In this document: one piece after another, positions 1 to 64,000 of the stretch
How positions within the stretch are numbered: the first letter of the stretch is position 1
Layout of the letters: each line of letters begins with the position of its first letter
NCBI GenBank assembly: GCA_963770095.1
Contig: CAVYOO010000003.1
Coordinates: 594,382-658,381, forward strand
DNA: 64,000 nt
Source of the DNA: an uncultured Acidimicrobiia bacterium
Lineage (GTDB): Bacteria > Actinomycetota > Acidimicrobiia > IMCC26256 > JAENVU01
Direction: 5' to 3'
Notes under the pieces: model-generated
Database searches by the model: none
Told to the model about the DNA's origin: nothing
What the model saw: the letters and a program-made list of their open reading frames with translations, nothing else
Translations under genes and position numbers: made by a program

Positions 1-980
1 TGTGCGAACAAAGCACGCACGAGCAGCAGTGCCACCGCGATCTCACCGGTGGGGGCGAACGCCGCGGCCGCGAGCAGCAGGTTGGCGGGGATGTGGGTGA
101 AGACCATTGTGCGGATGAGCCCGAAGCGCGCGGCGAGGCGGGGGGCCAAGAGCTGGGAGCACGCACCGAGCAGCCCCGCGGCGAAGAAGACCGTCCCGGT
201 CTGCCCCGCGGAGAGGTCGAAGCGAAGGTGCAGCCACAGCACCAGGAGCGACGTGACGACGAGCCCACTGCCGGCGGAGTCGAGGCTGAACAGACCGGAG
301 AGCTCCAGGACCGTTCTCCGCGACGAGTGGAGCACCCGCCGCGCCCGAGCTGGAGAAGCCAGGTCGAGGGTCTCGCGGTCGCGGTGCAGCCGGACGTAGA
401 TGGCGAAGATGACGACTCCGCACCCGGCGTAGAGGAGGAACGCGGTGCGCTGGGTCGTGGTGACGTCCCAGCCGAACTGGTGCGCGATCGCCTCGGGCGC
501 GACGGAGACCAATGCACCGATCGCACCTGCGACGATGGCGGCAAGGTTGTAGACCGCGAAGAGGTGCGCACGGCGCGGCGTCTCGACGTGGCCGGCGACG
601 AGCGCCTGCTCGGTCGGCAGGAACACGCTGACGTCGCCGGCCGACGGGTTGAGCGTGCCCACGACGGCGACGAGAAGCAGCGGCCAGAACCACGTGACGG
701 TCGCGAAGCCCAAACCGGTTGCGGTCATGAGCGTGGCGGCCGCCAGCAGGAGCGTGCGCAGTGGGAACCGGTGGGACGTCAAGCCGAATCCCAGCGTCAG
801 GGCAGCCGAGCCGATCAGTGTCCCGGTGACGATGGCGCCGATCTCAACCGGCGCGAATCCAAGCCCGGTCAGGTACTGCGCGAGGAGCACGCTCACGAAC
901 CCGTCGGCGAACCCACGGATCGTCCGGCCCACGATGATCCTCGGGACGTCGGGGGAGCGAGATCCGAGACCACGTCGCAT
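1..980 (-). CDS. MFS-type transporter; ATG at 978-980, C-terminus runs off window start
   Basis: Manual reverse-complement translation from 980 gives MRRGLGSRSP... followed by successive hydrophobic helices (LLAQYLTGLGFAPVEIGAIVTG..., FFAAGLLGACSQLLAPRLAARFG). No stop before position 1. Not in the ORF track because it is open-ended. Confidence 0.5.
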   Translation of the reverse strand, partial: MRRGLGSRSPDVPRIIVGRTIRGFADGFVSVLLAQYLTGLGFAPVEIGAIVTGTLIGSAALTLGFGLTSHRFPLRTLLLAAATLMTATGLGFATVTWFWPLLLVAVVGTLNPSAGDVSVFLPTEQALVAGHVETPRRAHLFAVYNLAAIVAGAIGALVSVAPEAIAHQFGWDVTTTQRTAFLLYAGCGVVIFAIYVRLHRDRETLDLASPARARRVLHSSRRTVLELSGLFSLDSAGSGLVVTSLLVLWLHLRFDLSAGQTGTVFFAAGLLGACSQLLAPRLAARFGLIRTMVFTHIPANLLLAAAAFAPTGEIAVALLLVRALFA

Positions 981-1002
981 GCAGGTGCCGCTCAGGGTTC
1001 GA

Positions 1003-1902
1003 CTACGACCGTGTGGCGGCTCGCAGATCGGGAGCGTCACACACGTTGGCCAGGCACGGTACGCCCAGCATCGACTGCCATGCTCGCAGCGTCGCCGCCG
1101 CACCGGCACCCGCCACTGACTGGCCACCCGGTCGGGCCGTCGGTGTGATCCAGAGGTTCGGGACGGGTGTGTCCTCGTCGTACCAGACGAACACAGCCAC
1201 CTTGCCGGCCCGGTACGCGGAGCTGTCGAGCACCGGTTGGATGTGCGCATGGGCCCAGGCGTCCACGGTGTGGTCCCCGCAGTCGTGGCCGTCGTTGCAC
1301 TCGGTCGGGGTGACGAACGCGAAGGCCGGGAGCTTCTCGGGGTCCAGATCGGTCAATGGACGAACCTGGCGGTCGCAGAACTTTCGATCGATCGGCGCCC
1401 AGAGATACATCGCCGGCACGTGGCGGACGGCGTTGCCCTCCGCGCTGCAGGGTTCGGTCGCGCCCTCGACGAAGTTCACCGCGCTCCGGCCGGATTGGCG
1501 GACCTGGCGGAAGATGCTGTCGGCGCGCGTGCTGCACTGTCGAGACGGCGAGCAGTCGTTCCCCGTCCCGGGTTGTCGCGCGCCGGTGATCTGCCCGACG
1601 TACTGCGTCAAGCTGTTCTGGGTCGGGTCGGTCTCGGTCCAGCGCCGGAACCAGCTGCACTGCTTCCCGAGCTCGTGGAGGTACGGCATCGCAGGGCCGA
1701 AACCGGCGCCGACGTCACGCCACGTCCGGTTTTCGAAGCTGAACACGATGACCGAGGTGTAACACGGCGGGGCCGGACGTCCGGCCCCGCACGACCCGGA
1801 CGACGGCCCGGGCGACGGCCCGGACGAGGTACCGCTGCTGCCGCAGGCCGTGGCGAACAGGACAATCGCCGCGCCCGTGGCGATTGCGGTGCGGATTCTC
1901 AT
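1003..1902 (-). CDS. Secreted lipoprotein of the phosphoesterase (PLC/AcpA-like) family
   Basis: Signal peptide plus lipobox (VLFATACGSS). Motifs NRTWRD and TPTECNDGHDCGD resemble the phosphoesterase family. High-GC3 frame. Confidence 0.55.
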   Translation of the reverse strand: MRIRTAIATGAAIVLFATACGSSGTSSGPSPGPSSGSCGAGRPAPPCYTSVIVFSFENRTWRDVGAGFGPAMPYLHELGKQCSWFRRWTETDPTQNSLTQYVGQITGARQPGTGNDCSPSRQCSTRADSIFRQVRQSGRSAVNFVEGATEPCSAEGNAVRHVPAMYLWAPIDRKFCDRQVRPLTDLDPEKLPAFAFVTPTECNDGHDCGDHTVDAWAHAHIQPVLDSSAYRAGKVAVFVWYDEDTPVPNLWITPTARPGGQSVAGAGAAATLRAWQSMLGVPCLANVCDAPDLRAATRS

Positions 1903-2038
1903 CGGCGGCTCATGCTCGAGGGCCCATCGTTGGAGAGTAGAGCCCCTCCCCGGGTTGGACAGATCGAGGCGACAGACTTTGCCGATCCTTTACCGCTGCC
2001 GGAGCGAACGCTTCCGCACGGACGCGTAGGTTCGACCG

Positions 2039-3208
2039 GTGATGCTCCCGCGGCCGACCGTGCCGCTGAGGACTGCGCTCCTCGCCACGTTCGGCACGCT
2101 CGTCGTCGCGGCCCTCTTGGAAGCCGCGGTCTACGCACCCGGTGGCCACACGGCACTGAGCGACATTCCCGGGCGGTTCATCGCGTGGAACGTGCATCCT
2201 TCGTTGCTGCCGTACCGCGGCCGACCAATTGAGTACCCGGTCGTCATCGGCTACCTCGAGTGGCTGACGGGATGGCTCGGTCGCAGCGCGGGCTCGTTCT
2301 TCGTCGCGAACGGGGTCATCAGCGCGGTGCTGGCGCTGCTCATCACGGCGATGCTGCGTGAGCGTGGCGGTGACCGGATCTGGCGTTGGGCGCTCGGGAT
2401 CCCGCTCGCGCTGTATGCCTTTCACAACTGGGATCTCGTGGCGATGGCGCCGGCGGTTGCGGGGCTCATCGCGTTCGACCGGGGCAAGGACCGCGCGAGT
2501 GGGGTGCTGTTCGCGGTCGGCGCATCGGCGAAGGTGTTCCCCGGCTTGTTCCTGCCCCCGCTCGCGGTGCTGCGCTGGCGAGCCGGCGATCACCGCGGCA
2601 CGCTCCGCTTCGTGGGCGCGTTCGTCCTCACGACGGCAGTCCTGAACGGCCCGGTGGCGATCTGGAACTGGGCATCGTGGATCTACCCGGTGTCGTTCCA
2701 GGGCGGCCGGTCGGCGACGTGGGGCAGCCTCTGGCATTCCCTGCTGGCCACCCCATTCGTGAGTCCCTTGATCGGGAGCCACACGGACGGCGTCACCGAC
2801 GTACTGGCCGCGACCGCGCTCGCCGGCGGGCTGGTCCTCATCTCCGTGTTTGCCGTACGGCGTCACCTCGGTGCGATGGCCGTAGGCGCGGCGGTCGTCG
2901 GTGTGTTTCTCCTCTCGAACAAGGTGTACTCGCCGAACTACGACCTCTGGATCGTGCCGTTCTTCGTGGTGCTGCCCATCGCGCGACGCGTCTGGGTGGG
3001 GTTCGCCGCGAGCACGCTGGCGATCTTCGTCCTCGTCTACGGGCACTTCCACATCGGCTGGTCGACCGGCGTCGTCGATGCGCTGTTGCCGCCCTTGGTC
3101 TTGATCCGCGCGGTCACGATCGTCGCGGTCGTCCTGACCGCCCTGAAGGTCGGTGCGATCAGCGACGGTGCGCTGCGGTCGCCGTTGCGTACGCGTTCGC
3201 CGGATTGA
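2039..3208 (+). CDS. Polytopic membrane protein, DUF2029/GT87-like glycosyltransferase candidate
   Basis: 389 aa with about 10 TM helices and an aromatic/Pro-rich N-terminal loop, typical of actinobacterial polyprenol-dependent mannosyltransferase-like proteins. Divergent from the phosphoesterase gene. Confidence 0.5.
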   Translation: MMLPRPTVPLRTALLATFGTLVVAALLEAAVYAPGGHTALSDIPGRFIAWNVHPSLLPYRGRPIEYPVVIGYLEWLTGWLGRSAGSFFVANGVISAVLALLITAMLRERGGDRIWRWALGIPLALYAFHNWDLVAMAPAVAGLIAFDRGKDRASGVLFAVGASAKVFPGLFLPPLAVLRWRAGDHRGTLRFVGAFVLTTAVLNGPVAIWNWASWIYPVSFQGGRSATWGSLWHSLLATPFVSPLIGSHTDGVTDVLAATALAGGLVLISVFAVRRHLGAMAVGAAVVGVFLLSNKVYSPNYDLWIVPFFVVLPIARRVWVGFAASTLAIFVLVYGHFHIGWSTGVVDALLPPLVLIRAVTIVAVVLTALKVGAISDGALRSPLRTRSPD

Positions 3209-3251
3209 TTCGACCGAGGCGCATCAGACCTGGACGGAAACGCGGTCGGGG

Positions 3252-3977
3252 TCAGCGGTCGAGCCGCTCGAGCAGCGGGGCCCTCCACTCCTCGGCCAGG
3301 GCCGCGTGCCCGGCGACGGTGCGGACGAGCTCGGGCTCGACCAGGTGACGGTCGCTCATCGCCAGATGCGCGGCTTCGACGGTCACGCCGGCCGGATCCT
3401 CCGAGATGACGTCGATCGGACCTGCCGCCGGAACCTCGCCGGGTTCGAGGACCCGCAGGTACCAGCCGGTGCGACCGGTCGACCGCATCCTTGACTGGAT
3501 GTCCGAGCGGGCGCGGTGGAGCGCCAGCTTGAAGCACGGCCAGCGCGGCTGGCATACCTGGAGCACCGCGGTACCCCACGACCAGATGTCGCCGACGCGG
3601 ACGTCGCGTTCGAGCGCGCCGATGGTGCTCAGATTCTCGCCGAACGGTGCCGGCCCGAGCGCTTCACCCAGCTCCTCGCTCCATGGACCGAGATGCTCGG
3701 AGGGATACGCGTACACGGCCTTGTCCGCGCCGCCGTGCACGGTCAGGTCCGCCTGCCCGTCACCGGTGAGGTTGATCGCCGAGAGCCACAGCGCGGCGGA
3801 CGACGGCACGGGTTGCTTCCGGATCCCACTCCACACGTTCTCGTCCCGGGTGGTGGCGAGGATCGTCGGAGTTCCCACGTTGACTGCGGCGAGCTCGATC
3901 ACGCGACCCGAGGGTAACGGCGAATCACGCTCCGGGCGTCGGTCTGGATACTCTGCAGGACACTGCACGCCACGCAT
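3252..3977 (-). CDS. MOSC domain protein (YiiM-like)
   Basis: GENLSTIGALERDVRVGDIWSWGTAVLQVCQPRWPCFKLA is a classic MOSC beta-barrel signature. Exact start uncertain. Confidence 0.65.
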   Translation of the reverse strand: MRGVQCPAEYPDRRPERDSPLPSGRVIELAAVNVGTPTILATTRDENVWSGIRKQPVPSSAALWLSAINLTGDGQADLTVHGGADKAVYAYPSEHLGPWSEELGEALGPAPFGENLSTIGALERDVRVGDIWSWGTAVLQVCQPRWPCFKLALHRARSDIQSRMRSTGRTGWYLRVLEPGEVPAAGPIDVISEDPAGVTVEAAHLAMSDRHLVEPELVRTVAGHAALAEEWRAPLLERLDR

Positions 3978-3993
3978 CCAGGAGCGAACCACC

Positions 3994-5124
3994 ATGCGCA
4001 CGCCAATCTGCGATCAGCTCGGCATCGAGTTCCCGATCTTCGCCTTCACCCACTGCCGGGACGTCGTCGTCGCAGTGAGCAAGGCCGGCGGCTTCGGTGT
4101 GCTCGGCGCGGTTGGGTTCAGCCCCGAGCAGCTCGAGATCGAGCTCAACTGGATCGACGAGCACATCGGTGACCGCCCCTACGGCGTCGACATCGTGATC
4201 CCGAACAAGTACGAGGGCATGGACGCGGACATGTCGACGGAGGACCTTACGAAGATGCTCCAGGAGATGGTGCCGCAGGCCCACCTGGACTTCGCCCGGA
4301 AGCTGCTGAACGACCACGGCGTCCCGACGCCCGAAGGTGAGGACAACTCGCTGAAGCTGTTGGGCTGGACCGAGGCGACCGCGACTCCACAGGTCGAGAT
4401 CGCGCTGGCGCACCCGAAGATGATGCTGATCGCCAACGCGCTCGGCACCCCGCCCGCGGACATGATCGATCACATCCATGCGGAAGGGCGCCAGGTTGCC
4501 GCGCTGTGCGGATCGCCGTACCAGGCGCGCAAGCACGCGGACGCCGGCGTGGACATCATCATCGCCCAGGGCGGCGAAGGCGGTGGCCACTGCGGTGAGG
4601 TCGGTTCGATCGTGTTGTGGCCGCAAGTTGTCAAGGAGGTCGCGCCGGTACCCGTGCTCGCCGCGGGCGGCATCGGCAATGGTGCGCAGATCGCCGCCGC
4701 GCTGGCGTTGGGCTGCCAGGGGGCGTGGTCCGGTTCGCAGTGGTTGATGGTCGAGGAGTCCGAGAACACACCCGTGCAGCAGGACACCTACGTGAATGCG
4801 TCGTCGCGCGACACGGTCCGGAGCCGCTCCTTCACGGGGAAGCCGTGCCGCATGCTGCGCAACGACTGGACCGAGGCGTGGGAGGCCGCCGGAAACCCCG
4901 AACCGCTCGGGATGCCGCTGCAGTACATGGTGTCGGGCATGGCGGTGTCCGCCACCCACCGATACCCCGACCAGTCGGTGGACGTTGCGTTCAACCCGGT
5001 CGGCCAGGTCGTCGGTCAGTTCGAGAGGGTCGAGAAGACCGCCGCCGTCGTCCAGCGTTGGGTGGAGGAATACCTCGACGCAGTCGAGCACCTGAACTCG
5101 CTCAACGCCGCTGCCGGCGTCTAG
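3994..5124 (+). CDS. Nitronate monooxygenase (2-nitropropane dioxygenase, NMO family)
   Basis: ATG at 3994 preceded by GGAGCG. Motifs FPIFAFTHCRDVVVAVSKAGGFGVLG, IIAQGGEGGGHCG and LAAGGIGNGAQIAAALALG match the FMN TIM-barrel NMO family. 377 aa, intact. Confidence 0.8.
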   Translation: MRTPICDQLGIEFPIFAFTHCRDVVVAVSKAGGFGVLGAVGFSPEQLEIELNWIDEHIGDRPYGVDIVIPNKYEGMDADMSTEDLTKMLQEMVPQAHLDFARKLLNDHGVPTPEGEDNSLKLLGWTEATATPQVEIALAHPKMMLIANALGTPPADMIDHIHAEGRQVAALCGSPYQARKHADAGVDIIIAQGGEGGGHCGEVGSIVLWPQVVKEVAPVPVLAAGGIGNGAQIAAALALGCQGAWSGSQWLMVEESENTPVQQDTYVNASSRDTVRSRSFTGKPCRMLRNDWTEAWEAAGNPEPLGMPLQYMVSGMAVSATHRYPDQSVDVAFNPVGQVVGQFERVEKTAAVVQRWVEEYLDAVEHLNSLNAAAGV

Positions 5125-5194
5125 TCACCCGGCACGAACGCTCACATCGTCAGCTCGCCGCCGTGGCGGAGCCACGTCAACACCTCGCGACGGG

Positions 5195-6550
5195 TCAGGG
5201 GCCCTCGCCGCGCCACGGCGTGAGGACGCCGTCGCGGGCCAGTGCCTGTGCCGCGGGCCGTGCCGCGGTCAATGGGTCGGTGCTGAGGCCGCAGTAGGTC
5301 GCGGCCGGGTCGAGGCCGAGCAGCCGGGCCGCATTGAGGCCGAAGACCTTCTGCTTGAGCGAGGGCGTCAGCGCGGGGTACCCGTACTGCTCCTGCAGCT
5401 CGGGTGAGATCTCGAACGCCCGGAACGCCATGATCTGCGGCTGCGGCGATCCGTACCAGATTGCATCGGTGCCCCAGAGCACCCGGTCTTCGCCGACCCG
5501 GGTCAACAGCTTCCCGAGCACGTGCGCAGCTTCGTCGGGGTGGCTGAGCACCTCGCGCCACGTCGTCCCGAGCTCGCACCAGACATTCGCGTTCGGCGGG
5601 ATCTCGTGCCGATCGAGGGCAGCCAGCAATGAGCTCGTTCCCCGGCCGGCCCGTGCCGGATCGTACGGACCTTCGCTGAGCTCGCGTTCGTAAGCCGAGT
5701 GGTACACGACGAACTGCATCGCCGGGAACAGCTTGGCTGCGGCGACCAGATCGTCCGGGCCGTTCCGGGCGAGGTCGAATCCCTGGAGTGGCAGACCCTT
5801 GTGCGCGCACACGATGCGGCCGCCGAGACTCTGAATGCGTTCGATCACCGGCAGGCCGATCATCGGATCTACCAGTGAGTACCCGCGACCTCCGGGCCCC
5901 CATGCGGTGTACGCCTTGAAGGAAGCGGGACGGCCGGTCTCGACCTGGGCGGTGACGGTGTCGAGCGCGGCTTCGATGGGCCCGAAGTTCGGTGCGAGCA
6001 CGATCTGCGGGAGCACCCGGGGCGCGCTCCCCGTGGCGAGCGACGCGGCGAACTGGGCGGTCCCGAGGTTCTCTGCGTAGGGCACCGGCACGTCGCCCGG
6101 GCCCGAGTTCGGAACGTCGGTCAGCATGGAGACGGTGGTGTCGCTGGCCAGGAACAGATCGTGGACGTAGTGCGCACGATCGAGGCACTCGAGCGGATCC
6201 GCGGCATCGCAGCCGGCCGGGACGAGCCGCAGGATCATCTCCTCCATTGCGGGCGCGGCTCGACGCCACGGGCCGTCCGGCATCACGTGATGCGTGTGGA
6301 CGTCCACGATGAGCTCTCCGGTCCCACCGAGCGCGGCGGCGCACGCCGGAGCATCATTCGGGTCGGGCACCACGAAGTGGCCACCCGAGGTGGTGGTGGT
6401 CCCGACGCGACGCGCGGCCTTCCCGCCGCTGCCGGAGCAGGCATTGAGCACGCCCAGCGTGAGCGCGACGCCGCCCGCCGACTGCAGGAAGCTCCGGCGC
6501 GACACTCCGGTGCGGCGAGCGATCTCGTCGGCCCGGCGCAGGACCTGGGC
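5195..6550 (-). CDS. Tat-secreted amidohydrolase-family (amidohydrolase 2) metal-dependent hydrolase
   Basis: Twin-arginine motif SRRSFLQSAGGVALTLG. HTHHV metal-ligand motif and amidohydrolase-2-like C-terminal region (GTDAIWYGSPQ). Start approximate. Confidence 0.6.
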   Translation of the reverse strand, partial: AQVLRRADEIARRTGVSRRSFLQSAGGVALTLGVLNACSGSGGKAARRVGTTTTSGGHFVVPDPNDAPACAAALGGTGELIVDVHTHHVMPDGPWRRAAPAMEEMILRLVPAGCDAADPLECLDRAHYVHDLFLASDTTVSMLTDVPNSGPGDVPVPYAENLGTAQFAASLATGSAPRVLPQIVLAPNFGPIEAALDTVTAQVETGRPASFKAYTAWGPGGRGYSLVDPMIGLPVIERIQSLGGRIVCAHKGLPLQGFDLARNGPDDLVAAAKLFPAMQFVVYHSAYERELSEGPYDPARAGRGTSSLLAALDRHEIPPNANVWCELGTTWREVLSHPDEAAHVLGKLLTRVGEDRVLWGTDAIWYGSPQPQIMAFRAFEISPELQEQYGYPALTPSLKQKVFGLNAARLLGLDPAATYCGLSTDPLTAARPAAQALARDGVLTPWRGEGP

Positions 6551-6765
6551 CACGATGAAGCGGTCCCGGGCGGTCGGCGGGCGAGGGACGAACTCGCCGT
6601 TGCTGACCTCACCGGGCAGGATCGGCAGTGTGAGTTCCTGCTCATCGAGCTCTCGGCGCCGACGCGCGGACCACACCACGCCAACGGTACCCCGCACGCA
6701 CCGTTCGGGTTCCCGGCGGGATCGTGGAACCAGAACGGCCGGCGCGGGGTAGCACGGGTACTGGG

Positions 6766-7326
6766 ATGATCCCTACCGACAACGACCTGGTCGGCCGCGC
6801 GCAGGCCGGCGACATCGAGGCGCTCTGCGAGCTCGTGGAGCGCCACCGGGTGGTCGCGCTCCGCGTCGGCTACGCGATCGTCGGCCCCGAGGCGGAGGAC
6901 GTGGTCCAGGAGGCGTTCGTGCGGGCCGCGAGGAACATTGACCGATTTCGAGGCGAGTCACCGTTCCGGCCGTGGCTGTTGACGATCGTGGCGAACGAGG
7001 CACGCAACCGTCGCCGATCGGCGTCACGACGAAATGCACTGCAGCTGCGCATCGCGCATCGGGACGTCGCGGATGAGGTCGGGAGCGGCGACACCAGATC
7101 GAGCGAGGAGATCGCGATGGCCAATGAACGACGGCAATGGCTGCTCCATGCGGTTGCCGGATTACCCGACCGGGACCGTGAGGTGATCGCGCTGCGCTAC
7201 TTCGCCGATCTCTCGGAAGCCGAGACCGCGACGGCACTGGCCGTCCCGGTCGGAACGATCAAGTCGCGGCTGTCCCGCGCGCTGGTGAGGCTCCGCGCAT
7301 CCCTCGGTGTGGCGGTGGTCTCGTGA
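6766..7326 (+). CDS. ECF (sigma-70 family) RNA polymerase sigma factor
   Basis: Region 2 (DVVQEAFVRAARNIDRFRGESPFRPWLLTIVANEARN) and region 4 (LPDRDREVIALRYFADLSEAETATALAVPVGTIKSRLSRA). Confidence 0.85.
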   Translation: MIPTDNDLVGRAQAGDIEALCELVERHRVVALRVGYAIVGPEAEDVVQEAFVRAARNIDRFRGESPFRPWLLTIVANEARNRRRSASRRNALQLRIAHRDVADEVGSGDTRSSEEIAMANERRQWLLHAVAGLPDRDREVIALRYFADLSEAETATALAVPVGTIKSRLSRALVRLRASLGVAVVS

Positions 7327-8082
7327 TCGACGTCGAACAGGACCTGCGCGAGCTGGGCGAGCACCTGGATGTTCCAGCGGGCGAAACGATCATTCCGCGT
7401 CTCCCGCGCGTCCCTTACCGCGCCGGGCTCGGGTACGGCCGCGAGATCGCGCCGGCTTCGCCGCCCGCTCGTCACCGTCGTGGCGTCCGTCGCCGCGGTG
7501 GTGCTCGTCGCGGTCGCGATCCCACCCAGCCGGGATGCGGTCCTCGACGCGTTGGGAGTCGGCTCGGGATCGAACGGAAGCGGTGCCACGGAGCACTCGG
7601 CGGTCCGTCGTCCTCACCCGGCTCCCCCGCCGACCACCGTCCCGCTTCCCGCAGTGCTCTCGCTCGATCTCGCGTCCGCGCGAGCGGCGGTCGGGTTCCC
7701 CATCGGTGTCCCAGGTCCGGCGGGGGTGGTCCCCACCAAGGTCGTGATCGACCGTCGCGTTCCGGGCGGTCTGGTCGTGCTCGAGTACCCGGCGTTCAAC
7801 GTCGTCGAAGTGGCGTCGCCTCCGAACGCCGCGGCCGACCTCGCCCCGACGATCGCCGCGGAGCGCGACGTGCGGATCATGTCGGTGCGGGGCCGCCCTG
7901 CGCTCTGGATCACCGGCACCCACCAGGAGATCCCGTACCTCGATCGCGATGGCATCCTCCGTCGGGGAGTCACGCGCGCGACGGGTCACGTGCTCCTGTG
8001 GGAGGAGAACGGTGTGACCTATCGGGTCGAAGGCTTCGACAACGAGGCGTCGGCGAGAGCGATGGCCACCTCGATCAGCTAG
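7323..8082 (+). CDS. Putative anti-sigma factor (single TM, extracytoplasmic domain); frame switch at about 7380-7450
   Basis: GTG at 7323 overlaps the sigma stop (GTGA coupling). N-terminal 30 codons in frame 0, then a TM helix (LVTVVASVAAVVLVAVAI) and a 200-aa domain in the +1 frame (ORF 7369..8082). Either a frameshift or an internal start at 7369. Confidence 0.5.
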
Positions 8083-8288
8083 TACGACACCGGCCCCGGA
8101 CGGTCATTGGATCAGGGAGGTTCCCATCTCCGCGATCAGCCACCCGGGCCGCGCTCGGGCTCGCTCAGGTCGGGTCACGCGATCAGCGTGGCAGATGGGA
8201 CTCGAGGACGCGCGGAAACAACACGCGAGACGACGCTCGGAGGATGCGCGAAGGTGGGGGGCCGAAAAGGCCGTGACGGAGGGCGTCC

Positions 8289-8849
8289 GTGTTCGACATC
8301 GACGATCTGCTCAGCCGGCTCCAGGAGGCCCGGGCCGAATCCGAGCCCCGGCTCGCGGTGCGCGCGGTGCTCGAACGGGCGCTGAAGGACCCGGCGGCAG
8401 TCGCCGACCAGCTCCGCCCCCGGGAGGGTGGCATCACGATCTTGCACCACGAGCCGGAGCTCACCGTGCTCCATCTGGTGTGGGCACCCGGCATGCATCT
8501 CTACCCCCATGACCATCGGATGTGGGCCGCGATCGGGATCTATGCCGGCGAGGAGGACAACTCGTTCTACCGCCGGGCCGTCCCCGGCGCGGGCGAGCTG
8601 GTTGAGGCTGGTGGGAAGGCAATCGTCGCCGGTGACGTTCTCGTGCTCGGCGACGACGTGATCCACGCGGTCGCGAACCCAGGTGACCGGCTCACCGGTG
8701 CGGTGCACGTCTACGGCGGCGACTTCGTACGCCAGCCGCGCAGCCAGTGGGGGCCCGGACCGCTCGAAGAACGACCGTACGACATGGACGACCTGCGCCG
8801 GCGCTTCTCGGACGCCAACGACGCGTGGCGGGCGTCGTCAGCGCGCTGA
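8289..8849 (+). CDS. Cupin-fold metal-binding protein (COG5553-like double-stranded beta-helix)
   Basis: GTG start with GGAGGG 6 nt upstream. His-cluster PHDHRMWAAIGIYAGEE and VYGGDF typical of cupin metal sites. Confidence 0.55.
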   Translation: MFDIDDLLSRLQEARAESEPRLAVRAVLERALKDPAAVADQLRPREGGITILHHEPELTVLHLVWAPGMHLYPHDHRMWAAIGIYAGEEDNSFYRRAVPGAGELVEAGGKAIVAGDVLVLGDDVIHAVANPGDRLTGAVHVYGGDFVRQPRSQWGPGPLEERPYDMDDLRRRFSDANDAWRASSAR

Positions 8850-8895
8850 TCGCCGAGCAGGGGCTGCCGACCTGACCCGCGGGTAGGTTCTTGGG

Positions 8896-9201
8896 ATGAG
8901 TTCGCCCGGCTCGATTCGCCACGACGCGGGTCGTGCTCGCTACGAATTCGTCGTCGACGGTGAAGCGGTTGGTGTGGCCGACTACCGGCCGGGTGTCGAC
9001 CACGTCGTCATGCACCACACCTTCACGTCCCCTGAGCACCGCGGTCAGGGAATTGCCGCGCAGCTCGTCGCCGGCGCACTCGACGACCTTCGTGAACGCG
9101 GGCTTCGTGTCGATCCCACCTGTTGGTTCGTGGCCGAGTTCATCGACGATCACCCGGCGTACGCGGATCTTCTCGTGGAGCCGCCACCGCCACTCGATTG
9201 A
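8896..9201 (+). CDS. Small GNAT-like N-acetyltransferase (Acetyltransf_CG-type)
   Basis: 101 aa. RYEFVVDGEAVGVADYR...HTFTSPEHRGQGIAAQLVAGALDDLRERGLRVDPTCWFV matches the single-domain YjdJ-like GNAT fold. Confidence 0.7.
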   Translation: MSSPGSIRHDAGRARYEFVVDGEAVGVADYRPGVDHVVMHHTFTSPEHRGQGIAAQLVAGALDDLRERGLRVDPTCWFVAEFIDDHPAYADLLVEPPPPLD

Positions 9202-9346
9202 CCCGCAGCGGGGCGGATCCACGAGTGTCGTTACTCGCGGGTAATGAACGAGCGCGAGACACGGACGAAACATTTGCGAGGTTCGATGTAACCGTGCCGA
9301 GCCCGGCGAGTCGAATCCCTCGGTAGCCCCCGAAGAAGGTTCGCAG

Positions 9347-9619
9347 TTGAACACCATTTCGATCCAAGGCGAACGGATGCACGTTCCCGAACGTCTCGTC
9401 GTCGCCCCGTCCGCCGGCGTGTTCCTCCTGCTCCCACCCGAGGCGACCTCGACGGAGGGTGATCTGGTCGCGCCGGGCCAGTCGATCGGGATCATCGACG
9501 GTCCGGGGACGTCGACCCAGGTGCGCAGCCCGTTCGCGGGATTCCTGATGGGCATGCTCGCCGAACCGGGTCAGCGACTCCGCGCCGGAGAGCCGGTCGC
9601 CTGGTTGCGCAGCGCGTGA
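9347..9619 (+). CDS. Small biotin/lipoyl-attachment-like hybrid domain protein (no AMKM lysine)
   Basis: GDLVAPGQSIGIIDGPGTSTQVRSPFAGFLMGMLAEPGQRLRAGEPVAWL has the barrel-hybrid pattern of BCCP/lipoyl domains but no biotinyl-lysine motif. Stop overlaps the next gene start (GTGA). Confidence 0.4.
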   Translation: MNTISIQGERMHVPERLVVAPSAGVFLLLPPEATSTEGDLVAPGQSIGIIDGPGTSTQVRSPFAGFLMGMLAEPGQRLRAGEPVAWLRSA

Positions 9620-11006
9620 ACCCGCGCCTCGCCGGCTCCATGACGCCGATCATGGATCGCCGGAGCGAGTCTGCCGCGGCGCGCATCGTCGAGTGGGCCG
9701 GTAGCCCGATCGTGGAGCTGCGCGTAGAAGGTGGGAAGCACCATGGCGCGGTGGGCGCAGCCGGTGCCGAGACGATGGAGCGGGCGATCCGCCTGGCCAC
9801 CGAGCTCGGGATGCCGTTCGTCGCCCGGCTCGACACGACCGGCGCCGACGTCGGCGAAGGCGTCAGCTCGCTGCACGGCTGGGGCCGGTGCGCACGCGCG
9901 CTGGTAGACGCTTCGGGCGTCGTCCCGACGATCATCATCGTGACGGGCGCCTGCGTCTCGGGACCGGCGCTCTGCCTCGGGCTCGTCGACCACGTGATCA
10001 TGACGACCGCCGCCTTCGCGTACGTCAGCGGTCCTGAAGCGGTGGCTGAGCTCACTGGCGTCACGCTCGATCGCTTCGAGCTCGGCGGCGCCGCGATGCA
10101 CTGCCGCGACAGTCGGGGTCGCGTCGCTCGTCGTCGAGGACGAACCCGCGGCAGATGACGCGCTCGCGGTCCTGCTGGCGTACCTCCCACCCAACCACGT
10201 TGAAGACGCCCCGTCGTGGTACTGCGACGATCCGGTCGATCGCGATTGTGAGGAGGCCGCCGGCGCCGTCCCGGGCTCACCGACCGCGTCGTATGACGTT
10301 CGGACGGTGGTGCGCGACGTCGTCGATGCCGGCTCGCTGCTCGAGCTGCGTCCACTCCATGCGCCGAACATCGTCGTTGGGCTCGCGCACCTCGACGGGC
10401 GGTCCGTCGGCGTCGTCGCCAACCAGCCGTTCTCGCGAGCGGGTGCCCTGGACATCTCGGCATCGCAGAAGGCAGCGCGGTTCGTGCAGTGGTGTGACGC
10501 GTTCAACCTTCCCGTCGTCACCTTCGTCGACACTCCCGGTTTCGAGCCGGGGAAGGACCTCGAGTGGCGGGGGATGATCCGCCACGGGGCGCAGCTCGTG
10601 CACTCGTACGCCGCGGCAACGGTGCCGCGGTTGTGCGTGGTGTTGCGCAAGGCGTACGGCGGCGCGTACATCGTCATGGACTCGAAGCAGCTAGGGAACG
10701 ACTACTGCCTCGCGTGGCCGGGAGCCCAGATCGCGGTGATGGGAGGGTCCGGCGCAGTGCAGGTCCTGCACGGCAAAGCGCTTGCCGCGATCGACGACCC
10801 CGAGACGCGTCGCCGCGGAGCACGAGCGCCTGCTGACGGAGTACGACGAACGCTTCAACCACCCGTATGCCGCGGCCGAGCGTGGGTACGTCGACGAGGT
10901 GATCGACCCCCTCGATACCCGCCGCGCGCTCTCGGGCGCACTCGATCACTTCTCGCGCAGGCGCGAAGGTGCCCCCAGACGCCGGCACTCGAATTCGCCG
11001 CTCTGA
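9616..11006 (+). CDS. Acyl-CoA carboxylase carboxyltransferase (PccB/AccD-like); two apparent frameshifts at about 10114 and 10810
   Basis: N-domain (LDTTGADVGEGVSSLHGWG...GACVSGPA...GGAAMH) in frame 1. After CGGGG (10114-10118) it continues in frame 2 (SGVASLVVEDEP...VVANQP...KAARFVQWCDAFNLPVVTFVDTPGFEPG...RKAYGGAYIVMDSK). The C-terminal end (AEHERLLTEYDERFNHPYAAAERGYVDEVIDP) is in frame 0. Confidence 0.75.
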
Positions 11007-11447
11007 TCAGTCCGCCGGCTTCATGCGTTCGAGCATGGCTGCCATCTGCCGGTGAACGAGGTTGACGGCCTGCAGCGGGCGGATCATCACGCGGAACTCG
11101 ACGATGCGTCCCTCGTCGTTGCACCGGATGATGTCGACACCGTTGACGTACTTGCCTTCGACAGTGGTCTCGAACTCGAGCACGGCGGTGTCCCCGGCGA
11201 GCACCTGCTTCGTGTACCGGAACCCACCGCCCGGCTTCTCGTCGCCGCCGGCCGGCGCGATCGTTGCATCGCCCGGCAACGTCTGGCCGGCGGCTTCCAG
11301 GTACAGCTTCGTGATCGCCTTGCCCGCCTGCGGCGTGTAGACGATCGGCGAGAAGAACACGACGTCCTCGTCGAGGAGCTCGTCGAGCCCGCCCGGCAGC
11401 TTGCCGCGCAGGTGGGCGTGCCACTTCTCGATCACGTGCTCGATCAT
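11007..11447 (-). CDS. NTF2-like/SnoaL-like small protein
   Basis: ATG at 11445-11447 with strong RBS GGAAGGAGAA upstream. 146 aa starting MIEHVIEKWHAHLRG; alpha+beta cone pattern. Confidence 0.6.
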   Translation of the reverse strand: MIEHVIEKWHAHLRGKLPGGLDELLDEDVVFFSPIVYTPQAGKAITKLYLEAAGQTLPGDATIAPAGGDEKPGGGFRYTKQVLAGDTAVLEFETTVEGKYVNGVDIIRCNDEGRIVEFRVMIRPLQAVNLVHRQMAAMLERMKPAD

Positions 11448-11734
11448 CGGGTTCTCCTTCCTCGCGCGCCGAACGTAGTCGCGCCGAGCCGCCCAGGTGG
11501 CGACGTTCGGTGGTCGCCTGGGGTGTCGGTGATCGACGGTCGGCGGACGGGCAACGACAAGTTCCGGATCAAGATCTGGAAGACGCCCACCGGTGAGGTG
11601 CTCTCTACGACAATCAGGCGGGGGCGGACGACACGGCCGACGCCGTGACGAATGTGTCCTGCGGATCGATCGTGATCCACAACGCGTAGGCCGGGCAGTC
11701 CGGGGGAGGCGGTGACCTGCCACACTCGTTCGTC

Positions 11735-12640
11735 ATGATCAACGACGACATCGTCTCCACCCGGGCCCACGCTCTGGGCGCGGTGCTCGAGCCGGTTGCG
11801 GGGCAGGTGTACTTCTCACCCGAGTGCCACCGTGCGTACGAGGCGCTCGGGTTCGGACCGAGTCCCGCCGAGGTGGCTGGGGTGGCCATGCCCGACGGGC
11901 CCGCGTACTTCTGCAGTCGCGGTTCCGTCCTGGGGCAGGTCCCGGGCGAGGTTGTCGCCGCGGCGTTCGGTGTCTTCAACCCCGCGATCGTCGTGCCGCT
12001 CGTCGCCGACGGTTGGGCGCTCGTCAGCGCGAGCGAGATCGGTGTCGCCCGGACCGCGGGCGCCGTCGGCCAGCTCCGACGGATTCTCGGCGCCGGCCCC
12101 ATCGGACTGGACCGGGGGACCGAGCTGCTGGCGCGGGCCAACGACCGTCTGCGACCTGAGGGCCGGCCACTCTACGCGGGCCTGCTGGCGCTGGGCCTTC
12201 CCGACGATCCGCTCGGAGACATGTGGCGACTCGCCGATCGGCTGCGCGAGTTTCGCGGTGATGCGCACATCGTCGCGTGGAGCTCCGCGGGATTTGACGC
12301 CACCGAGATCGGGCTGCTGACAGAGCTGTACTGGGGTCTGCCGTTGCGAACCTACGTGCGGACGCGCGCGTGGAGCGACACGGATCTCGACGAGGCGGAG
12401 GCGAGGCTCGTCGAGCGCGGGTTGGTTGCTGACGGCGCCTTCACCCCCGAAGGTCGCACCGCGCGTGAACGGGTCGAATCGGTGACCGACGAGCTGTGCC
12501 GCCCGATCATCGAAGGTCTCGGCGACCACTTCGACGAGCTCGTGGCGATCGTCGGCCCGTGGAGCGAGCGCGTCAAGGCGGCGGGCGGCTATCCCCGATC
12601 GGGCCCGCACGACCTCGCCGGGCTGTCCCGCGATTCCTGA
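11735..12640 (+). CDS. Hypothetical protein
   Basis: 301-aa ORF with consistent high GC3. No family recognised by eye. Confidence 0.5.
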   Translation: MINDDIVSTRAHALGAVLEPVAGQVYFSPECHRAYEALGFGPSPAEVAGVAMPDGPAYFCSRGSVLGQVPGEVVAAAFGVFNPAIVVPLVADGWALVSASEIGVARTAGAVGQLRRILGAGPIGLDRGTELLARANDRLRPEGRPLYAGLLALGLPDDPLGDMWRLADRLREFRGDAHIVAWSSAGFDATEIGLLTELYWGLPLRTYVRTRAWSDTDLDEAEARLVERGLVADGAFTPEGRTARERVESVTDELCRPIIEGLGDHFDELVAIVGPWSERVKAAGGYPRSGPHDLAGLSRDS

Positions 12641-12652
12641 CCCGGGGGGCGG

Positions 12653-13282
12653 TTACCGCAGCGCGGCGCGGACCTGGCTCCGCCACGGTTCGGGGCAACC
12701 CCAGTAGGTGATGCCACCGGCCGCCGTCTCGGCGGGGTACAGCACCCACGCGACACAGTCCGCCACCTTCTCGGAGTCGTCCCATGCGCTCCCCGCGCGC
12801 ACCACGGGTGCGCCGGCGACCGCGGCGGTGAGCGCGGCGGCTCGTACCGTCTTGATGTGCACACTGTGGGCGAGCTCGTGCACGGTGACGTAGGTCAATC
12901 GTGCCGGGCTGGCGAACGCCGTCTGGCCGATCCACACGTCGTTCGGCGCCGGGTTGTACCCGCCCGCGTGGCAACAGGTGTCGAGCGGGTTGTAGCCGTA
13001 GTGGACGGTTGCACCGCCTTCGGACAACAACCGCGGCAACGTCGGGAGCAGCGCGTCGAGCTGGGCGTTCCCGGTGGCGTAGGCCACGGCCGCCAACACC
13101 TGTGCCGGCGGAGCAGTCGTGGTGGTCGTGCTGGGCGTACTGGACGTGCTGGTGCTCGTTCGCAGCTGCGACTGGTCGGGCGGCGCCGATCGCGCGGCGT
13201 CCGCGCGATACCCGCAGCCGGCGAGCGCGGCGACGGCGATCCCGGCGGCGAGCCAGCGAGCCGATCGAGGGAGCGGGCGCAC
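12653..13282 (-). CDS. Lipoprotein with Ser/Thr-rich linker and HExxH-containing domain (putative secreted metallopeptidase-like)
   Basis: Lipobox AALAGCG. Low-complexity STSTSSTPSTTTTTAPP linker. HELAH motif in the C-terminal domain. Confidence 0.5.
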   Translation of the reverse strand: MRPLPRSARWLAAGIAVAALAGCGYRADAARSAPPDQSQLRTSTSTSSTPSTTTTTAPPAQVLAAVAYATGNAQLDALLPTLPRLLSEGGATVHYGYNPLDTCCHAGGYNPAPNDVWIGQTAFASPARLTYVTVHELAHSVHIKTVRAAALTAAVAGAPVVRAGSAWDDSEKVADCVAWVLYPAETAAGGITYWGCPEPWRSQVRAALR

Positions 13283-13568
13283 GGATACCTCGGTTGCGAG
13301 TCAGTGAGCACAGGCCCCATCGAGCTGGGGCCGGTTTCGCACTGGCTTCCCGCAGGCTCATGCGACCAGTTGGATCGCCTGCGGATCAACGCCTCCCTGA
13401 GGTGTGACCTGTTCCCTCCAGTGTGCGCCAATTGCCACAAAACGGCCATAGGGCGCTGGACCTGGATCTCACACGGATCGGACCCGGGTCAGCCGCGGCG
13501 CCGCCCGGCGTTCGAGAACGGAGATTCCGGGCGTAGGGTCGCGAGGTGCAGCGGATCAGGGGTCGTCG

Positions 13569-14024
13569 GTGCGGGCTCGTGAAATGACGAAGTCTGCAGA
13601 CCGGTGGCCGTTCGGCTCCAGTGACGGCGGGCCGGCGAGTCGGCCGGGCGTGGTCGAGATGGAAGGCGTGCTCGTCGCCATCTTCGAGAACGACGCGGCG
13701 GGGGACCACGCCCTCTCGGCGCTCCGGGAGCAGGGCATCGACGAGCAGAACCTGCGGTTCTACACGAGTGCGCAGATCCTCGTGTACGAGGAGCACTTCC
13801 AGAGCGACCGCACGCTCTCCGGTCGGCTCATCGGCGGCTTCGTCGACGATGCGGACTCGATGGCGCAGTACGTCGAGTTCGGTCGCGAAGGACGCTCGGC
13901 CGTGTGGGCGCTGGTGCCGATCCGCGAAGATGCCAACCGGGTCGTCCGCAAGCTCGCCGACGAGAAGACGCTCTTCATCTGGTACCACGGACAGGATCAG
14001 GTCGAGACGATCCCGATGGCATGA
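13569..14024 (+). CDS. Hypothetical protein
   Basis: High-GC3 ORF. True start may be the internal MEGVLVAIFEND. Confidence 0.45.
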   Translation: MRAREMTKSADRWPFGSSDGGPASRPGVVEMEGVLVAIFENDAAGDHALSALREQGIDEQNLRFYTSAQILVYEEHFQSDRTLSGRLIGGFVDDADSMAQYVEFGREGRSAVWALVPIREDANRVVRKLADEKTLFIWYHGQDQVETIPMA

Positions 14025-14055
14025 CGCGGCTCGAGGCGGGCACGCGCCGGTCGGC

Positions 14056-14541
14056 TCAGCGCAGCGCCGCGTCGAGTCCCTGGGCCGCGCCGTGGAACGC
14101 GGTACCGATGAGGTCGCGTGCACCCGCGAACAGCTCCGCGGTCTCGCGGAGCGGCTCGAATGCGAACGTCCACCGCAATGTCGAGCTGTTGCCGGCCGGT
14201 TCGATCACCCAGTCCTCCAGCAACACGGCGAACAGGGGAGCCGAGGTCTCATCGACCCGGTAGGCCCAGCGGCGCGGTTCGTCCCAGGCGAGGATCGTCT
14301 CCCGGTACTTCACCCCACCGGTGCGCACCCATCGGCGCGTCCCGATCCCCGGCGTGGCGTCGCCCTCGTATTCGCCTTCATCGAGACCAGGGAACCAGCT
14401 CCACGTGGACGGATCCGCGCTGATCGCCGCGAACACCGCGACCGGAGGAGCGGCGAGCGGTGCGTGGTACTCGTACTTCTGCGCCGCGGTGTCGAGGAAC
14501 TCGAGCCCGACCGGGCGCAGCCGGGTCGTCGCTTCGGTCAT
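14056..14541 (-). CDS. SRPBCC (polyketide cyclase/dehydrase-like) family protein
   Basis: 161 aa. WSWFPGLDEG...RRWVRTGGVKYRETILAWDEPRRWAYRVDETS matches Polyketide_cyc2-like ligand-binding fold. Confidence 0.65.
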   Translation of the reverse strand: MTEATTRLRPVGLEFLDTAAQKYEYHAPLAAPPVAVFAAISADPSTWSWFPGLDEGEYEGDATPGIGTRRWVRTGGVKYRETILAWDEPRRWAYRVDETSAPLFAVLLEDWVIEPAGNSSTLRWTFAFEPLRETAELFAGARDLIGTAFHGAAQGLDAALR

Positions 14542-14747
14542 CGCCGGAGTCTGTCACCCGCGAGCCCACCGAGGTGTGGGGCAGACTCTCACCGGCTCGC
14601 CGCCGCCGAGCATCACGTTGCGGCGAGGAGCCACGAACGTCATCGCCGGGTGAAGCATCAAGGAGCCCGGAGCCAGGCCGGGATGAACATGATCGGCGAC
14701 CACGAGGGCAACGACCCCTTCCTCGGTACGGTCGCGCCGCCCGGTCC

Positions 14748-15044
14748 ATGACGCCCGGGCCCGGCACGGACGACGTGGTGCGCCGGCGGCTCGTGATCGA
14801 GGGCCGGGTCCAGGGCGTGGGCTACCGGGTGGCGTGCGCCCACCAGGCCCGCGCGGCCGGGCTCGCGGGCACCGTCCGGAACCTGCTCGGCGGCGGAGTC
14901 GAAGCAGTCTTCGAGGGCCCGCCGGCGAAGGTCGACGCGCTCATTGGCTGGTGCCGGCGTGGGCCGAGCCATGCCGAAGTCCGCCGCGTCCGGGTCTCCG
15001 AGGTGGTTCCCACCGGAGCGACCGACTTCCGGATCGAGGGCTGA
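14748..15044 (+). CDS. acyP: Acylphosphatase
   Basis: [42 protein letters not shown] is the canonical acylphosphatase signature. 98 aa. Confidence 0.8.
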
Positions 15045-15097
15045 GGCGCGCGGCCCGGAGCGGGAAGCGGAGCTGCCGTGCGAGGGTTGCACCTCCC

Positions 15098-16111
15098 ATG
15101 GTGCCTCTTTCCGTGCTCGACCTGGCCACGGTGACCCGCGGCTCGACACCGGCGCGGGCCCTGGCCGAGACGACCAAGCTCGCCGCGGTCGCCGAGGGGC
15201 TCGGCTATCAACGCCTCTGGGTCGCCGAGCATCACGGCATGCCCACGGTCGCGAGCTCCGCGCCCGCGGTGCTCATCGCGCACCTCGCGAATGCCACCGA
15301 GACCATCCGGGTGGGCTCCGGTGGTGTCATGTTGCCGAACCACGCGCCCCTCGTCATCGCCGAGCAGTTCGGGACGCTCGAGGCGCTCCATCCCGGCCGT
15401 ATCGACCTCGGGCTCGGACGCGCGCCCGGCACCGACCCGGTCACGGCCCGAGCGCTGCGGCGTTCGCCGGACCTCAGCGCCGACAGCTTTCCGGACGACG
15501 TCGTCGAGCTCATCCGGTACCTGATGGAGATCGACGGTCCGGCCGGTCACCCCGCCGCGGTCCCCGGCCACGGCTATCTCCCCGAGGTGTGGCTGCTCGG
15601 ATCGTCGGTGTTCAGTGCCGAGCTCGCCGGGATGCTCGGGCTGCCGTTCTCGTTCGCCTACCACTTCAGCCCGAAGTTCGTCGACGCTGCGTTCGAGCGG
15701 TACCGCTCGTCCTTCCGGCCTTCGTTCGTGCTGGCGCAGCCGCGCGCCATGGTGGCGGTGTCCGTGCTGTCCGCGCCGGACGCCGACGAGGCGCGGTGGC
15801 TCGCAGGTCCGTCCACGCTCGCGATGCTGCAGCTGCGCAGCGGCAAGCTCGGTCCGTTGCCGACGCCCGAGGAGGCCGAGGCGTACGAGTACTCACCGGC
15901 CGAAGCCGCCGTGGTCGCGGAGACGACGGCGACCCACCTCGTGGGGGACCCGGAATCCGTGCACGGAGGGTTGGTCGAGCTGCAGCGTCGGACGGACGCG
16001 GACGAGATCATGCTGTCGACGCGGGCGCACTCGTTCGCGGCGCGAGCGCGCTCACTCGAGCTCATCGCCGAGCGTTGGGCCTCGGAGCCGGCGCCGGCAC
16101 GTACGGCCTGA
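15098..16111 (+). CDS. LLM-class flavin-dependent oxidoreductase (luciferase-like monooxygenase)
   Basis: [12 protein letters not shown]...[15 protein letters not shown]...[36 protein letters not shown] is typical TIM-barrel LLM. Intact. Confidence 0.8.
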
Positions 16112-16207
16112 CCCCCGGCCCGTACGACGCTGTACGATTCATACCGAGGCGAGCAGATCATCCCACTGGGTGACATTTGTGGGCGCAGGCTGCATGAGGA
16201 CGGACCG

Positions 16208-16624
16208 GTGCGGAACGGGCAGAAGCGGCGACTCGCGCGGGTGCTCGCGGGAGTGGTTTCGAAGCGGGATCTCGGTCGCGCCGAGATCGCGCCGGCCAGC
16301 ATTGCGGTGGCGACGTCACCGCAAGCGGGGCCGCGCCTCCCCGACGGTGATTACGTGCTCGCACTGGTTGATTCGGTGCTGTATCTCGCCCGTTGCGGCG
16401 GCGATGGCCGCCCGGCGGCCGGTGCACCGAGTGGCCCACGCCACGCGCGGCTGCGGTTGGCGGAGGTCCAGATGGCCATGGCGTTCGGCGGGCCGCCCTT
16501 CCACTCGACCCTGCACTTCGAGCACCCGGCGGTCGGACGCCTGGTCGTCTCGCTCCCCGAGATCCGCTTCGCGACCCTCACCGAGGCCGCCGTGCAACGG
16601 GCGCGCGCCGGCGGGGCCTGGTAG
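16208..16624 (+). CDS. Hypothetical protein (weak call)
   Basis: 138-aa ORF with moderately high GC3. No recognisable motif. Confidence 0.3.
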   Translation: MRNGQKRRLARVLAGVVSKRDLGRAEIAPASIAVATSPQAGPRLPDGDYVLALVDSVLYLARCGGDGRPAAGAPSGPRHARLRLAEVQMAMAFGGPPFHSTLHFEHPAVGRLVVSLPEIRFATLTEAAVQRARAGGAW

Positions 16625-16686
16625 CCGCAAGCCGGCTCGGCCCGGGCGTTCCCAGGTGCGGAGGGTGCACGGCCTAGATTGAGGGC

Positions 16687-18168
16687 TTGCGGTGGATCGT
16701 GTCGTTCGCCCTCTTTCTCGCCGTGGGCGCGACCTGGGCTCTGGCGTCGCCGATCTACTCGGGACCCGACGAGCCGTCACACGTCATCCATGCCGCGGCG
16801 ATCCCGCGTGGTGATCTCATCGGGACCTCCCGCAAGGGTGAGCCCAACGTGTACGTCACCGCGCCGCGCGTGTATCGCGAGGGCCCGGACTGCTTTGCGT
16901 TCCATCCCCAGATCCCGGCGAACTGCTTCCACCTGGCGGACGCGCTGTCCGGCAACGGCTCGCTCCCCACGTACACCGCTCGCTACCTCCCGCCCTACTC
17001 CGCATACATCGGGTTCGGGAGCTACTGGGTCCCGCCGGGCTCGGGCCAGATCTATCTCATGCGTCTCCTGGGTGCGGCGTTGGTAGCTGCGTTGCTCGCG
17101 TCGGCGGTGTCGACGGTGACCGCGGTGGGAACGCTCGGTTTCTCGTTGGGGTTCCTCTTCGCGCTGACGCCGATGGCGTTGTACTTCAGCGGGATCGTGA
17201 ATCCGAGCACCCCGGAGATCGCAGCGGGCATCGCGTTGTGGACCCATGGAATCGCGCTCAGCGATACGGGCGTCGGGGACGATCCGCGCGTGCTGCGAAG
17301 ATTCGGGATCGCGGCATGCGTCCTCGCGGTGACGCGTCCGCTCTCACCGCTGTGGCTGCTGCTCACGGTGATCATTCTCGTGTTCGTCGCGGGCCGCCCC
17401 CGCGTCGAGTCGCTGATCAAGCGCCGCGCGGTGCAGGCCTGGGCCGCCGCGGCCATCGGTCTCACGATGGTGCAGGTCGCCTGGTCCGCGTGGGCCAAGC
17501 CGCTCAGCGAAGGCAACACGGCTCAGAAGGGCCTCGACCGGCCGATCAGCTTCATCTTCGAGCAGAGCATCGGGAAGCTCTACTGGTCCAACACCCGCGA
17601 GATGATCGGCATGTTCGGCTGGCTCGACACGGTGACCCCGATGGCGACCACGATCTTCTGGCTCGTCGCGGTGGGCGCGCTGGTCCTCTTCGCAGTCACC
17701 GCGGGGAATCGTCGCGTCGCCTGGACAGTGGGAGTGACGCTCGCACTCACCTACGTCGTGCCCGTAGCGATCGAGACGGCTCGGGCGAGCGCAAACAACC
17801 TGGTGTGGCACGGCAGGTACACGTTGCCGTTCGCCGTCGGGATACCGCTGCTCGCGGGCTACACGCTGCGCGAGCTCGTCGGCACGAAGCTCGCGATCAA
17901 GCGGTTCGCGTGGTGGCTGGTGGTCGCGTTCGTGGTGGCGCAGATGCTCGCGTTCAACCAGGCACTGCGCCGGTACACGTCCGGGGTCAACGGGCCGTTC
18001 TGGTTCTGGACCTCTGACACCTTCTGGTCACCTCCGGTCCCGTCGTGGATCCTGGTCTTCGGCTACCTCGCGCTCATGATCGGGATCGTCGCGTCGGTCA
18101 TCCGGATACCGATGGCGCCGCGCACGACCGCGGCACCAGTTGGTGCGCAAGACTCCCCGCTCAACTGA
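16687..18168 (+). CDS. DUF2142-family polytopic membrane protein (predicted glycosyltransferase-like)
   Basis: Signal/TM then YSGPDEPSHVIHAAAI (the PDE..H motif characteristic of DUF2142), followed by more than 10 TM helices. Confidence 0.7.
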   Translation: MRWIVSFALFLAVGATWALASPIYSGPDEPSHVIHAAAIPRGDLIGTSRKGEPNVYVTAPRVYREGPDCFAFHPQIPANCFHLADALSGNGSLPTYTARYLPPYSAYIGFGSYWVPPGSGQIYLMRLLGAALVAALLASAVSTVTAVGTLGFSLGFLFALTPMALYFSGIVNPSTPEIAAGIALWTHGIALSDTGVGDDPRVLRRFGIAACVLAVTRPLSPLWLLLTVIILVFVAGRPRVESLIKRRAVQAWAAAAIGLTMVQVAWSAWAKPLSEGNTAQKGLDRPISFIFEQSIGKLYWSNTREMIGMFGWLDTVTPMATTIFWLVAVGALVLFAVTAGNRRVAWTVGVTLALTYVVPVAIETARASANNLVWHGRYTLPFAVGIPLLAGYTLRELVGTKLAIKRFAWWLVVAFVVAQMLAFNQALRRYTSGVNGPFWFWTSDTFWSPPVPSWILVFGYLALMIGIVASVIRIPMAPRTTAAPVGAQDSPLN

Positions 18169-19856
18169 ACTACCGGGAGCTCCGAGCGTGTCGACACGGT
18201 CAAGGCGAGGGTTGCGCGCGGTGTTGCACTACCGCGACTACCGCTTTCTTGTCGCGGCGTCTTCGGTATCGCAGACCGGGGACTGGCTGTACAACGTCGC
18301 GCTGCTCGTCTGGGTCTACGGGGCCACCGGATCGGCGGGCTGGGTCGCATTCGTCACGGTCGCGCGGACTCGTTCCGTACGTGGTGGTGGGTCCATTCGG
18401 CGGCCTGGTCGCGGATCGCTACGACCGGCGCACGATCCTCATCGTCTCCGATGTCTCACGCGCGGTGCTCATGTTCGTGCTCGCGATCGTGACGGCGCTC
18501 GACGGACCAGTCGGCATCGCCGCCGCGGCCGCCTTCCTCACGACTGCCCTCGGGACTGCCTATCGACCTGCAGTGGTCGCGATGCTCCCCGAGATGGTGG
18601 ACGAGCGTGACCTCGCGAGTGCGAATGCGGCCGAGAGCATCGTCGAGAACCTGTCGGTGGTTCTCGGTCCCGCGATCGGCGCCGGTCTGCTCGTCATCGG
18701 AACGACCACCTTCTCGTTCGCACTCAACGGCGTGACGTTCCTCGCGTCCGCGGCCCTCGCGGGGGCTCTGCAGATCCGCAGCCGCGGAGGCGCCCGGCTG
18801 CACGAAGAGGGAAAGAGCTTCTGGTCCGGCCACGTGGTCCACGGATTTCGTGAGCTCGGCCAGACCGCCGATGCACGGGTGCTCGGCGGGTTCATGCTCG
18901 GCACGTCGTTCATCTACGGCATCCAGTCGGTCGTCCTGGTGCTGGTCGCCGGCGAGCAGCTCCAAGCCGGGGTCGACGGCGTCGGGATCTTCTATGCCGC
19001 GCTGGGAGTCGGCGGCGTTGTCGGCGCCGCATTCGTCGGCCGTCTCGCCCGCTCGGCCCGACTCGGCGCAGTCCTCTACGGCGCGTTGCTCGTCGCGTCG
19101 GTACCGATGGCCGCGCTGGCCATCACGAGCTCCGGTGGCCCCGCCTTCACGCTGGTGGTGATGTCGGGCATGGGCATCGTGGTCCTCGACGTGCTCGCGC
19201 TGACCCAGCTTCAGCGCGCGGTTTCGGTCGACGTTCTCGGGCGCGTCTGGGGCGCGCTCGACGCACTGACAGTTGCCGCGATCATCGTGGGATCGCTCGT
19301 CGTGTCACCCGTCATCGACGCGCTGGGCGCCGACTCCGCGTTCATCGTGCTCGCGCTCGCAGTTCCAGCACTCGGGTTGCTCGGCGTCGGTGGGCTGCTG
19401 AGGGCGGATCGTGAATCCGTGGAGCTCCTCGACCGCATTGGGCCGGCGGTGGAGGTCTTCGAGCAGGTGCCGGTGCTCGAGGATGCCGACCGCGCCGTGA
19501 TCGAACGACTTGCGTCGGCCGCGGTCGTCCAGCCCGTGCCGATCGGAACAGACGTCGTCGTACAGGGGGAACCGTCCGAGCACTTCTACATCGTGGAGTC
19601 CGGGCGCCTCGACGTGCTCGTCCAGAGCGACGGCGGTGTACCGGAGCAGGTCAACGTGCTCGGGGCCGGGGACTGGTTCGGCGAGCTCGGGCTTCTGCAC
19701 GACCTGCCCCGGGCCGCGACTGTGCGCGCCCGTTGGCCGTCGCAGGTCTGGCGCATCGACGGGACCGAGCTCCTCGACGCGGTCAACGGCGCGCCGACGC
19801 TGGCCGCGACGCTGCTCGAAGGCATCGCGGGCCGCATCGGTTCCGGCGACCGCTGA
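18140..19856 (+). CDS. MFS transporter fused to C-terminal cyclic-nucleotide-binding domain; frameshift at about 18371
   Basis: N-terminus (YRDYRFLVAASSVSQTGDWLYNVALLVWVYGATGSAGWVAFVTVAR) in one frame, continuing after a 1-bp shift as LVPYVVVGPFGGLVADRYDRRTILIV (EntS-like MFS). C-terminal GTDVVVQGEPSEHFYIVESGRLDVL...GAGDWFGELGLLHDLPRAATVRA is a cNMP-binding fold. Confidence 0.7.
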
Positions 19857-19904
19857 CCCGGCCGGCCAACCCGCGCTGTCGTGACGCTCTGCAACGATGG
19901 GAAG

Positions 19905-20348
19905 ATGACGACGCCGATCACACCCAGGCACTACAGCGCCGAGACCGCCGCCGCGATCGCCGGATCCGACAGTCAGCTGACCGGGTTGCCTGCATATCTG
20001 GGCATCCGTACGGTCGAGGTCGGGCCCGCCCGCATGGTCGCGGAGCTCGACGTTCGTCCCGAGCTGCTCAATCCCTTCGGCACCGCGCATGGAGGTGTGG
20101 TGGCCGGGTTGGTGGATCACGTGCTCGGGTCGGTGCTCTACCCGGTGATCGACCGCGGTCAGTGGGCAGCCACGACGGAGTTCAAGCTCAACCTGGTCGC
20201 GACGGTGCGCACCGGTGTCTTGCGCGCCGAGGCGACGATCGTCGCGATGAGCAGGCGGACCGCAGTGGTGCACGTCGAGGTGACCAACGACGGCAAGCTC
20301 GCCTGCATGGCGCAAGGCACCGTGCTCATCCCCGAGGCGCCCAGCTAG
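19905..20348 (+). CDS. PaaI-family hotdog-fold thioesterase
   Basis: NPFGTAHGGVVAGLVDHVLGSVLYP...TTEFKLNLVATVRTGVLRAEATIVAMSRRTAVVHVEVTNDGKLACMAQGTVLI matches TIGR00369-like signature. Confidence 0.8.
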   Translation: MTTPITPRHYSAETAAAIAGSDSQLTGLPAYLGIRTVEVGPARMVAELDVRPELLNPFGTAHGGVVAGLVDHVLGSVLYPVIDRGQWAATTEFKLNLVATVRTGVLRAEATIVAMSRRTAVVHVEVTNDGKLACMAQGTVLIPEAPS

Positions 20349-20413
20349 TCCCCGTGCGGCTCGGCGTCGGGTCCGCCGAGCCGTCGGGAGGCGTCTCTCA
20401 CGCATCTCCGTGA

Positions 20414-21184
20414 GTGCACACCTCCTCGACACACGACACCGGGGCCCGGGTGCGTGCCCGTGAGAGGATCAGCCGCATGACCGGAGCAGCGTCGGGCGCG
20501 CGGATTCGCGACGCTCTGGTCGCGGCATGTCACCCGGAACCCATGGCGGATGCGTCTGTCGGGACGATGACCGTCACGGGGTTCCTCGCGCCGTGGTACC
20601 GGTCCGACGCCGTTCCGCTGGATCTCGGTGTGACTCCGGCGATCGGGGTCGAGCCAACCACGATCGACGTCGACCGTTTGGTTGTGCGCCTCTTCGAGCA
20701 AGAAGGGCAGTCGCTCGTGCGGCTGGCGCGGATCTTCGTTGACGACCGGAACGCCGCCGAGGATCTGGTGCAGGAGGCGTTCATCCGCCTCGCCCGCTCT
20801 GCGCACCGGATCAAGGACGAGGCCAAGGCGGCGCCGTACCTGCGGTCGATCGTCCTCAACCTCGCTCGTGACAACAATCGCCGGGGGTTGGTCTCGCTCC
20901 GCCATCACCTCCCCACGGACGAGCGTCGGGCGTCGACCGAGGACGAGATCGAGCTGCGCGAAGACCAGCAGCAGGTGATCGACGCGTTGCGCGAGCTGTC
21001 GTATCGGCAGCGCAACGCGCTGGTGCTTCGCTACTACGAAGAAATGGGAATCGACGACATCGCGGCGGCGATGGGGATATCCCGCAACTCGGTGAAGACG
21101 CATCTCAAGCGCGGACTTGCCGCGCTCGAGGCGCGGCTCGGCGAAGCGAACGAGCTCGTCGGCGAATCGGAGGTCACGACGTGA
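20414..21184 (+). CDS. ECF sigma factor (extended N-terminus; start uncertain)
   Basis: Region 2 (LVQEAFIRLARSAHRIKDEAKAAPYLRSIVLNLARD) and region 4 (LSYRQRNALVLRYYEEMGIDDIAAAMGISRNSVKTHLKRG). Confidence 0.8.
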   Translation: MHTSSTHDTGARVRARERISRMTGAASGARIRDALVAACHPEPMADASVGTMTVTGFLAPWYRSDAVPLDLGVTPAIGVEPTTIDVDRLVVRLFEQEGQSLVRLARIFVDDRNAAEDLVQEAFIRLARSAHRIKDEAKAAPYLRSIVLNLARDNNRRGLVSLRHHLPTDERRASTEDEIELREDQQQVIDALRELSYRQRNALVLRYYEEMGIDDIAAAMGISRNSVKTHLKRGLAALEARLGEANELVGESEVTT

Positions 21185-21810
21185 CTGCCGTCGAGCAGCG
21201 CCTGCGTGACGCGCTCATCGACGAAGCGGACGCGCTCGACGAGAGCGAGGACCTCTTCGCGCGTGTCGCGCTGAGCATCGGGGACGACCGGCAGCTGCGC
21301 CGCCAGCGACGTCGTCGCGTCGCGGTCATCGGCTGTCTCGTCGGGGCGATCATCGCTGTCGTACTTGCGACTACGGAACGAACGAAGGGAGAGATCGTCA
21401 TGGACTGGTGGGTCTTGGAGCTGATCTGGTTTGCCGGGATGGTGTTCCTGGCGTTGTGGCTCGGACCGTTCATCCGGCGGTTCGGCAAGAGCTATGCGGC
21501 TGACGTCTTCCGCGCGAATCCGCGGACGGGCAAGAGCTTCATCGTGCTGATGGACGTGGCGTACTACCTGATCTTCTTCGCATTCATCCTCTTCACGGTG
21601 CGGTTCGAACCCGACGTCGGCTGGGGTGAGACCGTGAACGCGAACCAGCTGCAGGCGGTCACGGTTCGGCTCGGCGGGATCCTGCTGATCGTCGGGGTGC
21701 TGCACGGGCTCAATGTGTTGATGCTGCCGATCATCGGGCGGATACTCACGCTGAACCGCCGCCTGGACGAGGACACCCCACCACCCGCGGCGCGAGCGCG
21801 CCAGGACTGA
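21181..21810 (+). CDS. Membrane protein, putative cognate anti-sigma factor
   Basis: GTG overlaps the sigma stop (GTGA). Short cytoplasmic N-terminus then 4 TM helices. Confidence 0.5.
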   Translation: MTAVEQRLRDALIDEADALDESEDLFARVALSIGDDRQLRRQRRRRVAVIGCLVGAIIAVVLATTERTKGEIVMDWWVLELIWFAGMVFLALWLGPFIRRFGKSYAADVFRANPRTGKSFIVLMDVAYYLIFFAFILFTVRFEPDVGWGETVNANQLQAVTVRLGGILLIVGVLHGLNVLMLPIIGRILTLNRRLDEDTPPPAARARQD

Positions 21811-21819
21811 GCGGGTCCA

Positions 21820-23059
21820 ATGCTCCTCGTGCTCCTGCCACTCGGCGCGGCGCTCGTCGTGATCTCCGTCCTCGGGCTGGCCGGGTTCGGGCCGCTCACC
21901 GCTGAGCGTCGCGCGCAGCGAGATGGCGGACTGCGTGCGATCGGTCCTGCGGTCGGGCTGCTCGCGGGGATCGGGGTCATCGCGTTGACCATCGTCGCGA
22001 CCGTCGGGTTGGCCGGGGTTGACGGTCTTGACGATCGTGAAAGTGATGAGCGCGCCGATCAAAGCGAGGTGAAGCCCACCACCACGACGACCGTGTCGAT
22101 CACGACGGGTGCATCGAGATTCACGCGCCAAATCCCGGCCCTCGGACCGGAGATCACCATCGAGGCGGACCGAGGGCGGTCTTTCCCCCATTCCTACGAC
22201 GTCGCCGACCGCCTCGAACCCGCCACCGTGTTACAGATCACGGCGCGGGGATTCGATTCGTTCGGACGGGCGATCGTCGAACAGTGCGGAAGGGTGGGCG
22301 CCGCCAACGCATGCTTCAACCCGCTGCCGGTCCAGCTCGACGCCGACGGCGTCGCTCGGTTCCAATACTTGATCACCGCCGAGTTTGTATTCGGTCGTTC
22401 ACCGCGAGGTGCATGCCGCGCCGCCGCGTCGCCATGCACCGTTGTCGTGCGCGCGGTGACGGGACCTGCTCGCGGCGAGGTCCAGACAATCTTCGGCGAC
22501 GAGATCCCGCCTCCCGGCCAAATCAGGGTCACTCCAGCCACGGAGCTCTCCCTCGAGGGTGGACCGGTGACCGTCGATGTCCGCGACTATCCGCCGGGAG
22601 CCCCGTGTGACCGCGATGCTCTGCGCGGCGCCGCATGCCTCCGGCCCGGGCTGCGGCGCGCCGGGCCCGATGGCTCCGCTCGTCGTCGGTCGCGATGGTC
22701 GGGGGAGCACCGAGCTCGTCATCAGCCCGGGTCCGGTCGGCAGCCGAGGCCTGCCGTGCGCGCGGGGTGACGATTGCGGGGTGACGGTCGTCTCCGACGA
22801 CGTGTTCGCCCGTGCTCCCGTGGTGCCGATCTCGTTCGCCGCGCCGCCCGGGGCCGACTACGACCCCGCGCGGCTGGTGCTGGGGCTCGCCATCGCGACG
22901 ATCCTCTCAGGCATCGGCGCGTGGTTGATCCTGCGCACGGACTGGTCGGCGGTCGGCGAGGCCGCGGCGCCCGAGATCGACGACGCAGAGTTCGCAGACC
23001 TGGACGCGATCGTCGCCGCACTGCCACCGGAAGAAGACGAGCTCGTCAGCGCGAAGTAG
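21820..23059 (+). CDS. Membrane-anchored cell-surface protein with Thr-rich linker and Cys-containing repeats; frameshift at about 22615
   Basis: N-terminal TMs, TTTTVSITTG linker, repeated C..C modules. Reading continues in the +1 frame (ORF 22577..23059) ending with a TM plus acidic tail. Confidence 0.45.
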
Positions 23060-23174
23060 CCGAGACGGATTCCGGGCCGGCCCGTCGTCTGAACCGAGGT
23101 TTCGCGCCGGCATGTCACCCGGGTGGGCCGGCGCGGCGTCTGTTGGTTGACGAGCCACGACGGGGAGACGAGCC

Positions 23175-24128
23175 ATGGCCGAGAACGTCATCGAGATCGA
23201 GGGGCTGCGAAAGGAGTACCGGCGCCGACGTGAGAACACCGTCGCGGTGGCTGGGCTGGATCTCGCGGTGCCCGCAGGCGGCGTCTTCGGATTCCTCGGG
23301 CCGAACGGGTCGGGCAAGACGACAACGATCCGATGTCTCCTGGGTCTGGTCCGGCCGACCAAGGGATCGCTGCGCCTCCTCGGGCGGACGGTGCCGGGCG
23401 GGCTGGCCGAGTCGCTCCGGGAAGTTGGTGCGATCGTCGAGTCACCGGCGCTGTTCCCCTCGATGAGTGGCCGCGACAACCTCGCCCTGCTCGGCGCAAT
23501 CGATCGCATCGGCACGAAGCGGGTCGACGAGGTGCTCGAGACGGTCGGGCTCACAGAACGCGCGAGCGACCCGGCCGGGAAGTACTCACTCGGCATGCGT
23601 CAACGGTTGGCTCTCGCCGCGGCGCTGCTGAAGGACCCCGCGTTGCTGATCCTCGACGAGCCGGCGAACGGTCTCGATCCGGCCGGCATGCGCAGCGTGC
23701 GCGAGCTACTTCGTACCCTTGCCGACGAGGGGCGAACGGTCTTCGTGTCGAGTCACCTGCTCGCCGAGATCCAGCAGACCTGCGACCGGGTCGCGATCCT
23801 CAGCCGGGGTCGATGCGTCGCTCGGGGCACGGTGGCCGAGGTGAGCGCGGCCGCGGGGCACGGCGAGGCGATGCTCGTCACCGTCGACGACCCGACGAGC
23901 GCGCTCGTAGTTCTCGGTCGTGCCGGCATCGCCGCCGAACCAAGGGACGGACGGCTCCGGGTCGCGCTGGGGGCCTCGGACGCGGCACGAATCAGCAGGA
24001 CGCTGGGTGAGCGTGGCTTCTGGGTGTCCGATCTACGCCCCGACGAACACAACCTGGAGGACGTCTTCCTCGAGGTGACGACTGATCTCGGCCGGCGTGC
24101 CGATGAGCTCGAGGAGGTCGAGCGATGA
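23175..24128 (+). CDS. ABC transporter ATP-binding protein (ABC-2/DrrA-like)
   Basis: Walker A GPNGSGKTT, signature LSLGMRQRL, Walker B LLILDEP, H-loop. Intact 317 aa. Confidence 0.9.
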   Translation: MAENVIEIEGLRKEYRRRRENTVAVAGLDLAVPAGGVFGFLGPNGSGKTTTIRCLLGLVRPTKGSLRLLGRTVPGGLAESLREVGAIVESPALFPSMSGRDNLALLGAIDRIGTKRVDEVLETVGLTERASDPAGKYSLGMRQRLALAAALLKDPALLILDEPANGLDPAGMRSVRELLRTLADEGRTVFVSSHLLAEIQQTCDRVAILSRGRCVARGTVAEVSAAAGHGEAMLVTVDDPTSALVVLGRAGIAAEPRDGRLRVALGASDAARISRTLGERGFWVSDLRPDEHNLEDVFLEVTTDLGRRADELEEVER

Positions 24129-24937
24129 ACCTGTTGTTGGTCGAGATGCGTCGGGCGCTGCATCGCCGTGTGCTCCGTGTGATGGTGGCGCTCGCGCTGT
24201 TCTGGTGCGCGTTCGCCGGGGTCGTCGCGTTCCTGAGCTCGAGCGGCAAGACCCTCGCTGAGCTGCACCGGCGCGGTGCCACCCATCCCGCAGTGCTCAC
24301 CGACTGGTGGGCGCCGGGTCAGGACAGCGCCGTGCTCACCGCGGCGATCTTCCTGATGCTCGGTGGCTTTTTCACCGGCGCGGCCGTGGCCGGAGCGGAG
24401 TGGCGTGCCGGCACCGTGACAACGGTGCTGACGTGGGAGCCGCGCCGGGTCCGTCTGAACCTGACCCGCACTGCCGCCGGGCTGATCCTTGCGTTCATCA
24501 TCGCGACATTCCTCCAGGTCATGTTCCTCGCGTCGTTCCTTCCCGCCGTGCTCGCGAACGGCTCGACCTCGGGCGCGGGCAGCGACTGGTGGATCTCGTT
24601 GGGACTCGCCATCGCCCGGACGTCGCTACTCACCGCGATCGTGTCGGTGCTCGGAGTCGCGCTCGCGACGCTCGGCCGCAACACCGCGTTCGCGCTGGAG
24701 TCGTATTCGCGTGGATCGCGGTGATCGAAGGCGTGATTCGCAGCCAATGGCCCGGGTTGGCCCAGTACCTCTGGGTCGAGAACCTCGTAACCACCGAGGA
24801 GTGGGACCAGATGCGCAACGTCGAGTTCACCCGTGGCCCGCTGCTCGCGCTCGACAACCCTGGTGCTCTACACCGGAGTGCTCGTCGTCGTCGCGACGGT
24901 CGTCTTCCGTCGCCGAGATGTCGCCGGAAGCTCGTAG
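24125..24937 (+). CDS. ABC-2 family permease; two apparent frameshifts at about 24700 and 24860
   Basis: Start overlaps the ATPase stop. 6-TM ABC-2 topology. Protein continues across three frames (...LATLGRNTAFAL / GVVFAWIAVIEGVIRSQWPGLAQYLWVENL / LVLYTGVLVVVATVVFRRRD*). Confidence 0.65.
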
Positions 24938-25005
24938 GGCTTCCCGGGAAGAAATTCCGTAGATGGGAGTGATCCAAGACTGGGTCCGGCAACGAACCGA
25001 AGGTC

Positions 25006-26601
25006 ATGGGGAGGGCCGGGGCGGCGAGTTGGTACGACTACGTCGTCGTGGGCGCGGGTTCGGCGGGGTGCGTGCTCGCGCACCGGTTGAGTGCCGATCC
25101 GGGCGTCACCGTGCTGCTGCTCGAAGCCGGGCCACCGGACAAGAAGACCGAGATCGGTATCCCGGCTGCGTTCCCCAAGCTGTTCAAGACCGAGTTCGAC
25201 TGGAACTACACGACGACGCCACAACCGGCACTCGCCGGTCGGTCGCTCTACTGGCCGCGTGGCCGGACGCTCGGCGGTTCGTCGTCGATCAACGCGCAGA
25301 TGTACGTGCGTGGGAACCCGGCGGACTACGACGGGTGGGCTGCGGCGGGCAACGAGGGTTGGTCGTGGTCCGAGGTGTTGCCGGCATTCCGGCGCTCGGA
25401 GTGCAACTCTCGGGGATCCGACGAGTTCCACGGGGGCGAAGGCCTGCTCCCGGTCGAAGACCTCCGCGATCCGAGCCCCCTGACGCGTGCCTTCCTCCGA
25501 GCGGCGGAGCAGGCCGGGATCACGCCGAACGCGGACCTGAACGGCGAGCACCAGGACGGCGTCTCGTTCAGCCAGGTCACGCAGCGAAGAGGAAAGCGAT
25601 CGAGCACTGCAAGCGCGTTTCTCGCGCCGGCGCGTCGGCGTAAGAACCTCACCGTCCGCACGGACGCGTCGGTGCTGCGCATCGTCTTCGACCGCCGGCG
25701 GGCCGCAGGCGTCGAGCTCCGGGGCGGGTTCGGGACGGAAACCGTCGAGGCGGACCAGGTGATCCTCTGTGCCGGGGCGATCAACTCGCCTCAGCTGTTG
25801 ATGGTCTCCGGGATCGGACCCCGCGCCGACCTCGAGCCGCACGGCATCCCGGTCGTGCACGATCTCCCAGCAGTCGGCCGGCACCTTCAGGATCACCTGT
25901 CGGTCCCCGTCATCGCCACGATTCGCGGTGCCGACTCGCTGCTCGCGGCAGAGCGGCCGGTCGAGCTGGTGCGCTACCTGCTGGCTCGTCGGGGGATGCT
26001 CACGTCGAACGTCGGTGAGGCCATGGCGTTCGTGCGTTCGTCGCCCGGCGTCCCGGCGCCCGACCTCCAACTGATCTTCGCGCCGGTCGAGTTCATCGAG
26101 CACGGGCTCCGGCCGCCTCCGGGGCATGGCGTCACCTGTGGCGTCGTCCTGCTCCAGCCCGAGAGCGAGGGGGAGATCTCGTTGGCGTCCGCCGATCCGC
26201 TCGCGCCGGCGCGGATCGAGCCGCGGTACCTCTCGGACCCGGGCGGCCGGGACCTCGAAGTGCTCGTCGCCGGCATCCGGCTCGCCCGGGAGATCCTGGG
26301 CGCGCCGGCGCTGGCCGTCGCGGTCGACGGAGAGATGTGGCCCGGTGCCGATGCGGAGACGGACCATGACCTCGCCGACTTCGCGCGGCAGCGCGCCGAG
26401 ACGCTGTACCACCCGGTCGGGACCTGCCGGATGGGTGTCGACCCGGCTGCAACGGTCGTGGACCCGGCGCTGCGGGTTCACGGGATCGACGGGCTCCGGG
26501 TGGTCGATGCGTCCGTCATGCCGAGGATCGTGCGGGGCAACACCAACGCTCCGACCATCATGATCGCGGAGCAAGCCGCGGAGCGCCTGAACGCGCGATG
26601 A
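25006..26601 (+). CDS. GMC-family FAD oxidoreductase (choline dehydrogenase-like)
   Basis: YDYVVVGAGSAGCVLAHRLS Rossmann motif, GGSSSINAQMY, and C-terminal HPVGTCRMG...VVDASVMP active-site region. Intact 531 aa. Confidence 0.9.
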   Translation: MGRAGAASWYDYVVVGAGSAGCVLAHRLSADPGVTVLLLEAGPPDKKTEIGIPAAFPKLFKTEFDWNYTTTPQPALAGRSLYWPRGRTLGGSSSINAQMYVRGNPADYDGWAAAGNEGWSWSEVLPAFRRSECNSRGSDEFHGGEGLLPVEDLRDPSPLTRAFLRAAEQAGITPNADLNGEHQDGVSFSQVTQRRGKRSSTASAFLAPARRRKNLTVRTDASVLRIVFDRRRAAGVELRGGFGTETVEADQVILCAGAINSPQLLMVSGIGPRADLEPHGIPVVHDLPAVGRHLQDHLSVPVIATIRGADSLLAAERPVELVRYLLARRGMLTSNVGEAMAFVRSSPGVPAPDLQLIFAPVEFIEHGLRPPPGHGVTCGVVLLQPESEGEISLASADPLAPARIEPRYLSDPGGRDLEVLVAGIRLAREILGAPALAVAVDGEMWPGADAETDHDLADFARQRAETLYHPVGTCRMGVDPAATVVDPALRVHGIDGLRVVDASVMPRIVRGNTNAPTIMIAEQAAERLNAR

Positions 26602-26673
26602 TCCGGTGGGGCCCGCACCCGCGAACTGGAAGTGCGGGAAGGATGCTGACCGCGCCTGCAGGGGGGTGCCCGG

Positions 26674-27249
26674 GTGGCGATGGAGATGCCGACCGTCGGG
26701 TGGGAGCGCCGGACGCGCGAGCGGCTGATCTCCGGCGACGAAGCCGCACTCGGAGACTGCTACGACCAGTTCTCCGCGTTCGTCTACGGCCTCGTGCTGC
26801 GCGTCCTGCGGGACGCCAAGGCCGCGGAGGACATCACCCAGGATGTCTTCCTCAGCCTCTGGGAGTGCCCGGATCGCTTCGATCCGGGGAAAGGCGCGCT
26901 CCGTACCTGGCTCGGCACGCTCGCACACCGCCGCGCGGTGGATCACGTACGCCGCGAGGAAGCGCGCCGCCGCCGCGACGAAGCGGGGGCCGGCCGGATC
27001 GCGTCGATCCCCGACGTGGAGGAGATGGCGCTGGCGTTGATGACGTCCGAGCGGGTGCGCGAGGCGCTCGAGGGGCTATCGCCCGAGCAACGCGAGGCGA
27101 TTCACCTCGCGTACTTCGACGGTAAGACGTACCGGGAAGTCGCGGTCTGCATGGGCATACCGGAGGGCACCGCGAAATCCCGGCTCCGGCTCGCCTTGCG
27201 GCGGGTCGCGAGCACACTCGAGTCAGAGGATCTGCGCCAATGGCCATGA
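26674..27249 (+). CDS. ECF sigma factor
   Basis: DITQDVFLSLWECPDRFDPGKGALRTWLGTLAHRRAVDHVR (region 2) and LSPEQREAIHLAYFDGKTYREVAVCMGIPEGTAKSRLRLALRR (region 4). Confidence 0.85.
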   Translation: MAMEMPTVGWERRTRERLISGDEAALGDCYDQFSAFVYGLVLRVLRDAKAAEDITQDVFLSLWECPDRFDPGKGALRTWLGTLAHRRAVDHVRREEARRRRDEAGAGRIASIPDVEEMALALMTSERVREALEGLSPEQREAIHLAYFDGKTYREVAVCMGIPEGTAKSRLRLALRRVASTLESEDLRQWP

Positions 27250-27278
27250 CCAGTTCTCGCGGTGGCGCCGGTGGCGGT

Positions 27279-27776
27279 TCAGCGTTCGGGAGGTCCGAGG
27301 ACGAACTCGAGTCGCTGCCAGTCCTGGATGCCGCACGAGTTCGTGCGCTCCACCTTCACATCCACCGGATTGCCGCGGATCACCCCCTTGATCGTGGCGT
27401 GCTGCGGTCCGCCGAACACCTCCGCGCACGCCACATCCACGTCCGCATCGTCAACCCCGACCTGTTCGAACACCGCCGCCTGGGCGTCAACCGCGAAGCA
27501 CACGTCAACCGCGGTCGCTGCGAACATTCCCGTGCCGGTTGACTGGTCCCCGTCACAATCGAGAGTGCCGGAGATGTTCACCTCGGTCGCCCCGCTCTCC
27601 GGGATCGGACCCGGTTCGGAATCGGGGTCCGGCGCGACCGAGCCGCGGCCCAGCGTCGCGACCCCCTCGATCTCGAGGTGCGTCCCCGAGCGGGTCGGCC
27701 CGCTCGAATCCGATCCACACGCGCCGAGCACCAGGACCAGGAGGACTGTGAGGCCGGCACCCCATCGAATCGGCAC
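27279..27776 (-). CDS. Small secreted lipoprotein (unknown function)
   Basis: GTG with GGAGG upstream. Signal plus lipobox LVLGACGSD. 4 Cys in the mature part. Confidence 0.45.
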   Translation of the reverse strand: MPIRWGAGLTVLLVLVLGACGSDSSGPTRSGTHLEIEGVATLGRGSVAPDPDSEPGPIPESGATEVNISGTLDCDGDQSTGTGMFAATAVDVCFAVDAQAAVFEQVGVDDADVDVACAEVFGGPQHATIKGVIRGNPVDVKVERTNSCGIQDWQRLEFVLGPPER

Positions 27777-27802
27777 GCCTCCATGGTGCCTGACCGGGGC
27801 GG

Positions 27803-28591
27803 TCAGTGGGTGGTCATGCCCCCGTCGATGACGAGGACCTGACCGGTCATGAAGCTCGACGCGTCGCTCGCGAGGTAGAGGGCGCCGTCCGCGAGCTCCT
27901 CGGGGGTGCCCATGCGCTTGATCAGGGCGGCGTCCGTCATCCGTTGCTGGGTCGCTTCGTCGTTGTTGCGGACCATGTCCGTGTCGGTCGTTCCCGGTGC
28001 CAGCGCATTGACGCGGATGCCCGCGGCGGCGAATTCGGCGGCCATGGCCCGGGTCATCGTGAGCATCGCGGACTTGGCCGCGCAGTACATGGAGACGTAC
28101 GTGCCGTGAGTGAAGGCGCCCGCGCTGATCACGTTGACGACCGCGGCGTGATCGCTCGCCAGGAGGTGGGGAAGCGCGTACTGAAAGAGGAACAGCGGAC
28201 CGCGCAGGTTCACCGCGTGCGACTTCTCCCAGGCCTCGGGCGTGATCGAGCCGATCGGGAGGCCGAGTGCGTTGGCGGCGTTGTTCACGACGATGTCGAC
28301 GCCACCGAGCTGGTCGACGGTGGCGGCAACGAGCGCTTCGAGCTGGCCGAGGTCGCCCGCGTGGGTCGGGACGGCGATCGCCCGCCCACCGCTGGCCTCG
28401 ATCTCGCCGGCAACCTGCGCGCACGCATCGGCCTTGCGGCTCGCGATGACGACGGCCGCACCGGCCGCGGCATAGGTCTGCGCGATGGCCCGGCCGATGC
28501 CACGGCTCCCGCCGGTGATGATGGCGACCCGACCGGTCAGGTCGTAGCGCGCCTGGAGCTCCTGTCGGGTCCGCATCGCCATGTTGCGCAC
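27803..28591 (-). CDS. SDR-family oxidoreductase
   Basis: TGGSRGIGRAIA (TGxxxGIG), NNAA, YCAAKSA (YxxxK). Intact. Confidence 0.9.
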   Translation of the reverse strand: MRNMAMRTRQELQARYDLTGRVAIITGGSRGIGRAIAQTYAAAGAAVVIASRKADACAQVAGEIEASGGRAIAVPTHAGDLGQLEALVAATVDQLGGVDIVVNNAANALGLPIGSITPEAWEKSHAVNLRGPLFLFQYALPHLLASDHAAVVNVISAGAFTHGTYVSMYCAAKSAMLTMTRAMAAEFAAAGIRVNALAPGTTDTDMVRNNDEATQQRMTDAALIKRMGTPEELADGALYLASDASSFMTGQVLVIDGGMTTH

Positions 28592-28620
28592 GTTACCCGC
28601 CTGCTTGAATCATCCCCTGA

Positions 28621-28922
28621 GCGAAGTGGGGACACCACGCGGGTTGTGGGGCGCGACGAGCGGAGCGTGGCCCGAGCGGCCCGGTCCGAAGGACCGTGAG
28701 CGGGAACGGTGAGCGAAGTGGGGACACGACGCGGGTTGTGGGGCGCGAAGAGCGGAGCGTGGCCCGAGCGGCCCGGTCCGAAGGAAGTTGAGCGGGAACG
28801 GTGAGCGAAGTGGGGACACGACGCGGGTTGTGGGGCGCGAAGAGCGGAGCGTGGCCCGAGCGGCCCGGTCCGAAGGACGGTGAGCGGGAACGGTGAGCGA
28901 AGTGGTGACACCACGCGGGTTG
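28621..28922. repeat. Tandem direct repeat, 92-bp unit x about 3.3 (copies at 28621-28712, 28713-28804, 28805-28896, partial 28897-28922)
   Basis: Direct read: unit GCGAAGTGGGGACAC(C/G)ACGCGGGTTGTGGGGCGCGA(C/A)GAGCGGAGCGTGGCCCGAGCGGCCCGGTCCGAAGGA...GAGCGGGAACGGTGA. A few substitutions between copies. Confidence 0.85.
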
Positions 28923-30108
28923 AAGATCTCCGGCGATCGGGCCCGGCGCATCGCGCTCGGGGGCGCAGGGTTTCGCGGCCTCGCGCCCGAGCGGCAAGGT
29001 CGATCGGCGCCACGTGCGCAAGGTGCTGTCGAACGTCGGCCTGATCCAGATCGACTCGGTGAATGTCGTCGTGCGCTCGCAGGAGCTGCCGCTGTTCGCT
29101 CGGCTCGGGCCGCATCGTCGGGACCTGCTCGGCGGCATGGTCGCGGACGGCGAGCTGTTCGAGTACTGGGGTCACGAGGCGTCGTTGCTCCCCATCGAGG
29201 TGTTCCCGCTCATGCGGTGGCGCATGGACGCGGCGGGGGCCAAGGCCGCGGGTTGGAGCGGGCTCGTCCGCCTGGCTACGGAACGGCCCGACTACGTCGA
29301 AGCGGTGTTCGCCGAAGTGCGGGAGCGTGGGTTGATGGCCGCCTCCGAGCTCGACGACCCCGGCGCGAAGTCGGGGCCCTGGTGGGGCTGGCGGCACGGG
29401 AAGCAGGCCCTCGAGTACCTGTTCTGGTCCGGGCGCCTCTCCGCCCGCCGCCGTAGCAGCTTCGAGCGGGTCTACGACCTGACGGAGCGGCTGATCCCGC
29501 CGGCCTGGTTCGGCGCGCCGGTGCCGACCCCGGAGCACGCGCACAAGGACCTGCTGGTTCGCGCGGCGCGGGCGCACGGCATCGGGACCGCGCGTGACCT
29601 GGCCGACTACTACCGGCTCAACGTCCCGTACGCTCGTCCCCTGTTGGAGGAGCTCGTCGCGGAGGAACGGCTGCTCCCGGCGCGCGTCGAGGGCTGGAGC
29701 CAGCCGGCCTTCGTCCATCCCGAGGCCCGCACCCCGCGCCGGATCGAAGCGCGCGCGCTGCTCTCACCGTTCGACTCCCTGATCTGGGAACGGTCGCGTA
29801 CCGAGCGCCTCTTCGACTTTCGCTACCGGCTGGAGATCTACACGCCGAAGCCGAAGCGGGTTTACGGCTACTACGTGCTGCCGTTCCTGCTCGGTGACGC
29901 GCTCGTCGCCCGGGTGGACGTCAAGGCCGAGCGGTCCGACCGGGTGTTGCGCGTGCGCGGTGCATTCGCCGAGCCGGGCCACGACGCGGCGACGATCGCG
30001 GGACCCCTCGCCGAGGAGCTCGCGCTGCTCGGAGGGTGGCTCGGACTCGATCGCGTCGTCGTCGACAACCACGGCGATCTCGCTCCCGCGCTCCGCCGCG
30101 CCACCTAG
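28893..30108 (+). CDS. Winged-helix YcaQ/AlkZ-like (DUF1006) DNA glycosylase; frameshift in GGGGG run 28959-28963
   Basis: GTG at 28893 lies inside the last repeat copy. MSEVVTPRGLKISGDRARRIAL in frame 0, then after the G5 run GAQGFAASRPSGKVDRRHVRKVLSNVGLIQIDSVNVVVRSQELPLFARLGPH (family N-terminal consensus). Rest of the 364-aa ORF intact. Confidence 0.7.
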
Positions 30109-30123
30109 CGCCGCACCACTGGT

Positions 30124-30169
30124 TTCGGGGCGGATCACCGTCGCCAGGGCAACGGTGAAACGCCCCGAA
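30124..30169. terminator. Stem-loop between convergent genes (9-bp outer stem TTCGGGGCG/CGCCCCGAA with nested 6-bp stem CACCGT/ACGGTG)
   Basis: Seen in sequence between the glycosylase stop (30108) and the VIT1 stop (30181). Confidence 0.45.
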
Positions 30170-30180
30170 TCGAGCTGTGG

Positions 30181-30879
30181 TCAGACCGCGGTGCCGACCA
30201 GCGCTCCGATCACCGCGGTGGCCGCCATCGCGAGGCCGCCGCCGATCGTGATCCGCAGCGCGGCCCGAAGCGGTGGCGCCCCACCCAGGCGGGCACCGAC
30301 GGTTCCGAGAACCGCGAGGAGCACGAGCGTGATCAGCGCGATCACCTCGATGCGCGCGCCGGACGGCGCGACCAGCGCGGCGAGCAGTGCGAGCAGCGAC
30401 CCGACTGCGAAGCTCGATGCCGATACCGCGGCCGCCTGCACCGGCCGAGCCATCGCGTTCGGGTGGATGCCGAGCTCGTCACGCACGTGGCTGCCGATGG
30501 GATCGGCCGCCATCAACGAGTCGGCGACCGCGGCGGCGAGCTCACGATCGAGGCCCCGATCCTCGTAGATCTGGGTGAGCTCCTCCAGCTCGTGCTCCGG
30601 GAAGTGGGCGAGCTCCCGGGTCTCGCGGGCGATGTCGGCCAGCTCGGTGTCGCGCTGCGAGCTCACAGACCCGAACTCGCCGGCCGCCATGGACATCGCG
30701 CCCGCGACGAGCGCGGCGATCCCGGCGACGAGCATCTGGGATCGATCGGCGTTCGCGGCGACCACGCCGATGACGAGGCTCGCAGTCGAGACGATTCCGT
30801 CCTGCGCGCCGAGGACGGCGGCCCGAAGCCAACCGATCCGCTCACCGCGATGCGTCTCACGATGGGTCCGAATGGGCAT
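30181..30879 (-). CDS. VIT1/CCC1-family Fe/Mn transporter
   Basis: WLRAAVLGAQDGIVSTASLVIGV...MSMAAGEFGSVSSQRD plus C-terminal TM bundle. Start at MPIRTHRE. Confidence 0.8.
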   Translation of the reverse strand: MPIRTHRETHRGERIGWLRAAVLGAQDGIVSTASLVIGVVAANADRSQMLVAGIAALVAGAMSMAAGEFGSVSSQRDTELADIARETRELAHFPEHELEELTQIYEDRGLDRELAAAVADSLMAADPIGSHVRDELGIHPNAMARPVQAAAVSASSFAVGSLLALLAALVAPSGARIEVIALITLVLLAVLGTVGARLGGAPPLRAALRITIGGGLAMAATAVIGALVGTAV

Positions 30880-30976
30880 CCCACCAGCATGGCGCGAGTC
30901 GGCGGCAAAGTCCGGTGCGGAGATAGCGCAACCATGCCCATACTGTGCAGGAACGCCCATCGAGAGGAGCAGGTCC

Positions 30977-33075
30977 ATGGGCATCGTCGGAACCGTCATC
31001 GTGGTGGCGTTGATCGTCCTGGTCGTCGTGTGGGTCTACAAGTCGATCCACCTGATCGGGCCGACGGAGGTCGGGCTGGTCAACAAGCGGTTCGCCTTCC
31101 GCAAGCTGCCCGCGGACAACCCGATCGCCTTCCATCACGAGGCCGGGTTCCAGGCCGCGTTGTTGATGCCGGGCCTGCGGATCAAGCTCTGGCCGATCTT
31201 CGCGGTGCAGAAGCACCCGTGGGTGCAGGTGCCGGCCGGCGAGATCGGGGTCGTCATCGCGCAGGTCGGGGACGAGCTGCCGATCGGCGCGAAGAGCGGT
31301 GTGTACCAGGAGGTCTTCGGGAACTTCTCGAACCTCGGCCAGTTCATCGAGCTCGGCGGCCAGAAGGGGGTCCAGCGCCCGGTGCTTCCTCCGGGGACGT
31401 TGATGCCGGTCCACCCGGTCGCGTTCCTGGTCCTGACGCCGCAAGCCGTGTACGGGTTGCCCGTCTCACCCGACCTGGTCAGCGCGAGCAAGGCATCGGG
31501 CGGAGTGCTCAGCCCGGCGTCGTTCGGCCTCGCCCCCGAGCAGCTGCGCGTCGTGGTGATCGCGCCGCAGGGTCCGCTCGACACGGTCGGCATCGTGACC
31601 GTGCTCGAAGGTGAGCCGTTGAGCTCCGGTGACATCGCCAGCCGCCTGGGCGGCTACGCGGACATCGCGGAGATGGAGTCGGTTGCGGACACGCCCACGT
31701 CAGAGACCGACGCGATGGTCATCGAGATCCTGCTCGGCTCGAAGAACGTCCTGCACAACAACTACCAGGACTTCCAGGCGTTCATGGAGCACGGCGGGAA
31801 GATCGGCCTGCAACACGACCCGCTGCTTTATGGCGCCTACCTGCTCAACCCGTTCCTCGTGCAGGTCGAGATGGTTCCGATGCTCGTCGTGAACCAGGGC
31901 GAGGTCGCGGTCATCAAGGCCTTCGTGGGTCTGCCGACCCTCGACACCTCGGGCACGGAGTTCAAGTTCGGCTCGATCGTGCGTCCGGGACATCGCGGCA
32001 TCTGGCAGGAGCCGCTGCGCACCGGGAAGTACCCGATCAACCCGCGCTGTTACGCCGCCGAGATCGTGCCGACGTCGATCCTGACGCTCAACTGGTCCAA
32101 GGAGACGAGCGCGTCGCACAACCTCGACGCCCAGCTGGCACCGATCGACGCGAAGAGCCGCGAGGGATTCGTCTTCTTGATCGAGCTGCAGGTGCAGATC
32201 CACGTGCCGGACACCAAGGCGCCGAAGGTGATCTCGATGGTCGGGACCATGCTCAACCTCGTGAACGAGGTGCTGCAGTCCGCCGTCGGCAACCACTTCC
32301 GCAACACGCTGCAGGACCAGCCTGCGGTCACGTTCATCGAGACCCGCATGCAGGTGCAGGTCTCGGCGCTCGAACACGTCACCGAGTATCTGCAGCTCTA
32401 CGACGTGGAGACCAAGGGCGTGTACATCCAGAACGTGCACTTCCCCCAGGAGCTCGTCGAGGTGCTCACCAAGCGCGAGATCGCCAACCAGGAGAAGGCG
32501 ACGTACGAGGAGATGCAGCGTGCGCAGACCTCGCGGATCGAGATGGAGAAGGCCAAGGGCACCGCAGACATGCAAGGGCAGCTCGCGTCGGCCCAGGTGA
32601 ACGTGGAAATCGAGCAGAACCGCGCGAACGCGCGCCAGGCGGAGGCGCAGGGCGAGGCGGCCTACGTCGAGCTGACCGGAAAGGCCGAGGCGACCCGGGT
32701 GGAGGCGATCGGTCTCGCGAACGCCACCGCCACCGAGGCGCTCGGGGTCGCGCCGCGACCGGGTTCGAAGCCCAGAAGGAGGCACTGGGCGAGACCGCGA
32801 CCGCGTTGGTGGCGGTGGCGAACGCGGTGTCGGAAGGTCACATCACGGTCGTGCCCGAAGTGCTCGTCACCGGTGGAGGCGGCAGCATCGAAGGCCTCGC
32901 GGCCACGCTCATGCGCACATTCGGTGGCAAGGGGACGGGGAACGGCAAGGATCCCGCGATCGCGCCGGCTCAGGCGACGGTGGATGCACCCCCGCCGGAC
33001 GCCGAGATCGCGGACGTCGACATGAACGCAGCTGACGTCACCAACAGTGAGCCGATTCCGCCGCCCGCGCCGTAG
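30977..33075 (+). CDS. Flotillin-like SPFH/band-7 protein (YqiK/FloT-type); frameshift at about 32745
   Basis: ATG with GAGAGGAGCAGG RBS. N-terminal TM (IVGTVIVVALIVLVVVWV), SPFH domain, long Ala/Glu/Gln coiled coil (EMEKAKGTADMQGQLASAQVNVEIEQNRANARQAEAQGEAAY). C-terminus continues in another frame (ORF 32806..33075). Confidence 0.75.
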
Positions 33076-33086
33076 CCGAACCTGCG

Positions 33087-33593
33087 ATGGACGCGACCGC
33101 GACGGAGCTGAGCGAGGTCCCTTCCGGTCCCGAACGGGAGCGGTGGGTGCCGCTCCTCGAGCTGGCGGACGAAGCTGAACCACTGCGCGGGTATCTGCAG
33201 GACGGGACTCTCTACGGGCTCGCCGCGCCCGACGGTGCACCGCGTGCCGCGATCCTCGTCGTCGAGAAATCGCCGGGGGTCGCCGAGCTGCGCGCCGTCG
33301 CAGTGGCCGAGGCGGCACAGGGCCAGGGCGTCGGGACCCTGATGGTGCACGCGACGTTGTTCGTGCTGGGCCAGCGCGGTGTGCGGAGGGCAGTCGTCGG
33401 CACGGCGAGCTCGGGCGTTCGTCAGATCGCGTTCTACCAGCGATGTGGCTTCCGGCTGTCGCACATCGAGCGCGACTACTTCTCGCCCGAGACGGGCTAC
33501 CCGGACGAGCTCACCGAGAATGGGATCCCGATCCGGGACATGGTGTGGATGGACCGCGCGGTGGGGCCGGTGTCACTGAGCGGCGAGCGCTAG
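33087..33593 (+). CDS. GNAT-family N-acetyltransferase
   Basis: AVAVAEAAQGQGVGTLMV...FYQRCGF is the acetyl-CoA binding motif A/B. Confidence 0.85.
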   Translation: MDATATELSEVPSGPERERWVPLLELADEAEPLRGYLQDGTLYGLAAPDGAPRAAILVVEKSPGVAELRAVAVAEAAQGQGVGTLMVHATLFVLGQRGVRRAVVGTASSGVRQIAFYQRCGFRLSHIERDYFSPETGYPDELTENGIPIRDMVWMDRAVGPVSLSGER

Positions 33594-33878
33594 CCGAACC
33601 AGGATCTGGTACGCCGACGGTGTGTCGCCGGCGCGCAGCCCGCGGATCGCCAGCTCCTCGCCCTCGACGGTGACGATCCCGATCCGTCCGGCGCGCACAC
33701 CGGACTTGTGCGTGATGCGCGCGAGGTCGCCAATCGGGATGACGCGAGTTCCCCTGCTGTCGACGATCACGAGCCGGTTCGTGAACGCGGAGACGAGCGC
33801 AGCGCGACCGTTGACCTTGACCGAGTTGAGGATGAGCGCGGCCTCGTCGTCCACGCCCGCACCGTATCCGCGTGTCAT
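33573..33878 (-). CDS. Small hypothetical protein (PH-like beta-rich), convergent and overlapping the GNAT 3' end by 21 bp
   Basis: Manual check shows about 88% GC3 in this minus-strand frame. NSVKVNGRAALVSAFTNRLVIVDSRGTRVIPIGDLARITHKSGVRAGRIGIVTVEGEELAIRGL. Confidence 0.45.
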   Translation of the reverse strand: MTRGYGAGVDDEAALILNSVKVNGRAALVSAFTNRLVIVDSRGTRVIPIGDLARITHKSGVRAGRIGIVTVEGEELAIRGLRAGDTPSAYQILVRLALAAQ

Positions 33879-35142
33879 ATGGTGAGCCCGTGCGCGCATT
33901 GATCTTCGGGGTCCAGCCCGATCCGCAGCCCAAGCCCGACACCGACAACCGGCTGCTCCGGGCCCTGGCCCGAACCCCCGTGAAGCTCGTCGAGATGGAC
34001 GACCCGGGGTTCCTTCGTCCGGACTGGGTGGTCACGAAGCCTCGGCTCACCGGCATCTGCGGTTCGGAGTCCAAGCAGATCTTCTTCGACTACGCGAGCT
34101 TCACCTCGAAGGACCGCGGCTCGGGCGACAACCAGGACAACCCGATGAAGAACTTTGTCTCGTTCCCCCACGTGATGGGCCACGAGGTTGTGGCGGACGT
34201 CGTCGCGATCGGGCCGGAGGCCGAAGGGCTCGAAGTCGGTGACCGGGTCGTGCTGAATCCGTGGCTCACCTGCGCGCCGCGTGGGGTCGAGCCGCGCTGC
34301 CCGGCGTGCGTCGCCGGCGACCTGAGCCAGTGCTGGTCGTTCGCGAAGGGGGACCTGGCGCCCGGGATCCACACCGGGATGTGCAAGGACGTGCCCGGCG
34401 GGTTCGGCGAGCTGATGCCGGCCCACGACTCGATGCTGTTCAAGGTGCCGGATTCGATCACGGACGAGCAGGCGGTCTTCGCGGATCCGTTCGCAGTGTC
34501 GCTCCACGGGATCACGCGGCATCCGCCACAACCCGGAAGCAAAGTGCTCGTCTACGGTGCCGGGGCGCTCGGCACGTCCGCGATCGCGATCCTGCGCGCG
34601 CTCTATCCCGACGTCGAGGTCATGGCGGTCGCCCGGTTCGACGCGCAGCGCCGGCTGGCGGAGGAGCTCGGCGCGATCACCGCCGCGCCCGAGCCGCGGG
34701 ACGCGCTGATCGAGACCATCGCGGCCTGGTCGGGTGGCGTGCTCCAACCGGCGGACGGTCTGCCGATGGCCTTCCCCGGCGGGATCGACGTGGTGTACGA
34801 CACGATCGGCGCCGCGGAGACGCTCGAGGTCGGGGCGCGGGTGCTGCGGCGCGCGGGACGCTGGTGAAGCTCGGCATGCACGGCCCGGCCCGGTGGGAGG
34901 ACACGCCGGTGTACTTCAAGGAGATCACGTTCACCGGATCCAACGCGTTCGGGTTCGAGGAGGTGGACGGCGTACGCCGGCACGGCATCGCGCACTACCT
35001 GGACCTGGTCGCTCACGACCGCATCGACCTCACACCGATGCTCACCCACACGTTCCGGCTCGACGAGTGGCGCGCCGCGTTCACCGCGCTCGCGACCCAG
35101 GACGAGAGCGGCGCGATCAAGGTCGCCATCGACCAGCGCTGA
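33872..35142 (+). CDS. Zn-dependent alcohol dehydrogenase (MDR family); frameshift in G-run at about 34851
   Basis: GICGSE, GHEVVADVVAIG, C..C..C..C structural-Zn loop, GAGALG Rossmann. C-terminal 90 aa in +1 frame (TLVKLGMHGPARWED...KVAIDQR*). Confidence 0.75.
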
Positions 35143-35223
35143 CCCCACCCCCCGTTTTGGCGCCACTTGGATTGGGACGTCCCCGCAGAAATGGCGCCAA
35201 AATCCGGGGAGGGGGGAGGGCGG

Positions 35224-36783
35224 CTAGTTGATCTGCTTGTCCCGGCCTTGCCAGTAGTCCTGGCGGAGCTTGAACTTCTGGAGCTTGCCGGTAGCGGTGC
35301 GGGCGAGCGCGTCGCGCCACTCGATGGAGGTCGGGCACTTGTAGTGCGACATGCGTTGGCGGCAGAACTCGATGAGCTCGGGCTCGGTCACCTCGTGGTC
35401 CGGCCGCAGCACGACCAGCGCCTTGACCGTCTCACCCCACCGCTCGTCGGGAACCCCGATCACCGCCGCCTCCGCGACGGCGGGGTGCTGGAAGAGACAG
35501 TCCTCCACCTCGATCGAGCTGACGTTCTCTCCGCCCGAGATGATCACGTCCTTCTTGCGGTCGGAGATGACGACGTACGCGCCGTCGAGGTCGCCGCCGT
35601 CACCGGTGTGGAACCAACCGTCGACCAGGGCCTTCGCGTTCTCCTCGGGTTGTTCCCAGTAGCCCTCGAAGACATGGTTCGATCGGGCCAGGAGCTCGCC
35701 CTCATCGTCGACGCGCATGCGGACGCCGATCGCGGGAACCCCGGCGCGGGACAGGCGGCGGGCCCGTTCGGCATCGTCGAGCTTGTCGTACTCGAGCGGC
35801 GCCCGGTTGACGGTGAGCAGCGGGGACGTCTCGGTGAGCCCGTAGATCTGCATGAACTCCCAGCCGAGCTCGGCCTCGACCCGTTCGATGACCTTCGACG
35901 GTGGCGGCGCGCCCGCGACGACGATGCGCACCTGGTCCCGGCCCGGTACGGGCGCCCCGCGTTCGTGGCGAGCGGCGCCGGCGTCGAGCGTCATCGCCAC
36001 GACCGCCGGCGCGCCGGCCAGGAACGTCACTCCTTCGCTCCCAACACGTTCGAGGATGTCGTCGCCGTCGATCTTGCGAATGACGACGTGGCGCGCCCCC
36101 ATGCCCGTCAACGCGAACGGAAGGCCCCAGCCGTTGCAGTGGAACATCGGGAGTGTGTGCAGGTAGACGTCGCGATCGTTGACACCCATGTGCCATCCGA
36201 AGGTGGCCGCGTTCAGCCAGATGTTGCGGTGCGTCAGCTGCACGCCCTTGGGTCGCGCCGTCGTCCCCGACGTGTAGTTGATGGTCGCCGTGGCGTGCTC
36301 GTCGTCACTCGTGAGTCGGGGAACACCCGCACGCCCGAAGAGCTCACCGTCGCTTGCCGTGCCCAGGACGAATCGATGTTGCACCGGGATGTCCGCAACC
36401 AGGTCCGCGTACTCCGGATCGACGAGGAGCACGGACGTGCCCGAGTGCTCGATGATGTACGCGACCTCGTCGCGGTTGAGCCGGAAGTTGATCGGGACCA
36501 GCACCCGTCCGAACGCGGGAACACCGAACAGCGCCACGAGGAATCGGGCCGAGTTGGGCGACATGATCGCCACCCGTTCTCCGGCGCCGATTCCGAGCTC
36601 GTCGAGGGTGACGGCGAGGCTCCGCGCCATCGCGGCGAGCTCCCGGTAGGTGATGCGTCCGAGACCGCCGCCCGGCGGATCCGATTCGTCGACGACGGCC
36701 TCGCGATCCGGGAACACGGTTTCGGCCCGTTCGAGGAAGTCGGTCACGGTCAACGGCACTTCCACAGCGGTTCCCCCTTGCAC
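35224..36783 (-). CDS. AMP-dependent synthetase/ligase (fatty-acyl-CoA ligase)
   Basis: YTSGTTARPKGV (AMP-binding box), YGLTE, GWFHTGDGGDLD, C-terminal GKLQKFKLR. Intact 519 aa. Confidence 0.9.
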   Translation of the reverse strand: MQGGTAVEVPLTVTDFLERAETVFPDREAVVDESDPPGGGLGRITYRELAAMARSLAVTLDELGIGAGERVAIMSPNSARFLVALFGVPAFGRVLVPINFRLNRDEVAYIIEHSGTSVLLVDPEYADLVADIPVQHRFVLGTASDGELFGRAGVPRLTSDDEHATATINYTSGTTARPKGVQLTHRNIWLNAATFGWHMGVNDRDVYLHTLPMFHCNGWGLPFALTGMGARHVVIRKIDGDDILERVGSEGVTFLAGAPAVVAMTLDAGAARHERGAPVPGRDQVRIVVAGAPPPSKVIERVEAELGWEFMQIYGLTETSPLLTVNRAPLEYDKLDDAERARRLSRAGVPAIGVRMRVDDEGELLARSNHVFEGYWEQPEENAKALVDGWFHTGDGGDLDGAYVVISDRKKDVIISGGENVSSIEVEDCLFQHPAVAEAAVIGVPDERWGETVKALVVLRPDHEVTEPELIEFCRQRMSHYKCPTSIEWRDALARTATGKLQKFKLRQDYWQGRDKQIN

Positions 36784-36899
36784 GCGCCCGACCGGTGCGG
36801 GCGGCCCGAGCGTAACGGCCGCGCTCCGTCCCCGTCCGGCCCGATATGCACGTTTCGTGAAGGGCTACCCTGAGGCTCACGGCGGCAACGGGGGGAACG

Positions 36900-39242
36900 A
36901 TGCGGCGGATCGAACGGGCGCGCGGCCGGTGCGGAGTCGTCGCGATCGCCACGGTGATCGCGCTGATCGCGTCGGGTTGCGGGTTCCTGGTGGTGGGCAA
37001 CGCCCGGCCCGGCCAGCCCGGTGACCCCCTGATCGTCACGATCCCCGCCAACGGGACCCAGCTCACTTCGGTGGCCCAGGTGCCGGTCGTCATCGACCTG
37101 CCGAAGGTCCAGCCCGCGTCCGTCAGGGTCACCCTCATGACGGGAAGCCAGTTCGGTCACGACATCGACGTCACGAGCCGCTTCACCGTCGCGGGGCGGA
37201 CCGCGACTGCGACGTTCGGTGCGGCCGACATCGCGGCCGGACTCAGCCGCCTGGCGGTCAGCGCGATCCCCGACTCGGGTGGCGAACGGATCACCCGTGA
37301 CTCGGTGTGGTCCTACGAACCGGCGATCGACGTCTCCGCGGCAGACCACTGTGAGTTCCTGGGCCAGAGCCGGTGCCAACTCCCGTTCCCCAGCAACTGG
37401 TTCACGGTCGCGGACCCGTCGGCGCCCACCGGCCGGCGCGTCCACTTCGGCGCCGCGACCTGGACCCCGGTGGAGGGTTCCGCGCCGCCGATCGACCCGA
37501 CCGAGTACAACCGCAACGACGGCTTCTCGCCGGGCGCGGCGATCGTGCTGCTCGTGCCGGATGTCGACCTGCTGAAGAGTGGTGCGGCTCCGATCACCGA
37601 CATCGCGCGGTCGCTCGATCCCGGCCAGCCGATCGTCCTGCTCGACGCGACGACCGGTGAGCGTTGGCCGTTCTTCTCCGAGCTCGACGCGAACGCGACG
37701 AGCGACGCGTCCCGGACTCTCATCATCCGGCCGGCCCGCAACTTCCCGTCGGGGCACCGCATCGTGGTCGGGCTCAGCAATCTCAAGCGCGCGAACGGGA
37801 GCATCATCCCGGCGAGCCGCGCCTTCGAGGTGTACCGCGACCTGATCCCCACATTCATCCCCCGGGTCGAGCAGCGGCGGGCGTCGATGAACGACACGAT
37901 CCACGCGCTCGAGGGCGCGGGCGTCGATCGCCACGGGCTCTACCTCGCCTGGGACTTCACGGTCGCGTCGGACGAGAACATCACCGCTCGTTCGCTGCAC
38001 ATCAGAGACGACGCGTTCGCCTCGTTGCAGGGCGGCGCACCGTCGTTCACGGTCACGACCGTCCAGGACGACGTGAGCCCGACGATCTGGCGTCGGGTCA
38101 GCGGGACCTACGCGGTGCCCCAGTACCTGACCGGCGACGGAGGGCCCGGGACGCGGTTCAACTACGCGCCCGGAGCCGGCAAGGACGCACTGCCGGTACG
38201 CAACGGCACCTACAACGCTTCGTTCATCTGCAACATCCCGCGTGCGACGACAACGAACGGAGCCGACCCCGTCACTCCCGGGCGCGCGATTGTCTACGGG
38301 CACGGCCTGCTGGGCAGCAGCACCGAGGTCAACTCCTTCGGCACCCAGGCGAACGAGTTCAATGCGGTCATGTGCGCGACTCCCTGGATCGGGATGTCGA
38401 GCGAGGACGTGGCGAACGTCGCCGGGATTCTCCTGGACCTCAACGGCTTCCCGACGCTGGCGGACCGGCTGCAGCAGAGCTTCCTGAACATGCAGTTCCT
38501 GGCCCGGGTGATGAAGGATCCGAACGGCTTCGTGACCAACGCCGCGTTCCGGGCCGGCGCACCGTCGAAGCCGGTCATCAAGACCGGCGAGGCCTTCTTC
38601 AACGGCAACAGCCAGGGCGGCATCCTCGGCGGCGCGGTGACCGCGCTCTCCAAGGAATGGACCCGCGCGGTCCTCGGTGTTCCCGCGATGAACTACTCGA
38701 CGCTGTTGATGCGCAGCGTCGACTGGGACGAGTTCAGTGCGATCATGAAGCAGGCGTATCCCGACGAGGTGGACCAGCTCGTCGGCCTCTCGCTGATCCA
38801 GATGCTCTGGGACCGCGGCGAGAACGACGGCTATGCGTCGCGGATGACGTCGAACCCGCTGCCCGGTTCTCCCGCGCACGAGATCATGCTGCTCGAGGCG
38901 TTCGGCGACCACCAGGTGGCCAACGTCGCGACGGAGGTGCAGGCCCGCAGCGTTCCGGGGATGCACGTGTGGCAGCCCGCGCTCGCGCCGGGGCGGAGCA
39001 CGGATGTGTCGCCGATGTGGGGAATCCCCGCGGTGCCGTCCACGCCGTTCTCCGGCAGCGTGCTCGTCGACTGGGATTACGGCACGCCGGCACCGCCGAT
39101 CACGAACACACCTAACCGCGCCGGCGATGATCCGCACGGCGCGGGCGGATCGAACCCGTTGCTGCTGCAACAGGTGAACGCGTTCCTGCGCACCAACGGC
39201 ACCTTCGTCGACGTCTGCAACAACGGCCCCTGCCAAGGCTGA
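36900..39242 (+). CDS. Large secreted lipoprotein with C-terminal alpha/beta-hydrolase-like (lipase/esterase-type) domain
   Basis: Lipobox LIASGCG. 780 aa intact. GHGLLGSS oxyanion-like and GNSQGG (GxSxG) nucleophile elbow, late GDHQVAN His. The N-terminal 400 aa is unrecognised. Confidence 0.7.
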   Translation: MRRIERARGRCGVVAIATVIALIASGCGFLVVGNARPGQPGDPLIVTIPANGTQLTSVAQVPVVIDLPKVQPASVRVTLMTGSQFGHDIDVTSRFTVAGRTATATFGAADIAAGLSRLAVSAIPDSGGERITRDSVWSYEPAIDVSAADHCEFLGQSRCQLPFPSNWFTVADPSAPTGRRVHFGAATWTPVEGSAPPIDPTEYNRNDGFSPGAAIVLLVPDVDLLKSGAAPITDIARSLDPGQPIVLLDATTGERWPFFSELDANATSDASRTLIIRPARNFPSGHRIVVGLSNLKRANGSIIPASRAFEVYRDLIPTFIPRVEQRRASMNDTIHALEGAGVDRHGLYLAWDFTVASDENITARSLHIRDDAFASLQGGAPSFTVTTVQDDVSPTIWRRVSGTYAVPQYLTGDGGPGTRFNYAPGAGKDALPVRNGTYNASFICNIPRATTTNGADPVTPGRAIVYGHGLLGSSTEVNSFGTQANEFNAVMCATPWIGMSSEDVANVAGILLDLNGFPTLADRLQQSFLNMQFLARVMKDPNGFVTNAAFRAGAPSKPVIKTGEAFFNGNSQGGILGGAVTALSKEWTRAVLGVPAMNYSTLLMRSVDWDEFSAIMKQAYPDEVDQLVGLSLIQMLWDRGENDGYASRMTSNPLPGSPAHEIMLLEAFGDHQVANVATEVQARSVPGMHVWQPALAPGRSTDVSPMWGIPAVPSTPFSGSVLVDWDYGTPAPPITNTPNRAGDDPHGAGGSNPLLLQQVNAFLRTNGTFVDVCNNGPCQG

Positions 39243-39250
39243 CCCGACCG

Positions 39251-39316
39251 CCCCACTCGTTTCGGGGAGCAAATCGGTCGCTATAGCGACCTGTGCGCTC
39301 CCCGAAACGAGTGGGG
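39251..39316. terminator. Long stem-loop: perfect 20-bp inverted repeat (CCCCACTCGTTTCGGGGAGC / GCTCCCCGAAACGAGTGGGG) enclosing a 16-bp palindrome GGTCGCTATAGCGACC
   Basis: Seen in sequence immediately after the lipoprotein stop (39242) and overlapping the nominal start of the next ORF. Confidence 0.5.
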
Positions 39317-39328
39317 TACGGTCCGGGC

Positions 39329-40171
39329 GTGCCGGTGCGCCATCTCCCGCCGACCGCGACGGTCGATGAAGTGAGCGAGGTCCTCCACGCGGACGGCTGT
39401 GTCGTGATCGACCAGCTGGCCGAACCAGCGCGGCTCGACCGGCTCGAGTCCGAGCTCGCGCCGTTCATGGCCAACACGCCGTACGGCGACGACTTCAGCG
39501 GTCACCAGACCCGGCGCACCGGCGGACTGGTCGCCCGCGCGCCGGCGTCGCACGAGCTGATCATGCACCCGACCGTCACGGGGGCCGTCGGCTCGGTGCT
39601 CGGACACGCGACCGCGTTCCAGCTCCACCTGACCCAGGTGATCAGCATCGAGCCGGGCCAGGCGGCGCAGTACATCCATCGGGACCAGTGGGCGTTCGAC
39701 TTCTTCGAGTTCCCGGCCGGCTACGAGGTCACGTGCAACACGATCTGGGCGATGAGCGACTTCACCGCGGAGAACGGCGGAACCCGGCTCATTCCCGGCA
39801 GCCACCGCTTCGACGACAAGCTGAAGTTCACCGAGGACGACACCGAAGCGGCCGAGATGACCAAGGGTTCGGTGCTCATCTACACCGGGGCGCTCTACCA
39901 CGGGGGCGGGCCGAACACCACGGACGCGGCGCGCAATGGCGTGAACATCACGTACTGCGTCGGCTGGCTGCGCCAGGAGGAGAACCAGTACCTCTCCGTA
40001 CCTGCCGAAGTCGCCCGCGATCTTCCGGATGACCTCCTGCGCATGATCGGCTACGCGCCCGGCGCGTACGCGCTCGGCTACGTCGACGATCTCCGGGATC
40101 CGATCGCGGTGCTCCGCGGCGGTGGGCCCGAGTCGAGCTTCGGGCCCGCAGGTGTCACCCCCCGCCCGTAG
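39329..40171 (+). CDS. Phytanoyl-CoA dioxygenase (PhyH) family Fe(II)/2-oxoglutarate oxygenase
   Basis: HRDQ...TRLIPGSHRF...YHGGGPN pattern (HxD...H facial triad plus R). Start uncertain; GTGs at 39293, 39329 and 39335. Confidence 0.7.
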   Translation: MPVRHLPPTATVDEVSEVLHADGCVVIDQLAEPARLDRLESELAPFMANTPYGDDFSGHQTRRTGGLVARAPASHELIMHPTVTGAVGSVLGHATAFQLHLTQVISIEPGQAAQYIHRDQWAFDFFEFPAGYEVTCNTIWAMSDFTAENGGTRLIPGSHRFDDKLKFTEDDTEAAEMTKGSVLIYTGALYHGGGPNTTDAARNGVNITYCVGWLRQEENQYLSVPAEVARDLPDDLLRMIGYAPGAYALGYVDDLRDPIAVLRGGGPESSFGPAGVTPRP

Positions 40172-40175
40172 CGAG

Positions 40176-40928
40176 ATGCGCGACTGGGGTTTGGTTGCGC
40201 CCTCGGAGCTGGCGCGGATCGTCGTGGTGTCTCCACACCTGGACGACGCGGTGCTCGGTTGCGGGCGCCTGCTGGCCGTCCACCCGAACGCGACCGTCGT
40301 CACCGTCTACGCGGGCGCACCGTCGCCGTACCCCGACCCGCCGACGCACTGGGACACGCTCTCGGGGTTCGGGTCGGGTGACGACGTGCTGGCCCGGCGC
40401 CGCCGCGAGGACGAGAGTGCACTCGCCGAGCTGGGCGCGACACCGGTCTGGCTGGACTTCGTCGAGCACCAGTACCTCGACCGGACGGACTGGGTAGGAG
40501 CGGACGAGACCGTGGACGCTCTCGAAGCCGCGGTGCGCGACGCCGCGCCGACGGCCGTCTTCATGCCGTTCGGGCTCGCGAACCCCGACCACACCGCGAC
40601 CCACGATGCGGCCCGGGCGGTGCGGGAGCGCTTCGAGGATCCCGCGTGGTTCTGCTACCAGGACATGGGCTACCAGCACATCCCCGGCCTGCTCGCGTGG
40701 CGGGTCTCGCAGCTGTTCCGGGCGGAGATCTGGCCCACCCCGGTTGCCCCGACGGTCGATCACGGCGCCGAGCGCAAGTCTTGCGCGCTCGCGCACTACG
40801 CGTCGCAGCTGCGCGCGCTCGAAACCGACTGGCAGCTCGGGCCGAAGCTCGAGGCGCCGGCCCCCGAGCAGTTCTGGCGGCTCGCGCCACCACCCCCCGG
40901 ATGGGAGGGCCTGACGCGGGCGGGGTAA
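40176..40928 (+). CDS. PIG-L/LmbE-family N-acetylglucosaminyl deacetylase
   Basis: IVVVSPHLDDAVLGCG (PHxDD), HPDH-like NPDHTATH motif. Confidence 0.75.
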   Translation: MRDWGLVAPSELARIVVVSPHLDDAVLGCGRLLAVHPNATVVTVYAGAPSPYPDPPTHWDTLSGFGSGDDVLARRRREDESALAELGATPVWLDFVEHQYLDRTDWVGADETVDALEAAVRDAAPTAVFMPFGLANPDHTATHDAARAVRERFEDPAWFCYQDMGYQHIPGLLAWRVSQLFRAEIWPTPVAPTVDHGAERKSCALAHYASQLRALETDWQLGPKLEAPAPEQFWRLAPPPPGWEGLTRAG

Positions 40929-40972
40929 CCGCCTACTCTCTGCACAGGTCGTGCAAACCGGGGGGAACACGA

Positions 40973-42328
40973 ATGACAGTGCAGGGGATGTCCGGCTCCG
41001 ACGTCGGGCGCCGCAGTCCGCGGCCGACGAGCGTCGGCACGGTGCTTCGCTGGGTGGTCGCGGCACTGATGCTCGGATCGGGCGCGATCCACTTCGCCAT
41101 GATGGGCGAGCACGCCGGCGTCTCGTGGACGCACGGACTGTTCTTCGCCACTGCGGGCTGGTTGCAGCTCGGGCTGGCGGCGATGATCGGCTTCCGTCCG
41201 ACGAAGCCGGTCATCACCCTCGGTGTCGTGCTCAACGTCGCGCTGCTCACGGTGTGGGTGCTCACGCGCACCGTCGGCATCGCGATCGGTGGTGACGGCA
41301 CCCCCGAGGCATGGGGAAACGTCGACGGGCTGTGCGCGGCCTTCGAAGGGCTCGCCATCGTCGCCAGCGCGGGATTGCTGAGCACGAACATCAGCCGCCG
41401 TCCGCTCAGTGCCGGTGTCGGGTTCGCGGGTGTCGGCGTGCTCCTCGTGGCCGTCGCGGTGCTTACGAGCGTCATCTTCAGCCCCGCAGCCGTGACGGTC
41501 AGCGCGAGTGGGATCAGTGCGGACGGTCACGACCACGGCACCGGGGGCGAGACTGCGGCCGGCGAACACGTCCACTCGGCACCGATCGGCCCCGCGGGGC
41601 TGATCGATACCGGCAACGGGTTCATCGTCACCGGCGCGCTGACCGGCGACTCACCGTGCGAGCGTTCCGGCCCACCGGCGTCGGCCGGCCAGACCGGCAA
41701 GGACGCCGAGGGCCACGACCATCGTGGTCCGTTCAAGCAGACACCCTTGACCCAAGAGGAGACGGTGGCGCTCGAGGCCCAGCAGGCCCAGGCCCGCGCG
41801 GTGGCGCTCAAGTACCCGACGGTGGCTTCCGCCGAGGCGGCCGGGTATCGCAGGTCAACCGTGTACGTGCCGTGCATCGGCGCGCACTACACCAACGTGG
41901 GGCTGGTCGCCCGGTTCGATCCGGGCGCCCCGTCGGAGCTGCTCTTCGACGGCACGACCCCGGACGCGAAGATCGTGGGCCTCAGCTATCTGTTGGTCCA
42001 CGTCGGACCACCTGAGGGCTTCGCGGGGCCGAACGACCGCTGGCACCAGCACAACCTGAACGGCGGCCTCTGCATGAAGGGCGGCGAGGTCATCGGGGCC
42101 GAGTCGACGAGCAAGAAGGAGTGCGAGGCCCGGGGTGGAGCGAAGGCTGCGCTCGACAACATCTGGATGGTCCACGACTGGATCGTTCCCGGTTGGGAGT
42201 GCGGGTGGGGCGTCTTCGCCGGCGAGTGCCCCGAGCTCGGTGGTCGTACCGGCGGCACTGCTTGGGACACGCCCGATCCGCGACTGGCCGGGCAGGTCTC
42301 GGTTCAGGGCGAGGCCGCCGGCAAGTAG
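40973..42328 (+). CDS. Membrane protein: 4-TM N-terminal domain plus His-rich linker plus Cys/Trp-rich extracytoplasmic C-terminal domain (unknown)
   Basis: ATG with GGGGGGAA upstream. TM helices, GHDHGTGGETAAGEHVHS and EGHDHRGP His clusters. C-terminal HQHNLNGGLCMKGG...CEARGG...WECGWGVFAGEC. Confidence 0.55.
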   Translation: MTVQGMSGSDVGRRSPRPTSVGTVLRWVVAALMLGSGAIHFAMMGEHAGVSWTHGLFFATAGWLQLGLAAMIGFRPTKPVITLGVVLNVALLTVWVLTRTVGIAIGGDGTPEAWGNVDGLCAAFEGLAIVASAGLLSTNISRRPLSAGVGFAGVGVLLVAVAVLTSVIFSPAAVTVSASGISADGHDHGTGGETAAGEHVHSAPIGPAGLIDTGNGFIVTGALTGDSPCERSGPPASAGQTGKDAEGHDHRGPFKQTPLTQEETVALEAQQAQARAVALKYPTVASAEAAGYRRSTVYVPCIGAHYTNVGLVARFDPGAPSELLFDGTTPDAKIVGLSYLLVHVGPPEGFAGPNDRWHQHNLNGGLCMKGGEVIGAESTSKKECEARGGAKAALDNIWMVHDWIVPGWECGWGVFAGECPELGGRTGGTAWDTPDPRLAGQVSVQGEAAGK

Positions 42329-42343
42329 CGAACGGGTGCGCCG

Positions 42344-43082
42344 CTACGGCGCGCCCGACCAGAGTCGTTCGAGGACCGCGGCCGAGTCCTGCCGCGCGCG
42401 CCCACGGCCACCAATGGCCGCAGTCGTCGAAGACGACGAGCTCGGCGCCGATCCGGCGAGCGAGTCGCTCGCCGAACTCCGGGGTCACGAACGGATCGTC
42501 GCGGCCCCACAGCACCGCCGCGGGTCGCTCGGGCATCGCCGCAACCGCGTCCTCCCACTCGTCGCCGACGGTGACGGCCGAGCGGTAGAGCTCGAGGATG
42601 CAGTCGGCCATCGTCCGGTCGAGATGCGCCGCCTGCTCCGTGGCGAGATCAGCCGGCGCGCCGGCGGCGGTCATGCCGGCCGCGAGATCCGCCGCCGGGA
42701 GCTCCAGCATCCCCGCGACGACCTCCTCACCGACCTCGGGCGTCTGCCAGGCCTGGGCCATCGCGTGCCACTCGTACGCGCGGTCGACCGGTCCGCTCCC
42801 GCAGGCGAGGGTGCGGATCAGCTCGGGTTGGGTCGACGCGACCCGCTGGACCAGCAGCGCACCCCAGTCGTGGCCGACCAGATCGACGGGCGTGCCAATG
42901 GCGCGCAGCCGGTCGACGATCCACGCCGCATAGTCCTCCTTGGTCGCACCCCATCCGTCGGGAGGCGGAGTCCCGAAGCCGGGCAGCTCGAGGGCGATGA
43001 CGTCCTGGCGCTGCAGGTGCGCCCGCAACGGTGCCCACATCGAAGCGGTGTCGGGTACGCCGTGGACGAGGACTGCGGGCAT
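42344..43082 (-). CDS. Alpha/beta hydrolase; frameshift near 42375 (true C-terminus ...DSAAVLERLWSGAP*)
   Basis: HGVPDTASMW...LVGHDWGALL nucleophile region, DDCGHWWPW His. Listed ORF runs on to 42090 because the frame is lost. Confidence 0.6.
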
Positions 43083-43088
43083 CGCGAT

Positions 43089-43802
43089 CTACGCGATCGG
43101 GGACCACGTCGACGTGCGAAGCAGGCGGCTCTCCCAGTCGTCACGCACGTTGAGGGCGTCGTGCATCCAGGTTCCGGGGGCGCGGTGCTCGGCAGGGATC
43201 TCGCTGGTGAGCAGGCCGAGGATTCCGGCCGGCTTCGTGACCCGCTGCCAGAGGATGACCTCCCGTCGCCGCGCGCTCGTACCCCACGCGGGCGTGAGCA
43301 CCGCTTCGAGCTCGAGCAGCGACCGTCCACCGTGACGCCCGTCGGCGAGGCTCGGCGCGTAGTTGTCGCGAGCGGCCTCGAGGTACTCCTCCATCTTCCC
43401 GGCGTGGGGCCAGGCGGTGTCCTCCATGAAGAGGGTGGGGTCGTGCTCGTCACCGCCGGTCGGAACGTTCTCGAGGTCGACAGCCTGGAGCGGTGACCAT
43501 TCCACCGGCATCAAGATCTTGCTCGTCACGTCGTGGCGCATCGTGTCGACCTTGGTCATCCACTCTCGCAGGTCGCCCCGGCGCGTCCGCTCGGCGAGAC
43601 GTTCCCAGGCCGCGCCGTCGGTGATCGCGGTGAGGGTGATCATGTTGTACGCCCGCCCGGTGCCGTGAGCGTGCCTCGCGAAGTACAGCAGCCGCGTGTC
43701 GGCGGTCTGCGCGAGCGTCGGCATCCACACTTCGCGGTACGCACGCTCGAACGCGTCCTCGTGCAGCCCCATCACGCGGTGAATCTCGTGCACGAACAAC
43801 AT
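43089..43802 (-). CDS. Hypothetical protein (NIPSNAP/dimeric alpha-beta-barrel-like)
   Basis: 237 aa, high GC3, intact. Confidence 0.5.
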   Translation of the reverse strand: MLFVHEIHRVMGLHEDAFERAYREVWMPTLAQTADTRLLYFARHAHGTGRAYNMITLTAITDGAAWERLAERTRRGDLREWMTKVDTMRHDVTSKILMPVEWSPLQAVDLENVPTGGDEHDPTLFMEDTAWPHAGKMEEYLEAARDNYAPSLADGRHGGRSLLELEAVLTPAWGTSARRREVILWQRVTKPAGILGLLTSEIPAEHRAPGTWMHDALNVRDDWESRLLRTSTWSPIA

Positions 43803-43954
43803 GGTCGGGATTTTGCCAGACCGGCGATCGACGTGCCTCGCCGACGGTCGCTACGATGCGCGAGACGGTCTGATGAATGCGGCATTACTCCATTTCGGCG
43901 GCGTTGCGACCGGCAGGGCACGCTGGGCCGGGGCAGTGGACGAAGGGACGGGAC

Positions 43955-45001
43955 ATGCTGGTTGCCGCGCTGCGGGACCTGCAATGGCGCAGGCGCAGGT
44001 TTCTGATCGCGGTGCTCGGAACCGCGCTCGTCTTCTCGATGACGTTGGTGTTGGCCGGGCTCTCCGCTGCATTCGTCAACGAGGTCGACCGGACCATTGG
44101 GACCACCGGTGCGGATGATTGGGCGATCGCCGAAGGCGCGACCGGCCCGTTCAACTCGTCGGCCGTTCTTCCGGTGGGGACGCTCGCCACCGCGCGTCGC
44201 CTTCCCGGGGTGCAAGGCGCGGATCCGTTCGTCGCCATCGGCGCCACGATCCCGGGCGACACTCCGAAGCACGTGACGATGATCGGTGCGGTCCCCGGCG
44301 GCGTCGGCAGTCCCAAGGTCGACGACGGCCACGCGCCGCGTGAACCCGGGGAGGTCGCCGTCGGGAGCCGGCTGGGCAAGGACATCGGCGACACGGTGCA
44401 GATCGGCACCAAGCAGCTGAAGGTCGTCGGCGTCGTTGACGGGTCGGGGCTCTACGGCGGCATGCCCAACGTGTTCCTCACCCTGAAGGACGTGCAGGCC
44501 CTGACCTTTGGCGGCGCGCCGCTCTTCACTTCGATCGCCCTCCGCGGAACCCCGCGGGGTGAGATCTCGGGCGCACGGATCGTCACGATCAGCGACACGA
44601 AGCAAGATCTGCTGCAGTCGCTCGGCGCCGGTCGCCAGACGATCAACTTCGTGGGCGTCCTCCTTGCCATCGTGGCGGCGTGCATCGTCGGCTCGGTGAT
44701 CTACCTGTCCGCGCTGGAGCGGGTACGGGACTTCGCGGTCTTCAAGGCGACGGGAACCGGCACTCCGGCCTTGCTCGGTGGCTTGGCGGTGCAGGCCATG
44801 ATCGTGTCGCTCGTCGCGGCGGTGATCGGCGCCCTCCTCGCGTTGTTGCTGGCGCCGAGGTTCCCCATGCCCGCGGAGATACCCGCCGTCGCGTTCGCGG
44901 TGCTGCCGATCGTGGCGGTTGTCGTCGGCGCGCTGGCCAGCCTCGCCGGGTTGCGCCGAGCTATCACGGTCAGTCCCACGCTCGCGTTCGGCGGTGCGTG
45001 A
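43955..45001 (+). CDS. ABC transporter permease, FtsX/MacB-like
   Basis: N-terminal TM, large periplasmic domain, C-terminal 3-TM FtsX module (INFVGVLLAIVAACIVGSVIYLSALERVRDFAVFKATG). Confidence 0.8.
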   Translation: MLVAALRDLQWRRRRFLIAVLGTALVFSMTLVLAGLSAAFVNEVDRTIGTTGADDWAIAEGATGPFNSSAVLPVGTLATARRLPGVQGADPFVAIGATIPGDTPKHVTMIGAVPGGVGSPKVDDGHAPREPGEVAVGSRLGKDIGDTVQIGTKQLKVVGVVDGSGLYGGMPNVFLTLKDVQALTFGGAPLFTSIALRGTPRGEISGARIVTISDTKQDLLQSLGAGRQTINFVGVLLAIVAACIVGSVIYLSALERVRDFAVFKATGTGTPALLGGLAVQAMIVSLVAAVIGALLALLLAPRFPMPAEIPAVAFAVLPIVAVVVGALASLAGLRRAITVSPTLAFGGA

Positions 45002-45996
45002 TGCCCGAGCTCGAGATCAGCGATCTCGTCGTCGAGTACTCGACTGGCGGCTACGCGGTGCGCCCGATCGACGGGCTGTCCGTGCGATGCGAACCCGGCG
45101 AGCTCGTGTTGCTCCTGGGGCCGAGCGGGTGTGGCAAGACCACCTTGCTGTCCTGCCTCGGGGGGATCCTCACGCCGACCGAAGGCCGGATCTCGTTCGG
45201 TGAAGTGACCGTCACCGGTCTTGAGGGCGCGCAGCTCACGGAGTACCGACGCAACACGGTGGGCATCGTGTTCCAGGCGTTCAACCTCGTCCCGAGCCTC
45301 ACGGCGCTGGAGAACGTCGAGGTGCCGCTGCGGGCCGCGAAGATCCCGCGTGCGCAGCGCCGGGCGCACGCGACGGCGCTGCTCGAGCAGGTTGGCCTGG
45401 GCGAGCGGATGCAGCACCGACCCGGTGACATGTCCGGGGGTCAGCAGCAACGGGTGGCGATCGCGCGTGCGCTCGCGCTCGACCCGCCATTGCTCCTCGC
45501 CGACGAACCCACCGCGCACCTCGACTACATCGCGGTGGAGGAGATCCTGCGCCTCCTCCGGGATCTGGCGTCGGGTGAGCGAGTCGTCGTGATCTCCACC
45601 CATGACCAGCGCATGCTGCCCCTGGCCGATCGTGTCGTCGAGCTCGTCCCGCAGTTCGGCCAGGCCGAGGGGGGCGAACCGGAGGTCGTCGAGCTGGCGG
45701 CCGGCGAGGAGCTCTTCGCCCAGGGCTCCTTCGGCGAGCTGATCTACATGCTCGAGGCGGGTGAGATCGAGATCCTGCGTCGGCTCGAGGACGGCCGGTG
45801 GGAATCTCGGGCGACGCTCGGCGCCGGTCGCTACTTCGGCGAGATCGGCCCGTTGTTCGGCATGCCCCGTTCCGCGAGCGCACGCGCGAAGACCGCGGCT
45901 CGGGTTACCGGATACTCGGTCCGGGACTTCCGCCAGCGCATCGGTCCGCAGGGGATGGGAGACCTGCTCTCCCAAGCGGGTGACTCACCCGCGTAG
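45001..45996 (+). CDS. ABC ATP-binding protein (MacB/LolD-type) fused to C-terminal cyclic-nucleotide-binding-like domain
   Basis: Overlaps the permease stop (TGATG). GPSGCGKTT, MSGGQQQRVAIARAL, LLLADEPT. C-terminal GEELFAQGSFGELIYMLEAGEIEIL...RYFGEIGPLFGMPRSASARA resembles a cNMP-binding fold. Confidence 0.8.
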   Translation: MPELEISDLVVEYSTGGYAVRPIDGLSVRCEPGELVLLLGPSGCGKTTLLSCLGGILTPTEGRISFGEVTVTGLEGAQLTEYRRNTVGIVFQAFNLVPSLTALENVEVPLRAAKIPRAQRRAHATALLEQVGLGERMQHRPGDMSGGQQQRVAIARALALDPPLLLADEPTAHLDYIAVEEILRLLRDLASGERVVVISTHDQRMLPLADRVVELVPQFGQAEGGEPEVVELAAGEELFAQGSFGELIYMLEAGEIEILRRLEDGRWESRATLGAGRYFGEIGPLFGMPRSASARAKTAARVTGYSVRDFRQRIGPQGMGDLLSQAGDSPA

Positions 45997-46008
45997 TTGG
46001 AGCGCGGA

Positions 46009-47139
46009 CTACAGGCGTTCGACGAGCCAGTCGATCGCCTGCGTCAATGTCGCGACGTCTTCGGGCTCGATCGCGGGGAAGGTGCCGATCCGGAGCTGGT
46101 TGCGACCCAGCTTGCGGTACGGCTCGGTGTCGAGGATGCCGTTGTCGCGCAACGCCTGCGCCAGCGCCTTGGCATCGACTGCCTCGTCGAAGTCGATCGT
46201 CGCGGTCACATGGCTGCGCTCGTCGGGCTTCTCGACGAACGGCGTGGCGAAGGAGCTGGCCTCGGCCCAGCCGTAGAGGGTCTCTGCGCTCCGATCGCAC
46301 CGGGACGCGCACCACTCGAGGCCGCCATTGCCGAGCATCCAGTCGATCTGGTGCGCGAGGAGGAAGAGGGTGGCCAGCGCGGGTGTGTTGTAGGTCTGGT
46401 CGAGGCGGGACTGCTCGAGCGCGATCCCGAGGTCCAGACTCGGCGGGACCCACCGACCCGTCGCGGTGATCCGCTCGATGCGAGCGATTGCGGCGGGGGA
46501 GCAGGCCGCGAGCCACAACCCACCGTCACTGCCGAAGCACTTCTGCGGCGCGAAGTAGTAGACGTCGGCCTGCGTGGCGTCGAAGCGGAGACCACCGGCG
46601 CCGGACGTCGCGTCGACCAGCACCAGCTGATCCGCGGTCATGTCTTCGGGCCGGCGGACGTCGAGCATCACGCCCGTCGACGTCTCGTTCTGCGGGAAGC
46701 AGTACGCGTCGACGACATCCGACGCCACGGGCAGTGGGTGGGTGCTCGGCGGGCTTTCGATCACTTCGGGGTCGTCGAGGTGCGGCGCGTTTCGCGTGAC
46801 TGCGGCGAACTTGGAGGAGAACTCGCCGAACACGAGGTGTTGACTGCGTCGCTCGATGAGACCGAGCGCCGCGGAGTCCCAGAATGCCGTCGTGCCCCCG
46901 TTGCCGAGCAGGACCTCGTAGCCGTCGGGCAGCTGGAAGAGGTCCTGGATCCCGTCGCGCACCCGGGCCACGACCGAACGGACCGCCGGGCGCCGGTGCG
47001 AGGTTCCCATGTAGTCGGGTGCGGCCTCGACGAGCGCGGCGACGGCGGCGGCCCGGACCTTCGAGGGGCCGGACCCGAACCGGCCGTCGGCGGGGCGGAG
47101 ATCGGCGGGGAGCACGAGTGCTGGGGGTGTGGGCGTCAC
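46009..47139 (-). CDS. serC: Phosphoserine aminotransferase (actinobacterial type)
   Basis: RFGSGPSKV...YYFAPQKCFGSDGGLWL (PLP lysine region), ...TPFVE. 376 aa intact. Confidence 0.85.
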   Translation of the reverse strand: MTPTPPALVLPADLRPADGRFGSGPSKVRAAAVAALVEAAPDYMGTSHRRPAVRSVVARVRDGIQDLFQLPDGYEVLLGNGGTTAFWDSAALGLIERRSQHLVFGEFSSKFAAVTRNAPHLDDPEVIESPPSTHPLPVASDVVDAYCFPQNETSTGVMLDVRRPEDMTADQLVLVDATSGAGGLRFDATQADVYYFAPQKCFGSDGGLWLAACSPAAIARIERITATGRWVPPSLDLGIALEQSRLDQTYNTPALATLFLLAHQIDWMLGNGGLEWCASRCDRSAETLYGWAEASSFATPFVEKPDERSHVTATIDFDEAVDAKALAQALRDNGILDTEPYRKLGRNQLRIGTFPAIEPEDVATLTQAIDWLVERL

Positions 47140-47148
47140 CCGGCGAGC

Positions 47149-47817
47149 CTATTCGGTGAGGTCCTCACCATCTCCGGTTGTTTCCTCGTACCACCGGGGC
47201 CGGTGCGTCCGGGCCCATCGGGCGCTGATCGTCCCGCGCCACATCGCCCGCAGCGCCTCACCGTCCGCGAACGCGAACCAGATGTGGCCGAGCACCGCGA
47301 TCCAGATGAAGAAGGCGAACCAGTCGTGGACGAACGTCGCGCCGGTCCGCACGTCGATGGGGAACGGATCGAACCAGTGCATGATCGAACCGGTCGCGAC
47401 CATGACCAGCGCAGCCGCGACGACGAACGCCGCGTTCAGCTTCTGACCGGCGTTGAACTTGCCCAGCCGGACCTGCTTGTCGCGGCCCATCGTGACGAAC
47501 CACCGCTTGTCGTCCTTGCTCCAACGGTTGATGCGGCTGAAGTCCCGTCGCAGCGCCCGTCCCCAACGCGGGGCGAAGGCGACGAGGAACGCGACCGGGA
47601 TCGCGAGCCCGCAGTAGACGTGGATGAAGCGGACGATCTCGCGGTTGCCGAACAGGACGGACAGCTGGCCGATGTAGAGGATCGAGCCGGTCAGCATCAC
47701 CATGCCGAACAGGGCTGCGTTCACCCAGTGCGCGATGCGCTCGACCCGGTCGAAGCGAAGGATCGGGGTCTCGGGCGGGAGGCCGCCGGCGTCAGGTGGC
47801 TTGGTCGTCGCGACCAT
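47149..47817 (-). CDS. Cytochrome b-type membrane subunit (bacterial cytochrome b561/Ni-hydrogenase b-like)
   Basis: FDRVERIAHWVNAALFGMVMLTGSILY...RFIHVYCGLAIP...AGQKLNAAFV...FVHDWFAFFIWIAVLGHIW: 4 TM with conserved His. Confidence 0.7.
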   Translation of the reverse strand: MVATTKPPDAGGLPPETPILRFDRVERIAHWVNAALFGMVMLTGSILYIGQLSVLFGNREIVRFIHVYCGLAIPVAFLVAFAPRWGRALRRDFSRINRWSKDDKRWFVTMGRDKQVRLGKFNAGQKLNAAFVVAAALVMVATGSIMHWFDPFPIDVRTGATFVHDWFAFFIWIAVLGHIWFAFADGEALRAMWRGTISARWARTHRPRWYEETTGDGEDLTE

Positions 47818-48490
47818 TCGACCTCCCGACCCATGCGTCGACGTCGTAGCCGTAGTGCTGCCAGTACCCCGGGAAGACCTCGGCGGTCACCTCGATCGTG
47901 TCGAGCCACTTGATCGACTTGTAGCCGTACATCGGCGCGACGTAGAGGCGCGCCGGACCTCCGTGCTCGGCGGAGATGTCGTCGCCCTCGAGCTTGTACG
48001 CGACGATCACATCCTTCCGGCGCGCCTGGCTCATCGTGAGGCTCTCGGTGTACGCGCCGTCGAAGCTCTTGAACCGGATCGCCTTGCCTTCGGGCTTCAC
48101 GCCGGCGCGGTCGAGGAGGTCGCTCAGCAGGACCCCCTTCCACTTGACGTCGTGCACCCGCCAGCCGGTGACGCACTGGAAGTCCCGGGTCAGCCGGGTG
48201 GGCGGGAGGGCGGTCAGCTCGTCGTAGGTCAGGGTGTACGGCTGGTCGACGAGCCCCTCGACCCTGAGCTTGTACTCGGCCTTGCTCCGGTCGGGCAGGT
48301 CGCCGGTGACCGTGTAGATCCGGAACCGGCCGATCGGGAGGAAGGCCGACAGGCCGGTGCCGTCCTTCGCGACGAGGGGCGCCACCGCGTTCTCGAGCCA
48401 GTCCTGGGCCTTGGCGCCCCAGAGCACCCCCGCGGCGCCCACGCCGAGCACCCCGAGAAACACCCGGCGCCCGATCGGCGTGCCATCCAT
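47792..48490 (-). CDS. Tat-secreted molybdopterin-dependent oxidoreductase (sulfite-oxidase fold, MsrP/YedY-like)
   Basis: Tat motif GRRVFLGVLGVGAAG. FQCVTGWRVHDVKWKGV and AEHGGPARLYVAPMYGYKSIKWL are hallmark Mo-domain motifs. Confidence 0.8.
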   Translation of the reverse strand: MDGTPIGRRVFLGVLGVGAAGVLWGAKAQDWLENAVAPLVAKDGTGLSAFLPIGRFRIYTVTGDLPDRSKAEYKLRVEGLVDQPYTLTYDELTALPPTRLTRDFQCVTGWRVHDVKWKGVLLSDLLDRAGVKPEGKAIRFKSFDGAYTESLTMSQARRKDVIVAYKLEGDDISAEHGGPARLYVAPMYGYKSIKWLDTIEVTAEVFPGYWQHYGYDVDAWVGRSNGRDDQAT

Positions 48491-48581
48491 GCCCGCCAGC
48501 GTAGGACCCCTCCCCGCCACCGCACCGTCGCCGCGGCGAGTGTTTCGCACTTCGAAAGATCCTCTTCCCGGCTGGTTGGGG

Positions 48582-49971
48582 TCAGGCGAGGGCGAGGATC
48601 TCGGCGAAGCCTTCGTCGAGGCAGCGCAGGAAGGTGTCGGAGTCGGGGACGGCCACCGAGTCGACGTTCACCCCGATGCAGCAGGTACCGGCGTTCGACA
48701 GCAGCGTGACGTTGATCGCGGCGCCGGCGAGTGGGGCAAACGCGTACATGCGTTCGAGTGCGGCGCCGGCCGAGAAGATCTCGAACGGCGCGCCCGGCAC
48801 GTTGCTCGTGATGAAGTCCGCGCCTTTCAACATTGATCCGAACACCGCGGTCGTGATGGTCGTGGGGAGCTGGTTGAGGATGCCGGCGAGTGCGTCCGTC
48901 AGCTGGACCGCCGGCTCGGCTCGGACCTCCCGAGTGAGCTTGCCGACCGCGACGATCCGATCGCTCGGGTCCTTGATCGTGAGCGGGACCAGGAAGCGGG
49001 CCGGCGTGAAGTGGTTGCCGCCGAGCGCAGCCCCGTTCTCCCGCAGGTTGATGGGCATCACCATGCGCAGGTCGTCGATGCTCGCGCCATGGAACTCGTG
49101 GTACCGCTGCATCCCGCCGAGCACCGCCGCGACGAACGCATCGTTCAACGACCCGCCGACCGTCTTCGCCGAAGCCTTGAGACCGTCGAGCGGGACATCG
49201 AGGGTGCCGAGCTGCCCGCAGGGTGCGCGAGCGCATGATCGGCGAGTGGGGGTCGGTAGCCGGCGCGAGGAACCGCACGATCGAACCCGCGGCACGCAGC
49301 GCTTCATGCAGGACACTGGCGGGATCGTTCATGACCGCACGCGCCACCTCGACCGAGTCGATCACCGTCCGGCGCACGATGCCGAGCGTGCGCCGCTGCC
49401 GGTGCCCGATCGCACCGAGCACGAGGTCCATCGGCGTGAAGATCCGGACGGCCTCGACCCGGTCGAGCGCGGCGGCCGGTTCGGGGTCGCGCTCGAAGTC
49501 GAACAGCATCAGGAGGAGCTTCATCCCGCCGACGCCGTCGGTCATCGAGTGGTGGACCTTCAGGATCATCGCCGACTTCCCGCCTTCGAGACCCTCCACG
49601 ATCGTGTACTCCCAGAGCGGTCGGGCGCGATCGAAGCCGGCCATCGCCGACGTTCGGGCCAGGTCCAGCACCGCGTCGAGGGTGGGTTCGCACGCCTTGA
49701 CCCGGCGCAGGTGGTAGCGGAGATCGAAGTTCGCGTCGCCGGACCACCGCGGCGGACCCATACGCAGCAACGGCGTTGCGACGCGCTGGCGCAGGCGCGG
49801 GATCAACCACGTCCCCCGTTCGATCTTGTCGACGAGCCGGTCCCAGTCGGGAGGCTGGTCGAGCAACAGCACGGTGACGATCGTCGAACGAAGGAGTGGA
49901 TCCTTCTCGATGTTCCACATCAGCGCGTCGGAGTCACTCATGTGAGTCTCGAAGCGCTCCGCTCCCGTCAT
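48582..49971 (-). CDS. Wax-ester synthase/diacylglycerol acyltransferase (WS/DGAT); frameshift at about 49215
   Basis: N-terminus with HHSMTDGVGG (HHxxxDG active site) in one frame. C-terminal 240 aa (...NDAFVAAVLGG...LTREVR...NVPG...) in the other (ORF 48582..49316). Combined length about 463 aa. Confidence 0.75.
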
Positions 49972-50738
49972 TGTTGATCACGCCCGCGTTCGACGATGCC
50001 CTCGCGCCGCCGTTCGATCTCGGACGGGTCGATGCGCCAGGCGCGGAAGTACTCCTGCTCCTGGTCGATGGCCGTCCCGACCGTGACCTTCGTGTTCGCG
50101 TCGTAGAGCTGCTTGAGGTTCCGCACTGCCGCTTGGTCGTTCCCGACGATGTCCGCAGCGAGGTTGCGCGCGGCAGGGAGAAGATCGTCGTGCGCGACGA
50201 CGTGGTTCACGAGCCCGCGCGCGAACGCCTCGTGCGCACCCATGAAGTTGCCACTGAGGCTCATCTCTTTCGCCTTGCGCACGCCGACGACCTGGGGGAG
50301 GAACACGCTCATCCCACCCGCCGGCATCACGCCGACGCGAGCGTGCGTGTCCGCGAACGCGGCCCGGTCGGACGCGATCAGGAAGTCGCACGCCAGTGCG
50401 AGCTCGAAGCCACCGGTGACGCACGGTCCGTTGATCGCGCCGATCACCGGCTTCGTCATCTTCCAGAGCGCGGCGAACGGTGAGATCGCCGCGTCGTCCG
50501 CCCCGCCGACGAGGTTGGAGGCATCCTTCCCGAGCTCGCGGAGATCCAGGCCTGCGCAGAAGGCCGGATCGGAACCGGTCAAGATCACCACGTCGACTCC
50601 GGGATCCGCATCGGCGGCCGACAGCGCCGCTCCGGCCTCACGCTGCAAGGCGACGCTCAATGCGTTGCGAGCTTCCGGCCGGTTCAGCGCGACGGTGCGA
50701 ACCCGGTCCTTCGTGTCGACCAGCACGAGCTCTGCCAT
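49968..50738 (-). CDS. Enoyl-CoA hydratase/isomerase (crotonase family)
   Basis: LNRPEARNAL...FCAGLDL...AINGPCVTGGFELALACD. Intact. Confidence 0.9.
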   Translation of the reverse strand: MAELVLVDTKDRVRTVALNRPEARNALSVALQREAGAALSAADADPGVDVVILTGSDPAFCAGLDLRELGKDASNLVGGADDAAISPFAALWKMTKPVIGAINGPCVTGGFELALACDFLIASDRAAFADTHARVGVMPAGGMSVFLPQVVGVRKAKEMSLSGNFMGAHEAFARGLVNHVVAHDDLLPAARNLAADIVGNDQAAVRNLKQLYDANTKVTVGTAIDQEQEYFRAWRIDPSEIERRREGIVERGRDQQ

Positions 50739-50753
50739 ACCCGACGGTAACGC

Positions 50754-51467
50754 TTATTCGATTCCGAACACCACGGTCACGTCCACGGTGAGCTCCTGGC
50801 TCCCGGCTTCGATCGGCACCTGCGAGGCCGCGACGTCGGCGGAGAAGAGCCGCTGAGCCCCCATCACGGAGGACCCCGGCCTCCGCTCGGTGATCTTCTC
50901 GACTTCACCGAGCCGGACGTCGGCGGCCCGGGCGAGCTGGCGGGCCTGCGCCCGCGCCCGTTTCACGGCGTCCGCACGGGCCGCGGCGACGAGCTTGCCG
51001 GTGTCCTCGATCGACAGGACGACGCCCTGTACCCGGATGTCGTCACCGGCTTGTGCGGCGGCGGCGTCGACCACGGACCCGGCGTTGGCCACATCGTGCA
51101 CCTTCGCGGTCACCAGGTTGGACACCGAGTAGCCGTCGACGTGCCCCTGACGGTCGAAGGTGGGGTTCAACGACAGCTGCGTGGTCTGGACGTCCTTCGG
51201 CGCGACCCCCGACGCCTTCAGGGCTGCGATGACCTTGGTGGACCGATCCGAGTTCTGCGCGAGCGCGGCCTGAGCGGACGCGGCGCGGCTCTCGACTCCG
51301 AGCGTGACGGTGAGCGTGTCGGGGATGCCTTCGACCTTCCCGGTTGCCGTGCCGGTGATCGTGCGGTTCACCTCGTCCGATGACGCCGACGCGCTCGGCG
51401 CGGCGCAACCGCCGAGCACACATGCTGCGGCAACGATCCCGATGATCAAGCTGCGTCCGTGGGTCAT
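50754..51467 (-). CDS. SIMPL/DUF541-domain lipoprotein
   Basis: Lipobox VLGGCA. TLTVTLGVESRA...SLNPTFDRQGHVDGYSVSN pattern of the SIMPL family. Confidence 0.7.
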   Translation of the reverse strand: MTHGRSLIIGIVAAACVLGGCAAPSASASSDEVNRTITGTATGKVEGIPDTLTVTLGVESRAASAQAALAQNSDRSTKVIAALKASGVAPKDVQTTQLSLNPTFDRQGHVDGYSVSNLVTAKVHDVANAGSVVDAAAAQAGDDIRVQGVVLSIEDTGKLVAAARADAVKRARAQARQLARAADVRLGEVEKITERRPGSSVMGAQRLFSADVAASQVPIEAGSQELTVDVTVVFGIE

Positions 51468-51580
51468 GTTCGTCTCCCTCTCGACGGACTCCCGTGACCG
51501 GGAGCGACGGTTGGACGTCGGCGGCGCGCTGGTAGGTTCCCGGACCGTGACGATTCCTCCGGGCGCGCGGCGACGGCTAC

Positions 51581-52444
51581 GTGGTCACGAACGGCATCCG
51601 GATGTACTTCGTCGAGCAGGGAACCGGACCGCTGGTGCTGCTGTGTCACGGGTTCCCGGAGCTCTGGTACTCGTGGCGCTTCCAGCTCCAGCCGCTCGCG
51701 GACGCGGGGTTCCACGTCGTCGCCGTGGACATGCCCGGGTACGGTCGCTCCGACAAGCCCGACGTGCACTACGACATGGAATGGGTCAACGTGTGCTCGC
51801 CGGTGTGATCACCGGGTTGGGTCACGAGCGTGCGGTCCTCGCCGGCCACGACTGGGGCGGTCTTCTGGTCTGGCCGTTCGCGCGGCGCCATCCCGAGCTG
51901 ACGGCCGGGGTGATCGGGGTCAACACACCGGATCTTCCACGAACGCCCATCCCGTTCGTCGAGATGCTGCGCAACATCTTCCCGGACGAGCCGCCGTACA
52001 TCGTGCAGTTCCAGGAGCCCGGGGTGGCCGAGTGGGTGCTGTCGTGGGGTCGCGGCGCGATCGACTTCCTCGAGCTGATGCTGCGCGGGCTCGTCACGGT
52101 GAACAAGGACGCGTTCCCGGACGACGTGCTCGCGGTGTACGCCGACGCGCTCAGCCCCCGCGGCCGCGTTCACGCCGCCCCTCGAGTACTACCGGAACCT
52201 CGATCGCTCTTGGCACCTGACCGCGGATCTGGCCGACCTCACGATCGACGTCCCCTGCCTGATGATCAGCGCGGAGAACGACCCGGTCACGACGCCGGCA
52301 ATGGCGGAGGGCATGGAGGCCCGGGTGCCCGATCTCGAGAAGGTCGTCATCCCCAATTGCGGCCACTTCACCCAACAGGAGCGGCCTGCGGAGACCACGT
52401 CGGCCATGCTCGGCTACCTCCGCCGGCTCGATCCCTGGCCGTGA
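51581..52444 (+). CDS. Alpha/beta hydrolase (epoxide hydrolase/haloalkane dehalogenase-like); two frameshifts at about 51785 and about 52190
   Basis: LLCHGFPELWYSWRFQ (HGxP plus W), then AVLAGHDWGGLLVW (nucleophile Asp), then ...LEYYRNLDRSW...VIPNCGHFTQQERP (His) spread over three frames. Confidence 0.7.
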
Positions 52445-52500
52445 CCGGTCCGACCGGTTCTTGCCCGTAGGTCCGGATCTGTTCCAAAGTTGTCGCCGGC

Positions 52501-53127
52501 ATGCAATCGACACCGTCCGACTCCGGCCCAGCAGGGGCGGGTACGGACCCTTGGCTCGACCCGCGCCGTGACTTCAGCGGTGAAACCTCGGGCGACACCG
52601 TCCTCGAGCCGAGCGAGCATCCTGGTACCCCGACGGTCGTCCTGCGGGCGCGTCTCCTATGGCGCCTTTCCGTGCTCGGGCTCCCGATCCTCGGCGCGGC
52701 GGTGGTCGCGTCCGGGCGCTGGTCCGGCATCGCCCTGCTCGCCGTCGCCGTCCCGTTCGCGCCGGCGCTCTGGATCCGCATCGAGCTGGGCGAGGCGTCG
52801 ATCCGGCGCCGCGACTGGCGCGGGCGGAAGTCCACGGTGACATTCGACTCCGTGGACGCGCTGCGCTTGCGGCGCGTTCCGTTCGCGGCGTTGAGCTGGT
52901 TGCCGCGCGGCTATCGACTGGGGCGATTTTGGTCCGTGCCACTCACGCTCCGGTTGCAGCACGGGGAGAACGTGTCCTTCGAGATGCGCTGCGTATGGTG
53001 GGACGGGTGGCGGAACGTCGCTCGCTACGTTGCCGCCCGGCCCGGCATCGATCTCGACGCACGGACTCGTGGACGGCTCGGGCGCTACGTGGGCCCGATC
53101 GCGTTCGCGTCGGCCGACCAGCCGTAG
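52501..53127 (+). CDS. Hypothetical membrane protein (PH-like)
   Basis: Two TM helices (LSVLGLPILGAAVVASG/WSGIALLAVAVPFAPALW) then a soluble domain. High GC3. Confidence 0.4.
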   Translation: MQSTPSDSGPAGAGTDPWLDPRRDFSGETSGDTVLEPSEHPGTPTVVLRARLLWRLSVLGLPILGAAVVASGRWSGIALLAVAVPFAPALWIRIELGEASIRRRDWRGRKSTVTFDSVDALRLRRVPFAALSWLPRGYRLGRFWSVPLTLRLQHGENVSFEMRCVWWDGWRNVARYVAARPGIDLDARTRGRLGRYVGPIAFASADQP

Positions 53128-54154
53128 ACGCGGACCGGCGTGTCCCACAGGACGGTCGCGGCGTCGGCTTCGGTGAGCCCGTGCTCGGCCGATTCGCGCA
53201 GGAAGCTGGTGACGGCCTCAGGGTAGAGCGCGTCCGGATGCGGGAAGTCGGACGCCCACATGACGTGGTCCGCGCCGACCTGGGTGACGACCCACGCCGC
53301 GAGCGGGTCGTCGGGGTCCGTGCAGATCGCGCACTGCCGCTCGAAGTACTCCGACGGCGCCAGGCTCAGGTCGCGGGTCTCTGAATCGGCCATCCATTCG
53401 GCGTGGCTGTCGAGGCGGGACAACCAGTAAGGGAGCCAGCCGGTGCCCGACTCGAGGAACGCGACGAGAAGCGACGGGTGGCGTTCGAGCGCACCCAGCA
53501 GCAGCAGGCTCCCCATCGCGGCCATCTGCTCCATCGGATGGCTCATGGCGTGGCGCAACGCGAAGGTCTCGGACCGGTCGCGGCCGATGGTGGGGCCTCG
53601 CACGCCGAGACCCTCGTGCACGGACAACGTGAGCTCGCGCGCCTCGAGCACGTCGTAGAGCGGGTCGTACTCCCGTTCGCCGAGGTCGCGGCCGTAGAGC
53701 GGATTGGGCCGCACCATCACACCCGGTAGTCCCAAGCCGGCTGCGTGCTCGGCCTCGCGCGCCGCGAGCCCGGGATCGACGGTGGGGACGAGCGCCATGC
53801 CCGTCATCCGTGTCGTGTCAGTCGCGCAGTACTCGGCGATCCACTCGTTGTACGCGTGCGGCACGCGCCGGCCGACGCTTCGGCGGACAGCGACGGGAGG
53901 AACGGAACGAACAACCCGATGGAGGGGTAGAGCACCACCGCGTCGATGCCCTCCCGATCCATGCAGCGGAGGTACTCCCGGGCGGAGCAGCCGTCGGCGA
54001 GGAAGTCGGCGAGGACCGCGGGATCGCCGCACGGGATCATCGGCGTCGTCGGGGGCAGGTCGATGACGTTCAGGCCCGCCCCGATGGCGCCGAAGAGTCC
54101 GGGCGGCTCGATGACGTGTGCGTCCGCATCGAGGATCCGCAGCCCGTCGCGCAT
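53085..54154 (-). CDS. Amidohydrolase-2 family (TIM-barrel metal-dependent hydrolase/decarboxylase); frameshift at about 53885
   Basis: N-terminus LRILDADAHVIEPP (HxH metal site) in one frame. Remainder (AYNEWIAEYCA...SVHEG...ASDFPHPD) in ORF 53085..54032. Confidence 0.7.
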
Positions 54155-54161
54155 CGCCGGC

Positions 54162-54932
54162 TCAGGCTCTCCGGGCCGCGAGCCCGCCGTCGAGCGGGAT
54201 GGTGGTCCCGCTGATGTACGCCGAGTCGTCCGTGGCCAGGAACATGATCGTCTCGACCACGTCCACCTCGGTGCCGAGCCGACCCATCGGCGTGCGCGAC
54301 GCGACCATCTGCTTGATCGACTCGGGGTCCGGCGCCTTCGAGACCATCTCGAGGAACAGCCCCGTCTCGCACGCGCTGGGCGAGACCACGTTGACCCGCA
54401 CGCCGTCGGCCGCGTGCTCGATGGCGGCCTGCTTGGCCAGGTTCACCAGCGCACCCTTCGAAGCGCAGTACGCCGCGTAGCCGGGTGAGCCGATCGCACC
54501 GAGGATCGAACCGAGCAGGATCACCGAGCCGCCACCCGTGCCCACGATCGGCGGGAGCCCGTGCTTCATGCACAGGAACGGACCCTTGAGGTTCACGTCG
54601 AGGACCTGTCGCCACGCGGCGTCGGTCGTGTCGATCACGGACGCGCGGGTCTCGACCGCGGCACTGCAGACGAGCACGTCGAGCCGGCCGTGCTGCTCCA
54701 CGATCGCCTCGAACATCGCGGCAACCTCACCCTCATGGGTGACGTCGACCGTGCTCGGTTCGGCATCCCCACCCGCGTCGGCGATGGCGATCGCGACGCG
54801 TCGGGCTTCGTCCTCGTCGATGTCCGCCACGATCACCGTGGCGGACTCGCTCGCGAGCCGCTGGGCGGCCGCGGCGCCGAGCCCGGATCCACCACCGGTG
54901 ACGACCGCGACCTTGCCGGCGAGACGTCTCAT
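54162..54932 (-). CDS. SDR-family oxidoreductase
   Basis: VVTGGGSGLGAA, CSAAV, YCASKGA. ATG overlaps the stop of the upstream SDR (ATGA). Confidence 0.85.
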   Translation of the reverse strand: MRRLAGKVAVVTGGGSGLGAAAAQRLASESATVIVADIDEDEARRVAIAIADAGGDAEPSTVDVTHEGEVAAMFEAIVEQHGRLDVLVCSAAVETRASVIDTTDAAWRQVLDVNLKGPFLCMKHGLPPIVGTGGGSVILLGSILGAIGSPGYAAYCASKGALVNLAKQAAIEHAADGVRVNVVSPSACETGLFLEMVSKAPDPESIKQMVASRTPMGRLGTEVDVVETIMFLATDDSAYISGTTIPLDGGLAARRA

Positions 54933-55693
54933 CGCAGTGCCGCCAGCCCACCGTCCGCGGGGATGACCGCGCCGGTCGTGTACGCGGAGAGGTCCGATGC
55001 CAGAAACAGCGCGATGCCGGCGACGTCCTCCGCGGTGCCGAGCCGGTGCAGGGGGATCGTCTGCTCGAGATCGGGCAGGAAGTTCACCGGCATCGTCTCG
55101 GCGACCTTCCGGAATCGTGGCGTGTCGATCGAGCCGGGCGCGATGACGTTCGCCCGCACCGCGGGCCCGTACTCCGTGGCGATCTGGCGCATGAGCGCGA
55201 CCAGCCCCGCCTTCGCCGGGCCGTACGCCGCGTAGCCCTCGGACCCGATCAGGCCGAGCACCGACGCCGTGCTGATGATGCTGGCGTTCCCGGTCTCGAT
55301 GAGGTGGGGGAGCGCGGCGCGACACGCCCAGAACACGGCGTCGAGGTTCGTCGCCATCGTGAGATCCCAGTCGTCCTCGCTCGTGTCGACGAGGCGGCCC
55401 GACATCTGGACCGCCGCGTTGTTGTAGAGGATGTCGAGCCGCCCGAAGTGGTTGATCGCCATCTGGACCATCGCGTCGCAGTCCATTCGCTGGGAGATGT
55501 CGGCGTGCACCCCGATGCCGCTGCTCCCGGCCGCGTCCACCCGCGCGATGGTCTCGCCCGCGCCGTCGTCGTCGAGATCGGCGACCACGACTCGCGCGCC
55601 CTGATACGCGAAGAGAACGGACGCGGCGCGGCCCTGACCCGACGCGCCCCCCGTGATCAGCGCGACCCGTCCATCCAACAGTCCCCCGGACAC
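54929..55693 (-). CDS. SDR-family oxidoreductase
   Basis: LITGGASGQGRA, NNAAV, YGPAKAG. Confidence 0.85.
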   Translation of the reverse strand: MSGGLLDGRVALITGGASGQGRAASVLFAYQGARVVVADLDDDGAGETIARVDAAGSSGIGVHADISQRMDCDAMVQMAINHFGRLDILYNNAAVQMSGRLVDTSEDDWDLTMATNLDAVFWACRAALPHLIETGNASIISTASVLGLIGSEGYAAYGPAKAGLVALMRQIATEYGPAVRANVIAPGSIDTPRFRKVAETMPVNFLPDLEQTIPLHRLGTAEDVAGIALFLASDLSAYTTGAVIPADGGLAALR

Positions 55694-55731
55694 GGCCCGA
55701 CAGTACGCCGGTCGCCGTAGGCTGCGCGCTC

Positions 55732-56517
55732 ATGTCGATTCCCGAGAGCGTCTACCTCCCCGATGGCGACGGGTTCTTCGCGACCGACCTCGCTCGGGGC
55801 CCGTGGGATCCGGACGCCCAGCACGGCGGCGCACCAGCCGCGTTGTTGGCGCGGGCGATCGAGCGCCACGACCCCGGCCCGCCGATGCACATCGCCCGGC
55901 TGACGATCGAGCTGCTCCGCCCGGTGCCGCTCGGGCGCATCGACGTCGTGACCCGCACCATCCGGCCGGGCAAGAAGGTGCAGCTGATCGAGTCGACGTT
56001 GCTCGCGAGCGGAACCGAGGTCGCGCGCGCCACGGGTCTCCGGATCCGGGTGAAGGAGCTCGACCTCCCCGTCGAGACCCTGGTCACGGATCAGCTCCCG
56101 ATGGGTTCGACCGTGGAGAGGTTCGCGTTCGAGCGCGTCGGGCCGGTGATGTTCGGCGCTGCGATGGAGTTCCGGCCCGCGCGCGGGCGCATCGACGACC
56201 TGGGGAGCGCGGCCATCTGGTTCCGGCTCCGCGCGCCCATGGTCGCCGGGGAGGAGAACTCGCCGCTCGTGCGCGTCGCGGCCGCCGCGGACTTCGGCAA
56301 CGGCGTGAGCTCGGTGGTGAGCTGGAACTCGGGCTGGATGTTCATCAATCCCGACCTCACGATCACGCTCAGCCGCTACCCGACCGGCGAGTGGGTCGGG
56401 CTCGACGCCGTCACCTACCCGTCCGACGACGGAGTCGGGTTCGCCGAGTCGGCGCTGTACGACGAGGACGGGCGCATCGGCCGCTCGGTCCAGAGCCTGC
56501 TCTTCGACACGATGTAG
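55732..56517 (+). CDS. Acyl-CoA thioesterase (TesB-like double hotdog)
   Basis: ARGPWDPDAQHGGAPAALLARAIE...MHIARLTIELLRPVP and second half WFRLRAP...PDLTITLSRYPTGEWVGL. Confidence 0.75.
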   Translation: MSIPESVYLPDGDGFFATDLARGPWDPDAQHGGAPAALLARAIERHDPGPPMHIARLTIELLRPVPLGRIDVVTRTIRPGKKVQLIESTLLASGTEVARATGLRIRVKELDLPVETLVTDQLPMGSTVERFAFERVGPVMFGAAMEFRPARGRIDDLGSAAIWFRLRAPMVAGEENSPLVRVAAAADFGNGVSSVVSWNSGWMFINPDLTITLSRYPTGEWVGLDAVTYPSDDGVGFAESALYDEDGRIGRSVQSLLFDTM

Positions 56518-56534
56518 CCCTGCCTCCCGCGCGG

Positions 56535-57757
56535 TCATGTGAGCTCGGTTCGGTCGGGGCGGATGACGCGGAGGTCGCGGCCGTCGAACTCGACGATCCA
56601 GTCGGGTTGGTGGATGACGTGGTGGTGGTGGTCGCAGAACAGGATGAGGTGGTCGAGGTCGGTGGGCCCGCCGTGGTGCCATGGGGTGGTGTGATGGGCT
56701 TCGCACCAGCCGGGTGGTCGGTCACAGCCGGGGAATCGGCAGCCCTGGTCGCGGGCGATGATCGCTCGCCGTTGGGCGGGGGTCGGGGTGCGCCGACTCC
56801 GACCCACATTCAGGGGTCGGGAATCGGGGCCGGTGACGACCCGGCTGATCGAGCTGTCACAGAGGAGCCGGTCGATGGCGTGGGGGTGGATGGGGCCGGT
56901 GAACTGGCCGTCGAGGCGCCCGAGCCGGCCTTGGGTGAGGGTGGCCCAGTCGATGACGACAGTGACCTGGGTTTGGGGTCGTTGCTGGTCGTGGAGGTGC
57001 GCGAGCGCGACGTCCGAGATCCGTACGAGGGCGTCGGCGTAGCGCTGTGCCGTGGTGCGCGGGTCGTCGACCCTCGGTGGGTCGACGTAGGCGTGGAGGG
57101 CGGTGACGACTTTCTCGGCGCCGAGGTCGGAGAGGTCTCGGCGGAGAGCACGACGCGCCCGGCGAAGGTCTTCGAGACGTGCAGGCCGTCGCGGTCGCCG
57201 GGTGCGGTCCCATCGGCGGTGGCGAGGTTCCGGAAATGCGCCGCCGCGCGGCGCAACGACCGCAGGTCGCCGCGGCGGGCGAGGGTGAGGAGCTCGGGTT
57301 CGCAGGCGACGAGGGTGTCGTCGTGACCCGCGACTTGGGCGGCGACGATGGTGCGGGTCGCGCCGGTGGAGATCTCCCCGGCCCGCCACGCCCGTCCCGT
57401 CTCGGCGAGCAGCTCGCAGACCTCACCACATTCGATCGCGGCTTTCGCGTCGCCTTCACGCATCCCGGCCCGGTGCCGTAGCCACGACGCGGTCGACGCC
57501 GCCCCATCGGTCGAACCCACCCCCCGGACATGAGCGGCATGGGCCAGGCGAGCGAACACCGCCTCCTGACGGTCCATCTCCCTGCGCAACGCGATCAACT
57601 CCGCCGCGAGCCCACCATCCGACAACTCGACCGGATCAACCTCGCGCGAGGTCGTCCACGACGCCGCGCAACCGGTCGACCGGACGCGCCACCGGGTACG
57701 AAACACCAACCGACACCGTTCACTCCCCACAGCTCGAACCCGTGACGCGGACTGCAC
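56535..57757 (-). mobile_element. DUF222 ('13E12-repeat') HNH endonuclease gene; frameshift at about 57150. Selfish/mobile-type gene
   Basis: N-terminal DUF222 region (LSDGGLAAELIALRREMDRQEAVFARLAHAA...RDGLHVSKTF) in ORF 56810..57757. C-terminal part with HNH motif (CRFPGCDRPPGWCEAHHTTPWHHGGPTDLDHLILFCDHHHHVIH) in ORF 56535..57389. Start approximate. Confidence 0.65.
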
Positions 57758-57846
57758 CGCGGGCCGTGCGACGGGGGAAGCGTCGGGAAGGTCCCATCAC
57801 CCTACACGAACATACGTTCGCATTTCAAGCGGACCCGAGAAACACG

Positions 57847-57885
57847 TTGACTCCGCTAATCCGGATATTTATTATCCGGATAATG
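57847..57885 (+). promoter_or_regulatory. Sigma-A-type promoter (-35 TTGACT 57847-52, 17-nt spacer, -10 TATTAT 57870-75) overlapped by palindromic operator ATCCGGATA-N5-TATCCGGAT; leaderless ATG at 57883
   Basis: AT-rich island in a GC-rich background. Perfect -35. Inverted repeat spans -10, predicted TSS and start codon. Confidence 0.5.
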
Positions 57886-58371
57886 AAGCTCTCCGAAGGG
57901 GTCGAGTGGGGACTCCACTGCGGGGTCCTGCTGGGGTTCCTGGGGCCGGAGGCGTCGCTGCCGACCGCTCGCCTGGCCGAGTACCACGGGGTCCCGGCCG
58001 CCTACCTGGCCAAGCACCTCCAGGCCATGAGCCGGGCCGGGCTGCTGGCGTCGGTGCCGGGCCCCAAGGGCGGGTACCGGCTGGCCCGGCCGGCGGCGGA
58101 CATCAATGTGCTCGAGGTCGTCGAAGCGATCGACGGCCGGGAATCGGCGTTCCGGTGTGCGGAGATCCGTCGCCGGGGGCCCGCCGCCCGTCCGGCGCGT
58201 GAGTACCGCGTGCCGTGCGCGATCCACACCGTGATGAACCGGGCCGACGAGGCGTGGCGCGACGAGCTCGGAGCGGTGTCGCTCGCGGACCTCATGCAAG
58301 AAGTTGTTGCCGGCGCGTCACCCAAGGGCCTGGAACAAGGCGTCAGTTGGATGCAGGAGGTATTGGGATGA
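57883..58371 (+). CDS. Rrf2-family transcriptional regulator (no Cys cluster; non-Fe-S type)
   Basis: MKLSEGVEWGLHCGVLLG...LPTARLAEYHGVPAAYLAKHLQAMSRAGLLASVPGPKGGYRLARPAADINVLEVVEAIDG is a wHTH Rrf2 signature. Confidence 0.85.
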   Translation: MKLSEGVEWGLHCGVLLGFLGPEASLPTARLAEYHGVPAAYLAKHLQAMSRAGLLASVPGPKGGYRLARPAADINVLEVVEAIDGRESAFRCAEIRRRGPAARPAREYRVPCAIHTVMNRADEAWRDELGAVSLADLMQEVVAGASPKGLEQGVSWMQEVLG

Positions 58372-59298
58372 AGGTGTTCGTGACGGGCGCGACCGGAGTC
58401 GTGGGGACCCCGACCGTGGCGAAGCTCGTGGAGGCCGGCCACGAAGTGCGCGACGATCGCGCGCCGGGAGGAGGCCGCGCAGAGGTTGAAGGCGGCCGGC
58501 GCCGAGCCCGTGACCGTCGATCTCTTCGACGCCGCCGGGATCAGCGCAGCCGTCGCGGGGACGGACGCCATCGCGCATCTCGCGACCAACGTGCCCCCGT
58601 TCCCGCAGCTGGTGCGTACCAAGGCCTGGGCGACGCACAACCGGATCCGGACCGAGGGCACCCGCAACCTGGTCGACGCGGCGCGCGCGAACGGCATTGG
58701 CCGCATCCTGAAGGAGTCGATCACGTTCGTCTACGCCGACGGTGGGGACGCGTGGCTCGACGAGACCGCGCCGATCATCGCCCAGCTCGGGCTGATGGCG
58801 CCGACGATCGACGGGGAGAAGATCGCCCTCGAGCTCGGCGAAGACGGTGGCGCGGCGGTCGTGCTCCGCTTCGGGCTCTTCTACGGCGGCGCCAACCGCG
58901 GCACCGACGAGATGCTCCGGCTCGCGCGCTGGCGCGCGTCGATGGTGGCGGGCAAGGGCAGCTCGTTCATGAGCTCGATCCACGCCGAGGATGTCGCGAC
59001 CGCGGTCGTGGCCGCGTTGGACGCGCCCACCGGGATCTACAACGTCTGCGACGACGAGCCCCTCACCCGCCGCGACGCGCTCGACGCGTTCTCCGCCGCG
59101 TTCGACGTCGGTCGGTTGCGCACGAACCCGACCTGGATCATGAAGCTGTTGGCCGGTCCGGCCGCGGCATCGCTCATCGCGTCGCAGCGGGTCTCGAACC
59201 GGAAGTTCCGCGACGCGACCGGGTGGTCACCGATGTATCCGAGCCTGCGCGAAGGCTGGAAGGCCGAACGCACGAAACGGGAGCTGAACCATGCGTGA
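58368..59298 (+). CDS. NAD(P)-binding NmrA-like/atypical SDR epimerase-dehydratase family protein; frameshift at about 58447
   Basis: ATG overlaps the Rrf2 stop (ATGA). MKVFVTGATGVVGTPTVAKLVEAGHEV then +1 frame ARREEAAQRLKAAGAEPVTVDLFD... (ORF 58486..59298). Confidence 0.7.
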
Positions 59299-59725
59299 GA
59301 CGGTGTTACGAATCGGACTGGCGGTCCTCGCGGTTCCCGCATTGATCATCGGGGTCTGGGCGGCGTTCGCCCCGCGCTCGTTCTTCGACGACTTCCCCGG
59401 CCTCGGCCGCGTGTGGGTCGCGCCGGACGGCCTCTACAACCAACATCTGGTTCGTGACGTCGGCGAGCTCAACCTCGCCCTCGTCGTCGTGACCACGGTG
59501 GCGTTGGTGACGCTCGCACCGATGCTCGTGCGAGCCGTCCTGGCGGGCTGGATCGTCTACTCGGTGCCCCACCTCGTGTACCACCTGCGCAACATGGAGC
59601 CGTTCGCGACCGACGACCAGGTGTCGATCGCGGCGAGCCTCGCGCTCGTGCCGATCCTCGCGATCGTCCTGTTCGTCATCGAGGTCCGAGCCCCCCAGGA
59701 GGCGACGGTCGAGCCGGTGACATGA
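59291..59725 (+). CDS. Small 4-TM membrane protein (unknown)
   Basis: 144 aa, four hydrophobic helices, intact. Confidence 0.5.
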   Translation: MRETVLRIGLAVLAVPALIIGVWAAFAPRSFFDDFPGLGRVWVAPDGLYNQHLVRDVGELNLALVVVTTVALVTLAPMLVRAVLAGWIVYSVPHLVYHLRNMEPFATDDQVSIAASLALVPILAIVLFVIEVRAPQEATVEPVT

Positions 59726-60494
59726 TGCGCCCATCACGGTCGACCGCCCGCTCTTCACGTTCGAACACGCCGGCCTCGTCGGAGCCGACGGTCGGGACCG
59801 GTTGGTCGATGTCACCGGGGAGGTCGCGCCCGATGGCGTGACCGTCGTCGTCGGTCCGTCCGGCGCCGGGAAGTCGAGCCTGCTGCGGCTTTGCAACCGA
59901 CTCGAGGTCGCGGACCGGGGTTCGGTGCGCTTCCGTGGTGAGGATGTCGCAGGCATGGACCCCCTCGCGTTACGCCGCCGCGTCGGGATGGTCTTCCAGA
60001 CGCCGACCCCGTTTGCCGGGACCGTGTTCGAGAACCTCCGCGTCGCGCGTCGCGATCTGGACCCGGCGGCGGCGGAGCAGGCGCTCGAACGGGTCGAGCT
60101 CGACGCCTCGTTCCTCCCCCGACCGGCGTCCGAGCTGTCGGGCGGTGAGGCGCAGCGCATGTGCCTCGCGCGGACCCTCGTGACCGGCCCCGAGGTCCTG
60201 CTCATGGACGAGCCGACGTCCTCGGTCGACCCGCAGGCGACCGTCGCGCTCGAACAGCTGGCGCGGCAGCTCCTCGACCACGGAGTCGTCTGCATCTGGG
60301 TGACCCACGACCTCGCGCAGATGCGCCGCCTCGCCGATCAGGTCCTCGTCGTGCTCGACGGCTCGATCGCGCAGGCCGGCCCACTCGCCGACCTCGATCG
60401 GGACGCATCACCGGCGGTCGCTCAGTTCCTCCTCGGCGCGGACGATCCTGCGCCCGGCGAGCGAGCTCACGGAGACCCGGGGGAACATGGCTGA
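59722..60494 (+). CDS. ABC transporter ATP-binding protein, FetA/YbbL-like; likely frameshift at the extreme 5' end
   Basis: GPSGAGKSSLLR, LSGGEAQRMCLARTL, LLMDEPTSSVD. Coding frame (DAPITVDRPLFTFEHAGLV...) opens just after the ATG at 59722 but out of frame with it. TTG at 59802 is the first in-frame start. Confidence 0.75.
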
Positions 60495-61265
60495 CATCGG
60501 CTGGAGCGGGCTGGCGATCTCGCTGGTGCTCGTCGGGATCGCGATCGGACTCTCGATGTGGCGCGGGCTCGGCCTCGAGCGGAGCATCGCGTGGGCAACC
60601 GTGCGCGCGCTCGTGCAGCTGCTCGCGGTGGGCCTCGCGCTGCAGGTGCTGCTGCGGCCCGAGACGTCCCTCGGGTGGTCGGTGCTGTGGGTGCTCGGAA
60701 TGATCGTGTTCGCCGCCGAGACCGTCCGCCGCCGCGCCGCGAGGTGCCGCAGGTGTTCCCTCTCGCGCTGGCCGCGTTCGGCGCCGCGGCGGTCGTCGTG
60801 CTCGGGGTCCTGTTCGGCTTCGGAGTGTTCGAGCTCGACGCGCGGACGCTCATCCCACTTGCGGGTCTGATGATCGGGAACTCGATGACCGCGACGGTGC
60901 TCGTCGCGCGCCGGCTCGTGGAGGAGCTGCGCGACAAGCGGGCCGAGGTCGAGGCCCGGCTCGCGCTCGGTCAGCCGTCCGTCGACGCGGCCGCTCCGTA
61001 CGTCCGCAACGCGCTGCGGACCGCGCTCGTGCCCCAGATCGAGACGACGAAGGCGGTCGGCCTGATCTTCCTGCCGGGGGCGATGACCGGCCTGATCCTC
61101 GCCGGGGTCGACCCGCTGGAAGCGGTGCAGGTGCAGGCCGCGGTGATGTTCGTGGTGCTCGCGTCCGCGGCGACGACCACCGCGGTGGTTGCCCTCGGGG
61201 TCCGCCGGCGGCTGTTCACGGCGGATCACCGGTTGGTCCGGCTGGAGCGGACCGCCGAGCGCTGA
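60487..61265 (+). CDS. ABC permease FetB/YbbM-like (UPF0014); frameshift at about 60745
   Basis: MADIGWSGLAISLVLVGIAIGLS...AAETVRR then +1 frame ...VFPLALAAFGAAAVVVLGV...MIGNSMTAT...PGAMTGLILAGVDPLEAVQVQAAVMFVVLA. Confidence 0.7.
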
Positions 61266-61286
61266 GCCCGGCTCCGGACGTGGTGG

Positions 61287-61373
61287 CTAGCGCCGGCCCA
61301 CGTTGGGGCGCTTGCCGTGGTTGGCCTTGTTGCGGCGGGCCCGCAGCTTGCGCTTCTTCGTCTTCTTGCTCAC
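61287..61373 (-). CDS. Tiny (28-aa) highly basic protein, bS22-like composition (candidate ribosome-associated small protein)
   Basis: GTG at 61373 with GGAGGAG 7 nt upstream. Product VSKKTKKRKLRARRNKANHGKRPNVGRR. Listed ORF 61287..61559 is longer but only this part has an RBS. Confidence 0.4.
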   Translation of the reverse strand: MSKKTKKRKLRARRNKANHGKRPNVGRR

Positions 61374-61433
61374 GGTTCTGGCTCCTCCACGGCGAAGCGG
61401 GTCAGCGTAGTCCAGGGTCCTAGAGTCACTCCC

Positions 61434-62456
61434 ATGGAACACCTCGGGCTCGTGGGGCTCGCCGACTCGGGGCACGCCCGGCTCTTCTCCGCCCTGACCG
61501 GTCTCGACGCGGCCACCTCCTCGGACAAGGTGCTCGGCGTCGTCCAGCTGCCGGATCACCGCCTGGACCAGCTCGCGGCGATGTCGGAGTCCAAGAACGT
61601 GGTCCCGGCGACCTTCGAGATCATGTACATCCCGGGCCTCTCCACCGAGCCCGGCAAGGGGCTCGGGAGCCGCCTCCTGGGCCAGCTCCGGGACTGCGAC
61701 GCCGTCCTCTTCGTGCTCCGCGCCACCGACGGCAACGACCCGGCCTCGGACCTCGAGACCCTGGAGTACGAGCTCGTCCTGGCCGACCTCGCGTCGGTCG
61801 AGCAGCGGTTGGGCAAGCAGCAGCGCCTCTACAAGGGGGACAAGACCCTCGGTCCGGAGATCAAGGCGCTCGAGCGGGCGATCGAGGTCCTCGGCGACGG
61901 CACGCCGGTCTACCGCTCGGACCTCACCGCCGACGAGCGCGCGCTGCTCGGGCCCGTCTTCCTCCTGACCAACAAGCCGGTGCTGCCCGTCGTGAACATC
62001 GGGGTCGAGCAGCTCGAGGAAGCGGACGCGATCGCGAAGCCGCTCGGCGACGACGCGCTGTCGGTCTGCCTCGAGCTCGAAGGCGACCCGGACGTCGTCG
62101 CCGCGGAAGGTGCTGATCGCGCCGAGCTGCTCGCGGACCTCGGCGTCCCCGAGAGCGTCGTCCCGCGGCTCGCCGCGCGGCGTACCAGCTGCTCGGGTTG
62201 CGCACCTTCCTCACGACGGGGGACAAGGAGAGCCGCGGCGTGGGGATTCCGCGCCGGTGCACGCGCGCCGGAGTGCGCGGGCGTCATCCACTCGGACCTG
62301 GAGCGGGGGTTCATCCGCGCCGAGGTCATCCGCTGGGACGAGCTGCTGGAGCTCGGTTCGTGGGCGAAGGCCAAGGAGGCGCACAAGCTGCGGGTGGAGG
62401 GCAAGGAGTACGTCGTTGCCGACGGTGACGTGCTCGAGATCCGATTCAACGTGTGA
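61434..62456 (+). CDS. ychF: Redox-regulated ATPase YchF (Obg-family GTPase); two frameshifts at about 62180 and about 62240
   Basis: MEHLGLVGLADSGHARLFSALTG (G1), ...FLLTNKPV..., C-terminal TGS domain APECAGVIHSDLERGFIRAEV...VVADGDVLEIRFNV. Middle segment YQLLGLRTFLTTGDKESR lies in another frame. Confidence 0.85.
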   Translation: MEHLGLVGLADSGHARLFSALTGLDAATSSDKVLGVVQLPDHRLDQLAAMSESKNVVPATFEIMYIPGLSTEPGKGLGSRLLGQLRDCDAVLFVLRATDGNDPASDLETLEYELVLADLASVEQRLGKQQRLYKGDKTLGPEIKALERAIEVLGDGTPVYRSDLTADERALLGPVFLLTNKPVLPVVNIGVEQLEEADAIAKPLGDDALSVCLELEGDPDVVAAEGADRAELLADLGVPESVVPRLAARRTSCSGCAPSSRRGTRRAAAWGFRAGARAPECAGVIHSDLERGFIRAEVIRWDELLELGSWAKAKEAHKLRVEGKEYVVADGDVLEIRFNV

Positions 62457-62465
62457 CCGTGGATC

Positions 62466-62808
62466 GTGAGGTTGCCGGACGTGTGGCTCGTACGTGACGG
62501 TGAGGTGCTCGCAACCGCGGAGTCGCGCGCGCACCCGGCGGGAGCGTTCACGCGGGCTGCTCGGTCGCGACGGGTTCGAAGGCGCGCTCCTGTTCCGCAA
62601 GTGCCGCCAGGTGCACACGATCGGGATGCGCTTCGCGATCGACGTCGCGTTCTGCGATGCCGACGGAACGGTGATCCGCACCTCGTGCCTGCGCCCCTGG
62701 CGCCTCTCGCCACTCGTCTGGCGATCGAAGCTGGTCATCGAAGCCGAAGCCGGCGCCTTCGAACGCTGGAACCTCCGCCCCGGCGACCGCATCGAGATCA
62801 AAGAGTGA
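62466..62808 (+). CDS. DUF192 family protein; frameshift in G-run at about 62545
   Basis: MRLPDVWLVRDGEVLATAESRAHPAG then +1 frame RGLLGRDGFEGALLF...HTIGMRFAIDVAFCDADGTVIRT...LVIEAEAGAFERWNLRPGDRIEI. Confidence 0.7.
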
Positions 62809-62827
62809 CCCCCACCCACCCCCGTCT

Positions 62828-62862
62828 GTTGCATTCGGTTCCTCTGGGGAACCGAATGCAAC
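62828..62862. terminator. Perfect 15-bp stem/5-nt loop hairpin GTTGCATTCGGTTCC-tctgg-GGAACCGAATGCAAC
   Basis: Seen in sequence 20 nt after the DUF192 stop, upstream of rsmI. Confidence 0.5.
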
Positions 62863-62883
62863 CAACGACGGGCTCCGACCGTG

Positions 62884-63719
62884 ATGCTCGTGGTGATCGG
62901 GACTCCGATCGGGAATCTGGGGGACCTGTCGCCGCGGGCAATCGACGCGTTGCGGGACGCGGACGTGATCGCGTGCTGAGGACACGCGGCGGACGCGGAA
63001 GCTGCTGTCGCACACGGGGATCTCGGCCGAAGGGCGGCTGCGCGCGGTGCACGCGCACAACGAGGCGCAGGCGGCGGAGCGGATCGTCGACGAGGTGCGC
63101 AGCGGGTTGACCGTGGTCTACGCGACCGACGCGGGGATGCCGGGCGTCAGCGACCCGGGCGCGCGCATCGTGCTCGCGTGCCGGACCGCGGGGCTCGCCG
63201 GTGCAGGTCATCCCGGGGCCGAGTGCCGCGCTCGCCGCGCTCGCGCTGTCCGGGTTCCCGGCCGACCAGTTCGTGTTCGAAGGGTTCCTCCCACGCAAGG
63301 GGAAGGAACGAAGGGAACGGATCGCAAACATCAAAGGTGAAGCGCGCACTGTCGTCATCTTCGAAGCGCCGAACCGGGTTGCCGCGACGCTCACCGACCT
63401 GGCCGCGGTCTGCGACGGCGAACGACTCGTCTGCGTCGCGCGCGAGATCACCAAGCTCCACGAAGAGGTGTTCCACGGCCCGCTCGAGACCGCGGCGGCA
63501 ATCGCGCACGCCGGTGAGCCACGAGGCGAGCACGTCATCGTCCTCAACGGGCAGCCCGCGGACATCACGCCCGCGACCGAGGAAGCGCTCGACGACGCGG
63601 TGCGCGCCGCGCTCGACCGCGGTCTCTCGGCCAAGGACGCGGCGGCGGAAGTCGCCGCGAGCCTCGGCGTGCCGAAGCGCCGGGCCTACGAGCTGGCGGT
63701 CACGCTCCGGAAGCGGTGA
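62884..63719 (+). CDS. rsmI: 16S rRNA (cytidine1402-2'-O)-methyltransferase RsmI; two frameshifts at about 62978 and about 63200
   Basis: MLVVIGTPIGNLGDLSPRAIDALRDADVIAC | EDTRRTRKLLSHTGI...LTVVYATDAGMPGVSDPGARIV | ...QVIPGPSAALAALALSGFPADQFVFEGFLPRKGKERRERI...VIFEAPNRV in three frames. Confidence 0.8.
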
Positions 63720-63957
63720 GCTTCGCCACGCAGGGCTCGCACACCATGTGGTGCTCGAACTCGCGCAGCTCGACCGTCGGCGCAGTCGCCCGGCAGAACA
63801 CGCACCGCTGGGCGACCTTCTCGAGCACGATCCGCCCGTCGTCGTCGACCGCGATGTCGACGAGGTCGCCCTCGTTGATCTCGAGGTCCTTGCGCAGCTC
63901 GGCCGGCAGCACGACCCGACCGAGCCGATCGACCTTCCGAGACACACCCGAGCTCAC
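63700..63957 (-). CDS. AbrB/SpoVT-type swapped-hairpin DNA-binding domain fused to C-terminal CxxC...CxxC zinc ribbon
   Basis: VDRLGRVVLPAELRKDLEINEGDLVDIAVDDDGRIVLEKV (AbrB-N fold) then CVFC...CEPC. Confidence 0.55.
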   Translation of the reverse strand: MSSGVSRKVDRLGRVVLPAELRKDLEINEGDLVDIAVDDDGRIVLEKVAQRCVFCRATAPTVELREFEHHMVCEPCVAKLTASGA

Positions 63958-64000
63958 GAAGAACAGCCTTTCCGAAGATCTCCCTCGGCCGATCGGGTCG

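What the first reader, a model, noticed from the sequence alone, without database searches (positions are those of the whole stretch)
7380..63250. About 24 single-base frameshifts in otherwise perfectly conserved genes, most likely assembly indel errors rather than pseudogenes
Genes whose conserved protein sequence continues seamlessly in another frame (all positions approximate): PccB-like (about 10114 at cGGGG; about 10810), MFS-cNMP (about 18371), surface protein (about 22615), ABC-2 permease (about 24700 at GGG; about 24860), glycosylase (28959-63 at GGGGG), flotillin (about 32745 at cGGGG), Zn-ADH (about 34851 at GGG), alpha/beta hydrolase (about 42375), WS/DGAT (about 49215), epoxide-hydrolase-like (about 51785; about 52190 at CCCC), amidohydrolase (about 53885), DUF222-HNH (about 57150), NmrA-like (about 58447), FetA start (about 59725), FetB (about 60745), ychF (two), DUF192 (about 62545 at cGGG), rsmI (two). 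Possibly also the anti-sigma gene at about 7400. No in-frame stops or larger lesions accompany them. Density rises sharply after about 49 kb, where nearly every gene is hit. Many sit at G/C homopolymers. Universally conserved housekeeping genes (ychF, rsmI) carry two each. That pattern fits homopolymer-biased sequencing or polishing error, not genome decay. It matters for any downstream gene-content inference.
Basis: partly seen in the sequence, partly recalled or inferred. Interest (0 to 1): 0.5.

Follow-up and report, generated by a model that had tools for sequence, protein, structure and literature searches.

The report
Single-base assembly indels breaking genes
About two dozen genes in this stretch of an uncultured Acidimicrobiia genome are each broken by one extra or missing base, and the pattern fits consensus errors of an error-prone long-read assembly rather than gene decay, so it matters only as a warning for gene-content analyses.

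Summary
Each is one net base, and the conserved protein continues in another frame. Support comes from intact orthologues in related contigs or from consecutive profile coordinates. The tentative anti-sigma site is probable. I found one more site, in the epoxide-hydrolase-like gene at 51569-70. One listed site is wrong: the fetA "start frameshift" is a conserved ATC start codon.

The total is 24 events, about 16 insertions and 8 deletions, in 18 of roughly 60 genes. Thirteen fall in the last 15 kb (binomial P about 0.001). No nonsense codons or larger lesions accompany them.

The public record already carries the lesions. It is a 785-kb contig in NCBI/ENA. The nearest relative is a Nanopore-only MAG from the Microflora Danica catalogue, and it has breaks of its own elsewhere. 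Two long-contig MAG loci show 3-13 unexplained frame switches per 10 kb. The short-read-type contigs, and one other long-contig MAG, show 0-0.7.

The assembly-error reading is therefore well supported, though reads are needed for proof. The homopolymer claim is not supported: runs of 3 or more occur at chance level. The sites are instead enriched in CGCG/CCGC contexts. This is an ordinary artefact of low interest.

The parts
7400..7440 (+). Probable +1 base in the anti-sigma gene. The N-terminus is in frame 2 from GTG 7323; the TM helix and C-domain are in frame 0.
   Evidence: The N-terminal peptide VIDxExDLRxLGxHLDxPAGE is conserved with L083 in frame 2, and the C-domain is conserved in frame 0.
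10114..10114 (+). PccB-like carboxyltransferase, +1 base (the C before GGGG).
   Evidence: Pfam Carboxyl_trans 70-196 in frame 0, then 193-425 in frame 1.
10798..10805 (+). PccB-like carboxyltransferase, second +1 base (either CCC to CCCC, or an A after GAG).
   Evidence: Pfam 193-425 in frame 1, then 429-492 in frame 2.
18366..18367 (+). MFS-cNMP transporter, +1 G (CGA to CGGA).
   Evidence: L081 (92% nt), L082 and L083 are all uninterrupted here. The public gene call P0001 is 491 aa against about 555 aa for homologues.
22606..22608 (+). Surface/membrane protein, +1 base (CCGGTG to CCGTGTG).
   Evidence: tblastx against L083: both halves lie in one L083 frame but in two window frames.
24697..24698 (+). 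ABC-2 permease, -1 G (GGG to GG).
   Evidence: tblastx against L083.
24856..24857 (+). ABC-2 permease, +1 A.
   Evidence: tblastx against L083.
28959..28963 (+). AlkZ-like glycosylase, +1 G in a G run (G4 to G5).
   Evidence: The N-terminus LKISGDRARRIALG is in frame 2 and matches L164/L165; the rest is in frame 0.
32753..32754 (+). Flotillin/SPFH gene, -1 base in a GCGCGCGC context.
   Evidence: L164 alignment; tblastn shows q1-601 in one frame and q594-697 in another.
34848..34849 (+). Zn-dependent alcohol dehydrogenase, -1 base.
   Evidence: L164 and L165 417-aa orthologues are split over two window frames.
42388..42391 (-). Alpha/beta hydrolase, +1 base near the C-terminus, giving a false extension of about 100 aa.
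   Evidence: The L164 244-aa orthologue aligns q1-231 and then stops at 42390, and the DNA alignment has a gap there.
49215..49217 (-). WS/DGAT, net +1 (CC to CCC on the + strand; a 2-nt deletion is not excluded).
   Evidence: The L001 ORF is split at 49204-49232. The Pfam catalytic and C-terminal domains lie in different frames.
51569..51570 (+). Epoxide-hydrolase-like gene, +1 G eight codons after its GTG start.
   Evidence: VTIPPGAR is conserved with L001 through five synonymous changes in frame 0; the gene then continues in frame 1.
51796..51797 (+). Epoxide-hydrolase-like gene, -1 C.
   Evidence: L001 ORF q25-99, then q99-236 in another frame.
52155..52159 (+). Epoxide-hydrolase-like gene, +1 C (C4 to C5).
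   Evidence: L001 ORF q99-236, then q233-327 in another frame.
53855..53858 (-). Amidohydrolase, net -1.
   Evidence: L002 orthologue q1-118 and q119-372 lie in different frames.
57125..57150 (-). DUF222-HNH gene, net -1. The position is known only to about 25 nt.
   Evidence: DUF222 profile 6-139 and 172-306 lie in two frames.
58453..58456 (+). NmrA-like/epimerase gene, +1 base after the GxxGxxG motif.
   Evidence: MKVFVTGATGVVG is in frame 2. The Epimerase profile from position 25 onward is in frame 0. The L001 ORF is continuous.
60737..60738 (+). FetB (UPF0014) gene, -1 C (CCC to CC).
   Evidence: L084 alignment; Pfam 1-80 then 79-242 in two frames.
62173..62175 (+). YchF-like gene, -1 base.
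   Evidence: L084, L085 and L002.
62237..62238 (+). YchF-like gene, +1 G, which restores the frame 63 nt later.
   Evidence: L084, L085 and L002. The 21 codons in between read the conserved AAYQLLGLRTFLTTGDKESR only in the shifted frame.
62524..62533 (+). DUF192 gene, +1 base inside a (CG)n run.
   Evidence: L001, L084 and L085 all show a net +1 in the window.
62976..62977 (+). rsmI, +1 base (TGYGAG to TGCTGAG).
   Evidence: L001 and L085; TIGR00096 1-31 then 32-105.
63197..63198 (+). rsmI, second +1 base (CTCCCG to CTCGCCG).
   Evidence: L001; TIGR00096 32-105 then 106-272.
59721..59738 (+). Not an indel: the fetA-like start region. An in-frame TGA sits at 59721-3 and a conserved ATC start codon at 59736-8.
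   Evidence: Orthologues L100, L097 and L088/89 have the same ATC and no canonical start. L128 and L132 have ATG and GTG at that codon.

Best explanation
The frame breaks are single-base insertion and deletion errors in the consensus of an error-prone long-read metagenome assembly. The platform is inferred, most likely a Nanopore-only, lightly polished, low-coverage MAG. The organism's real genes are intact.

Shown: each lesion is one net base, and removing or adding it restores a full-length protein collinear with orthologues.

Inferred: the extra and missing bases arose during base-calling, consensus building or polishing. They cluster where local read support was poorest, which here is the last 15 kb. 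They are context-dependent, falling in CG-alternating sequence more than in homopolymers.
For: (1) 24 lesions, all net +/-1, about 16 insertions and 8 deletions. No nonsense codon or larger lesion occurs in any coding segment.

(2) Orthologues are uninterrupted at every site in L081 (92% nt), L084 (88% nt), L082, L164, L165, L001 and L002.

(3) There is no decay after the breaks. MFS identity to L081 is 91.7% upstream and 94.7% downstream. rsmI fragments abut exactly at profile positions 31/32 and 105/106. The out-of-frame ychF segment still encodes the conserved peptide in the original frame.

(4) The public record is a 784,667-bp contig in NCBI+ENA whose gene call is already truncated, 491 aa against about 555. 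Among the MFS homologues, 5 of 6 on contigs longer than 150 kb are truncated. Those on short-read contigs are full length unless cut by a contig end.

(5) A crude count of same-strand frame switches without a stop gives, per 10 kb: window 2.3; L001 (MFD Nanopore MAG) 2.9; L083 (4-Mb ENA contig) 13.4. The other seven related loci give 0-0.7, namely JGI and Logan contigs, the NCBI contig L164 and the 2.6-Mb MAG contig L002. L001 and L083 breaks sit at other positions and hit conserved genes.

(6) The MFD long-read catalogue, which holds the nearest relative, is Flye plus one round of Medaka with no short-read polishing (PMC12313526). Low-coverage Nanopore bins (below 40-fold) are reported to need short-read polishing, and indels in assembly consensus to cause frameshift errors in gene calling (PMC9262707).

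(7) The sites cluster, with 13 of 24 in the last 15 kb (P about 0.001). They are enriched in CGCG and CCGC contexts (9 and 10 of 22 against 2.6 and 3.4 expected). This suggests a systematic, context-dependent error.
Against: - No reads were available, so no lesion is proven to be an error.
- The source record and its platform could not be identified. The Nanopore attribution rests on relatives and contig length.
- The 2:1 excess of insertions and the lack of homopolymer enrichment are not the textbook Nanopore signature.
- The closest intact orthologues are 8-12% divergent in DNA. They show that the intact state is ancestral, not that it is present in this population.
- Site placement within CG-rich repeats is ambiguous by a few bases.
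Confidence: 0.9

Rival explanations
1. The lesions are real: a very recent burst of single-base indels, for example in a mismatch-repair-deficient lineage or at the onset of genome reduction. This would have inactivated about 30% of the genes in this region.
For: The indels are in the deposited sequence. Multi-hit genes (PccB, ABC-2, epoxide-hydrolase-like, ychF, rsmI) are what neutral decay of dead genes would give. The context bias could in principle be mutational.
Against: - There are 24 frameshifts and no nonsense codon, large deletion or IS insertion. If even 25-40% of real inactivating lesions were of other kinds, as assumed from pseudogene-rich genomes, zero among 24 has a probability of 1e-3 to 5e-6.
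- Conservation is not relaxed downstream of the breaks.
- The ychF pair leaves the conserved peptide in the abandoned frame.
- The same phenomenon appears at different sites in two long-contig MAG loci from relatives (L001, L083). It does not appear in the short-read-type contigs or in the long-contig MAG L002.
Confidence: 0.05
2. The consensus is a chimera of co-existing strains. Local switches between haplotypes during assembly or polishing created spurious indels, mainly in the last 15 kb.
For: Clustering of 13 of 24 events in 15 kb. L001 also shows clustered breaks. Soil MAGs are typically strain mixtures (general knowledge).
Against: This is a sub-type of assembly artefact rather than a true rival. 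Nothing in the sequence distinguishes it from low coverage. DNA identity to L001 does not shift across 49 kb (78-84% throughout).
Confidence: 0.04
3. The breaks are sites of programmed ribosomal frameshifting or transcriptional slippage, and the genes are expressed as full-length proteins.
For: None beyond the fact that the frames rejoin seamlessly.
Against: - Orthologues are in frame at every site, so no recoding site is conserved.
- The contexts share no slippery heptamer, and both +1 and -1 shifts occur in unrelated genes.
- Three shifts in one 300-aa gene and two within 63 nt are not how known recoding works.
Confidence: 0.01

Closest known systems
Indel consensus errors in long-read (Nanopore) assemblies that fragment gene calls, as measured by the IDEEL test (PMC9262707; MFD-LR catalogue PMC12313526)
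   Same: Single-base indels; truncated or split gene calls relative to homologues; more frequent in low-coverage MAGs; found here on a 785-kb contig whose nearest relative is a Nanopore-only MAG.
   Different: The classical description is deletions in long homopolymers. Here two thirds are insertions, and runs of 3 or more are not enriched. Only five sites have a run of 4 or more within their uncertainty interval, and only two are clear length changes of such a run (the G5 at 28959-63 and the C5 at 52155-9). The sites favour CGCG/CCGC contexts.
Pseudogene-rich decaying genomes such as Mycobacterium leprae or recent host-restricted pathogens (from general knowledge)
   Same: A high fraction of genes is interrupted, and some genes carry several lesions.
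   Different: Those genomes show mixed lesion types (nonsense codons, deletions, IS elements), loss of codon bias and relaxed constraint. None of these is seen here.
Programmed frameshifts such as prfB (+1) and dnaX (-1) (from general knowledge)
   Same: The protein continues in another frame.
   Different: Those sites are conserved across orthologues and have defined slippery motifs. Here the orthologues are in frame and no motif is shared.

Membership tests
Long-read assembly indel artefact | Each lesion is a 1-base (rarely 2-base) indel whose reversal restores a full-length ORF collinear with homologues. | tested here: met
   24 sites. DNA alignments to L081, L084, L164 and L001, and contiguous Pfam/NCBIfam coordinates.
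Long-read assembly indel artefact | The lesions are absent from accurate reads of the same sample. | not testable with these tools
   No reads were available and the source record is not retrievable. No same-population short-read contig was found; the best are 92% and 88% nt.
Long-read assembly indel artefact | The sequence comes from an error-prone long-read assembly. | tested here: inconclusive
   The contig is 784,667 bp in NCBI+ENA and the nearest relative is an MFD Nanopore MAG. The platform of the source itself is unknown.
Long-read assembly indel artefact | Comparable assemblies show the same kind of lesion at unrelated positions, while accurate assemblies do not. | tested here: met
   L083 13.4 and L001 2.9 per 10 kb, against 0-0.7 for the other seven related loci (JGI, Logan, L164, L002).
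Long-read assembly indel artefact | Homopolymer bias (the classical Nanopore signature). | tested here: not met
   Runs of 3 or more at 8 of 22 sites against 7.8 expected. Runs of 4 or more at 5 against 2.0 (P 0.045). CGCG/CCGC contexts are enriched instead.
Genuine pseudogenes / genome decay | Mixed lesion spectrum: nonsense codons, larger deletions, IS insertions. | tested here: not met
   Only net +/-1 indels were found. Coding segments are otherwise stop-free and collinear with orthologues.
Genuine pseudogenes / genome decay | Relaxed constraint and loss of codon bias downstream of the lesion. | tested here: not met
   The GC3 signal continues in the new frame. Identity downstream is equal to or higher than upstream. 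Profile coordinates abut.
Programmed frameshifting | The shift site is conserved in orthologues and has a slippery motif. | tested here: not met
   Orthologues are in frame at all sites. No shared heptamer was found.

The most novel reading that the evidence does not exclude
The indels are real and mark a hypermutating or newly decaying Acidimicrobiia population caught within a short time of a burst of single-base indels in CG-alternating sequence.

A milder variant keeps them as errors but makes them systematic. They would occur at a CGCG/CCGCGG-like motif because that motif is methylated in this organism, so the error map would report its methylome.
Probability: 0.05. Interest if true: 0.5.

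Novelty: not a real feature. Interest (0 to 1): 0.1.

Why it matters
The finding matters only as quality control. In this window about 30% of genes would be called truncated, split, falsely extended or, for ychF, silently wrong over 21 residues. After 49 kb the fraction is about half. Pseudogene counts, pathway completeness, protein-family clustering and start-site statistics drawn from this genome would all be biased. The public protein set already contains the truncated products (P0001).

Two points are of practical use. First, homopolymer-aware correction would fix only a minority of these sites, so frame-aware or read-based polishing is needed. Second, one apparent "error", the fetA start, is a genuine ATC start codon and should not be "corrected".

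Tried and rejected
- Exact look-ups of window proteins to find the source contig or same-strain contigs returned nothing. The source is visible only as protein P0001.
- A search for in-frame stop codons by tblastn of all reference ORFs was uninformative. High-GC shadow frames dominate the hits, so I relied on the stop-penalised segmentation instead.
- A single tblastn HSP seemed to show AlkZ unbroken. Inspection showed that the N-terminal 13 residues were a spurious extension and that the real N-terminus is in frame 2.
- NmrA at 58447 first looked like two separate genes. It proved to be Rrf2 plus a frameshifted NmrA-like gene.
- HMM frame switches at 1753, 13102, 15039, 21175, 24123, 27805, 33056, 40141, 40884, 44990, 47816, 49971, 54169, 54933, 59291 and 60445 are ordinary gene boundaries or segmentation noise.
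- The fetA start frameshift was rejected.
- The homopolymer hypothesis was tested and not supported.
- L083 could not serve as a clean reference because it carries many indels of its own.
Full report
**What the window is.** The 64-kb window is 69% GC throughout. Its genes are most similar to those of uncultured Acidimicrobiia. The best genome match for the thioesterase at 55732-56517 is MAG MFD05442.bin.2.200 (locus L001, 80% aa), followed by Acidimicrobiia STL-ACT7 (L002, 61%). A fragment of the MFS gene is 100% identical to protein P0001. The database holds P0001 from NCBI and ENA on a single contig of 784,667 bp. P0001 is 491 aa, whereas homologues are about 555 aa. The deposited record therefore already has this gene truncated, and the window is a faithful copy of a long-contig MAG. 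The contig itself could not be retrieved.

**Checking the observation.** I segmented the window with a seven-state Viterbi model that uses codon-position GC and penalises in-frame stops. I then fetched related DNA to use as references:
- L001, syntenic with 46-64 kb.
- L081, a JGI contig 92% identical in DNA over 17998-20355.
- L082 and L083.
- L084 and L085, JGI contigs 88% and 80% identical over 60.6-62.9 kb.
- L164 and L165, syntenic with 26.6-45.9 kb.

At each listed site, either the orthologue is one continuous ORF while the window needs two frames, or a Pfam/NCBIfam profile is matched by consecutive coordinate blocks in different frames. Examples of the second kind:
- PccB: Carboxyl_trans 70-196, 193-425 and 429-492 in three frames.
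- FetB: UPF0014 1-80 and 79-242.
- DUF222: 6-139 and 172-306.
- rsmI: TIGR00096 1-31, 32-105 and 106-272.

The ychF claim of two shifts is correct and subtle. A -1 at 62173-5 and a +1 at 62237-8 leave one open frame. The 21 codons between them match homologues (AAYQLLGLRTFLTTGDKESR) only in the shifted frame.

In all, 23 of the 24 listed sites are confirmed. The tentative anti-sigma site is probable. I found one more: a +1 G at 51569-70, eight codons into the epoxide-hydrolase-like gene. Upstream of it the peptide VTIPPGAR is conserved with L001 through five synonymous changes.

**One site is not a frameshift.** The fetA-like gene has an in-frame TGA at 59721-3 and no ATG, GTG or TTG before 59802. 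Yet its conserved N-terminus (ITVDRPLFTFEH) begins at ATC 59736. Orthologues on JGI contigs L100, L097 and L088/L089 have the same ATC and likewise no canonical in-frame start. L128 and L132 have ATG and GTG at exactly that codon. This is a conserved non-canonical ATC start, not an indel.

**Anatomy of the lesions.** There are 24 events in 18 of roughly 60 genes. All are net +/-1, with about 16 insertions and 8 deletions. WS/DGAT could instead be a 2-nt deletion. Eleven events lie in the first 49 kb and thirteen in the last 15 kb (binomial P about 0.001). Only 9 of about 18 genes after 49 kb are hit. Two SDRs, a thioesterase, ECH, SIMPL, Rrf2, fetA and others are intact.

A run of 3 or more identical bases lies in the uncertainty interval of 8 of 22 sites against 7.8 expected. 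For runs of 4 or more the figures are 5 against 2.0 (P 0.045). Only two sites are clear length changes of such a run, the G5 at 28959-63 and the C5 at 52155-9. The sites are instead enriched for CGCG (9 against 2.6) and CCGC/GCGG (10 against 3.4) within 3 nt (P about 3e-4 each, borderline after correction for 136 tetramers). Typical cases are GCGCG to GCGCGG (MFS, epoxide-hydrolase-like, ychF) and losses inside GCGCGCGC (flotillin, ychF). No coding segment contains a nonsense codon or a larger lesion. Every remaining same-frame interruption is a normal gene boundary also present in relatives.

**Why assembly error is the best explanation.**
1. The lesion spectrum is pure. If real inactivating mutations included even 25-40% nonsense or larger events (an assumption from known pseudogene-rich genomes), zero among 24 has a probability of 1e-3 to 5e-6.
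2. There is no sign of relaxed constraint. The GC3 signal continues in the new frame. MFS identity to L081 is 92% before and 95% after the break. Profile coordinates abut to the residue.
3. The ychF pair shows that selection has acted on the original frame up to the present.
4. The pattern tracks the kind of assembly, not the organism. A crude count of unexplained same-strand frame switches gives, per 10 kb: 2.3 for the window, 2.9 for L001 (a Nanopore-only MAG) and 13.4 for L083 (a 4-Mb ENA contig). The other seven related loci give 0-0.7. These are JGI and Logan contigs, the NCBI contig L164 and the 2.6-Mb MAG contig L002, so long contigs as such are not the cause.
5. L001's breaks fall outside the region shared with the window. 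They split a conserved gene of about 510 aa into three frames, against dozens of intact homologues. L083 carries about 25 single extra bases in about 12 kb of alignment to the window.
6. Among MFS homologues, five of six on contigs longer than 150 kb are truncated. Those on short contigs are full length unless cut by a contig end.
7. The MFD long-read catalogue was built with Flye and one round of Medaka without short reads, and its authors inspected it for Nanopore-associated errors (PMC12313526). Nanopore bins below about 40-fold coverage are reported to need short-read polishing, and consensus indels to cause frameshift errors in gene calling (PMC9262707).

**Rivals.**
- Real recent pseudogenisation is not excluded without reads, but it is contradicted by points 1-6 (confidence about 0.05).
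- Strain-mixture consensus is a variety of the same artefact.
- Programmed frameshifting is excluded in practice. Orthologues are in frame at every site, both directions of shift occur, and no slippery motif is shared.

**Limits.**
- The platform of the source is inferred, not known.
- The insertion excess and the CG-context bias are not the textbook Nanopore pattern. They may reflect the particular base-caller or polisher, or a methylated motif. I could not test this.
- Exact indel placement is ambiguous by a few bases in CG-rich repeats. For DUF222 and the anti-sigma gene it is ambiguous by 25-40 nt.

**Verdict.** The lesions are ordinary assembly artefacts of no biological novelty.

Noticed in passing
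window 59721-59810 (+); L100 about 7372, L097 about 1055, L088 about 8290, L128 about 8380, L132 about 2961: The fetA-like ABC ATPase appears to start at a conserved ATC codon (59736). No canonical in-frame start exists after the upstream stop in the window, L100, L097 or L088/89. L128 and L132 have ATG and GTG at the same aligned codon.
   Followed up: partly
window 61434-62456 (+): The 'ychF' gene is a YchF-like protein with a degenerate P-loop (GLADSGHARLF instead of GxPNVGKST). It scores 246 bits on TIGR00092, below the 279-bit cutoff. The same variant is conserved in L002, L084 and many soil metagenome contigs.
   Followed up: partly
window 56508-57846 and 59662-62470, compared with L001 10776-10814 and 12636-13023: The DUF222-HNH gene and the fetA-fetB-ychF-like block are present in the window but absent between the same flanking genes in the closest relative L001. 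This suggests insertion or deletion of these segments since the two lineages diverged.
   Followed up: no
L001 14481-16012 and about 19329; L083 throughout: Related long-contig MAG loci carry frame breaks of their own. L001 splits a conserved gene of about 510 aa into three frames at about 14797 and about 15615. L083 has about 29 unexplained frame switches in 21.7 kb, mostly single extra bases.
   Followed up: partly
22 indel sites across window 10114-63198: The indel sites are enriched for CGCG (9 against 2.6 expected) and CCGC/GCGG (10 against 3.4) within 3 nt, but not for homopolymers of 3 or more. This may be a context-specific or methylation-related consensus error.
   Followed up: partly
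window 36900-39242 (+): A 780-aa ORF with strong coding signal has no Pfam or NCBIfam match. It is absent from the syntenic position in L164.
   Followed up: no
window 19873, 20351, 61434, 62811-62819, 26668: Single-base length differences from close relatives also occur in intergenic DNA. They cannot be classed as error or real variation, but they are consistent with indel errors not being confined to genes.
   Followed up: no

What the first reader, a model, noticed from the sequence alone, without database searches (positions are those of the whole stretch)
18140..19856. Two different transporters in one window carry fused cyclic-nucleotide-binding domains (MFS-cNMP here; ABC ATPase-cNMP at 45001-45996)
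The MFS (EntS-like) has a C-terminal cNMP-binding beta-roll (GTDVVVQGEPSEHFYIVESGRL...GAGDWFGELGLLHDLPRAATVRA). The MacB/LolD-type ATPase at 45001-45996 is translationally coupled to its FtsX-like permease (43955-45001) and ends in a similar domain (GSFGELIYMLEAGEIEIL...RYFGEIGPLFGMPRSASARA). Such fusions are known in Actinomycetota (the M. tuberculosis Rv3728/Rv3239c- and Rv0073/Rv2564-type architectures) but remain functionally uncharacterised. Two in 30 kb suggests cAMP (or cGMP/c-di-NMP) gating of export in this organism. Each domain's nucleotide specificity should be checked from its cNMP-binding-site residues; I could not do that reliably by eye.
Basis: partly seen in the sequence, partly recalled or inferred. 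Interest (0 to 1): 0.5.

Follow-up and report, generated by a model that had tools for sequence, protein, structure and literature searches.

The report
Two transporters with cyclic-nucleotide sensor domains
Two unrelated membrane transporters in this soil actinobacterial genome each end in a genuine cyclic-nucleotide (probably cAMP) sensor domain, an architecture already catalogued but never tested experimentally, and the first gene is broken by a one-base frameshift that is most likely an assembly error.

Summary
Pfam finds cNMP_binding (PF00027) at the C-terminus of an EntS/DHA3-like MFS gene and of a MacB/LolD-type ABC ATPase. The ATPase overlaps its FtsX/MacB_PCD permease by TGATG.

In both families the ribose/phosphate-contact residues of the binding cassette (FGE…PR.A) are invariant or nearly so. 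The models show a beta-roll fold like that of PKA.

An extra base at 18368 separates codons 1-60 (TM1 and part of TM2) from the rest. A 95%-identical metagenome protein is intact. The window carries at least four more confirmed frameshifts, so I favour an assembly indel over a pseudogene.

The window contains no cyclase. Elsewhere, 41 of 80 species have a class III cyclase domain within 6 kb of the MFS-cNMP gene. One protein fuses CHASE2, cyclase, MFS and cNMP domains. Some ABC-cNMP loci sit beside cyclase, cNMP-patatin, USP or phosphoesterase genes.

The best reading is two independent cAMP-gated exporters with unknown substrates. The ABC pair has the Rv2563/Rv2564 architecture. The MFS lacks the patatin domain of Rv3728/Rv3239c. 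This is a new member of a known, uncharacterised kind and of modest interest.

The parts
16687..18168 (+). DUF2142 membrane protein immediately upstream of the MFS gene. It ends 19 nt before the GTG at 18188 and is probably co-transcribed.
   Evidence: Pfam DUF2142, E 2.1e-36. The adjacency is kept only in the close clade L001, L003, L004 and L006.
18188..18367 (+). MFS-cNMP gene, codons 1-60 (TM1 and the start of TM2), in a different reading frame from the rest of the gene.
   Evidence: tblastn with the intact homologue places aa 1-60 here in frame 2. The start matches P0002, P0003 and P0241. GGGAG lies upstream of the GTG.
18368..18368 (+). One extra base (GCG CGG A CTC GTT, or an extra G in CGGA) that causes a +1 frameshift.
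   Evidence: Relatives read GCC CGA/CGG CTG/CTC GTC CCG with no extra base. Deleting this base gives a 555-aa protein that is 95% identical and gapless to P0241.
18369..19856 (+). MFS-cNMP gene, codons 61-555 plus the stop codon (rest of TM2 to TM12, then the CNB domain). The public annotation is a truncated 491-aa product.
   Evidence: (P0001). The AF2 model of the 81%-identical P0002 shows 12 TM helices and a long TM12 extension leading into the CNB domain.
19455..19853 (+). Cyclic-nucleotide-binding domain of the MFS protein (helix A, beta-roll, helices B and C). The Pfam core is 19539-19781.
   Evidence: PF00027, E 8.8e-18. phmmer matches PKA RI-alpha and PKG CNB domains at about 1e-26 to 1e-28. 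Foldseek gives TM 0.83 to PKA RI-alpha CNB-B.
19677..19730 (+). Phosphate-binding cassette FGELGLLHDLPRAATVRA.
   Evidence: F, G, E, P, R and A are invariant across 18 family members down to 37% identity.
19881..20348 (+). 4HBT/PaaI-type thioesterase 24 nt downstream. It may belong to the same operon.
   Evidence: Pfam 4HBT, E 1.8e-11. It is also downstream in L006.
43955..45001 (+). FtsX-type permease with a MacB periplasmic core domain (type VII ABC transmembrane subunit).
   Evidence: Pfam MacB_PCD and FtsX. It is 84% identical over its full length to the L002 orthologue, which starts at the equivalent ATG.
44999..45003 (+). TGATG stop/start overlap between the permease and the ATPase.
   Evidence: Sequence shown.
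45001..45996 (+). ABC ATPase with a C-terminal CNB domain. It has Walker A GPSGCGKTT, signature MSGGQQQR, Walker B LLLADEPT and H-loop THD.
   Evidence: Pfam ABC_tran and cNMP_binding. Motifs are located. The NBD is closest to MacB, MJ0796, LolD, FtsE and HrtA.
45682..45993 (+). CNB domain of the ATPase: a minimal N-terminal part, a beta-roll and one long C-terminal helix. The Pfam core is 45688-45936.
   Evidence: PF00027, E 1.5e-15. phmmer matches PKA RI-alpha CNB-A at 3e-16 and CRP at 4e-7. The AF2 model has strands at 228-305 and a helix at 307-325.
45835..45888 (+). Phosphate-binding cassette FGEIGPLFGMPRSASARA.
   Evidence: F279, G280, P289, R290 and A292 are invariant, and E281 and S291 are at least 90% conserved, in 34 homologues.

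Best explanation
The window encodes two separate cyclic-nucleotide effector transporters. I take the nucleotide to be cAMP.

(1) The first is a 555-aa DHA3/EntS-like MFS proton antiporter. Its TM12 continues as a cytoplasmic helix into a complete CNB domain.

(2) The second is a type VII (MacB/LolCDE/FtsEX-like) ABC system. It consists of a 4-TM FtsX permease with a periplasmic core domain and an ATPase whose NBD is followed, after a linker of about 12 residues, by a minimal CNB domain and one long C-terminal helix.

Shown: the domain composition, intact ATPase motifs, conserved cNMP ribose/phosphate contacts, and the fold.

Inferred: cAMP binds the cassette through the Glu and Arg contacts and repositions the C-terminal helices. 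In the MFS this would move the CNB domain against the cytoplasmic face and bias the inward/outward alternation. In the ABC system the two CNB domains under the NBD dimer would control NBD closure and hence ATPase activity. This is the same logic as the C-terminal regulatory domains of MetN, ModC and OpuA. Both transporters are probably exporters. Their substrates are unknown. Whether cAMP activates or inhibits them is also unknown.

The two genes are independent targets of the same messenger and do not form one machine. The frameshift at 18368 is most likely an indel error in the assembly, so the organism probably makes the full-length MFS protein.
For: Domain calls are well above Pfam cutoffs. 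The CNB domains align to cAMP-bound PKA RI-alpha, PKG and CRP, with Gly-Glu and Arg in register.

Cassette residues are invariant or nearly so across both families. The models show a beta-roll with B and C helices, and Foldseek gives TM 0.83 to PKA RI-alpha CNB-B.

Exporter type: the MFS is nearest TIGR00900 DHA3, EntS, Tap and Mef, and the NBD is nearest DevA, FtsE, LolD and MacB.

Context supporting a cyclase-made ligand:
- 41 of 80 GTDB species have a class III cyclase domain within 6 kb of the MFS-cNMP gene.
- All 8 neighbours scanned are Guanylate_cyc + AAA_16 + TPR proteins.
- P0357 is a single-ORF fusion of CHASE2, cyclase, MFS and cNMP domains.
- L084 holds MFS-cNMP, a double cyclase, FtsX/ABC-cNMP, Usp, Metallophos and a free CNB protein within 11 kb.
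- L085 and L032 place a cNMP-patatin protein next to FtsX/ABC-cNMP.

Seven of the eight cyclase domains examined carry Lys in the K-x-I/V-G-D motif; the eighth (L040) has no such motif. From memory, this is the ATP-specifying position.

Frameshift as an error:
- A 95%-identical intact homologue, P0241, exists.
- At least four further frameshifts in conserved genes of the window are confirmed by split Pfam profiles.
- The six junctions that were bracketed lie at short G runs.
Against: No ligand binding or transport has been measured for any member of either family (PMC10710835, PMC9995111).

The window and its closest relatives (L001, L003, L004, L006) have no cyclase near either gene.

The residue after the cassette Arg varies in the MFS family: Thr 58, Asn 47, Ser 8, Ala 3. 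Thr is the PKG-type cGMP signature, so base specificity cannot be read from the sequence.

The ABC CNB domain lacks most of the N-terminal helical subdomain, and its cassette is modelled with low confidence (pLDDT below 50 at residues 283-289).

All 17 other genes shared with the syntenic contig are in frame, so the indel rate is uneven and a true mutation cannot be excluded.

The cyclase enrichment has no proper genomic background control.
Confidence: 0.6

Rival explanations
1. The MFS-cNMP gene is a genuine pseudogene in this organism. The extra base at 18368 is real, TM1 is uncoupled from the rest, and only the ABC-cNMP system is functional.
For: The frameshift is in the deposited sequence, and the public gene call is the truncated 491-aa P0001. 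All 17 other genes shared with the syntenic contig L001/L002 are in a single frame. The carboxyltransferase gene carries two frameshifts, as a decaying gene might.
Against: Apart from the single base, the reading frames are clean. There are no stop codons or deletions, and the repaired protein is 95% identical and gapless to the intact P0241.

At least five confirmed frameshifts, plus two probable ones, fall in otherwise well-conserved genes within 64 kb. The junctions lie at short G runs. A related long-contig ENA assembly also shows fragmented gene calls (L086). This pattern fits long-read indel errors.
Confidence: 0.2
2. The CNB-like domains do not sense a 3',5'-cyclic mononucleotide. They bind another ligand, as some CRP/FNR-family domains do, or serve only as dimerisation or docking modules.
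For: The CAP_ED fold is used for other ligands in CRP/FNR relatives (general knowledge). The ABC CNB domain is minimal and its cassette is poorly modelled. The base-contacting position after the Arg varies widely in the MFS family.
Against: The residues that contact the ribose 2'-OH and the cyclic phosphate (Gly-Glu and Arg-x-Ala) are invariant or nearly so in both families. Cyclase genes are adjacent in about half of the MFS-cNMP loci, and in one protein the cyclase is fused to the MFS-cNMP.
Confidence: 0.12
3. The physiological ligand is cGMP or another cNMP, not cAMP, at least for the MFS family.
For: Most MFS-cNMP relatives carry R-T-A-T, the motif of PKG and CNG channels. The ABC family has R-S-A-[TS], where the Ser could hydrogen-bond to guanine.
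Against: The window's own MFS has R-A-A-T, as in PKA. CRP and MlotiK1 carry R-S-A and use cAMP (from memory). Seven of the eight neighbouring cyclase domains examined have Lys, not Glu, in the K-x-I-G-D motif. cAMP is the established actinobacterial messenger (PMC9995111).
Confidence: 0.08

Closest known systems
M. tuberculosis Rv2563/Rv2564 (GlnQ) and Rv0072/Rv0073
   Same: Both have a MacB-like 4-TM permease with an external domain and an ABC ATPase carrying PF00027 (PMC7761784, PMC4886424). The window ATPase is 64-66% identical to Mycobacterium and Mycolicibacterium MAG proteins of the same architecture. In L085 and L032 the pair sits beside a cNMP-patatin gene, as Rv2564 sits beside Rv2565. 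Function is untested in both.
   Different: The host is an uncultured Acidimicrobiia-like bacterium. No cNMP-patatin gene or cyclase-like neighbour is present here.
M. tuberculosis Rv3728 / Rv3239c (MFS + cNMP + NTE/patatin esterase)
   Same: An MFS efflux-type transporter fused C-terminally to a CNB domain. Both are listed as MFS pumps of unknown function (PMC6300501, PMC10865251).
   Different: The protein here ends about 40 residues after the CNB beta-roll (555 aa), and no patatin/NTE domain is present. The three-domain architecture of the Mtb proteins is recalled from memory and annotation and was not checked here.
MFS-CNBD fusions catalogued by Willson et al. 2019 (cited in PMC10710835)
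   Same: The same architecture: a C-terminal CNBD on a bacterial MFS transporter, proposed to be regulatory and with none characterised.
   Different: That survey is a catalogue. This analysis adds the link to cyclase-STAND-TPR genes, a cyclase fusion and ATP-grasp fusions.
ABC ATPases with C-terminal regulatory domains (MetN C2, ModC, MalK, OpuA CBS with c-di-AMP)
   Same: A ligand-binding domain appended to the C-terminus of the NBD that can control NBD dimer closure (PMC10710835). MetNI is among the Foldseek hits.
   Different: Those systems are importers of types I and II. They sense the substrate or c-di-AMP through ACT-like or CBS folds. Here the system is a type VII mechanotransmission or exporter ABC with a CNB fold.
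CNBD-regulated membrane transport proteins (MloK1/SthK/CNG/HCN channels; SLC9C1 Na+/H+ exchanger)
   Same: A cytoplasmic C-terminal CNBD attached through a helical linker to the last transmembrane helix. Foldseek lists CNG channels, AKT1 and SLC9C1 through the CNB domain.
   Different: Those proteins are channels or a CPA-type exchanger. None is an MFS or ABC transporter, and no solved structure combines MFS+CNB or NBD+CNB.

Membership tests
Cyclic nucleotide-binding domain (Pfam PF00027, CAP_ED) | Profile match above the curated gathering score | tested here: met
   MFS: 64.5 bits. ATPase: 57.4 bits. The cutoff is 27.5 bits.
Cyclic nucleotide-binding domain (Pfam PF00027, CAP_ED) | Phosphate-binding cassette with Gly-Glu (ribose 2'-OH contact) and Arg-x-Ala (cyclic phosphate contact) | tested here: met
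   The cassettes are FGELGLLHDLPRAATVRA and FGEIGPLFGMPRSASARA. They align in register with PKA RI-alpha FGELALIYGTPRAATVKA. F, G, P, R and A are invariant, and E is invariant or at least 90% conserved, across the families.
Cyclic nucleotide-binding domain (Pfam PF00027, CAP_ED) | Eight-stranded beta-roll flanked by helices | tested here: met
   The AF2 model of the 81%-identical P0002 gives TM 0.83 and rmsd 2.4 A to PKA RI-alpha CNB-B. The ATPase model has strands at 228-305 and a helix at 307-325, but the cassette has low pLDDT.
Cyclic nucleotide-binding domain (Pfam PF00027, CAP_ED) | Binds cAMP or cGMP | not testable with these tools
   This needs ITC or DRaCALA. There is only indirect support from cyclase adjacency and a cyclase fusion.
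MFS, DHA3 / EntS-like (PF05977 MFS_3; TIGR00900) | Twelve TM helices encoded in one continuous ORF | tested here: not met
   In this sequence codons 1-60 (TM1) are out of frame because of an extra base at 18368. Intact relatives have 12 TM helices.
MFS, DHA3 / EntS-like (PF05977 MFS_3; TIGR00900) | Profile match to MFS_3 / DHA3. EntS equivalog score for naming as EntS. | tested here: inconclusive
   Pfam MFS_3 scores 59 bits, above its cutoff of 27. TIGR00900 scores 164 bits against a cutoff of 320, and EntS NF007792 scores 84 against 324. It is related to the family but is not EntS itself.
Type VII ABC transporter (MacB / LolCDE / FtsEX / HrtBA) | Permease with a 4-TM FtsX domain and a MacB-type periplasmic core domain | tested here: met
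   Pfam FtsX (E 2.9e-11) and MacB_PCD (E 6.6e-10) in 43877/43955-45001.
Type VII ABC transporter (MacB / LolCDE / FtsEX / HrtBA) | Cognate NBD of the MacB/LolD/FtsE clade with intact catalytic motifs, encoded adjacently | tested here: met
   The best solved and NCBIfam matches are MJ0796, MacB, LolD, FtsE and DevA. Walker A, signature, Walker B and H-loop motifs are present. The genes overlap as TGATG.
Type VII ABC transporter (MacB / LolCDE / FtsEX / HrtBA) | Partner proteins that define a subtype (MacA/TolC adaptor, EnvC-type hydrolase activator, lipoprotein carrier) | tested here: not met
   None is found among the neighbours 39.3-48.6 kb. These are PhyH, PIG-L-like (by synteny), an unknown protein, an alpha/beta hydrolase, an unknown protein, Aminotran_5, cytochrome b561 and a Mo-oxidoreductase. 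The subtype and substrate are therefore unassigned.
Rv2563/Rv2564 - Rv0072/Rv0073 type (M. tuberculosis) | FtsX/MacB-like permease plus NBD with a C-terminal PF00027 domain | tested here: met
   The architecture here matches the published description (PMC7761784; PMC4886424, Table 2).
Rv2563/Rv2564 - Rv0072/Rv0073 type (M. tuberculosis) | Orthology to the H37Rv proteins by sequence | not tested
The only evidence is 64-66% identity to Mycobacterium sp. MAG proteins of the same architecture.
Rv3728 / Rv3239c type (M. tuberculosis) | MFS + CNB + C-terminal patatin/NTE esterase domain (about 1050 aa; architecture recalled from memory) | tested here: not met
   The protein is 555 aa and ends after the CNB C-helix. 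Pfam finds no patatin domain. All 120 listed homologues are 331-652 aa, and none carries the Patatin family in its listed Pfam domains.

The most novel reading that the evidence does not exclude
The MFS-cNMP family is the output half of a widespread two-gene signalling module. A large (Zn-ribbon)-cyclase-STAND ATPase-TPR sensor makes cAMP locally, and the adjacent CNB-gated exporter releases a metabolite in response. In some lineages that metabolite would be made by a fused or adjacent ATP-grasp ligase.

Together with ABC-cNMP and cNMP-patatin proteins, this would form a conserved cAMP-controlled programme of export or envelope-lipid remodelling. It would be shared by soil Actinomycetota, Dormibacterota and Chloroflexia, and it would be the ancestral context of the uncharacterised M. 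tuberculosis effectors Rv2564, Rv2565, Rv3728 and Rv3239c.
Probability: 0.3. Interest if true: 0.55.

Novelty: new member of a known kind. Interest (0 to 1): 0.3.

Why it matters
Actinobacteria devote much coding capacity to cAMP signalling. Apart from CRP, Mt-Pat and a USP, the effectors are uncharacterised, and the transporter-type effectors are among those with no assigned role (PMC9995111). This window adds ordinary new members of two such effector families, so on its own it changes little.

The comparative context found along the way is more useful:
- cyclase-STAND-TPR genes lie beside the MFS-cNMP gene in about half of 80 species;
- one protein fuses CHASE2, cyclase, MFS and cNMP domains;
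- ATP-grasp fusions occur in some lineages;
- one locus holds cyclase, phosphoesterase, USP, MFS-cNMP and ABC-cNMP genes together.

These give concrete hypotheses for the ligand and for which gene pairs to reconstitute. The report also flags that this assembly carries frequent frameshifts, which truncate gene calls in the public record.

Tried and rejected
- **Source contig look-up.** Exact look-up of the source contig through P0001 and P0121 found nothing on record. I used the syntenic JGI contig Ga0500616_0000273 instead.
- **McCue et al. 2000.** This paper is the original classification of Mtb cNMP-binding proteins. It is not held in the library, so the Rv3728/Rv3239c domain order rests on memory.
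- **Solved structures.** I looked for a structure combining NBD+CNB or MFS+CNB and found none.
- **NCBIfam.** I looked for a curated equivalog and none reaches its cutoff.
- **Cyclases and other cNMP genes in the window.** I scanned about 60 ORFs with Pfam and ran tblastn with cyclase and CNB queries. Nothing was found.
- **CRP-type operators.** A search for TGTGA-N6-TCACA gave only 2 loose matches, fewer than expected by chance, and none near either operon.
- **Programmed +1 frameshifting at 18368.** Rejected. There is no slippery or stall motif, relatives have a plain in-frame sequence, and several other genes in the window are also frameshifted.
- **A functional link to the DUF2142 neighbour.** The adjacency is kept only in the closest clade, so I did not pursue it.
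- **Two suspected frameshifts (Zn-ADH near 34860; amidohydrolase near 53850).** The short fragments gave no Pfam hit. They remain 'probable', judged by eye from the translations.
- **A recurrent CGCG(G)AC motif at four of six junctions.** Such a motif is expected in about 6% of random 30-nt windows. I picked the motif after seeing the data, so I report it only as a hint of context-dependent basecalling error.
- **Cyclic-dinucleotide binding.** Nothing supports it, and the cassette is the canonical 3',5'-cNMP type.


Full report
**What is in the sequence**

The window is 69% G+C. At the first site, the ORF 18045-19856 carries Pfam MFS_1 (E 3.2e-22), MFS_3 (3.4e-16) and cNMP_binding (8.8e-18). 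At the second site, the ORF 45001-45996 carries ABC_tran (1.3e-34) and cNMP_binding (1.5e-15). The gene before it, 43877/43955-45001, carries MacB_PCD and FtsX.

The permease stop codon and the ATPase start codon overlap as TGATG at 44999-45003. tblastn with seven CNB queries finds only these two CNB domains in the 64 kb. They are 32-37% identical to each other, so they are not recent duplicates.

The interval 18140-19856 is 1717 nt, which is not a multiple of three. The MFS_1 match in the long ORF begins at profile position 43. The missing first helix (…RDYRFLVAASSVSQTGDWLYNVALLVWVYGATGS…) is in another frame.

An intact homologue aligns by tblastn as residues 1-60 at 18188-18367 in one frame and residues 61-555 at 18369-19853 in the next. 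Relatives read GCC-CGA/CGG-CTG/CTC-GTC-CCG where the window reads GCG-CGG-A-CTC-GTT-CCG, so the window has one extra base.

Removing base 18368 gives a 555-aa protein. It covers 100% of P0002 at 81% identity. It is 95% identical, with no gaps, to P0241, an intact 547-aa protein from an independent JGI metagenome.

The start is the GTG at 18188, preceded by GGGAG, as in the homologues. It is not the TTG at 18140. The public gene call is a truncated 491-aa protein, P0001, that lacks TM1 and half of TM2.

**Is the frameshift real?**

Other conserved genes in the window are also split between frames.
- An acyl-CoA carboxyltransferase is spread over three frames: Pfam profile positions 70-196, 198-422 and 432-492.
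- The catalytic and C-terminal domains of a WS/DGAT are in two frames.
- The Rossmann N-terminus of an NAD-epimerase is out of frame with the rest of the protein.
- A Zn-ADH and an amidohydrolase look split by eye, but their fragments gave no Pfam hit.

That makes at least five confirmed frameshifts and two probable ones in 64 kb. The six junctions that were bracketed lie at short G runs, and four of them contain CGCG(G)AC. The WS/DGAT junction also lies at a GGG run. A related long-contig ENA assembly shows similarly fragmented gene calls (L086).

On the other side, all 17 other genes shared with the syntenic contig are in a single frame.

I judge an assembly indel more likely (about 0.75) than a true pseudogene. 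Only the reads can settle this.

**Are the C-termini real cNMP-binding domains?**

Yes. The MFS tail matches PKA RI-alpha, PKG and CRP CNB domains, with E-values down to 1e-28. The ATPase tail matches PKA RI-alpha CNB-A (3e-16), Mtb CRP and E. coli CAP.

In these alignments FGELGLLHDLPRAATVRA and FGEIGPLFGMPRSASARA lie in register with FGELALIYGTPRAATVKA of cAMP-bound RI-alpha.

Conservation of the cassette:
- Across 18 MFS-cNMP proteins, down to 37% identity, F497, G498, E499, P507, R508 and A510 are invariant.
- Across 34 ABC-cNMP proteins, F279, G280, P289, R290 and A292 are invariant, and E281 and S291 are at least 90% conserved.

An AF2 model of P0002 (pLDDT 82.6) shows 12 TM helices. TM12 extends (residues 381-424) into helix A of the CNB domain, followed by a beta-roll and helices B and C. 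Foldseek superposes this CNB domain on PKA RI-alpha CNB-B at TM 0.83.

The ATPase model (pLDDT 73) has a MacB/LolD-like NBD, a short linker, a beta-roll (228-305) and one long C-terminal helix (307-325). The cassette is modelled with low confidence.

That is not met.

**Nucleotide specificity**

The ribose and phosphate contacts are conserved, but the residue after the cassette Arg is not diagnostic.
- In the window it is Ala in the MFS (RAAT, as in PKA) and Ser in the ATPase (RSAS, as in CRP and MlotiK1, from memory).
- Among the top 120 MFS-cNMP hits it is Thr in 58, Asn in 47, Ser in 8 and Ala in 3.
- Among the ABC-cNMP hits it is Ser in 116 of 120.

Thr is the PKG/CNG-type residue, so cGMP cannot be excluded for parts of the MFS family.

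Seven of the eight linked cyclase domains examined carry Lys in the K-x-I/V-G-D motif; the eighth (L040) lacks the motif. From memory this is the ATP-specifying position. cAMP is also the established actinobacterial messenger (PMC9995111). I therefore favour cAMP. Nothing suggests a cyclic dinucleotide.

**What kind of transporters are these?**

The MFS is nearest NCBIfam TIGR00900 (DHA3 H+ antiporters), EntS, Tet(V), Tap and Mef, all below their cutoffs. Structurally it is nearest ferroportin, YajR, LmrP, MdfA and NorA. It is an efflux-type MFS but not EntS itself.

The NBD is nearest DevA, FtsE, LolD and MacB. Its closest solved structures are MJ0796, MacB, LolD, FtsE, HrtA and YbbA. All catalytic motifs are intact.

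Together with the FtsX + MacB_PCD permease, this is a type VII ABC system. No adaptor, hydrolase activator or lipoprotein carrier is encoded nearby, so the subtype and substrate are open.

**Context in the window**

The MFS gene follows a DUF2142 membrane protein by 19 nt, and a 4HBT thioesterase follows it by 24 nt. The ABC pair is a two-gene unit between divergent and convergent neighbours.

No cyclase, phosphodiesterase, CRP-type regulator or further CNB protein was found among about 60 ORFs or by tblastn. No CRP-like operator lies near either unit.

A related JGI contig carries both genes, intact, 26.7 kb apart and in the same order. The '30 kb' spacing is therefore inherited synteny and not an operon.

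**Context elsewhere**

The MFS-cNMP family is large.
- It has relatives in 288 GTDB species, all MAGs, from Acidimicrobiia, Thermoleophilia, Dormibacterota, Chloroflexia and Mycobacteriales.
- Of the best 150 representatives at 50% identity, 140 match the profile in a single stretch; most are about 550 aa long and cover nearly the whole profile.

In 41 of the 80 loci fetched, a class III cyclase domain lies within 6 kb of the MFS-cNMP gene, and often there are two. All eight neighbours scanned are 1070-1375-aa proteins with Guanylate_cyc, AAA_16 and TPR domains, mostly with an N-terminal Zn-ribbon. Several lie next to the transporter gene, most of them on the opposite strand.

One representative, P0357, is a single ORF encoding CHASE2, Guanylate_cyc, MFS and cNMP_binding domains. 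It was seen once, on a 4.9-kb Logan contig.

In ten loci, seven of them labelled Ilumatobacteraceae or Acidimicrobiaceae, an ATP-grasp ligase follows the transporter gene. In P0288 and P0336 it is fused to the transporter.

ABC-cNMP loci vary.
- Two have a mycobacterial housekeeping context.
- L084 has MFS-cNMP, a double cyclase-AAA-TPR protein, Usp, Metallophos and a free CNB protein around the FtsX/ABC pair.
- L085 has a cNMP-NTE-patatin protein divergent from the pair, and a kinase-cyclase nearby.
- L032 places MFS-cNMP, ATP-grasp, transglutaminase-like, 2xcNMP-patatin and FtsX genes in 8 kb.
- L087 has small CNB proteins and an MBL-fold hydrolase nearby.

USPs and atypical phosphodiesterases are known parts of mycobacterial cAMP signalling (PMC11107214, PMC9995111).

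These associations support a cyclase-made ligand and a loose recurrent grouping of the effector types. They have no proper background control, and they are absent from the window's own clade.

**Mechanism: shown and inferred**

Shown: domain order, intact motifs, a conserved cassette and the fold.

Inferred: cAMP binding reorients the B and C helices. In the MFS this is transmitted through the rigid TM12 extension to the cytoplasmic gate. In the ABC system the two CNB domains and their long C-helices sit under the NBD dimer and control its closure. This is analogous to the C-terminal regulatory domains of MetN, ModC and OpuA (PMC10710835). Whether cAMP activates or inhibits, and what the substrates are, remains unknown.

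**Comparison with what is known**

The ABC pair has the architecture published for Rv2563/Rv2564 and Rv0072/Rv0073 (PMC7761784, PMC4886424). Direct orthology was not tested.

The MFS has the MFS-CNBD architecture catalogued by Willson et al. 2019 (cited in PMC10710835). It lacks the patatin/NTE domain that, from memory, defines Rv3728/Rv3239c. These effectors are still described as potential and poorly understood (PMC9995111).

No solved structure combines these domains, and no NCBIfam equivalog exists.

**Verdict**

The finding is a new member of a known, uncharacterised kind. Interest is modest (0.3). The cyclase linkage and the fusion proteins are the most useful by-products.

Noticed in passing
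window 9616-11000 (+): An acyl-CoA carboxyltransferase gene is split over three reading frames. The Pfam Carboxyl_trans profile matches at positions 70-196, 198-422 and 432-492, with shifts near 10101-10118 and 10804-10824. A small biotinyl/lipoyl-like ORF at 9347-9619 precedes it.
   Followed up: yes
window 48582-49960 (-); 58370-59298 (+); 33872-35140 (+); 53085-54154 (-): More frameshifted conserved genes. In a WS/DGAT the catalytic and C-terminal domains are in different frames. In an NAD-epimerase the N-terminus is out of frame. Both are confirmed by Pfam. A Zn-ADH and an amidohydrolase_2 look split by eye only. The junctions lie at short G runs, often in CGCG(G)AC, which suggests systematic indel errors in the assembly.
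   Followed up: partly
L012, L017, L019, L039, L040, L050, L052, L056, L063, L080 and about 30 further loci: A large (Zn-ribbon)-Guanylate_cyc-AAA_16-TPR protein (1070-1375 aa) lies next to the MFS-cNMP gene, or within 6 kb of it, in 41 of 80 GTDB species. These are from Thermoleophilia, Dormibacterota, Chloroflexia and Mycobacteriales. It is absent from the window's own Acidimicrobiia clade.
   Followed up: partly
L088:1239-4769 (protein P0357): A single 1176-aa ORF fuses CHASE2, Guanylate_cyc, MFS_1 and cNMP_binding domains. This 'Rosetta stone' fusion links a sensor cyclase to the cNMP-gated MFS. It was seen on one 4.9-kb Logan contig only.
   Followed up: partly
L057:7167-8459, L032:5238-6530, and L022, L028, L036, L054, L058, L069, L074, L075; proteins P0288 and P0336: An ATP-grasp ligase (ATPgrasp_N + ATP-grasp_4) directly follows the MFS-cNMP gene in ten loci, seven of them labelled Ilumatobacteraceae or Acidimicrobiaceae. 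In P0288 and P0336 it is fused to the C-terminus of the transporter. The transporter may export the ligase product.
   Followed up: partly
L084:1-10877; L085:1055-10984; L032:3424-11166: Clusters of cAMP-signalling genes surround the FtsX/ABC-cNMP pair. L084 has MFS-cNMP, a double cyclase-AAA-TPR protein, Usp, Metallophos and a free CNB protein. L085 has a cNMP-NTE-patatin protein and a kinase-cyclase. L032 has MFS-cNMP, ATP-grasp, transglutaminase-like and 2xcNMP-patatin genes. This resembles the Rv2563-Rv2565 neighbourhood of M. tuberculosis.
   Followed up: partly
window 6724-7326, 20414-21184, 26674-27249 (+): The window encodes three ECF-type sigma factors. The one at 20414 is followed by an overlapping ORF with no Pfam match (21181-21810), which could be an anti-sigma factor.
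   Followed up: no
window 36900-39242 (+), 40973-42328 (+), 43089-43802 (-): Three high-GC3 ORFs of 780, 451 and 237 aa have no Pfam match. The 451-aa and 237-aa ORFs are conserved in the syntenic contig, upstream of the ABC pair.
   Followed up: no
window 23175-24128 (+); 59802-61265 (+): Two further ABC ATPases lack CNB domains. The second is followed by a UPF0014 (FetB-like) permease. ABC systems fused to a CNB domain are therefore the exception in this window.
   Followed up: no

Follow-up and report, generated by a model that had tools for sequence, protein, structure and literature searches.

A tandem array upstream of an alkZ-like gene, probably built from a dispersed small repeat element of Acidimicrobiia with MIRU-like architecture

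MIRUs and other small intergenic repeats

The closest described counterparts of the repeat analysed here are the MIRUs (mycobacterial interspersed repetitive units) of Mycobacterium. These are repeats of 40-100 bp at many intergenic loci, and their tandem arrays differ in copy number from strain to strain (MIRU-VNTR). MIRUs are described as inserted at start codons, with a coupled internal ORF and a -4 spacing (PMC12548453, citing Supply et al. 1997). The spacer between senX3 and regX3 of M. tuberculosis carries a three-unit MIRU array (PMC4213456). We examined the sequence of this spacer (L051) and identified 3.1 copies of a 77-bp unit, a length of 2 mod 3. The array overlaps the senX3 stop as ATGA, and TGATG is found both between the units and at the junction with regX3. 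Small dispersed, non-autonomous intergenic repeats also include REP/BIME, ERIC/IRU and MITEs, some of which contain open reading frames (PMC2759123). A further point of reference is uORF termination-reinitiation, in which a short ORF merely delivers ribosomes to the next start (PMC12548453).

The stretch of DNA analysed here (the window, 64 kb) contains a tandem array of 92-bp units between an SDR gene and an alkZ/ycaQ-like gene. Judged by sequence comparison, the array units are copies of a dispersed small repeat element of Acidimicrobiia. Like the MIRU, this element consists of units of tens of bp that are dispersed intergenically and placed at start codons, with an internal ORF that is co-oriented with the flanking genes and overlaps the neighbouring stop and start. 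The unit length is 2 mod 3 in both (MIRU: 77 and 53 bp; window: 92 bp), which yields a tandem ORF chain, and three tandem units lie directly upstream of a gene in the senX3-regX3 spacer and in the window alike. Neither repeat has a transposase or terminal inverted repeats.

The two differ in several respects. The unit junctions are GTGA (4-nt overlap) in the window and TGATG (1-nt overlap) in the M. tuberculosis array; the hosts belong to the class Acidimicrobiia and to Mycobacterium, respectively; and the Acidimicrobiia element, unlike the MIRU, has a hypervariable 5' half and a conserved 3' half. In addition, the window locus is a divergent promoter region, whereas the MIRU array occupies the spacer between two genes of one operon. 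A family HMM of the element gave no match to the M. tuberculosis senX3-regX3 MIRUs, and the best element-MIRU pairwise alignment (GAAGTGGGGACACGACGCGGGTTGTGGGG versus GAGGTGGGGGCACCAC-CCGCTTGCGGGG) was equalled by 5-10% of controls (p ~0.05-0.1). These results indicate that the element family is MIRU-like in architecture, is not MIRU by sequence or host, and does not represent a new regulatory principle. A preliminary description of this DNA had stated that no mechanism of such form was described, which does not hold, since the MIRU architecture is already set out in PMC12548453.

The 4-base stop/start overlaps between the window mini-ORFs are also those of uORF coupling. Unlike in ordinary uORF coupling, the window uORF is part of a repeated, apparently mobile sequence that is iterated three times, with the coupling itself putative. 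REP/BIME, ERIC/IRU and MITEs have a palindromic or terminal-inverted-repeat structure, whereas the Acidimicrobiia element has neither; its defining features are instead its placement at start and stop codons and its phase with respect to them.

The tandem array at the SDR/alkZ spacer

The features of the locus, in window coordinates, are the following:

27803..28591, minus strand: SDR (short-chain dehydrogenase) gene, Pfam adh_short, divergent from alkZ
28581..28712, plus strand: ORF0, opening with ATG, 43 codons, reaching from the 5' end of the SDR gene (on the other strand) across unit 1
28592..28617, no strand assigned: ancestral SDR/alkZ spacer, 26 bp, conserved in relatives (..CACGTTACCCGCCTGCTTGAATC..)
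28618..28709, plus strand: repeat unit 1, 92 nt, tandem-repeat call, family HMM match at E=3e-16
28709..28804, plus strand: mini-ORF 1, opening with GTG, 31 codons, its TGA overlapping the next GTG
28710..28801, plus strand: repeat unit 2, 92 nt, tandem-repeat call and family HMM match
28801..28896, plus strand: mini-ORF 2, opening with GTG, 31 codons, its TGA overlapping the alkZ GTG at 28893
28802..28893, plus strand: repeat unit 3, 92 nt, tandem-repeat call and family HMM match
28893..30108, plus strand: alkZ/ycaQ-like DNA glycosylase gene (PF06224, E=2.9e-68), intact only after removal of one G
28894..28922, plus strand: partial fourth unit, 29 nt, within the alkZ coding sequence
28959..28963, plus strand: G5 run, +1 frameshift site in alkZ, where relatives read GGT/GGGC, one base shorter

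Tandem Repeats Finder called 3.3 copies of a 92-bp period at 28618-28922 (95% matches, score 561), in agreement with the 3.3 near-identical 92-bp units of the preliminary description, and no second array scoring at least 80 was present anywhere in the 64-kb window. Pairwise identity among the units was 87-90 of 92 positions, and the core 25- and 37-mers of the unit each occurred three times, compared with 0 occurrences expected by chance. Unit 1 opens with ccccTGAGCG, so that in its mini-ORF CTG takes the place of the GTG of the other units, and the consensus 3' motif is degraded in units 2 and 3 (GGAAGTTGAG, GGACGGTGAG). The final 18 nt of the partial fourth unit (GTGACACCACGCGGGTTG) encode the residues VTPRGL, which are absent from relatives. 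The Pfam assignments confirmed the earlier statement that the SDR and AlkZ-like genes diverge from the repeat-bearing spacer, and the composition of the repeat was non-coding, as had also been proposed. Two exact-core searches allowing 3 mismatches, a blastn-short search and a pair of nhmmer profiles revealed no further family copies within the 64-kb window. A scan of 28300-29100 revealed no promoter-like or terminator-like site, and the unit contains no TA dinucleotide and therefore no TANNNT -10 box.

The locus was then compared with seven related loci (L001-L007), whose alkZ genes are 79-89% identical to that of the window. All seven (7/7) have an SDR-alkZ spacer of ~26 bp with the ..CACGTTACCCGCCTGCTTGAATC.. 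sequence and no repeat, and the gene order is shared (ECF sigma, lipoprotein, SDR (-), AlkZ (+), VIT1 (-), Band_7). In the window, 294 extra nt (3x92+18) lie between the ancestral spacer and the codons K-I-S-G-D-R-A-R-R. Because the short spacer of the relatives lacks the repeat, the array is an insertion. Element-free homologues begin with MSEVK(M/V)S (P0012) and the window protein with VSEV-VTPRGL-KIS, and this comparison of N-termini indicates that six alkZ codons (5-10) derive from the truncated fourth unit. The exact AlkZ and SDR proteins are not on record in other assemblies.

We next considered the mini-ORFs of the array. The ORFs at 28709-28804 and 28801-28896, previously described as linked by GTGA, are both present in this arrangement, and the TGA of ORF0 overlaps the GTG at 28709. 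In the relative L001, a uORF of 13 codons begins at the ATG of ORF0, and its end overlaps the alkZ start as GTGA. A second GTGA chain runs through another frame of the array (28696-28791, 28788-28883 and 28880-29044). Since 92 equals 3x31-1 and the unit is poor in stops, any GTGA yields such a chain automatically. The window locus is atypical for the family in that it is a divergent promoter region with no co-directional gene upstream. With no same-strand upstream gene and a CTG in unit 1, a relay through the array would therefore need de novo initiation, at the ATG at 28581 or at internal GTGs. A copy-number-variable locus acting via uORFs is a reasonable reading of this arrangement.

The start of the glycosylase gene had been placed at the GTG at 28893. 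This frame indeed opens with MSEVVTPRGLKISGDRARRIALG and carries ARRIALG; the consensus AQGF..RPSGKVDRRHV, which had been assigned to the same frame, lies in the next one. AQGFAASRPSGKVDRRHVRKV lies one frame on from ARRIALG, and the two are joined only if a single G of 28959-28963 is taken out. In the uncorrected assembly, the reading frame opened at 28893 closes at 29456 and the longest ORF is the one that begins at 29014; P0001, the protein in the database, corresponds to this truncated 364-aa ORF. Deletion of one G from the G5 run gave a 404-aa product whose N-terminus aligned with those of 27 close homologues, in each of which ..(V/L)S..RARRIALGAQGFGVPRPTGRVDRRHVRR.. is uninterrupted, and the AlkZ N-terminal consensus ..ARRIALGAQGF..RP.G.VDRRHVR.. 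was satisfied only after this deletion. The AlkZ homologues carry the names Acidimicrobiia/Acidimicrobiales. The relative L001 (89% identical) reads GCGCTCGGTGCGCAGGG, and its window counterpart reads GCGCTCGGGGGCGCAGGG. The alkZ frameshift was absent from the preliminary description. A Band_7 gene 4 kb away, 701 aa long in relatives, is likewise split between frames (residues 1-602 at 30977-32782; residues 595-694 at 32758-33051) by a 1-nt deletion in the CGCGCGCG stretch at ~32750. GC3-based frame segmentation was too noisy to give a frameshift rate for the window, and the Band_7 case alone was confirmed by comparison with a relative. The presence of two single-base indels within 4 kb, both in conserved genes, argues for assembly indel errors rather than for two pseudogenes; alkZ is probably intact, and its frameshift is probably an assembly error.

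Such indels, at least two within 4 kb (alkZ 28959-28963; Band_7 ~32750), could also be taken as a sign that assembly created the array or altered its copy number. We consider this unlikely, because the units differ at specific positions (GGACCGTGAG, GGAAGTTGAG, GGACGGTGAG) and stutter would not give such differences. Short-read assemblers collapse such arrays and do not expand them, and long reads easily span 300 bp, both of which count against an artefact. The 785-kb contig, together with the indel-type errors, suggests a long-read assembly, and the element is independently present elsewhere.

The element family and its conserved phase

An exact 22-mer of the unit (CCCGAGCGGCCCGGTCCGAAGG), scanned against one genome per species, matched five loci, four of them in Acidimicrobiia MAGs (three genomes) and one in a MAG that bears the label Bifidobacteriaceae. 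A degenerate 3' motif searched against metagenome contigs yielded 38 loci, including ~20 clear family members from soil and lake metagenomes, and the family HMM scored clear members at E 1e-8 to 1e-19. Elements of 56-95 nt were identified at no fewer than 15 distinct loci in Acidimicrobiia MAGs and metagenomes. One of these loci (L022) has two copies, in 85-nt and 58-nt forms, which flank a 109-codon gene. No second tandem array of the family was found among the ~25 loci seen, the other family loci being single copies.

The 5' end of the element is (A/G)TGAGCG(N)AGCG, followed by a variable stretch of ~25-30 nt. The core reads AGCG(N)AGCG-TGGCCCGAGCGGCCC-GGTCCGAAGGACC-(A/G)(G/A)GAGCGG(G/A)A(A/G)G and is followed by (A/G)TGAGCG. 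The conserved 3' half (AGCGGAGCGTGGCCCGAGCGGCCCGGTCCGAAGGACCAGGAGCGGGAAGG) contains a stretch that is rich in purines and resembles a Shine-Dalgarno sequence, and it has its end on the start codon of the downstream gene; the conservation seen in this part is inflated because members were gathered via fixed 3' motifs. The usual target or terminal motif is xTGAGCG, located at a gene start codon. A long upstream ORF stops at the TGA of the 5' motif, and a long downstream ORF starts at the 3' ATG/GTG. Pfam identified the flanking pairs Peptidase_M24 then EF-P, cation efflux then DUF305, and Pribosyltran then sulfotransferase; other flanking genes encode Rieske oxygenase, chlorite dismutase and SDR, and the functions are unrelated. 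A hotspot tied to the DNA-repair gene, as previously suggested, found no support: nothing ties the array to the function of alkZ in repair, and other copies precede efp, SDR, DUF305 and sulfotransferase genes.

Two of the loci in other genomes (L031 and L050) have the 5' sequence of the window unit (GGGGACACG.CGCGG..), and the independent L031 copy reads GGGGACACGTCGCGGTCG where the window has the 29 nt common to alkZ. The 29 nt that the unit and alkZ have in common thus belong to the element and not to the gene. No terminal inverted repeats, transposase or clear target-site duplication were found in the element, and blastn against the PLSDB plasmids gave no element match. Full-text searches for the core motifs gave no match, and no published description of such repeats in Acidimicrobiia was found within the limited searchable literature.

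We then measured the distance d between two TGA codons, the stop of the upstream gene and the one that overlaps the downstream start. The values were 56, 83, 86, 86, 89, 89, 89, 92 (five loci), 95 and 95. Element length was 2 mod 3 at 14 of 17 loci, compared with a chance expectation of one third. Among the ~15 full junction members, 12 have the upstream TGA at -d and an in-frame ATG/GTG at -(d+1); the in-frame start one base before the upstream stop therefore gives ATGA/GTGA 4-nt overlaps at both ends. Length changes occur in multiples of 3, also between orthologous loci (L019: 95 nt; L037: 89 nt). Orthologous insertions have scrambled 5' halves (43-55% identity); identity was 81-89% for their 3' halves and 78-89% for the genes on either side. 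The codon-position GC of the variable half was 0.73/0.79/0.71, versus ~0.72/0.51/0.90 in genes, and thus carried no coding signature. In the short copy L022b, the conserved core is read in another frame and both overlaps are retained. These comparisons suggest that the conserved property is the phase, with the peptide apparently not under selection. The preliminary description had regarded the chain of mini-ORFs with overlapping starts and stops as meaningful, and it gains support from the retention of the same phase throughout the family. All three frames contain few stops (0, 0 and 3), so the openness of the mini-ORFs alone carries no weight. The evidence for mini-ORF design lies in the phase and the two overlaps.

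The same data bear on the possibility that the mini-ORFs form a functional small-protein family (..SGAWPERPGPKDQERKR) and that the repeats are gene copies. Retention of the ORF and frame across members, with in-frame indels, would fit such a family, as would the similar conservation, at orthologous loci, of the 3' half (81-89%) and the flanking genes (78-89%). However, GC content by codon position gives no coding signature in the variable half, orthologues have scrambled N-terminal halves (43-55% identity), and L022b uses a different frame for the conserved nucleotides. Moreover, the mini-ORF peptides have no Pfam match, and the conserved region takes in the Shine-Dalgarno-like stretch and the start of the next gene. 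A small-protein family is thus improbable, to about the same degree as an assembly artefact.

A structured cis-regulatory RNA (leader or riboswitch-like), or a REP/MITE-type palindrome with a stable hairpin, was judged slightly less probable again. The element does contain two small recurrent hairpins (GGCC-N5-GGCC and GGTCC-GAA-GGACC), with a compensatory change in one copy (GGCCC-GTCA-GGGCC). Against this, the RNA fold of the repeat, which the preliminary description had raised, was no better than that of shuffles (z -1.1 to +0.9), and the RNAalifold covariation term was 0.02 kcal/mol, with compensatory pairs at 1/9. Rfam returned nothing on the repeat when the whole window was searched at gathering thresholds, and a search of the region at E<=10 gave only a chance match at 16 bits. 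The unit ends have no terminal inverted repeats, and the downstream genes are functionally unrelated.

Least probable by a clear distance is the earlier proposal of a local origin, in which the alkZ promoter and 5' coding end were duplicated in tandem and the copies then diverged and suffered internal deletions. In its favour, alkZ 28894-28922 agrees with the opening 29 nt of each unit at 27-28/29 positions, and GCCCGAGCGGC, which had been taken as retained sequence, recurs at 28985. Element copies at unrelated loci of other genomes contradict the proposal: the whole unit, 29 nt included, has homologues at L031, L050, L016 and others. The recurrence at 28985 is no better than chance, as ~3% of window chunks of the same size align to the unit equally well and several other 11-mers of the unit also recur elsewhere in the window. 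In addition, repeat-free relatives start alkZ with MSEVK.., without the VTPRGL codons.

Proposed relay and its implications

The array is, in our assessment, probably made up of 3.3 tandem copies of a dispersed ~56-95-nt Acidimicrobiia element with MIRU-like architecture. The 5' end of the element supplies or overlaps the TGA stop of the upstream gene, and the mini-ORF starts in an ATGA/GTGA overlap with this stop and ends likewise on the downstream start. According to the mechanism that we propose, a ribosome translating the mini-ORF would terminate on the next start codon and reinitiate there. The downstream gene would stay translated despite the insertion, and the element would be tolerated. 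We infer translation of the mini-ORFs and their coupling from the geometry, by analogy with the MIRU. The element may also be mobile, as suggested by its presence versus absence at related loci and by its dispersal.

In the window, the element would have entered at the alkZ start (ancestral xTGAGCGAAGTG-AAG) and then been multiplied to three units, for which slippage or unequal recombination is the presumed route. Each 92-nt unit has a purine-rich stretch and a GTG overlapping the TGA before it, and ribosomes would be relayed from ORF0 to mini-ORF 1, mini-ORF 2 and alkZ, to which the remnant of the fourth unit adds six codons. The number of copies may have an effect on alkZ.

A wider reading is possible but rather doubtful. 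It holds that these elements constitute an undescribed, widespread and mobile 'ribosome-relay' mini-ORF family in Acidimicrobiia, either convergent with MIRUs or sharing a very old common origin with them, whose 3' half, under selection at orthologous sites, was adopted by the hosts as an intercistronic translation module; in the window, copy number would tune the expression of alkZ as a crosslink-repair glycosylase gene. A weak collinear motif (GAGCG.AG / GTGGGG.CAC.AC / TTG.GGGG) gives a hint of a very old common origin with MIRUs.

MIRUs have been studied mainly as typing markers and in one genus. To our knowledge, their movement, their tolerance and any function remain unsolved. The element family described here is a second, sequence-unrelated family with MIRU geometry, in an uncultured actinobacterial class of soil and freshwater. 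It provides comparative material with which the required features (phase and the Shine-Dalgarno-bearing 3' half) may be told from incidental ones. Such elements also mislead gene callers and leave N-terminal extensions and spurious small ORFs in databases, for which the database RegX3 variants of 245-277 aa are an example. The shared geometry, with insertion at the start codon, overlapping stops and starts and a length of 2 mod 3 kept via in-frame indels, offers small repeats a general route to persistence in gene-dense genomes.

Frameshifts in conserved genes of the window
In alkZ/ycaQ the reading frame is shifted by +1 at 28959-28963, where the window has a run of five G residues (G5) compared to four bases in its relatives; the protein deposited in the database is a 364-aa truncation starting at 29014. 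The gene for a Band_7 (flotillin-like) protein is also frameshifted, at 32750-32782; compared with the related locus L004, a 1-nt deletion lies within a CGCGCGCG stretch, and the last 100 residues of the C-terminus are read in a different frame. The presence of this second frameshifted gene suggests indel errors in the assembly. GC3-based segmentation additionally revealed two regions, 51554-53122 and 60446-60727, in which the coding frame alternates over short same-strand stretches; these may represent further indel errors or small genes.

An upstream ORF before alkZ
In L001, the closest relative, a 13-codon uORF (508-548, ATG..TCGTGA) overlaps the GTG start of alkZ. Its ATG corresponds to the one opening ORF0 in the window (28581-28712), a 43-codon ORF that runs into repeat unit 1. 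The uORF coupling of alkZ may thus predate the repeat insertion.

Neighbouring genes and a riboswitch candidate
In L002 and L004-L006, the relatives covering that region, the ECF sigma-factor and lipoprotein genes are separated by an MDMPI_N-domain gene, which is missing at the corresponding place in the window (27249-27803). Two tandem SDR paralogues occupy 54180-55678 on the minus strand (54180-54923 and 54944-55678), sharing about 31-33% identity with the SDR beside the repeat. A c-di-GMP-II-GAG riboswitch match (Rfam; 13321-13405, minus strand; 43.6 bits against a gathering score of 40) sits within a 546-nt stretch (13103-13648) of non-coding composition.

Repeat elements at other loci
At locus L022, downstream of a gene for a Rieske oxygenase, two family elements (1036-1092 and 1416-1474), one of the 85-nt form and one of the 58-nt form, bracket a gene of 109 codons. 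The short element lacks the variable region, and its hairpin is GGCCC-GTCA-GGGCC in place of GGTCC-GAA-GGACC. The search-motif matches on SDBT01 contigs (L013, L018 and L021) are chance matches; they adjoin a repeat built from GCCTGCC / GGTAGGCAGG units, which is unrelated. In the M. tuberculosis senX3-regX3 spacer (L051), read-through of the MIRU array (1355-1593) accounts for the N-terminal extensions of four RegX3 database entries (P0121-P0124, 245-277 aa), which exemplify how MIRU-like repeats lead gene callers astray.

Follow-up and report, generated by a model that had tools for sequence, protein, structure and literature searches.

A probable RsrR-type operator built into the −10 region and the predicted leaderless start of an Rrf2 regulator's own operon

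How is the Rrf2 regulator gene at 57883–58371 (+ strand) of the 64-kb stretch of acidimicrobial DNA analysed here (64,000 nt, in the following "the window") controlled, and what kind of sensor does it encode? An earlier sequence-only reading had proposed a palindromic operator overlapping a canonical promoter, a leaderless mRNA and autorepression by a non-Fe-S Rrf2 protein within a two-gene unit. We consider it likely (with a probability of about 0.8) that the 25 bp at 57858–57882 are the operator of an RsrR-type [2Fe-2S] Rrf2 sensor encoded directly 3′ of it, and that this operator forms one unit with the promoter of the sensor's own operon and its leaderless start.

The 40 nt 5′ of the ATG are AT-rich (42 % G+C as compared to 69.4 % in the whole window) and contain a −35 hexamer TTGACT (57847–57852, + strand; read from the sequence and recovered by a promoter scan) and, after a spacer of 17 nt, a −10 hexamer TATTAT (57870–57875, + strand). 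Only 7 nt (CCGGATA) separate the latter from the ATG at 57883–57885 (+ strand), which is the start codon of the regulator gene, here called rsrR, and at the same time the predicted transcription start site (TSS). All of these promoter elements, already listed in the sequence-only reading, can be read directly in the sequence. In a promoter consensus scan of positions 57300–59500, this promoter was the sole sigma-70-like site (10 of 12 matches), while shuffled controls gave 0.2 ± 0.4 sites in the same scan. The predicted operator (57858–57882, on neither strand in particular) is of the RsrR class-1 type with an 11-3-11 arrangement, AATCCGGATAT-TTA-TTATCCGGATA, and encloses a perfect 9-5-9 inverted repeat (57859–57881) that consists of ATCCGGATA (57859–57867), the spacer TTTAT and TATCCGGAT (57873–57881). 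The −10 hexamer is made up of the last three nucleotides of the operator spacer and the first three of the right half-site. It had been claimed that the 8-mer ATCCGGAT occurs twice here and spans the ATG; both copies are present (57859–57866 and 57874–57881) and yield the perfect inverted repeat when each is extended by one base, but the second one does not reach the ATG, ending 2 nt in front of it.

Since perfect 9-5-9 palindromes of any sequence occur four times in the window, the case rests on the specific sequence, the position and the conservation of the box and not on its symmetry alone. The 8-mer is likewise not rare, with four copies in the window versus 1.35 expected (at least four in 6 of 100 shuffles), and the remaining two copies (18100 and 51596) are isolated. 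The 23-nt composite, in turn, is rare and has a single match in the window at up to three mismatches, as compared to 0.01 expected. With a matrix derived from related sites, the box scored 36.7 bits, the runner-up in the window 6.0 bits and the best sites of shuffled sequences 3–17 bits. The matrix scan of the 64-kb window thus revealed no further operator boxes that would make up a local regulon, the runner-up of 6.0 bits being shuffle noise. An additional short palindrome, CGAAC-ATAC-GTTCG, had been placed at 57818–57831; its true position is 57807–57820, 11 nt away. Since the window contains 133 perfect 5-4-5 palindromes, its occurrence is explained by chance, and it was rejected as a functional element.

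The encoded regulator (162 aa, as are most of the homologues listed) clearly belongs to the Rrf2 family, matching the Rrf2 profile PF02082 with 109.4 bits (cut-off 30; E 1.9e-31) and TIGR00738 (Rrf2) with 98.3 bits (cut-off 73.3). Its best solved relative is RsrR from Streptomyces venezuelae (PDB 6HSD, E 9.2e-41, residues 1–162 versus 1–160), with the runners-up IscR (9e-09) and CymR (4e-06) more than 30 orders of magnitude behind. The window protein and RsrR align over their full length, the N-terminus residue for residue from M1, with a pairwise identity of 49 %, a value that may leave room for a different cofactor or signal. The NCBIfam equivalog models all stayed far below their cut-offs, namely two models for IscR (48.4 bits versus 207.55 and 42.5 versus 275), NsrR (37.1 versus 182), RirA (44.6 versus 193) and CymR (33 versus 195).

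The regulator contains three cysteines, two of them invariant, and no CX(5-7)CX(5)C triad. The earlier remark that it has no Cys triad is therefore literally true, but it passes over the two invariant cysteines and an invariant glutamate and histidine: E8, W9, H12, H35, C92 and C112 are the same in 20 homologues of 68–86 % identity. Volbeda and co-workers reportedly assigned, in 2019, Glu8, His12, Cys90 and Cys110 as the [2Fe-2S] ligands of RsrR. The residues E8, H12, C92 and C112 of the window protein align with these four. Moreover, C106 of RsrR, presumably a non-ligand cysteine, is a tyrosine at the aligned position, so that exactly the cysteines presumed to be ligands are retained. In RsrR, the cluster is held by two cysteines of one subunit and a glutamate and a histidine of the other (PMC8204329, PMC11138216), and Trp9 flips upon cluster reduction (PMC11138216). 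Trp9 adjoins the glutamate ligand in RsrR, and equivalents of both redox-switch residues are present in the window protein as W9 and H35, the latter corresponding to His33 of RsrR, which is the residue substituted in PDB 6Y45 (6Y45 chain compared with 6HSD). Judged by its sequence, the regulator appears to be an RsrR-type Rrf2 redox sensor with a predicted [2Fe-2S] cluster.

A scan with one genome per species gave 344 relatives, the best 80 of which (59–88 % identity; nearly all Acidimicrobiia or unclassified Actinomycetota MAGs) were used further. Together with the window they form a set of 81 promoters (best 80 of 344 loci plus one), in which a box was defined by 9 or more of the 12 positions of CGGATA-N5-TATCCG being matched. 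Such a box is present 5′ of the gene in 79 of the 81 promoters, and with 11 or 12 matches in 72; the two that fall below 9/12 are a rearrangement (L075) and a locus with a degenerate match only (L043). The distance from the end of the box to the start codon is 3–5 nt in 76 of the 79 box-bearing promoters and exactly 4 nt in 61; of the exceptions, one locus (L011) has its first codons duplicated in tandem (21 nt), and two (L022 and L027) have the box 20–28 nt further upstream. A TANNNT motif made up of the last spacer bases and the first bases of the right half-site is embedded in 73 of these 79 promoters. A −35 element (at least 4 of 6 matches to TTGACA, 16–19 nt from the −10) is present in 53 of the 79, and roughly one third of the related loci have a weak −35 or none. 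The proposal that an operator overlaps the −10 and the predicted +1 is supported by comparison, in that the box, the TANNNT motif and the 3–5-nt distance are all kept in relatives.

Within the half-site, CGGA is essentially invariant, the subsequent T and A are found at 90 %, and the outer positions follow A-W-Y-C. The T-A of the spacer is kept at 75–78 % in promoters of the clade, whereas the spacers of the Streptomyces boxes compared here read cccga, ttcga, gcatg or cgctg, which argues that the spacer serves as a −10 element here; its conservation accordingly points to a promoter function. Covariation is seen between the mirror positions at ±10 and at ±11 (0 and 3 of 500 shuffles, respectively), as a symmetric dimer predicts, and sequence relatedness may contribute to this signal.

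The start of rsrR appears to be leaderless, as had been predicted. No Shine-Dalgarno sequence was found 5′ of its ATG in the window sequence, and no purine-rich one lies between the −10 and the ATG, whereas the downstream gene for a short-chain dehydrogenase/reductase-like protein (SDR) is preceded by AGGAGG (58355–58360, + strand), which lies within the 3′ end of rsrR and 7 nt from the ATG at 58368. The organism hence seems to use Shine-Dalgarno sequences where a leader exists. Furthermore, the distance between the −10 and the start codon (ATG in 62 and GTG in 18 of 81 sequences) is constant within ±1 nt across 76 loci, which would not be expected unless the positions of TSS and start codon are linked. 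In Mycobacterium tuberculosis, TANNNT motifs lie 7–12 bp upstream of TSSs, and 22–26 % of the genes are leaderless (Cortes et al. 2013, PMC3898074). Like the leaderless actinobacterial promoters described there, the present one has a TANNNT 7 nt from the start, no Shine-Dalgarno sequence and ATG or GTG starts among its relatives; unlike them, its −10 doubles as the operator centre and a good −35 is present. Taken together, the conserved layout supports a leaderless, autorepressed promoter with the TSS predicted at the ATG.

Three other explanations have to be weighed against this one. The promoter and operator might be as described, with an mRNA that is not strictly leaderless because transcription starts further upstream, from this promoter or a different one, and translation begins at the ATG without Shine-Dalgarno sequence or at another codon altogether. 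TSS positions are not readable from sequence, the frame is open upstream to a GTG at 57742, and a good −35 is missing in roughly one third of the relatives. Nevertheless, we regard a leadered transcript as unlikely, given that the upstream extension lacks conservation (the thioesterase gene ends there in relatives), that the N-terminus aligns with M1 of RsrR and carries both E8 and H12, and that the −10 keeps its distance to the start codon in so many loci. Alternatively, the protein could be a cluster-free repressor of the CymR/SaiR/HypR type that senses thiols or ligands and represses its own gene via the palindrome, which is what the sequence-only reading had favoured in calling it probably a non-Fe-S regulator. 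Such a protein would be in keeping with the three cysteines and the missing triad, and its operator and promoter architecture would look identical. The assignment was nevertheless abandoned, and we deem it very unlikely: the match to RsrR (9e-41) dwarfs that to CymR (4e-06), the CymR equivalog model stays at 33 bits where 195 are required, the residues E8, H12, C92 and C112 aligned to the presumed RsrR ligands do not vary, and the cysteine lost to tyrosine is presumably a non-ligand, the retained ones being precisely the presumed ligand pair.

It is also conceivable that the inverted repeat works at the RNA level rather than as a protein operator, forming a hairpin in a transcript that reads through from upstream and either terminating the transcript of the neighbouring gene or occluding the start codon. 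It can fold into a stem of 9 bp closed by a loop of 5 nt (for a 41-nt stretch containing the repeat, the minimum free energy is −13.7 kcal/mol), in relatives it follows shortly after the thioesterase stop codon, and its mirror positions ±10 and ±11 covary. However, the identical covariation is predicted by a symmetric dimer, no T-tract follows and no terminator was called, and the Rfam search of 55500–60000 gave no match at E ≤ 1. Moreover, it is the sequence that is kept and not the pairing alone (the essentially invariant CGGA and the T-A of the loop), a near-consensus promoter overlaps the repeat, and the box is perfect here even though a divergent gene of 1.3 kb parts it from the thioesterase gene. 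To a hairpin we therefore give hardly any credence.

In addition to the regulator, the unit that would be governed by the operator comprises two further genes. The stop codon of rsrR and the start codon of the SDR gene overlap in ATGA at 58368–58371, as the sequence-only reading had it, and the SDR gene (58368–59298, + strand; assigned by Pfam and interrupted near 58453) encodes an atypical SDR, that is, an NAD(P)-binding Rossmann protein of about 309 aa. An operon with an NAD(P)-binding protein had been anticipated, and the SDR gene indeed follows rsrR in 63 of the best 80 loci, 41 of which show the 4-nt ATGA/GTGA overlap. The description of this partner as NmrA-like is imprecise: the NmrA profile PF05368 matches with 2.4e-11 and 44.2 bits (cut-off 27), but only at profile positions 4–103 of 298 and hence over the N-terminal Rossmann part, and it is outscored by Epimerase (7.6e-21, 75.1 bits, full length) and NAD_binding_10 (1.2e-16), so that Epimerase/NAD_binding_10-type atypical SDR is the better label. 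NCBIfam models matched the SDR below their cut-offs only, and among solved structures it is closest to SDRs that are themselves uncharacterised. A set of 51 orthologues retains TGxTGxxG and shows no conserved YxxxK dyad, which marks the protein as an atypical SDR; by its sequence, a sensing rather than a catalytic role is possible.

The unit had been proposed to contain two genes. It probably includes a third, encoding a predicted membrane protein of 144 aa without Pfam match (59291–59725, + strand; an open reading frame that overlaps the SDR stop by 8 nt), which is matched by tblastn in 62 of the best 80 loci. Two deviating loci fit a box-controlled three-gene unit as far as gene order can tell: in the rearranged locus L075, a box with 12 of 12 matches is followed by the membrane protein gene, the SDR gene and rsrR, and L038 has an additional box between rsrR and the SDR gene. 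One might go further and picture a two-input unit for Fe-S redox state and pyridine nucleotides, in which the RsrR system of this Acidimicrobiia-centred clade would have shrunk to a 36-bp module of operator, −10, +1 and start codon that drives a three-gene operon with an SDR which, like NmrA, senses NAD(P)+/NAD(P)H and is possibly tethered by the membrane protein. We put this forward tentatively and consider it rather doubtful; if true, it would be a two-input sensing unit of an undescribed sort with an SDR devoid of the catalytic Tyr-Lys dyad.

The conserved upstream neighbour is an acyl-CoA thioesterase-like gene (4HBT_3 by Pfam; 55732–56517, + strand), and in an alignment of close relatives its stop codon lies just 5′ of the rsrR −35. 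Here, a DUF222/HNH gene is found between it and the rsrR promoter (56535–57757, − strand; Pfam DUF222 in both halves). The earlier reading had placed this gene immediately upstream; it lies on the minus strand and is thus divergent from the Rrf2 gene. No copy of it was detected in the 80 related loci or in the rest of the window; its absence from the relatives and its position before an intact promoter suggest an insertion, and it is outside the regulatory unit. The DUF222/HNH gene is split into two reading frames near 57130, and two further genes are similarly affected: the SDR gene carries one extra base (an A at 58453) as compared to four homologues, and a UPF0014/FetB-like permease gene at 60487–61262 is split as well (profile positions 1–81 and 79–242). 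Frameshifts were judged by Pfam checks of the suspect pairs of open reading frames, a GC3 frame plot being too noisy. Three frameshifts within 4.5 kb argue for indel errors of the assembly rather than for three pseudogenes, and the one in the SDR gene is thus probably an assembly error; should the broken frame be real, the operon may be partly defective in this genome.

For the preferred RsrR-type reading, the following course of events can be proposed. A near-consensus housekeeping promoter would be fused with the box, such that spacer and right half-site together provide the −10, while the right edge of the box would abut the transcription start, which coincides with the ATG and would give a leaderless mRNA. 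By analogy to S. venezuelae RsrR, a dimer carrying the oxidised [2Fe-2S]2+ cluster would sit on the box and occlude both −10 and +1, thereby blocking RNA polymerase. One-electron reduction of the cluster would then lead to protonation of a histidine and burial of Trp9 and thus to release of the DNA, as has been described for RsrR in S. venezuelae (PMC9338935, PMC11138216). This release would derepress the operon of rsrR, SDR and membrane protein genes, in which translation of the SDR would be coupled to that of rsrR via ATGA and assisted by its own Shine-Dalgarno sequence.

The closest known system is RsrR from S. venezuelae (Sven6563; Munnoch et al. 2016, PMC5015018; 6HSD/6HSE/6HSM/6Y42), which is the only characterised RsrR in the literature that we found. 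Both systems share the Rrf2 fold, the equivalents of Glu8, His12 and the two cysteines as well as Trp9 and His33 (all invariant in the present clade), the operator core CGGATA-N5-TrTCCG with 9-nt arms and a 5-nt gap (11-3-11), the position of the operator in the promoter of the regulator itself (the nmrA-rsrR intergenic region in S. venezuelae) and a linked gene for an NAD(P)-binding Rossmann protein. The class-1 sites used as EMSA probes in S. venezuelae, ACTCGGATA-cccga-TGTCCGAGA and ACTCGGATA-gtctg-TGTCCGAGT, are both shifted by oxidised [2Fe-2S] RsrR (PMC5015018). The half-sites and their spacing in the window match such bound sites, which by analogy supports the autoregulation that had been predicted for the Rrf2 protein. 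In the rsrR mutant of S. venezuelae, the divergent gene is up by 5.4 log2-fold, while most class-1 targets are unchanged (PMC5015018), so that occupancy need not mean strong regulation. One of the class-1 targets, sven5088, is annotated as an epimerase/dehydratase (PMC5015018). As RsrR has hundreds of binding sites there and its mutant shows almost no phenotype, its role in this organism is unclear (PMC5015018).

The differences concern mainly the layout of the locus and the partner genes. Two tandem boxes and a divergent gene for an NmrA-like protein (247–248 aa) were seen at two Streptomyces loci (L081 and L083, from which the Streptomyces layout was read) and one Micromonospora locus (L085). 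The two boxes are 1 bp apart in Streptomyces, whereas a single box is present here. In Streptomyces and Micromonospora there is also a leader, box B ending 16–44 nt before the ATG, and the rsrR start follows a GGGGAGG Shine-Dalgarno sequence in the two Streptomyces loci and a GGGG in the Micromonospora locus; in the window, the −10 lies within the box, which directly adjoins the start codon. The partner gene is divergent in Streptomyces but downstream and translationally coupled here, and encodes a 248-aa NmrA-like protein there as compared to a 309-aa Epimerase-type atypical SDR here. An orthology of the SDR to the divergent NmrA-like gene of Streptomyces was considered and rejected, as the two proteins resemble each other over the first ~78 residues only (E 7e-07). 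Unlike the Streptomyces system, the present one has a third gene, for the membrane protein, and its regulator lacks the third cysteine of RsrR (C106). The divergent NmrA-like gene and the tandem boxes, in place of which the window has a co-directional SDR gene and a single box, are features of the locus rather than a defining property of RsrR-type proteins. Among the more distant relatives, IscR, NsrR and RirA likewise are winged-helix Rrf2 dimers whose operators are palindromes of about 25 bp and which sense through an Fe-S cluster (as predicted here), but they have the three-Cys ligand motif that is missing in the window protein and their operator sequence differs. The cluster-free CymR, SaiR and HypR share the Rrf2 fold and small autoregulated operons; the similarity to them is weak, however, and they are without the set of Glu8, His12 and two cysteines.

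In summary, the type of regulator, its cluster and its box are already known, while the lineage, the single box enclosing the −10, the predicted leaderless start and the co-directional three-gene operon are new. For the Rrf2 family, this means that a missing Cys triad is not equivalent to a missing cluster, and that Glu8 and His12 together with two cysteines constitute a recognisable signature. The roughly 80 aligned promoters furthermore represent a natural mutagenesis series, in which operator positions (CGGA-T-A) may be told from promoter positions (the T-A of the spacer). Having one perfect box and a constant three-gene operon, the system is much simpler than that of S. venezuelae and could possibly serve to look for the signal that reduces the cluster and for the function of the regulated NAD(P)-binding protein.

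The DUF222/HNH gene (56535-57757, minus strand) is flanked by the conserved acyl-CoA thioesterase-like gene and by the promoter of rsrR, the RsrR-like Rrf2 regulator gene. It is missing from all 80 related loci and no second copy was found within the window, and it therefore looks like a lineage-specific insertion. Directly upstream of the thioesterase gene lies a pair of overlapping SDR-like ORFs on the minus strand (54162-55733 and 54929-55693; pair at 54162-55693), described here from ORF translations only.

The frame of the DUF222/HNH gene is broken in two near 57130. In the SDR gene of the predicted rsrR operon, one additional base (A) is present at 58453 as compared to four homologues, such that the frame is lost past HEVR and the remaining protein is read in the +1 frame up to 59298. 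The stretch 59802-61262 encodes an ABC ATPase and, after it, a UPF0014/FetB-like permease. The permease is likewise split into two frames: the break falls near 60740, and the two parts match positions 1-81 and 79-242 of the Pfam profile. This is the third frameshift inside 4.5 kb of the window, and such an accumulation suggests that the frameshifts in this stretch are indel errors of the assembly.

Besides the RsrR box, the predicted operator overlapping the rsrR promoter, the window holds three perfect 9-5-9 palindromes (54823-54845, 57065-57087, and 62834-62856), each GC-rich and unlike the box in sequence; on a rough reckoning, chance alone should yield about one. Among the relatives, several variant arrangements were observed. 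In L011 (about 2960-3012), the first rsrR codons are tandemly duplicated (21 nt; ATGCGTATCTCCGAAGGCTA ATGCGTATCTCC), and the copy adjoining the box meets a stop after six codons. An additional, weaker box lies between rsrR and the SDR gene in L038 (3625-3647). All three operon genes are present in L075 (1573-3492), but rearranged: the box comes first, with a leader after it, then the membrane protein gene, the SDR gene and finally rsrR.

The AGGAGG Shine-Dalgarno sequence of the SDR gene (58355-58360) is located within the final rsrR codons (…MQEVLG), and this embedding may partly account for the conservation of the WMQEVL C-terminus.
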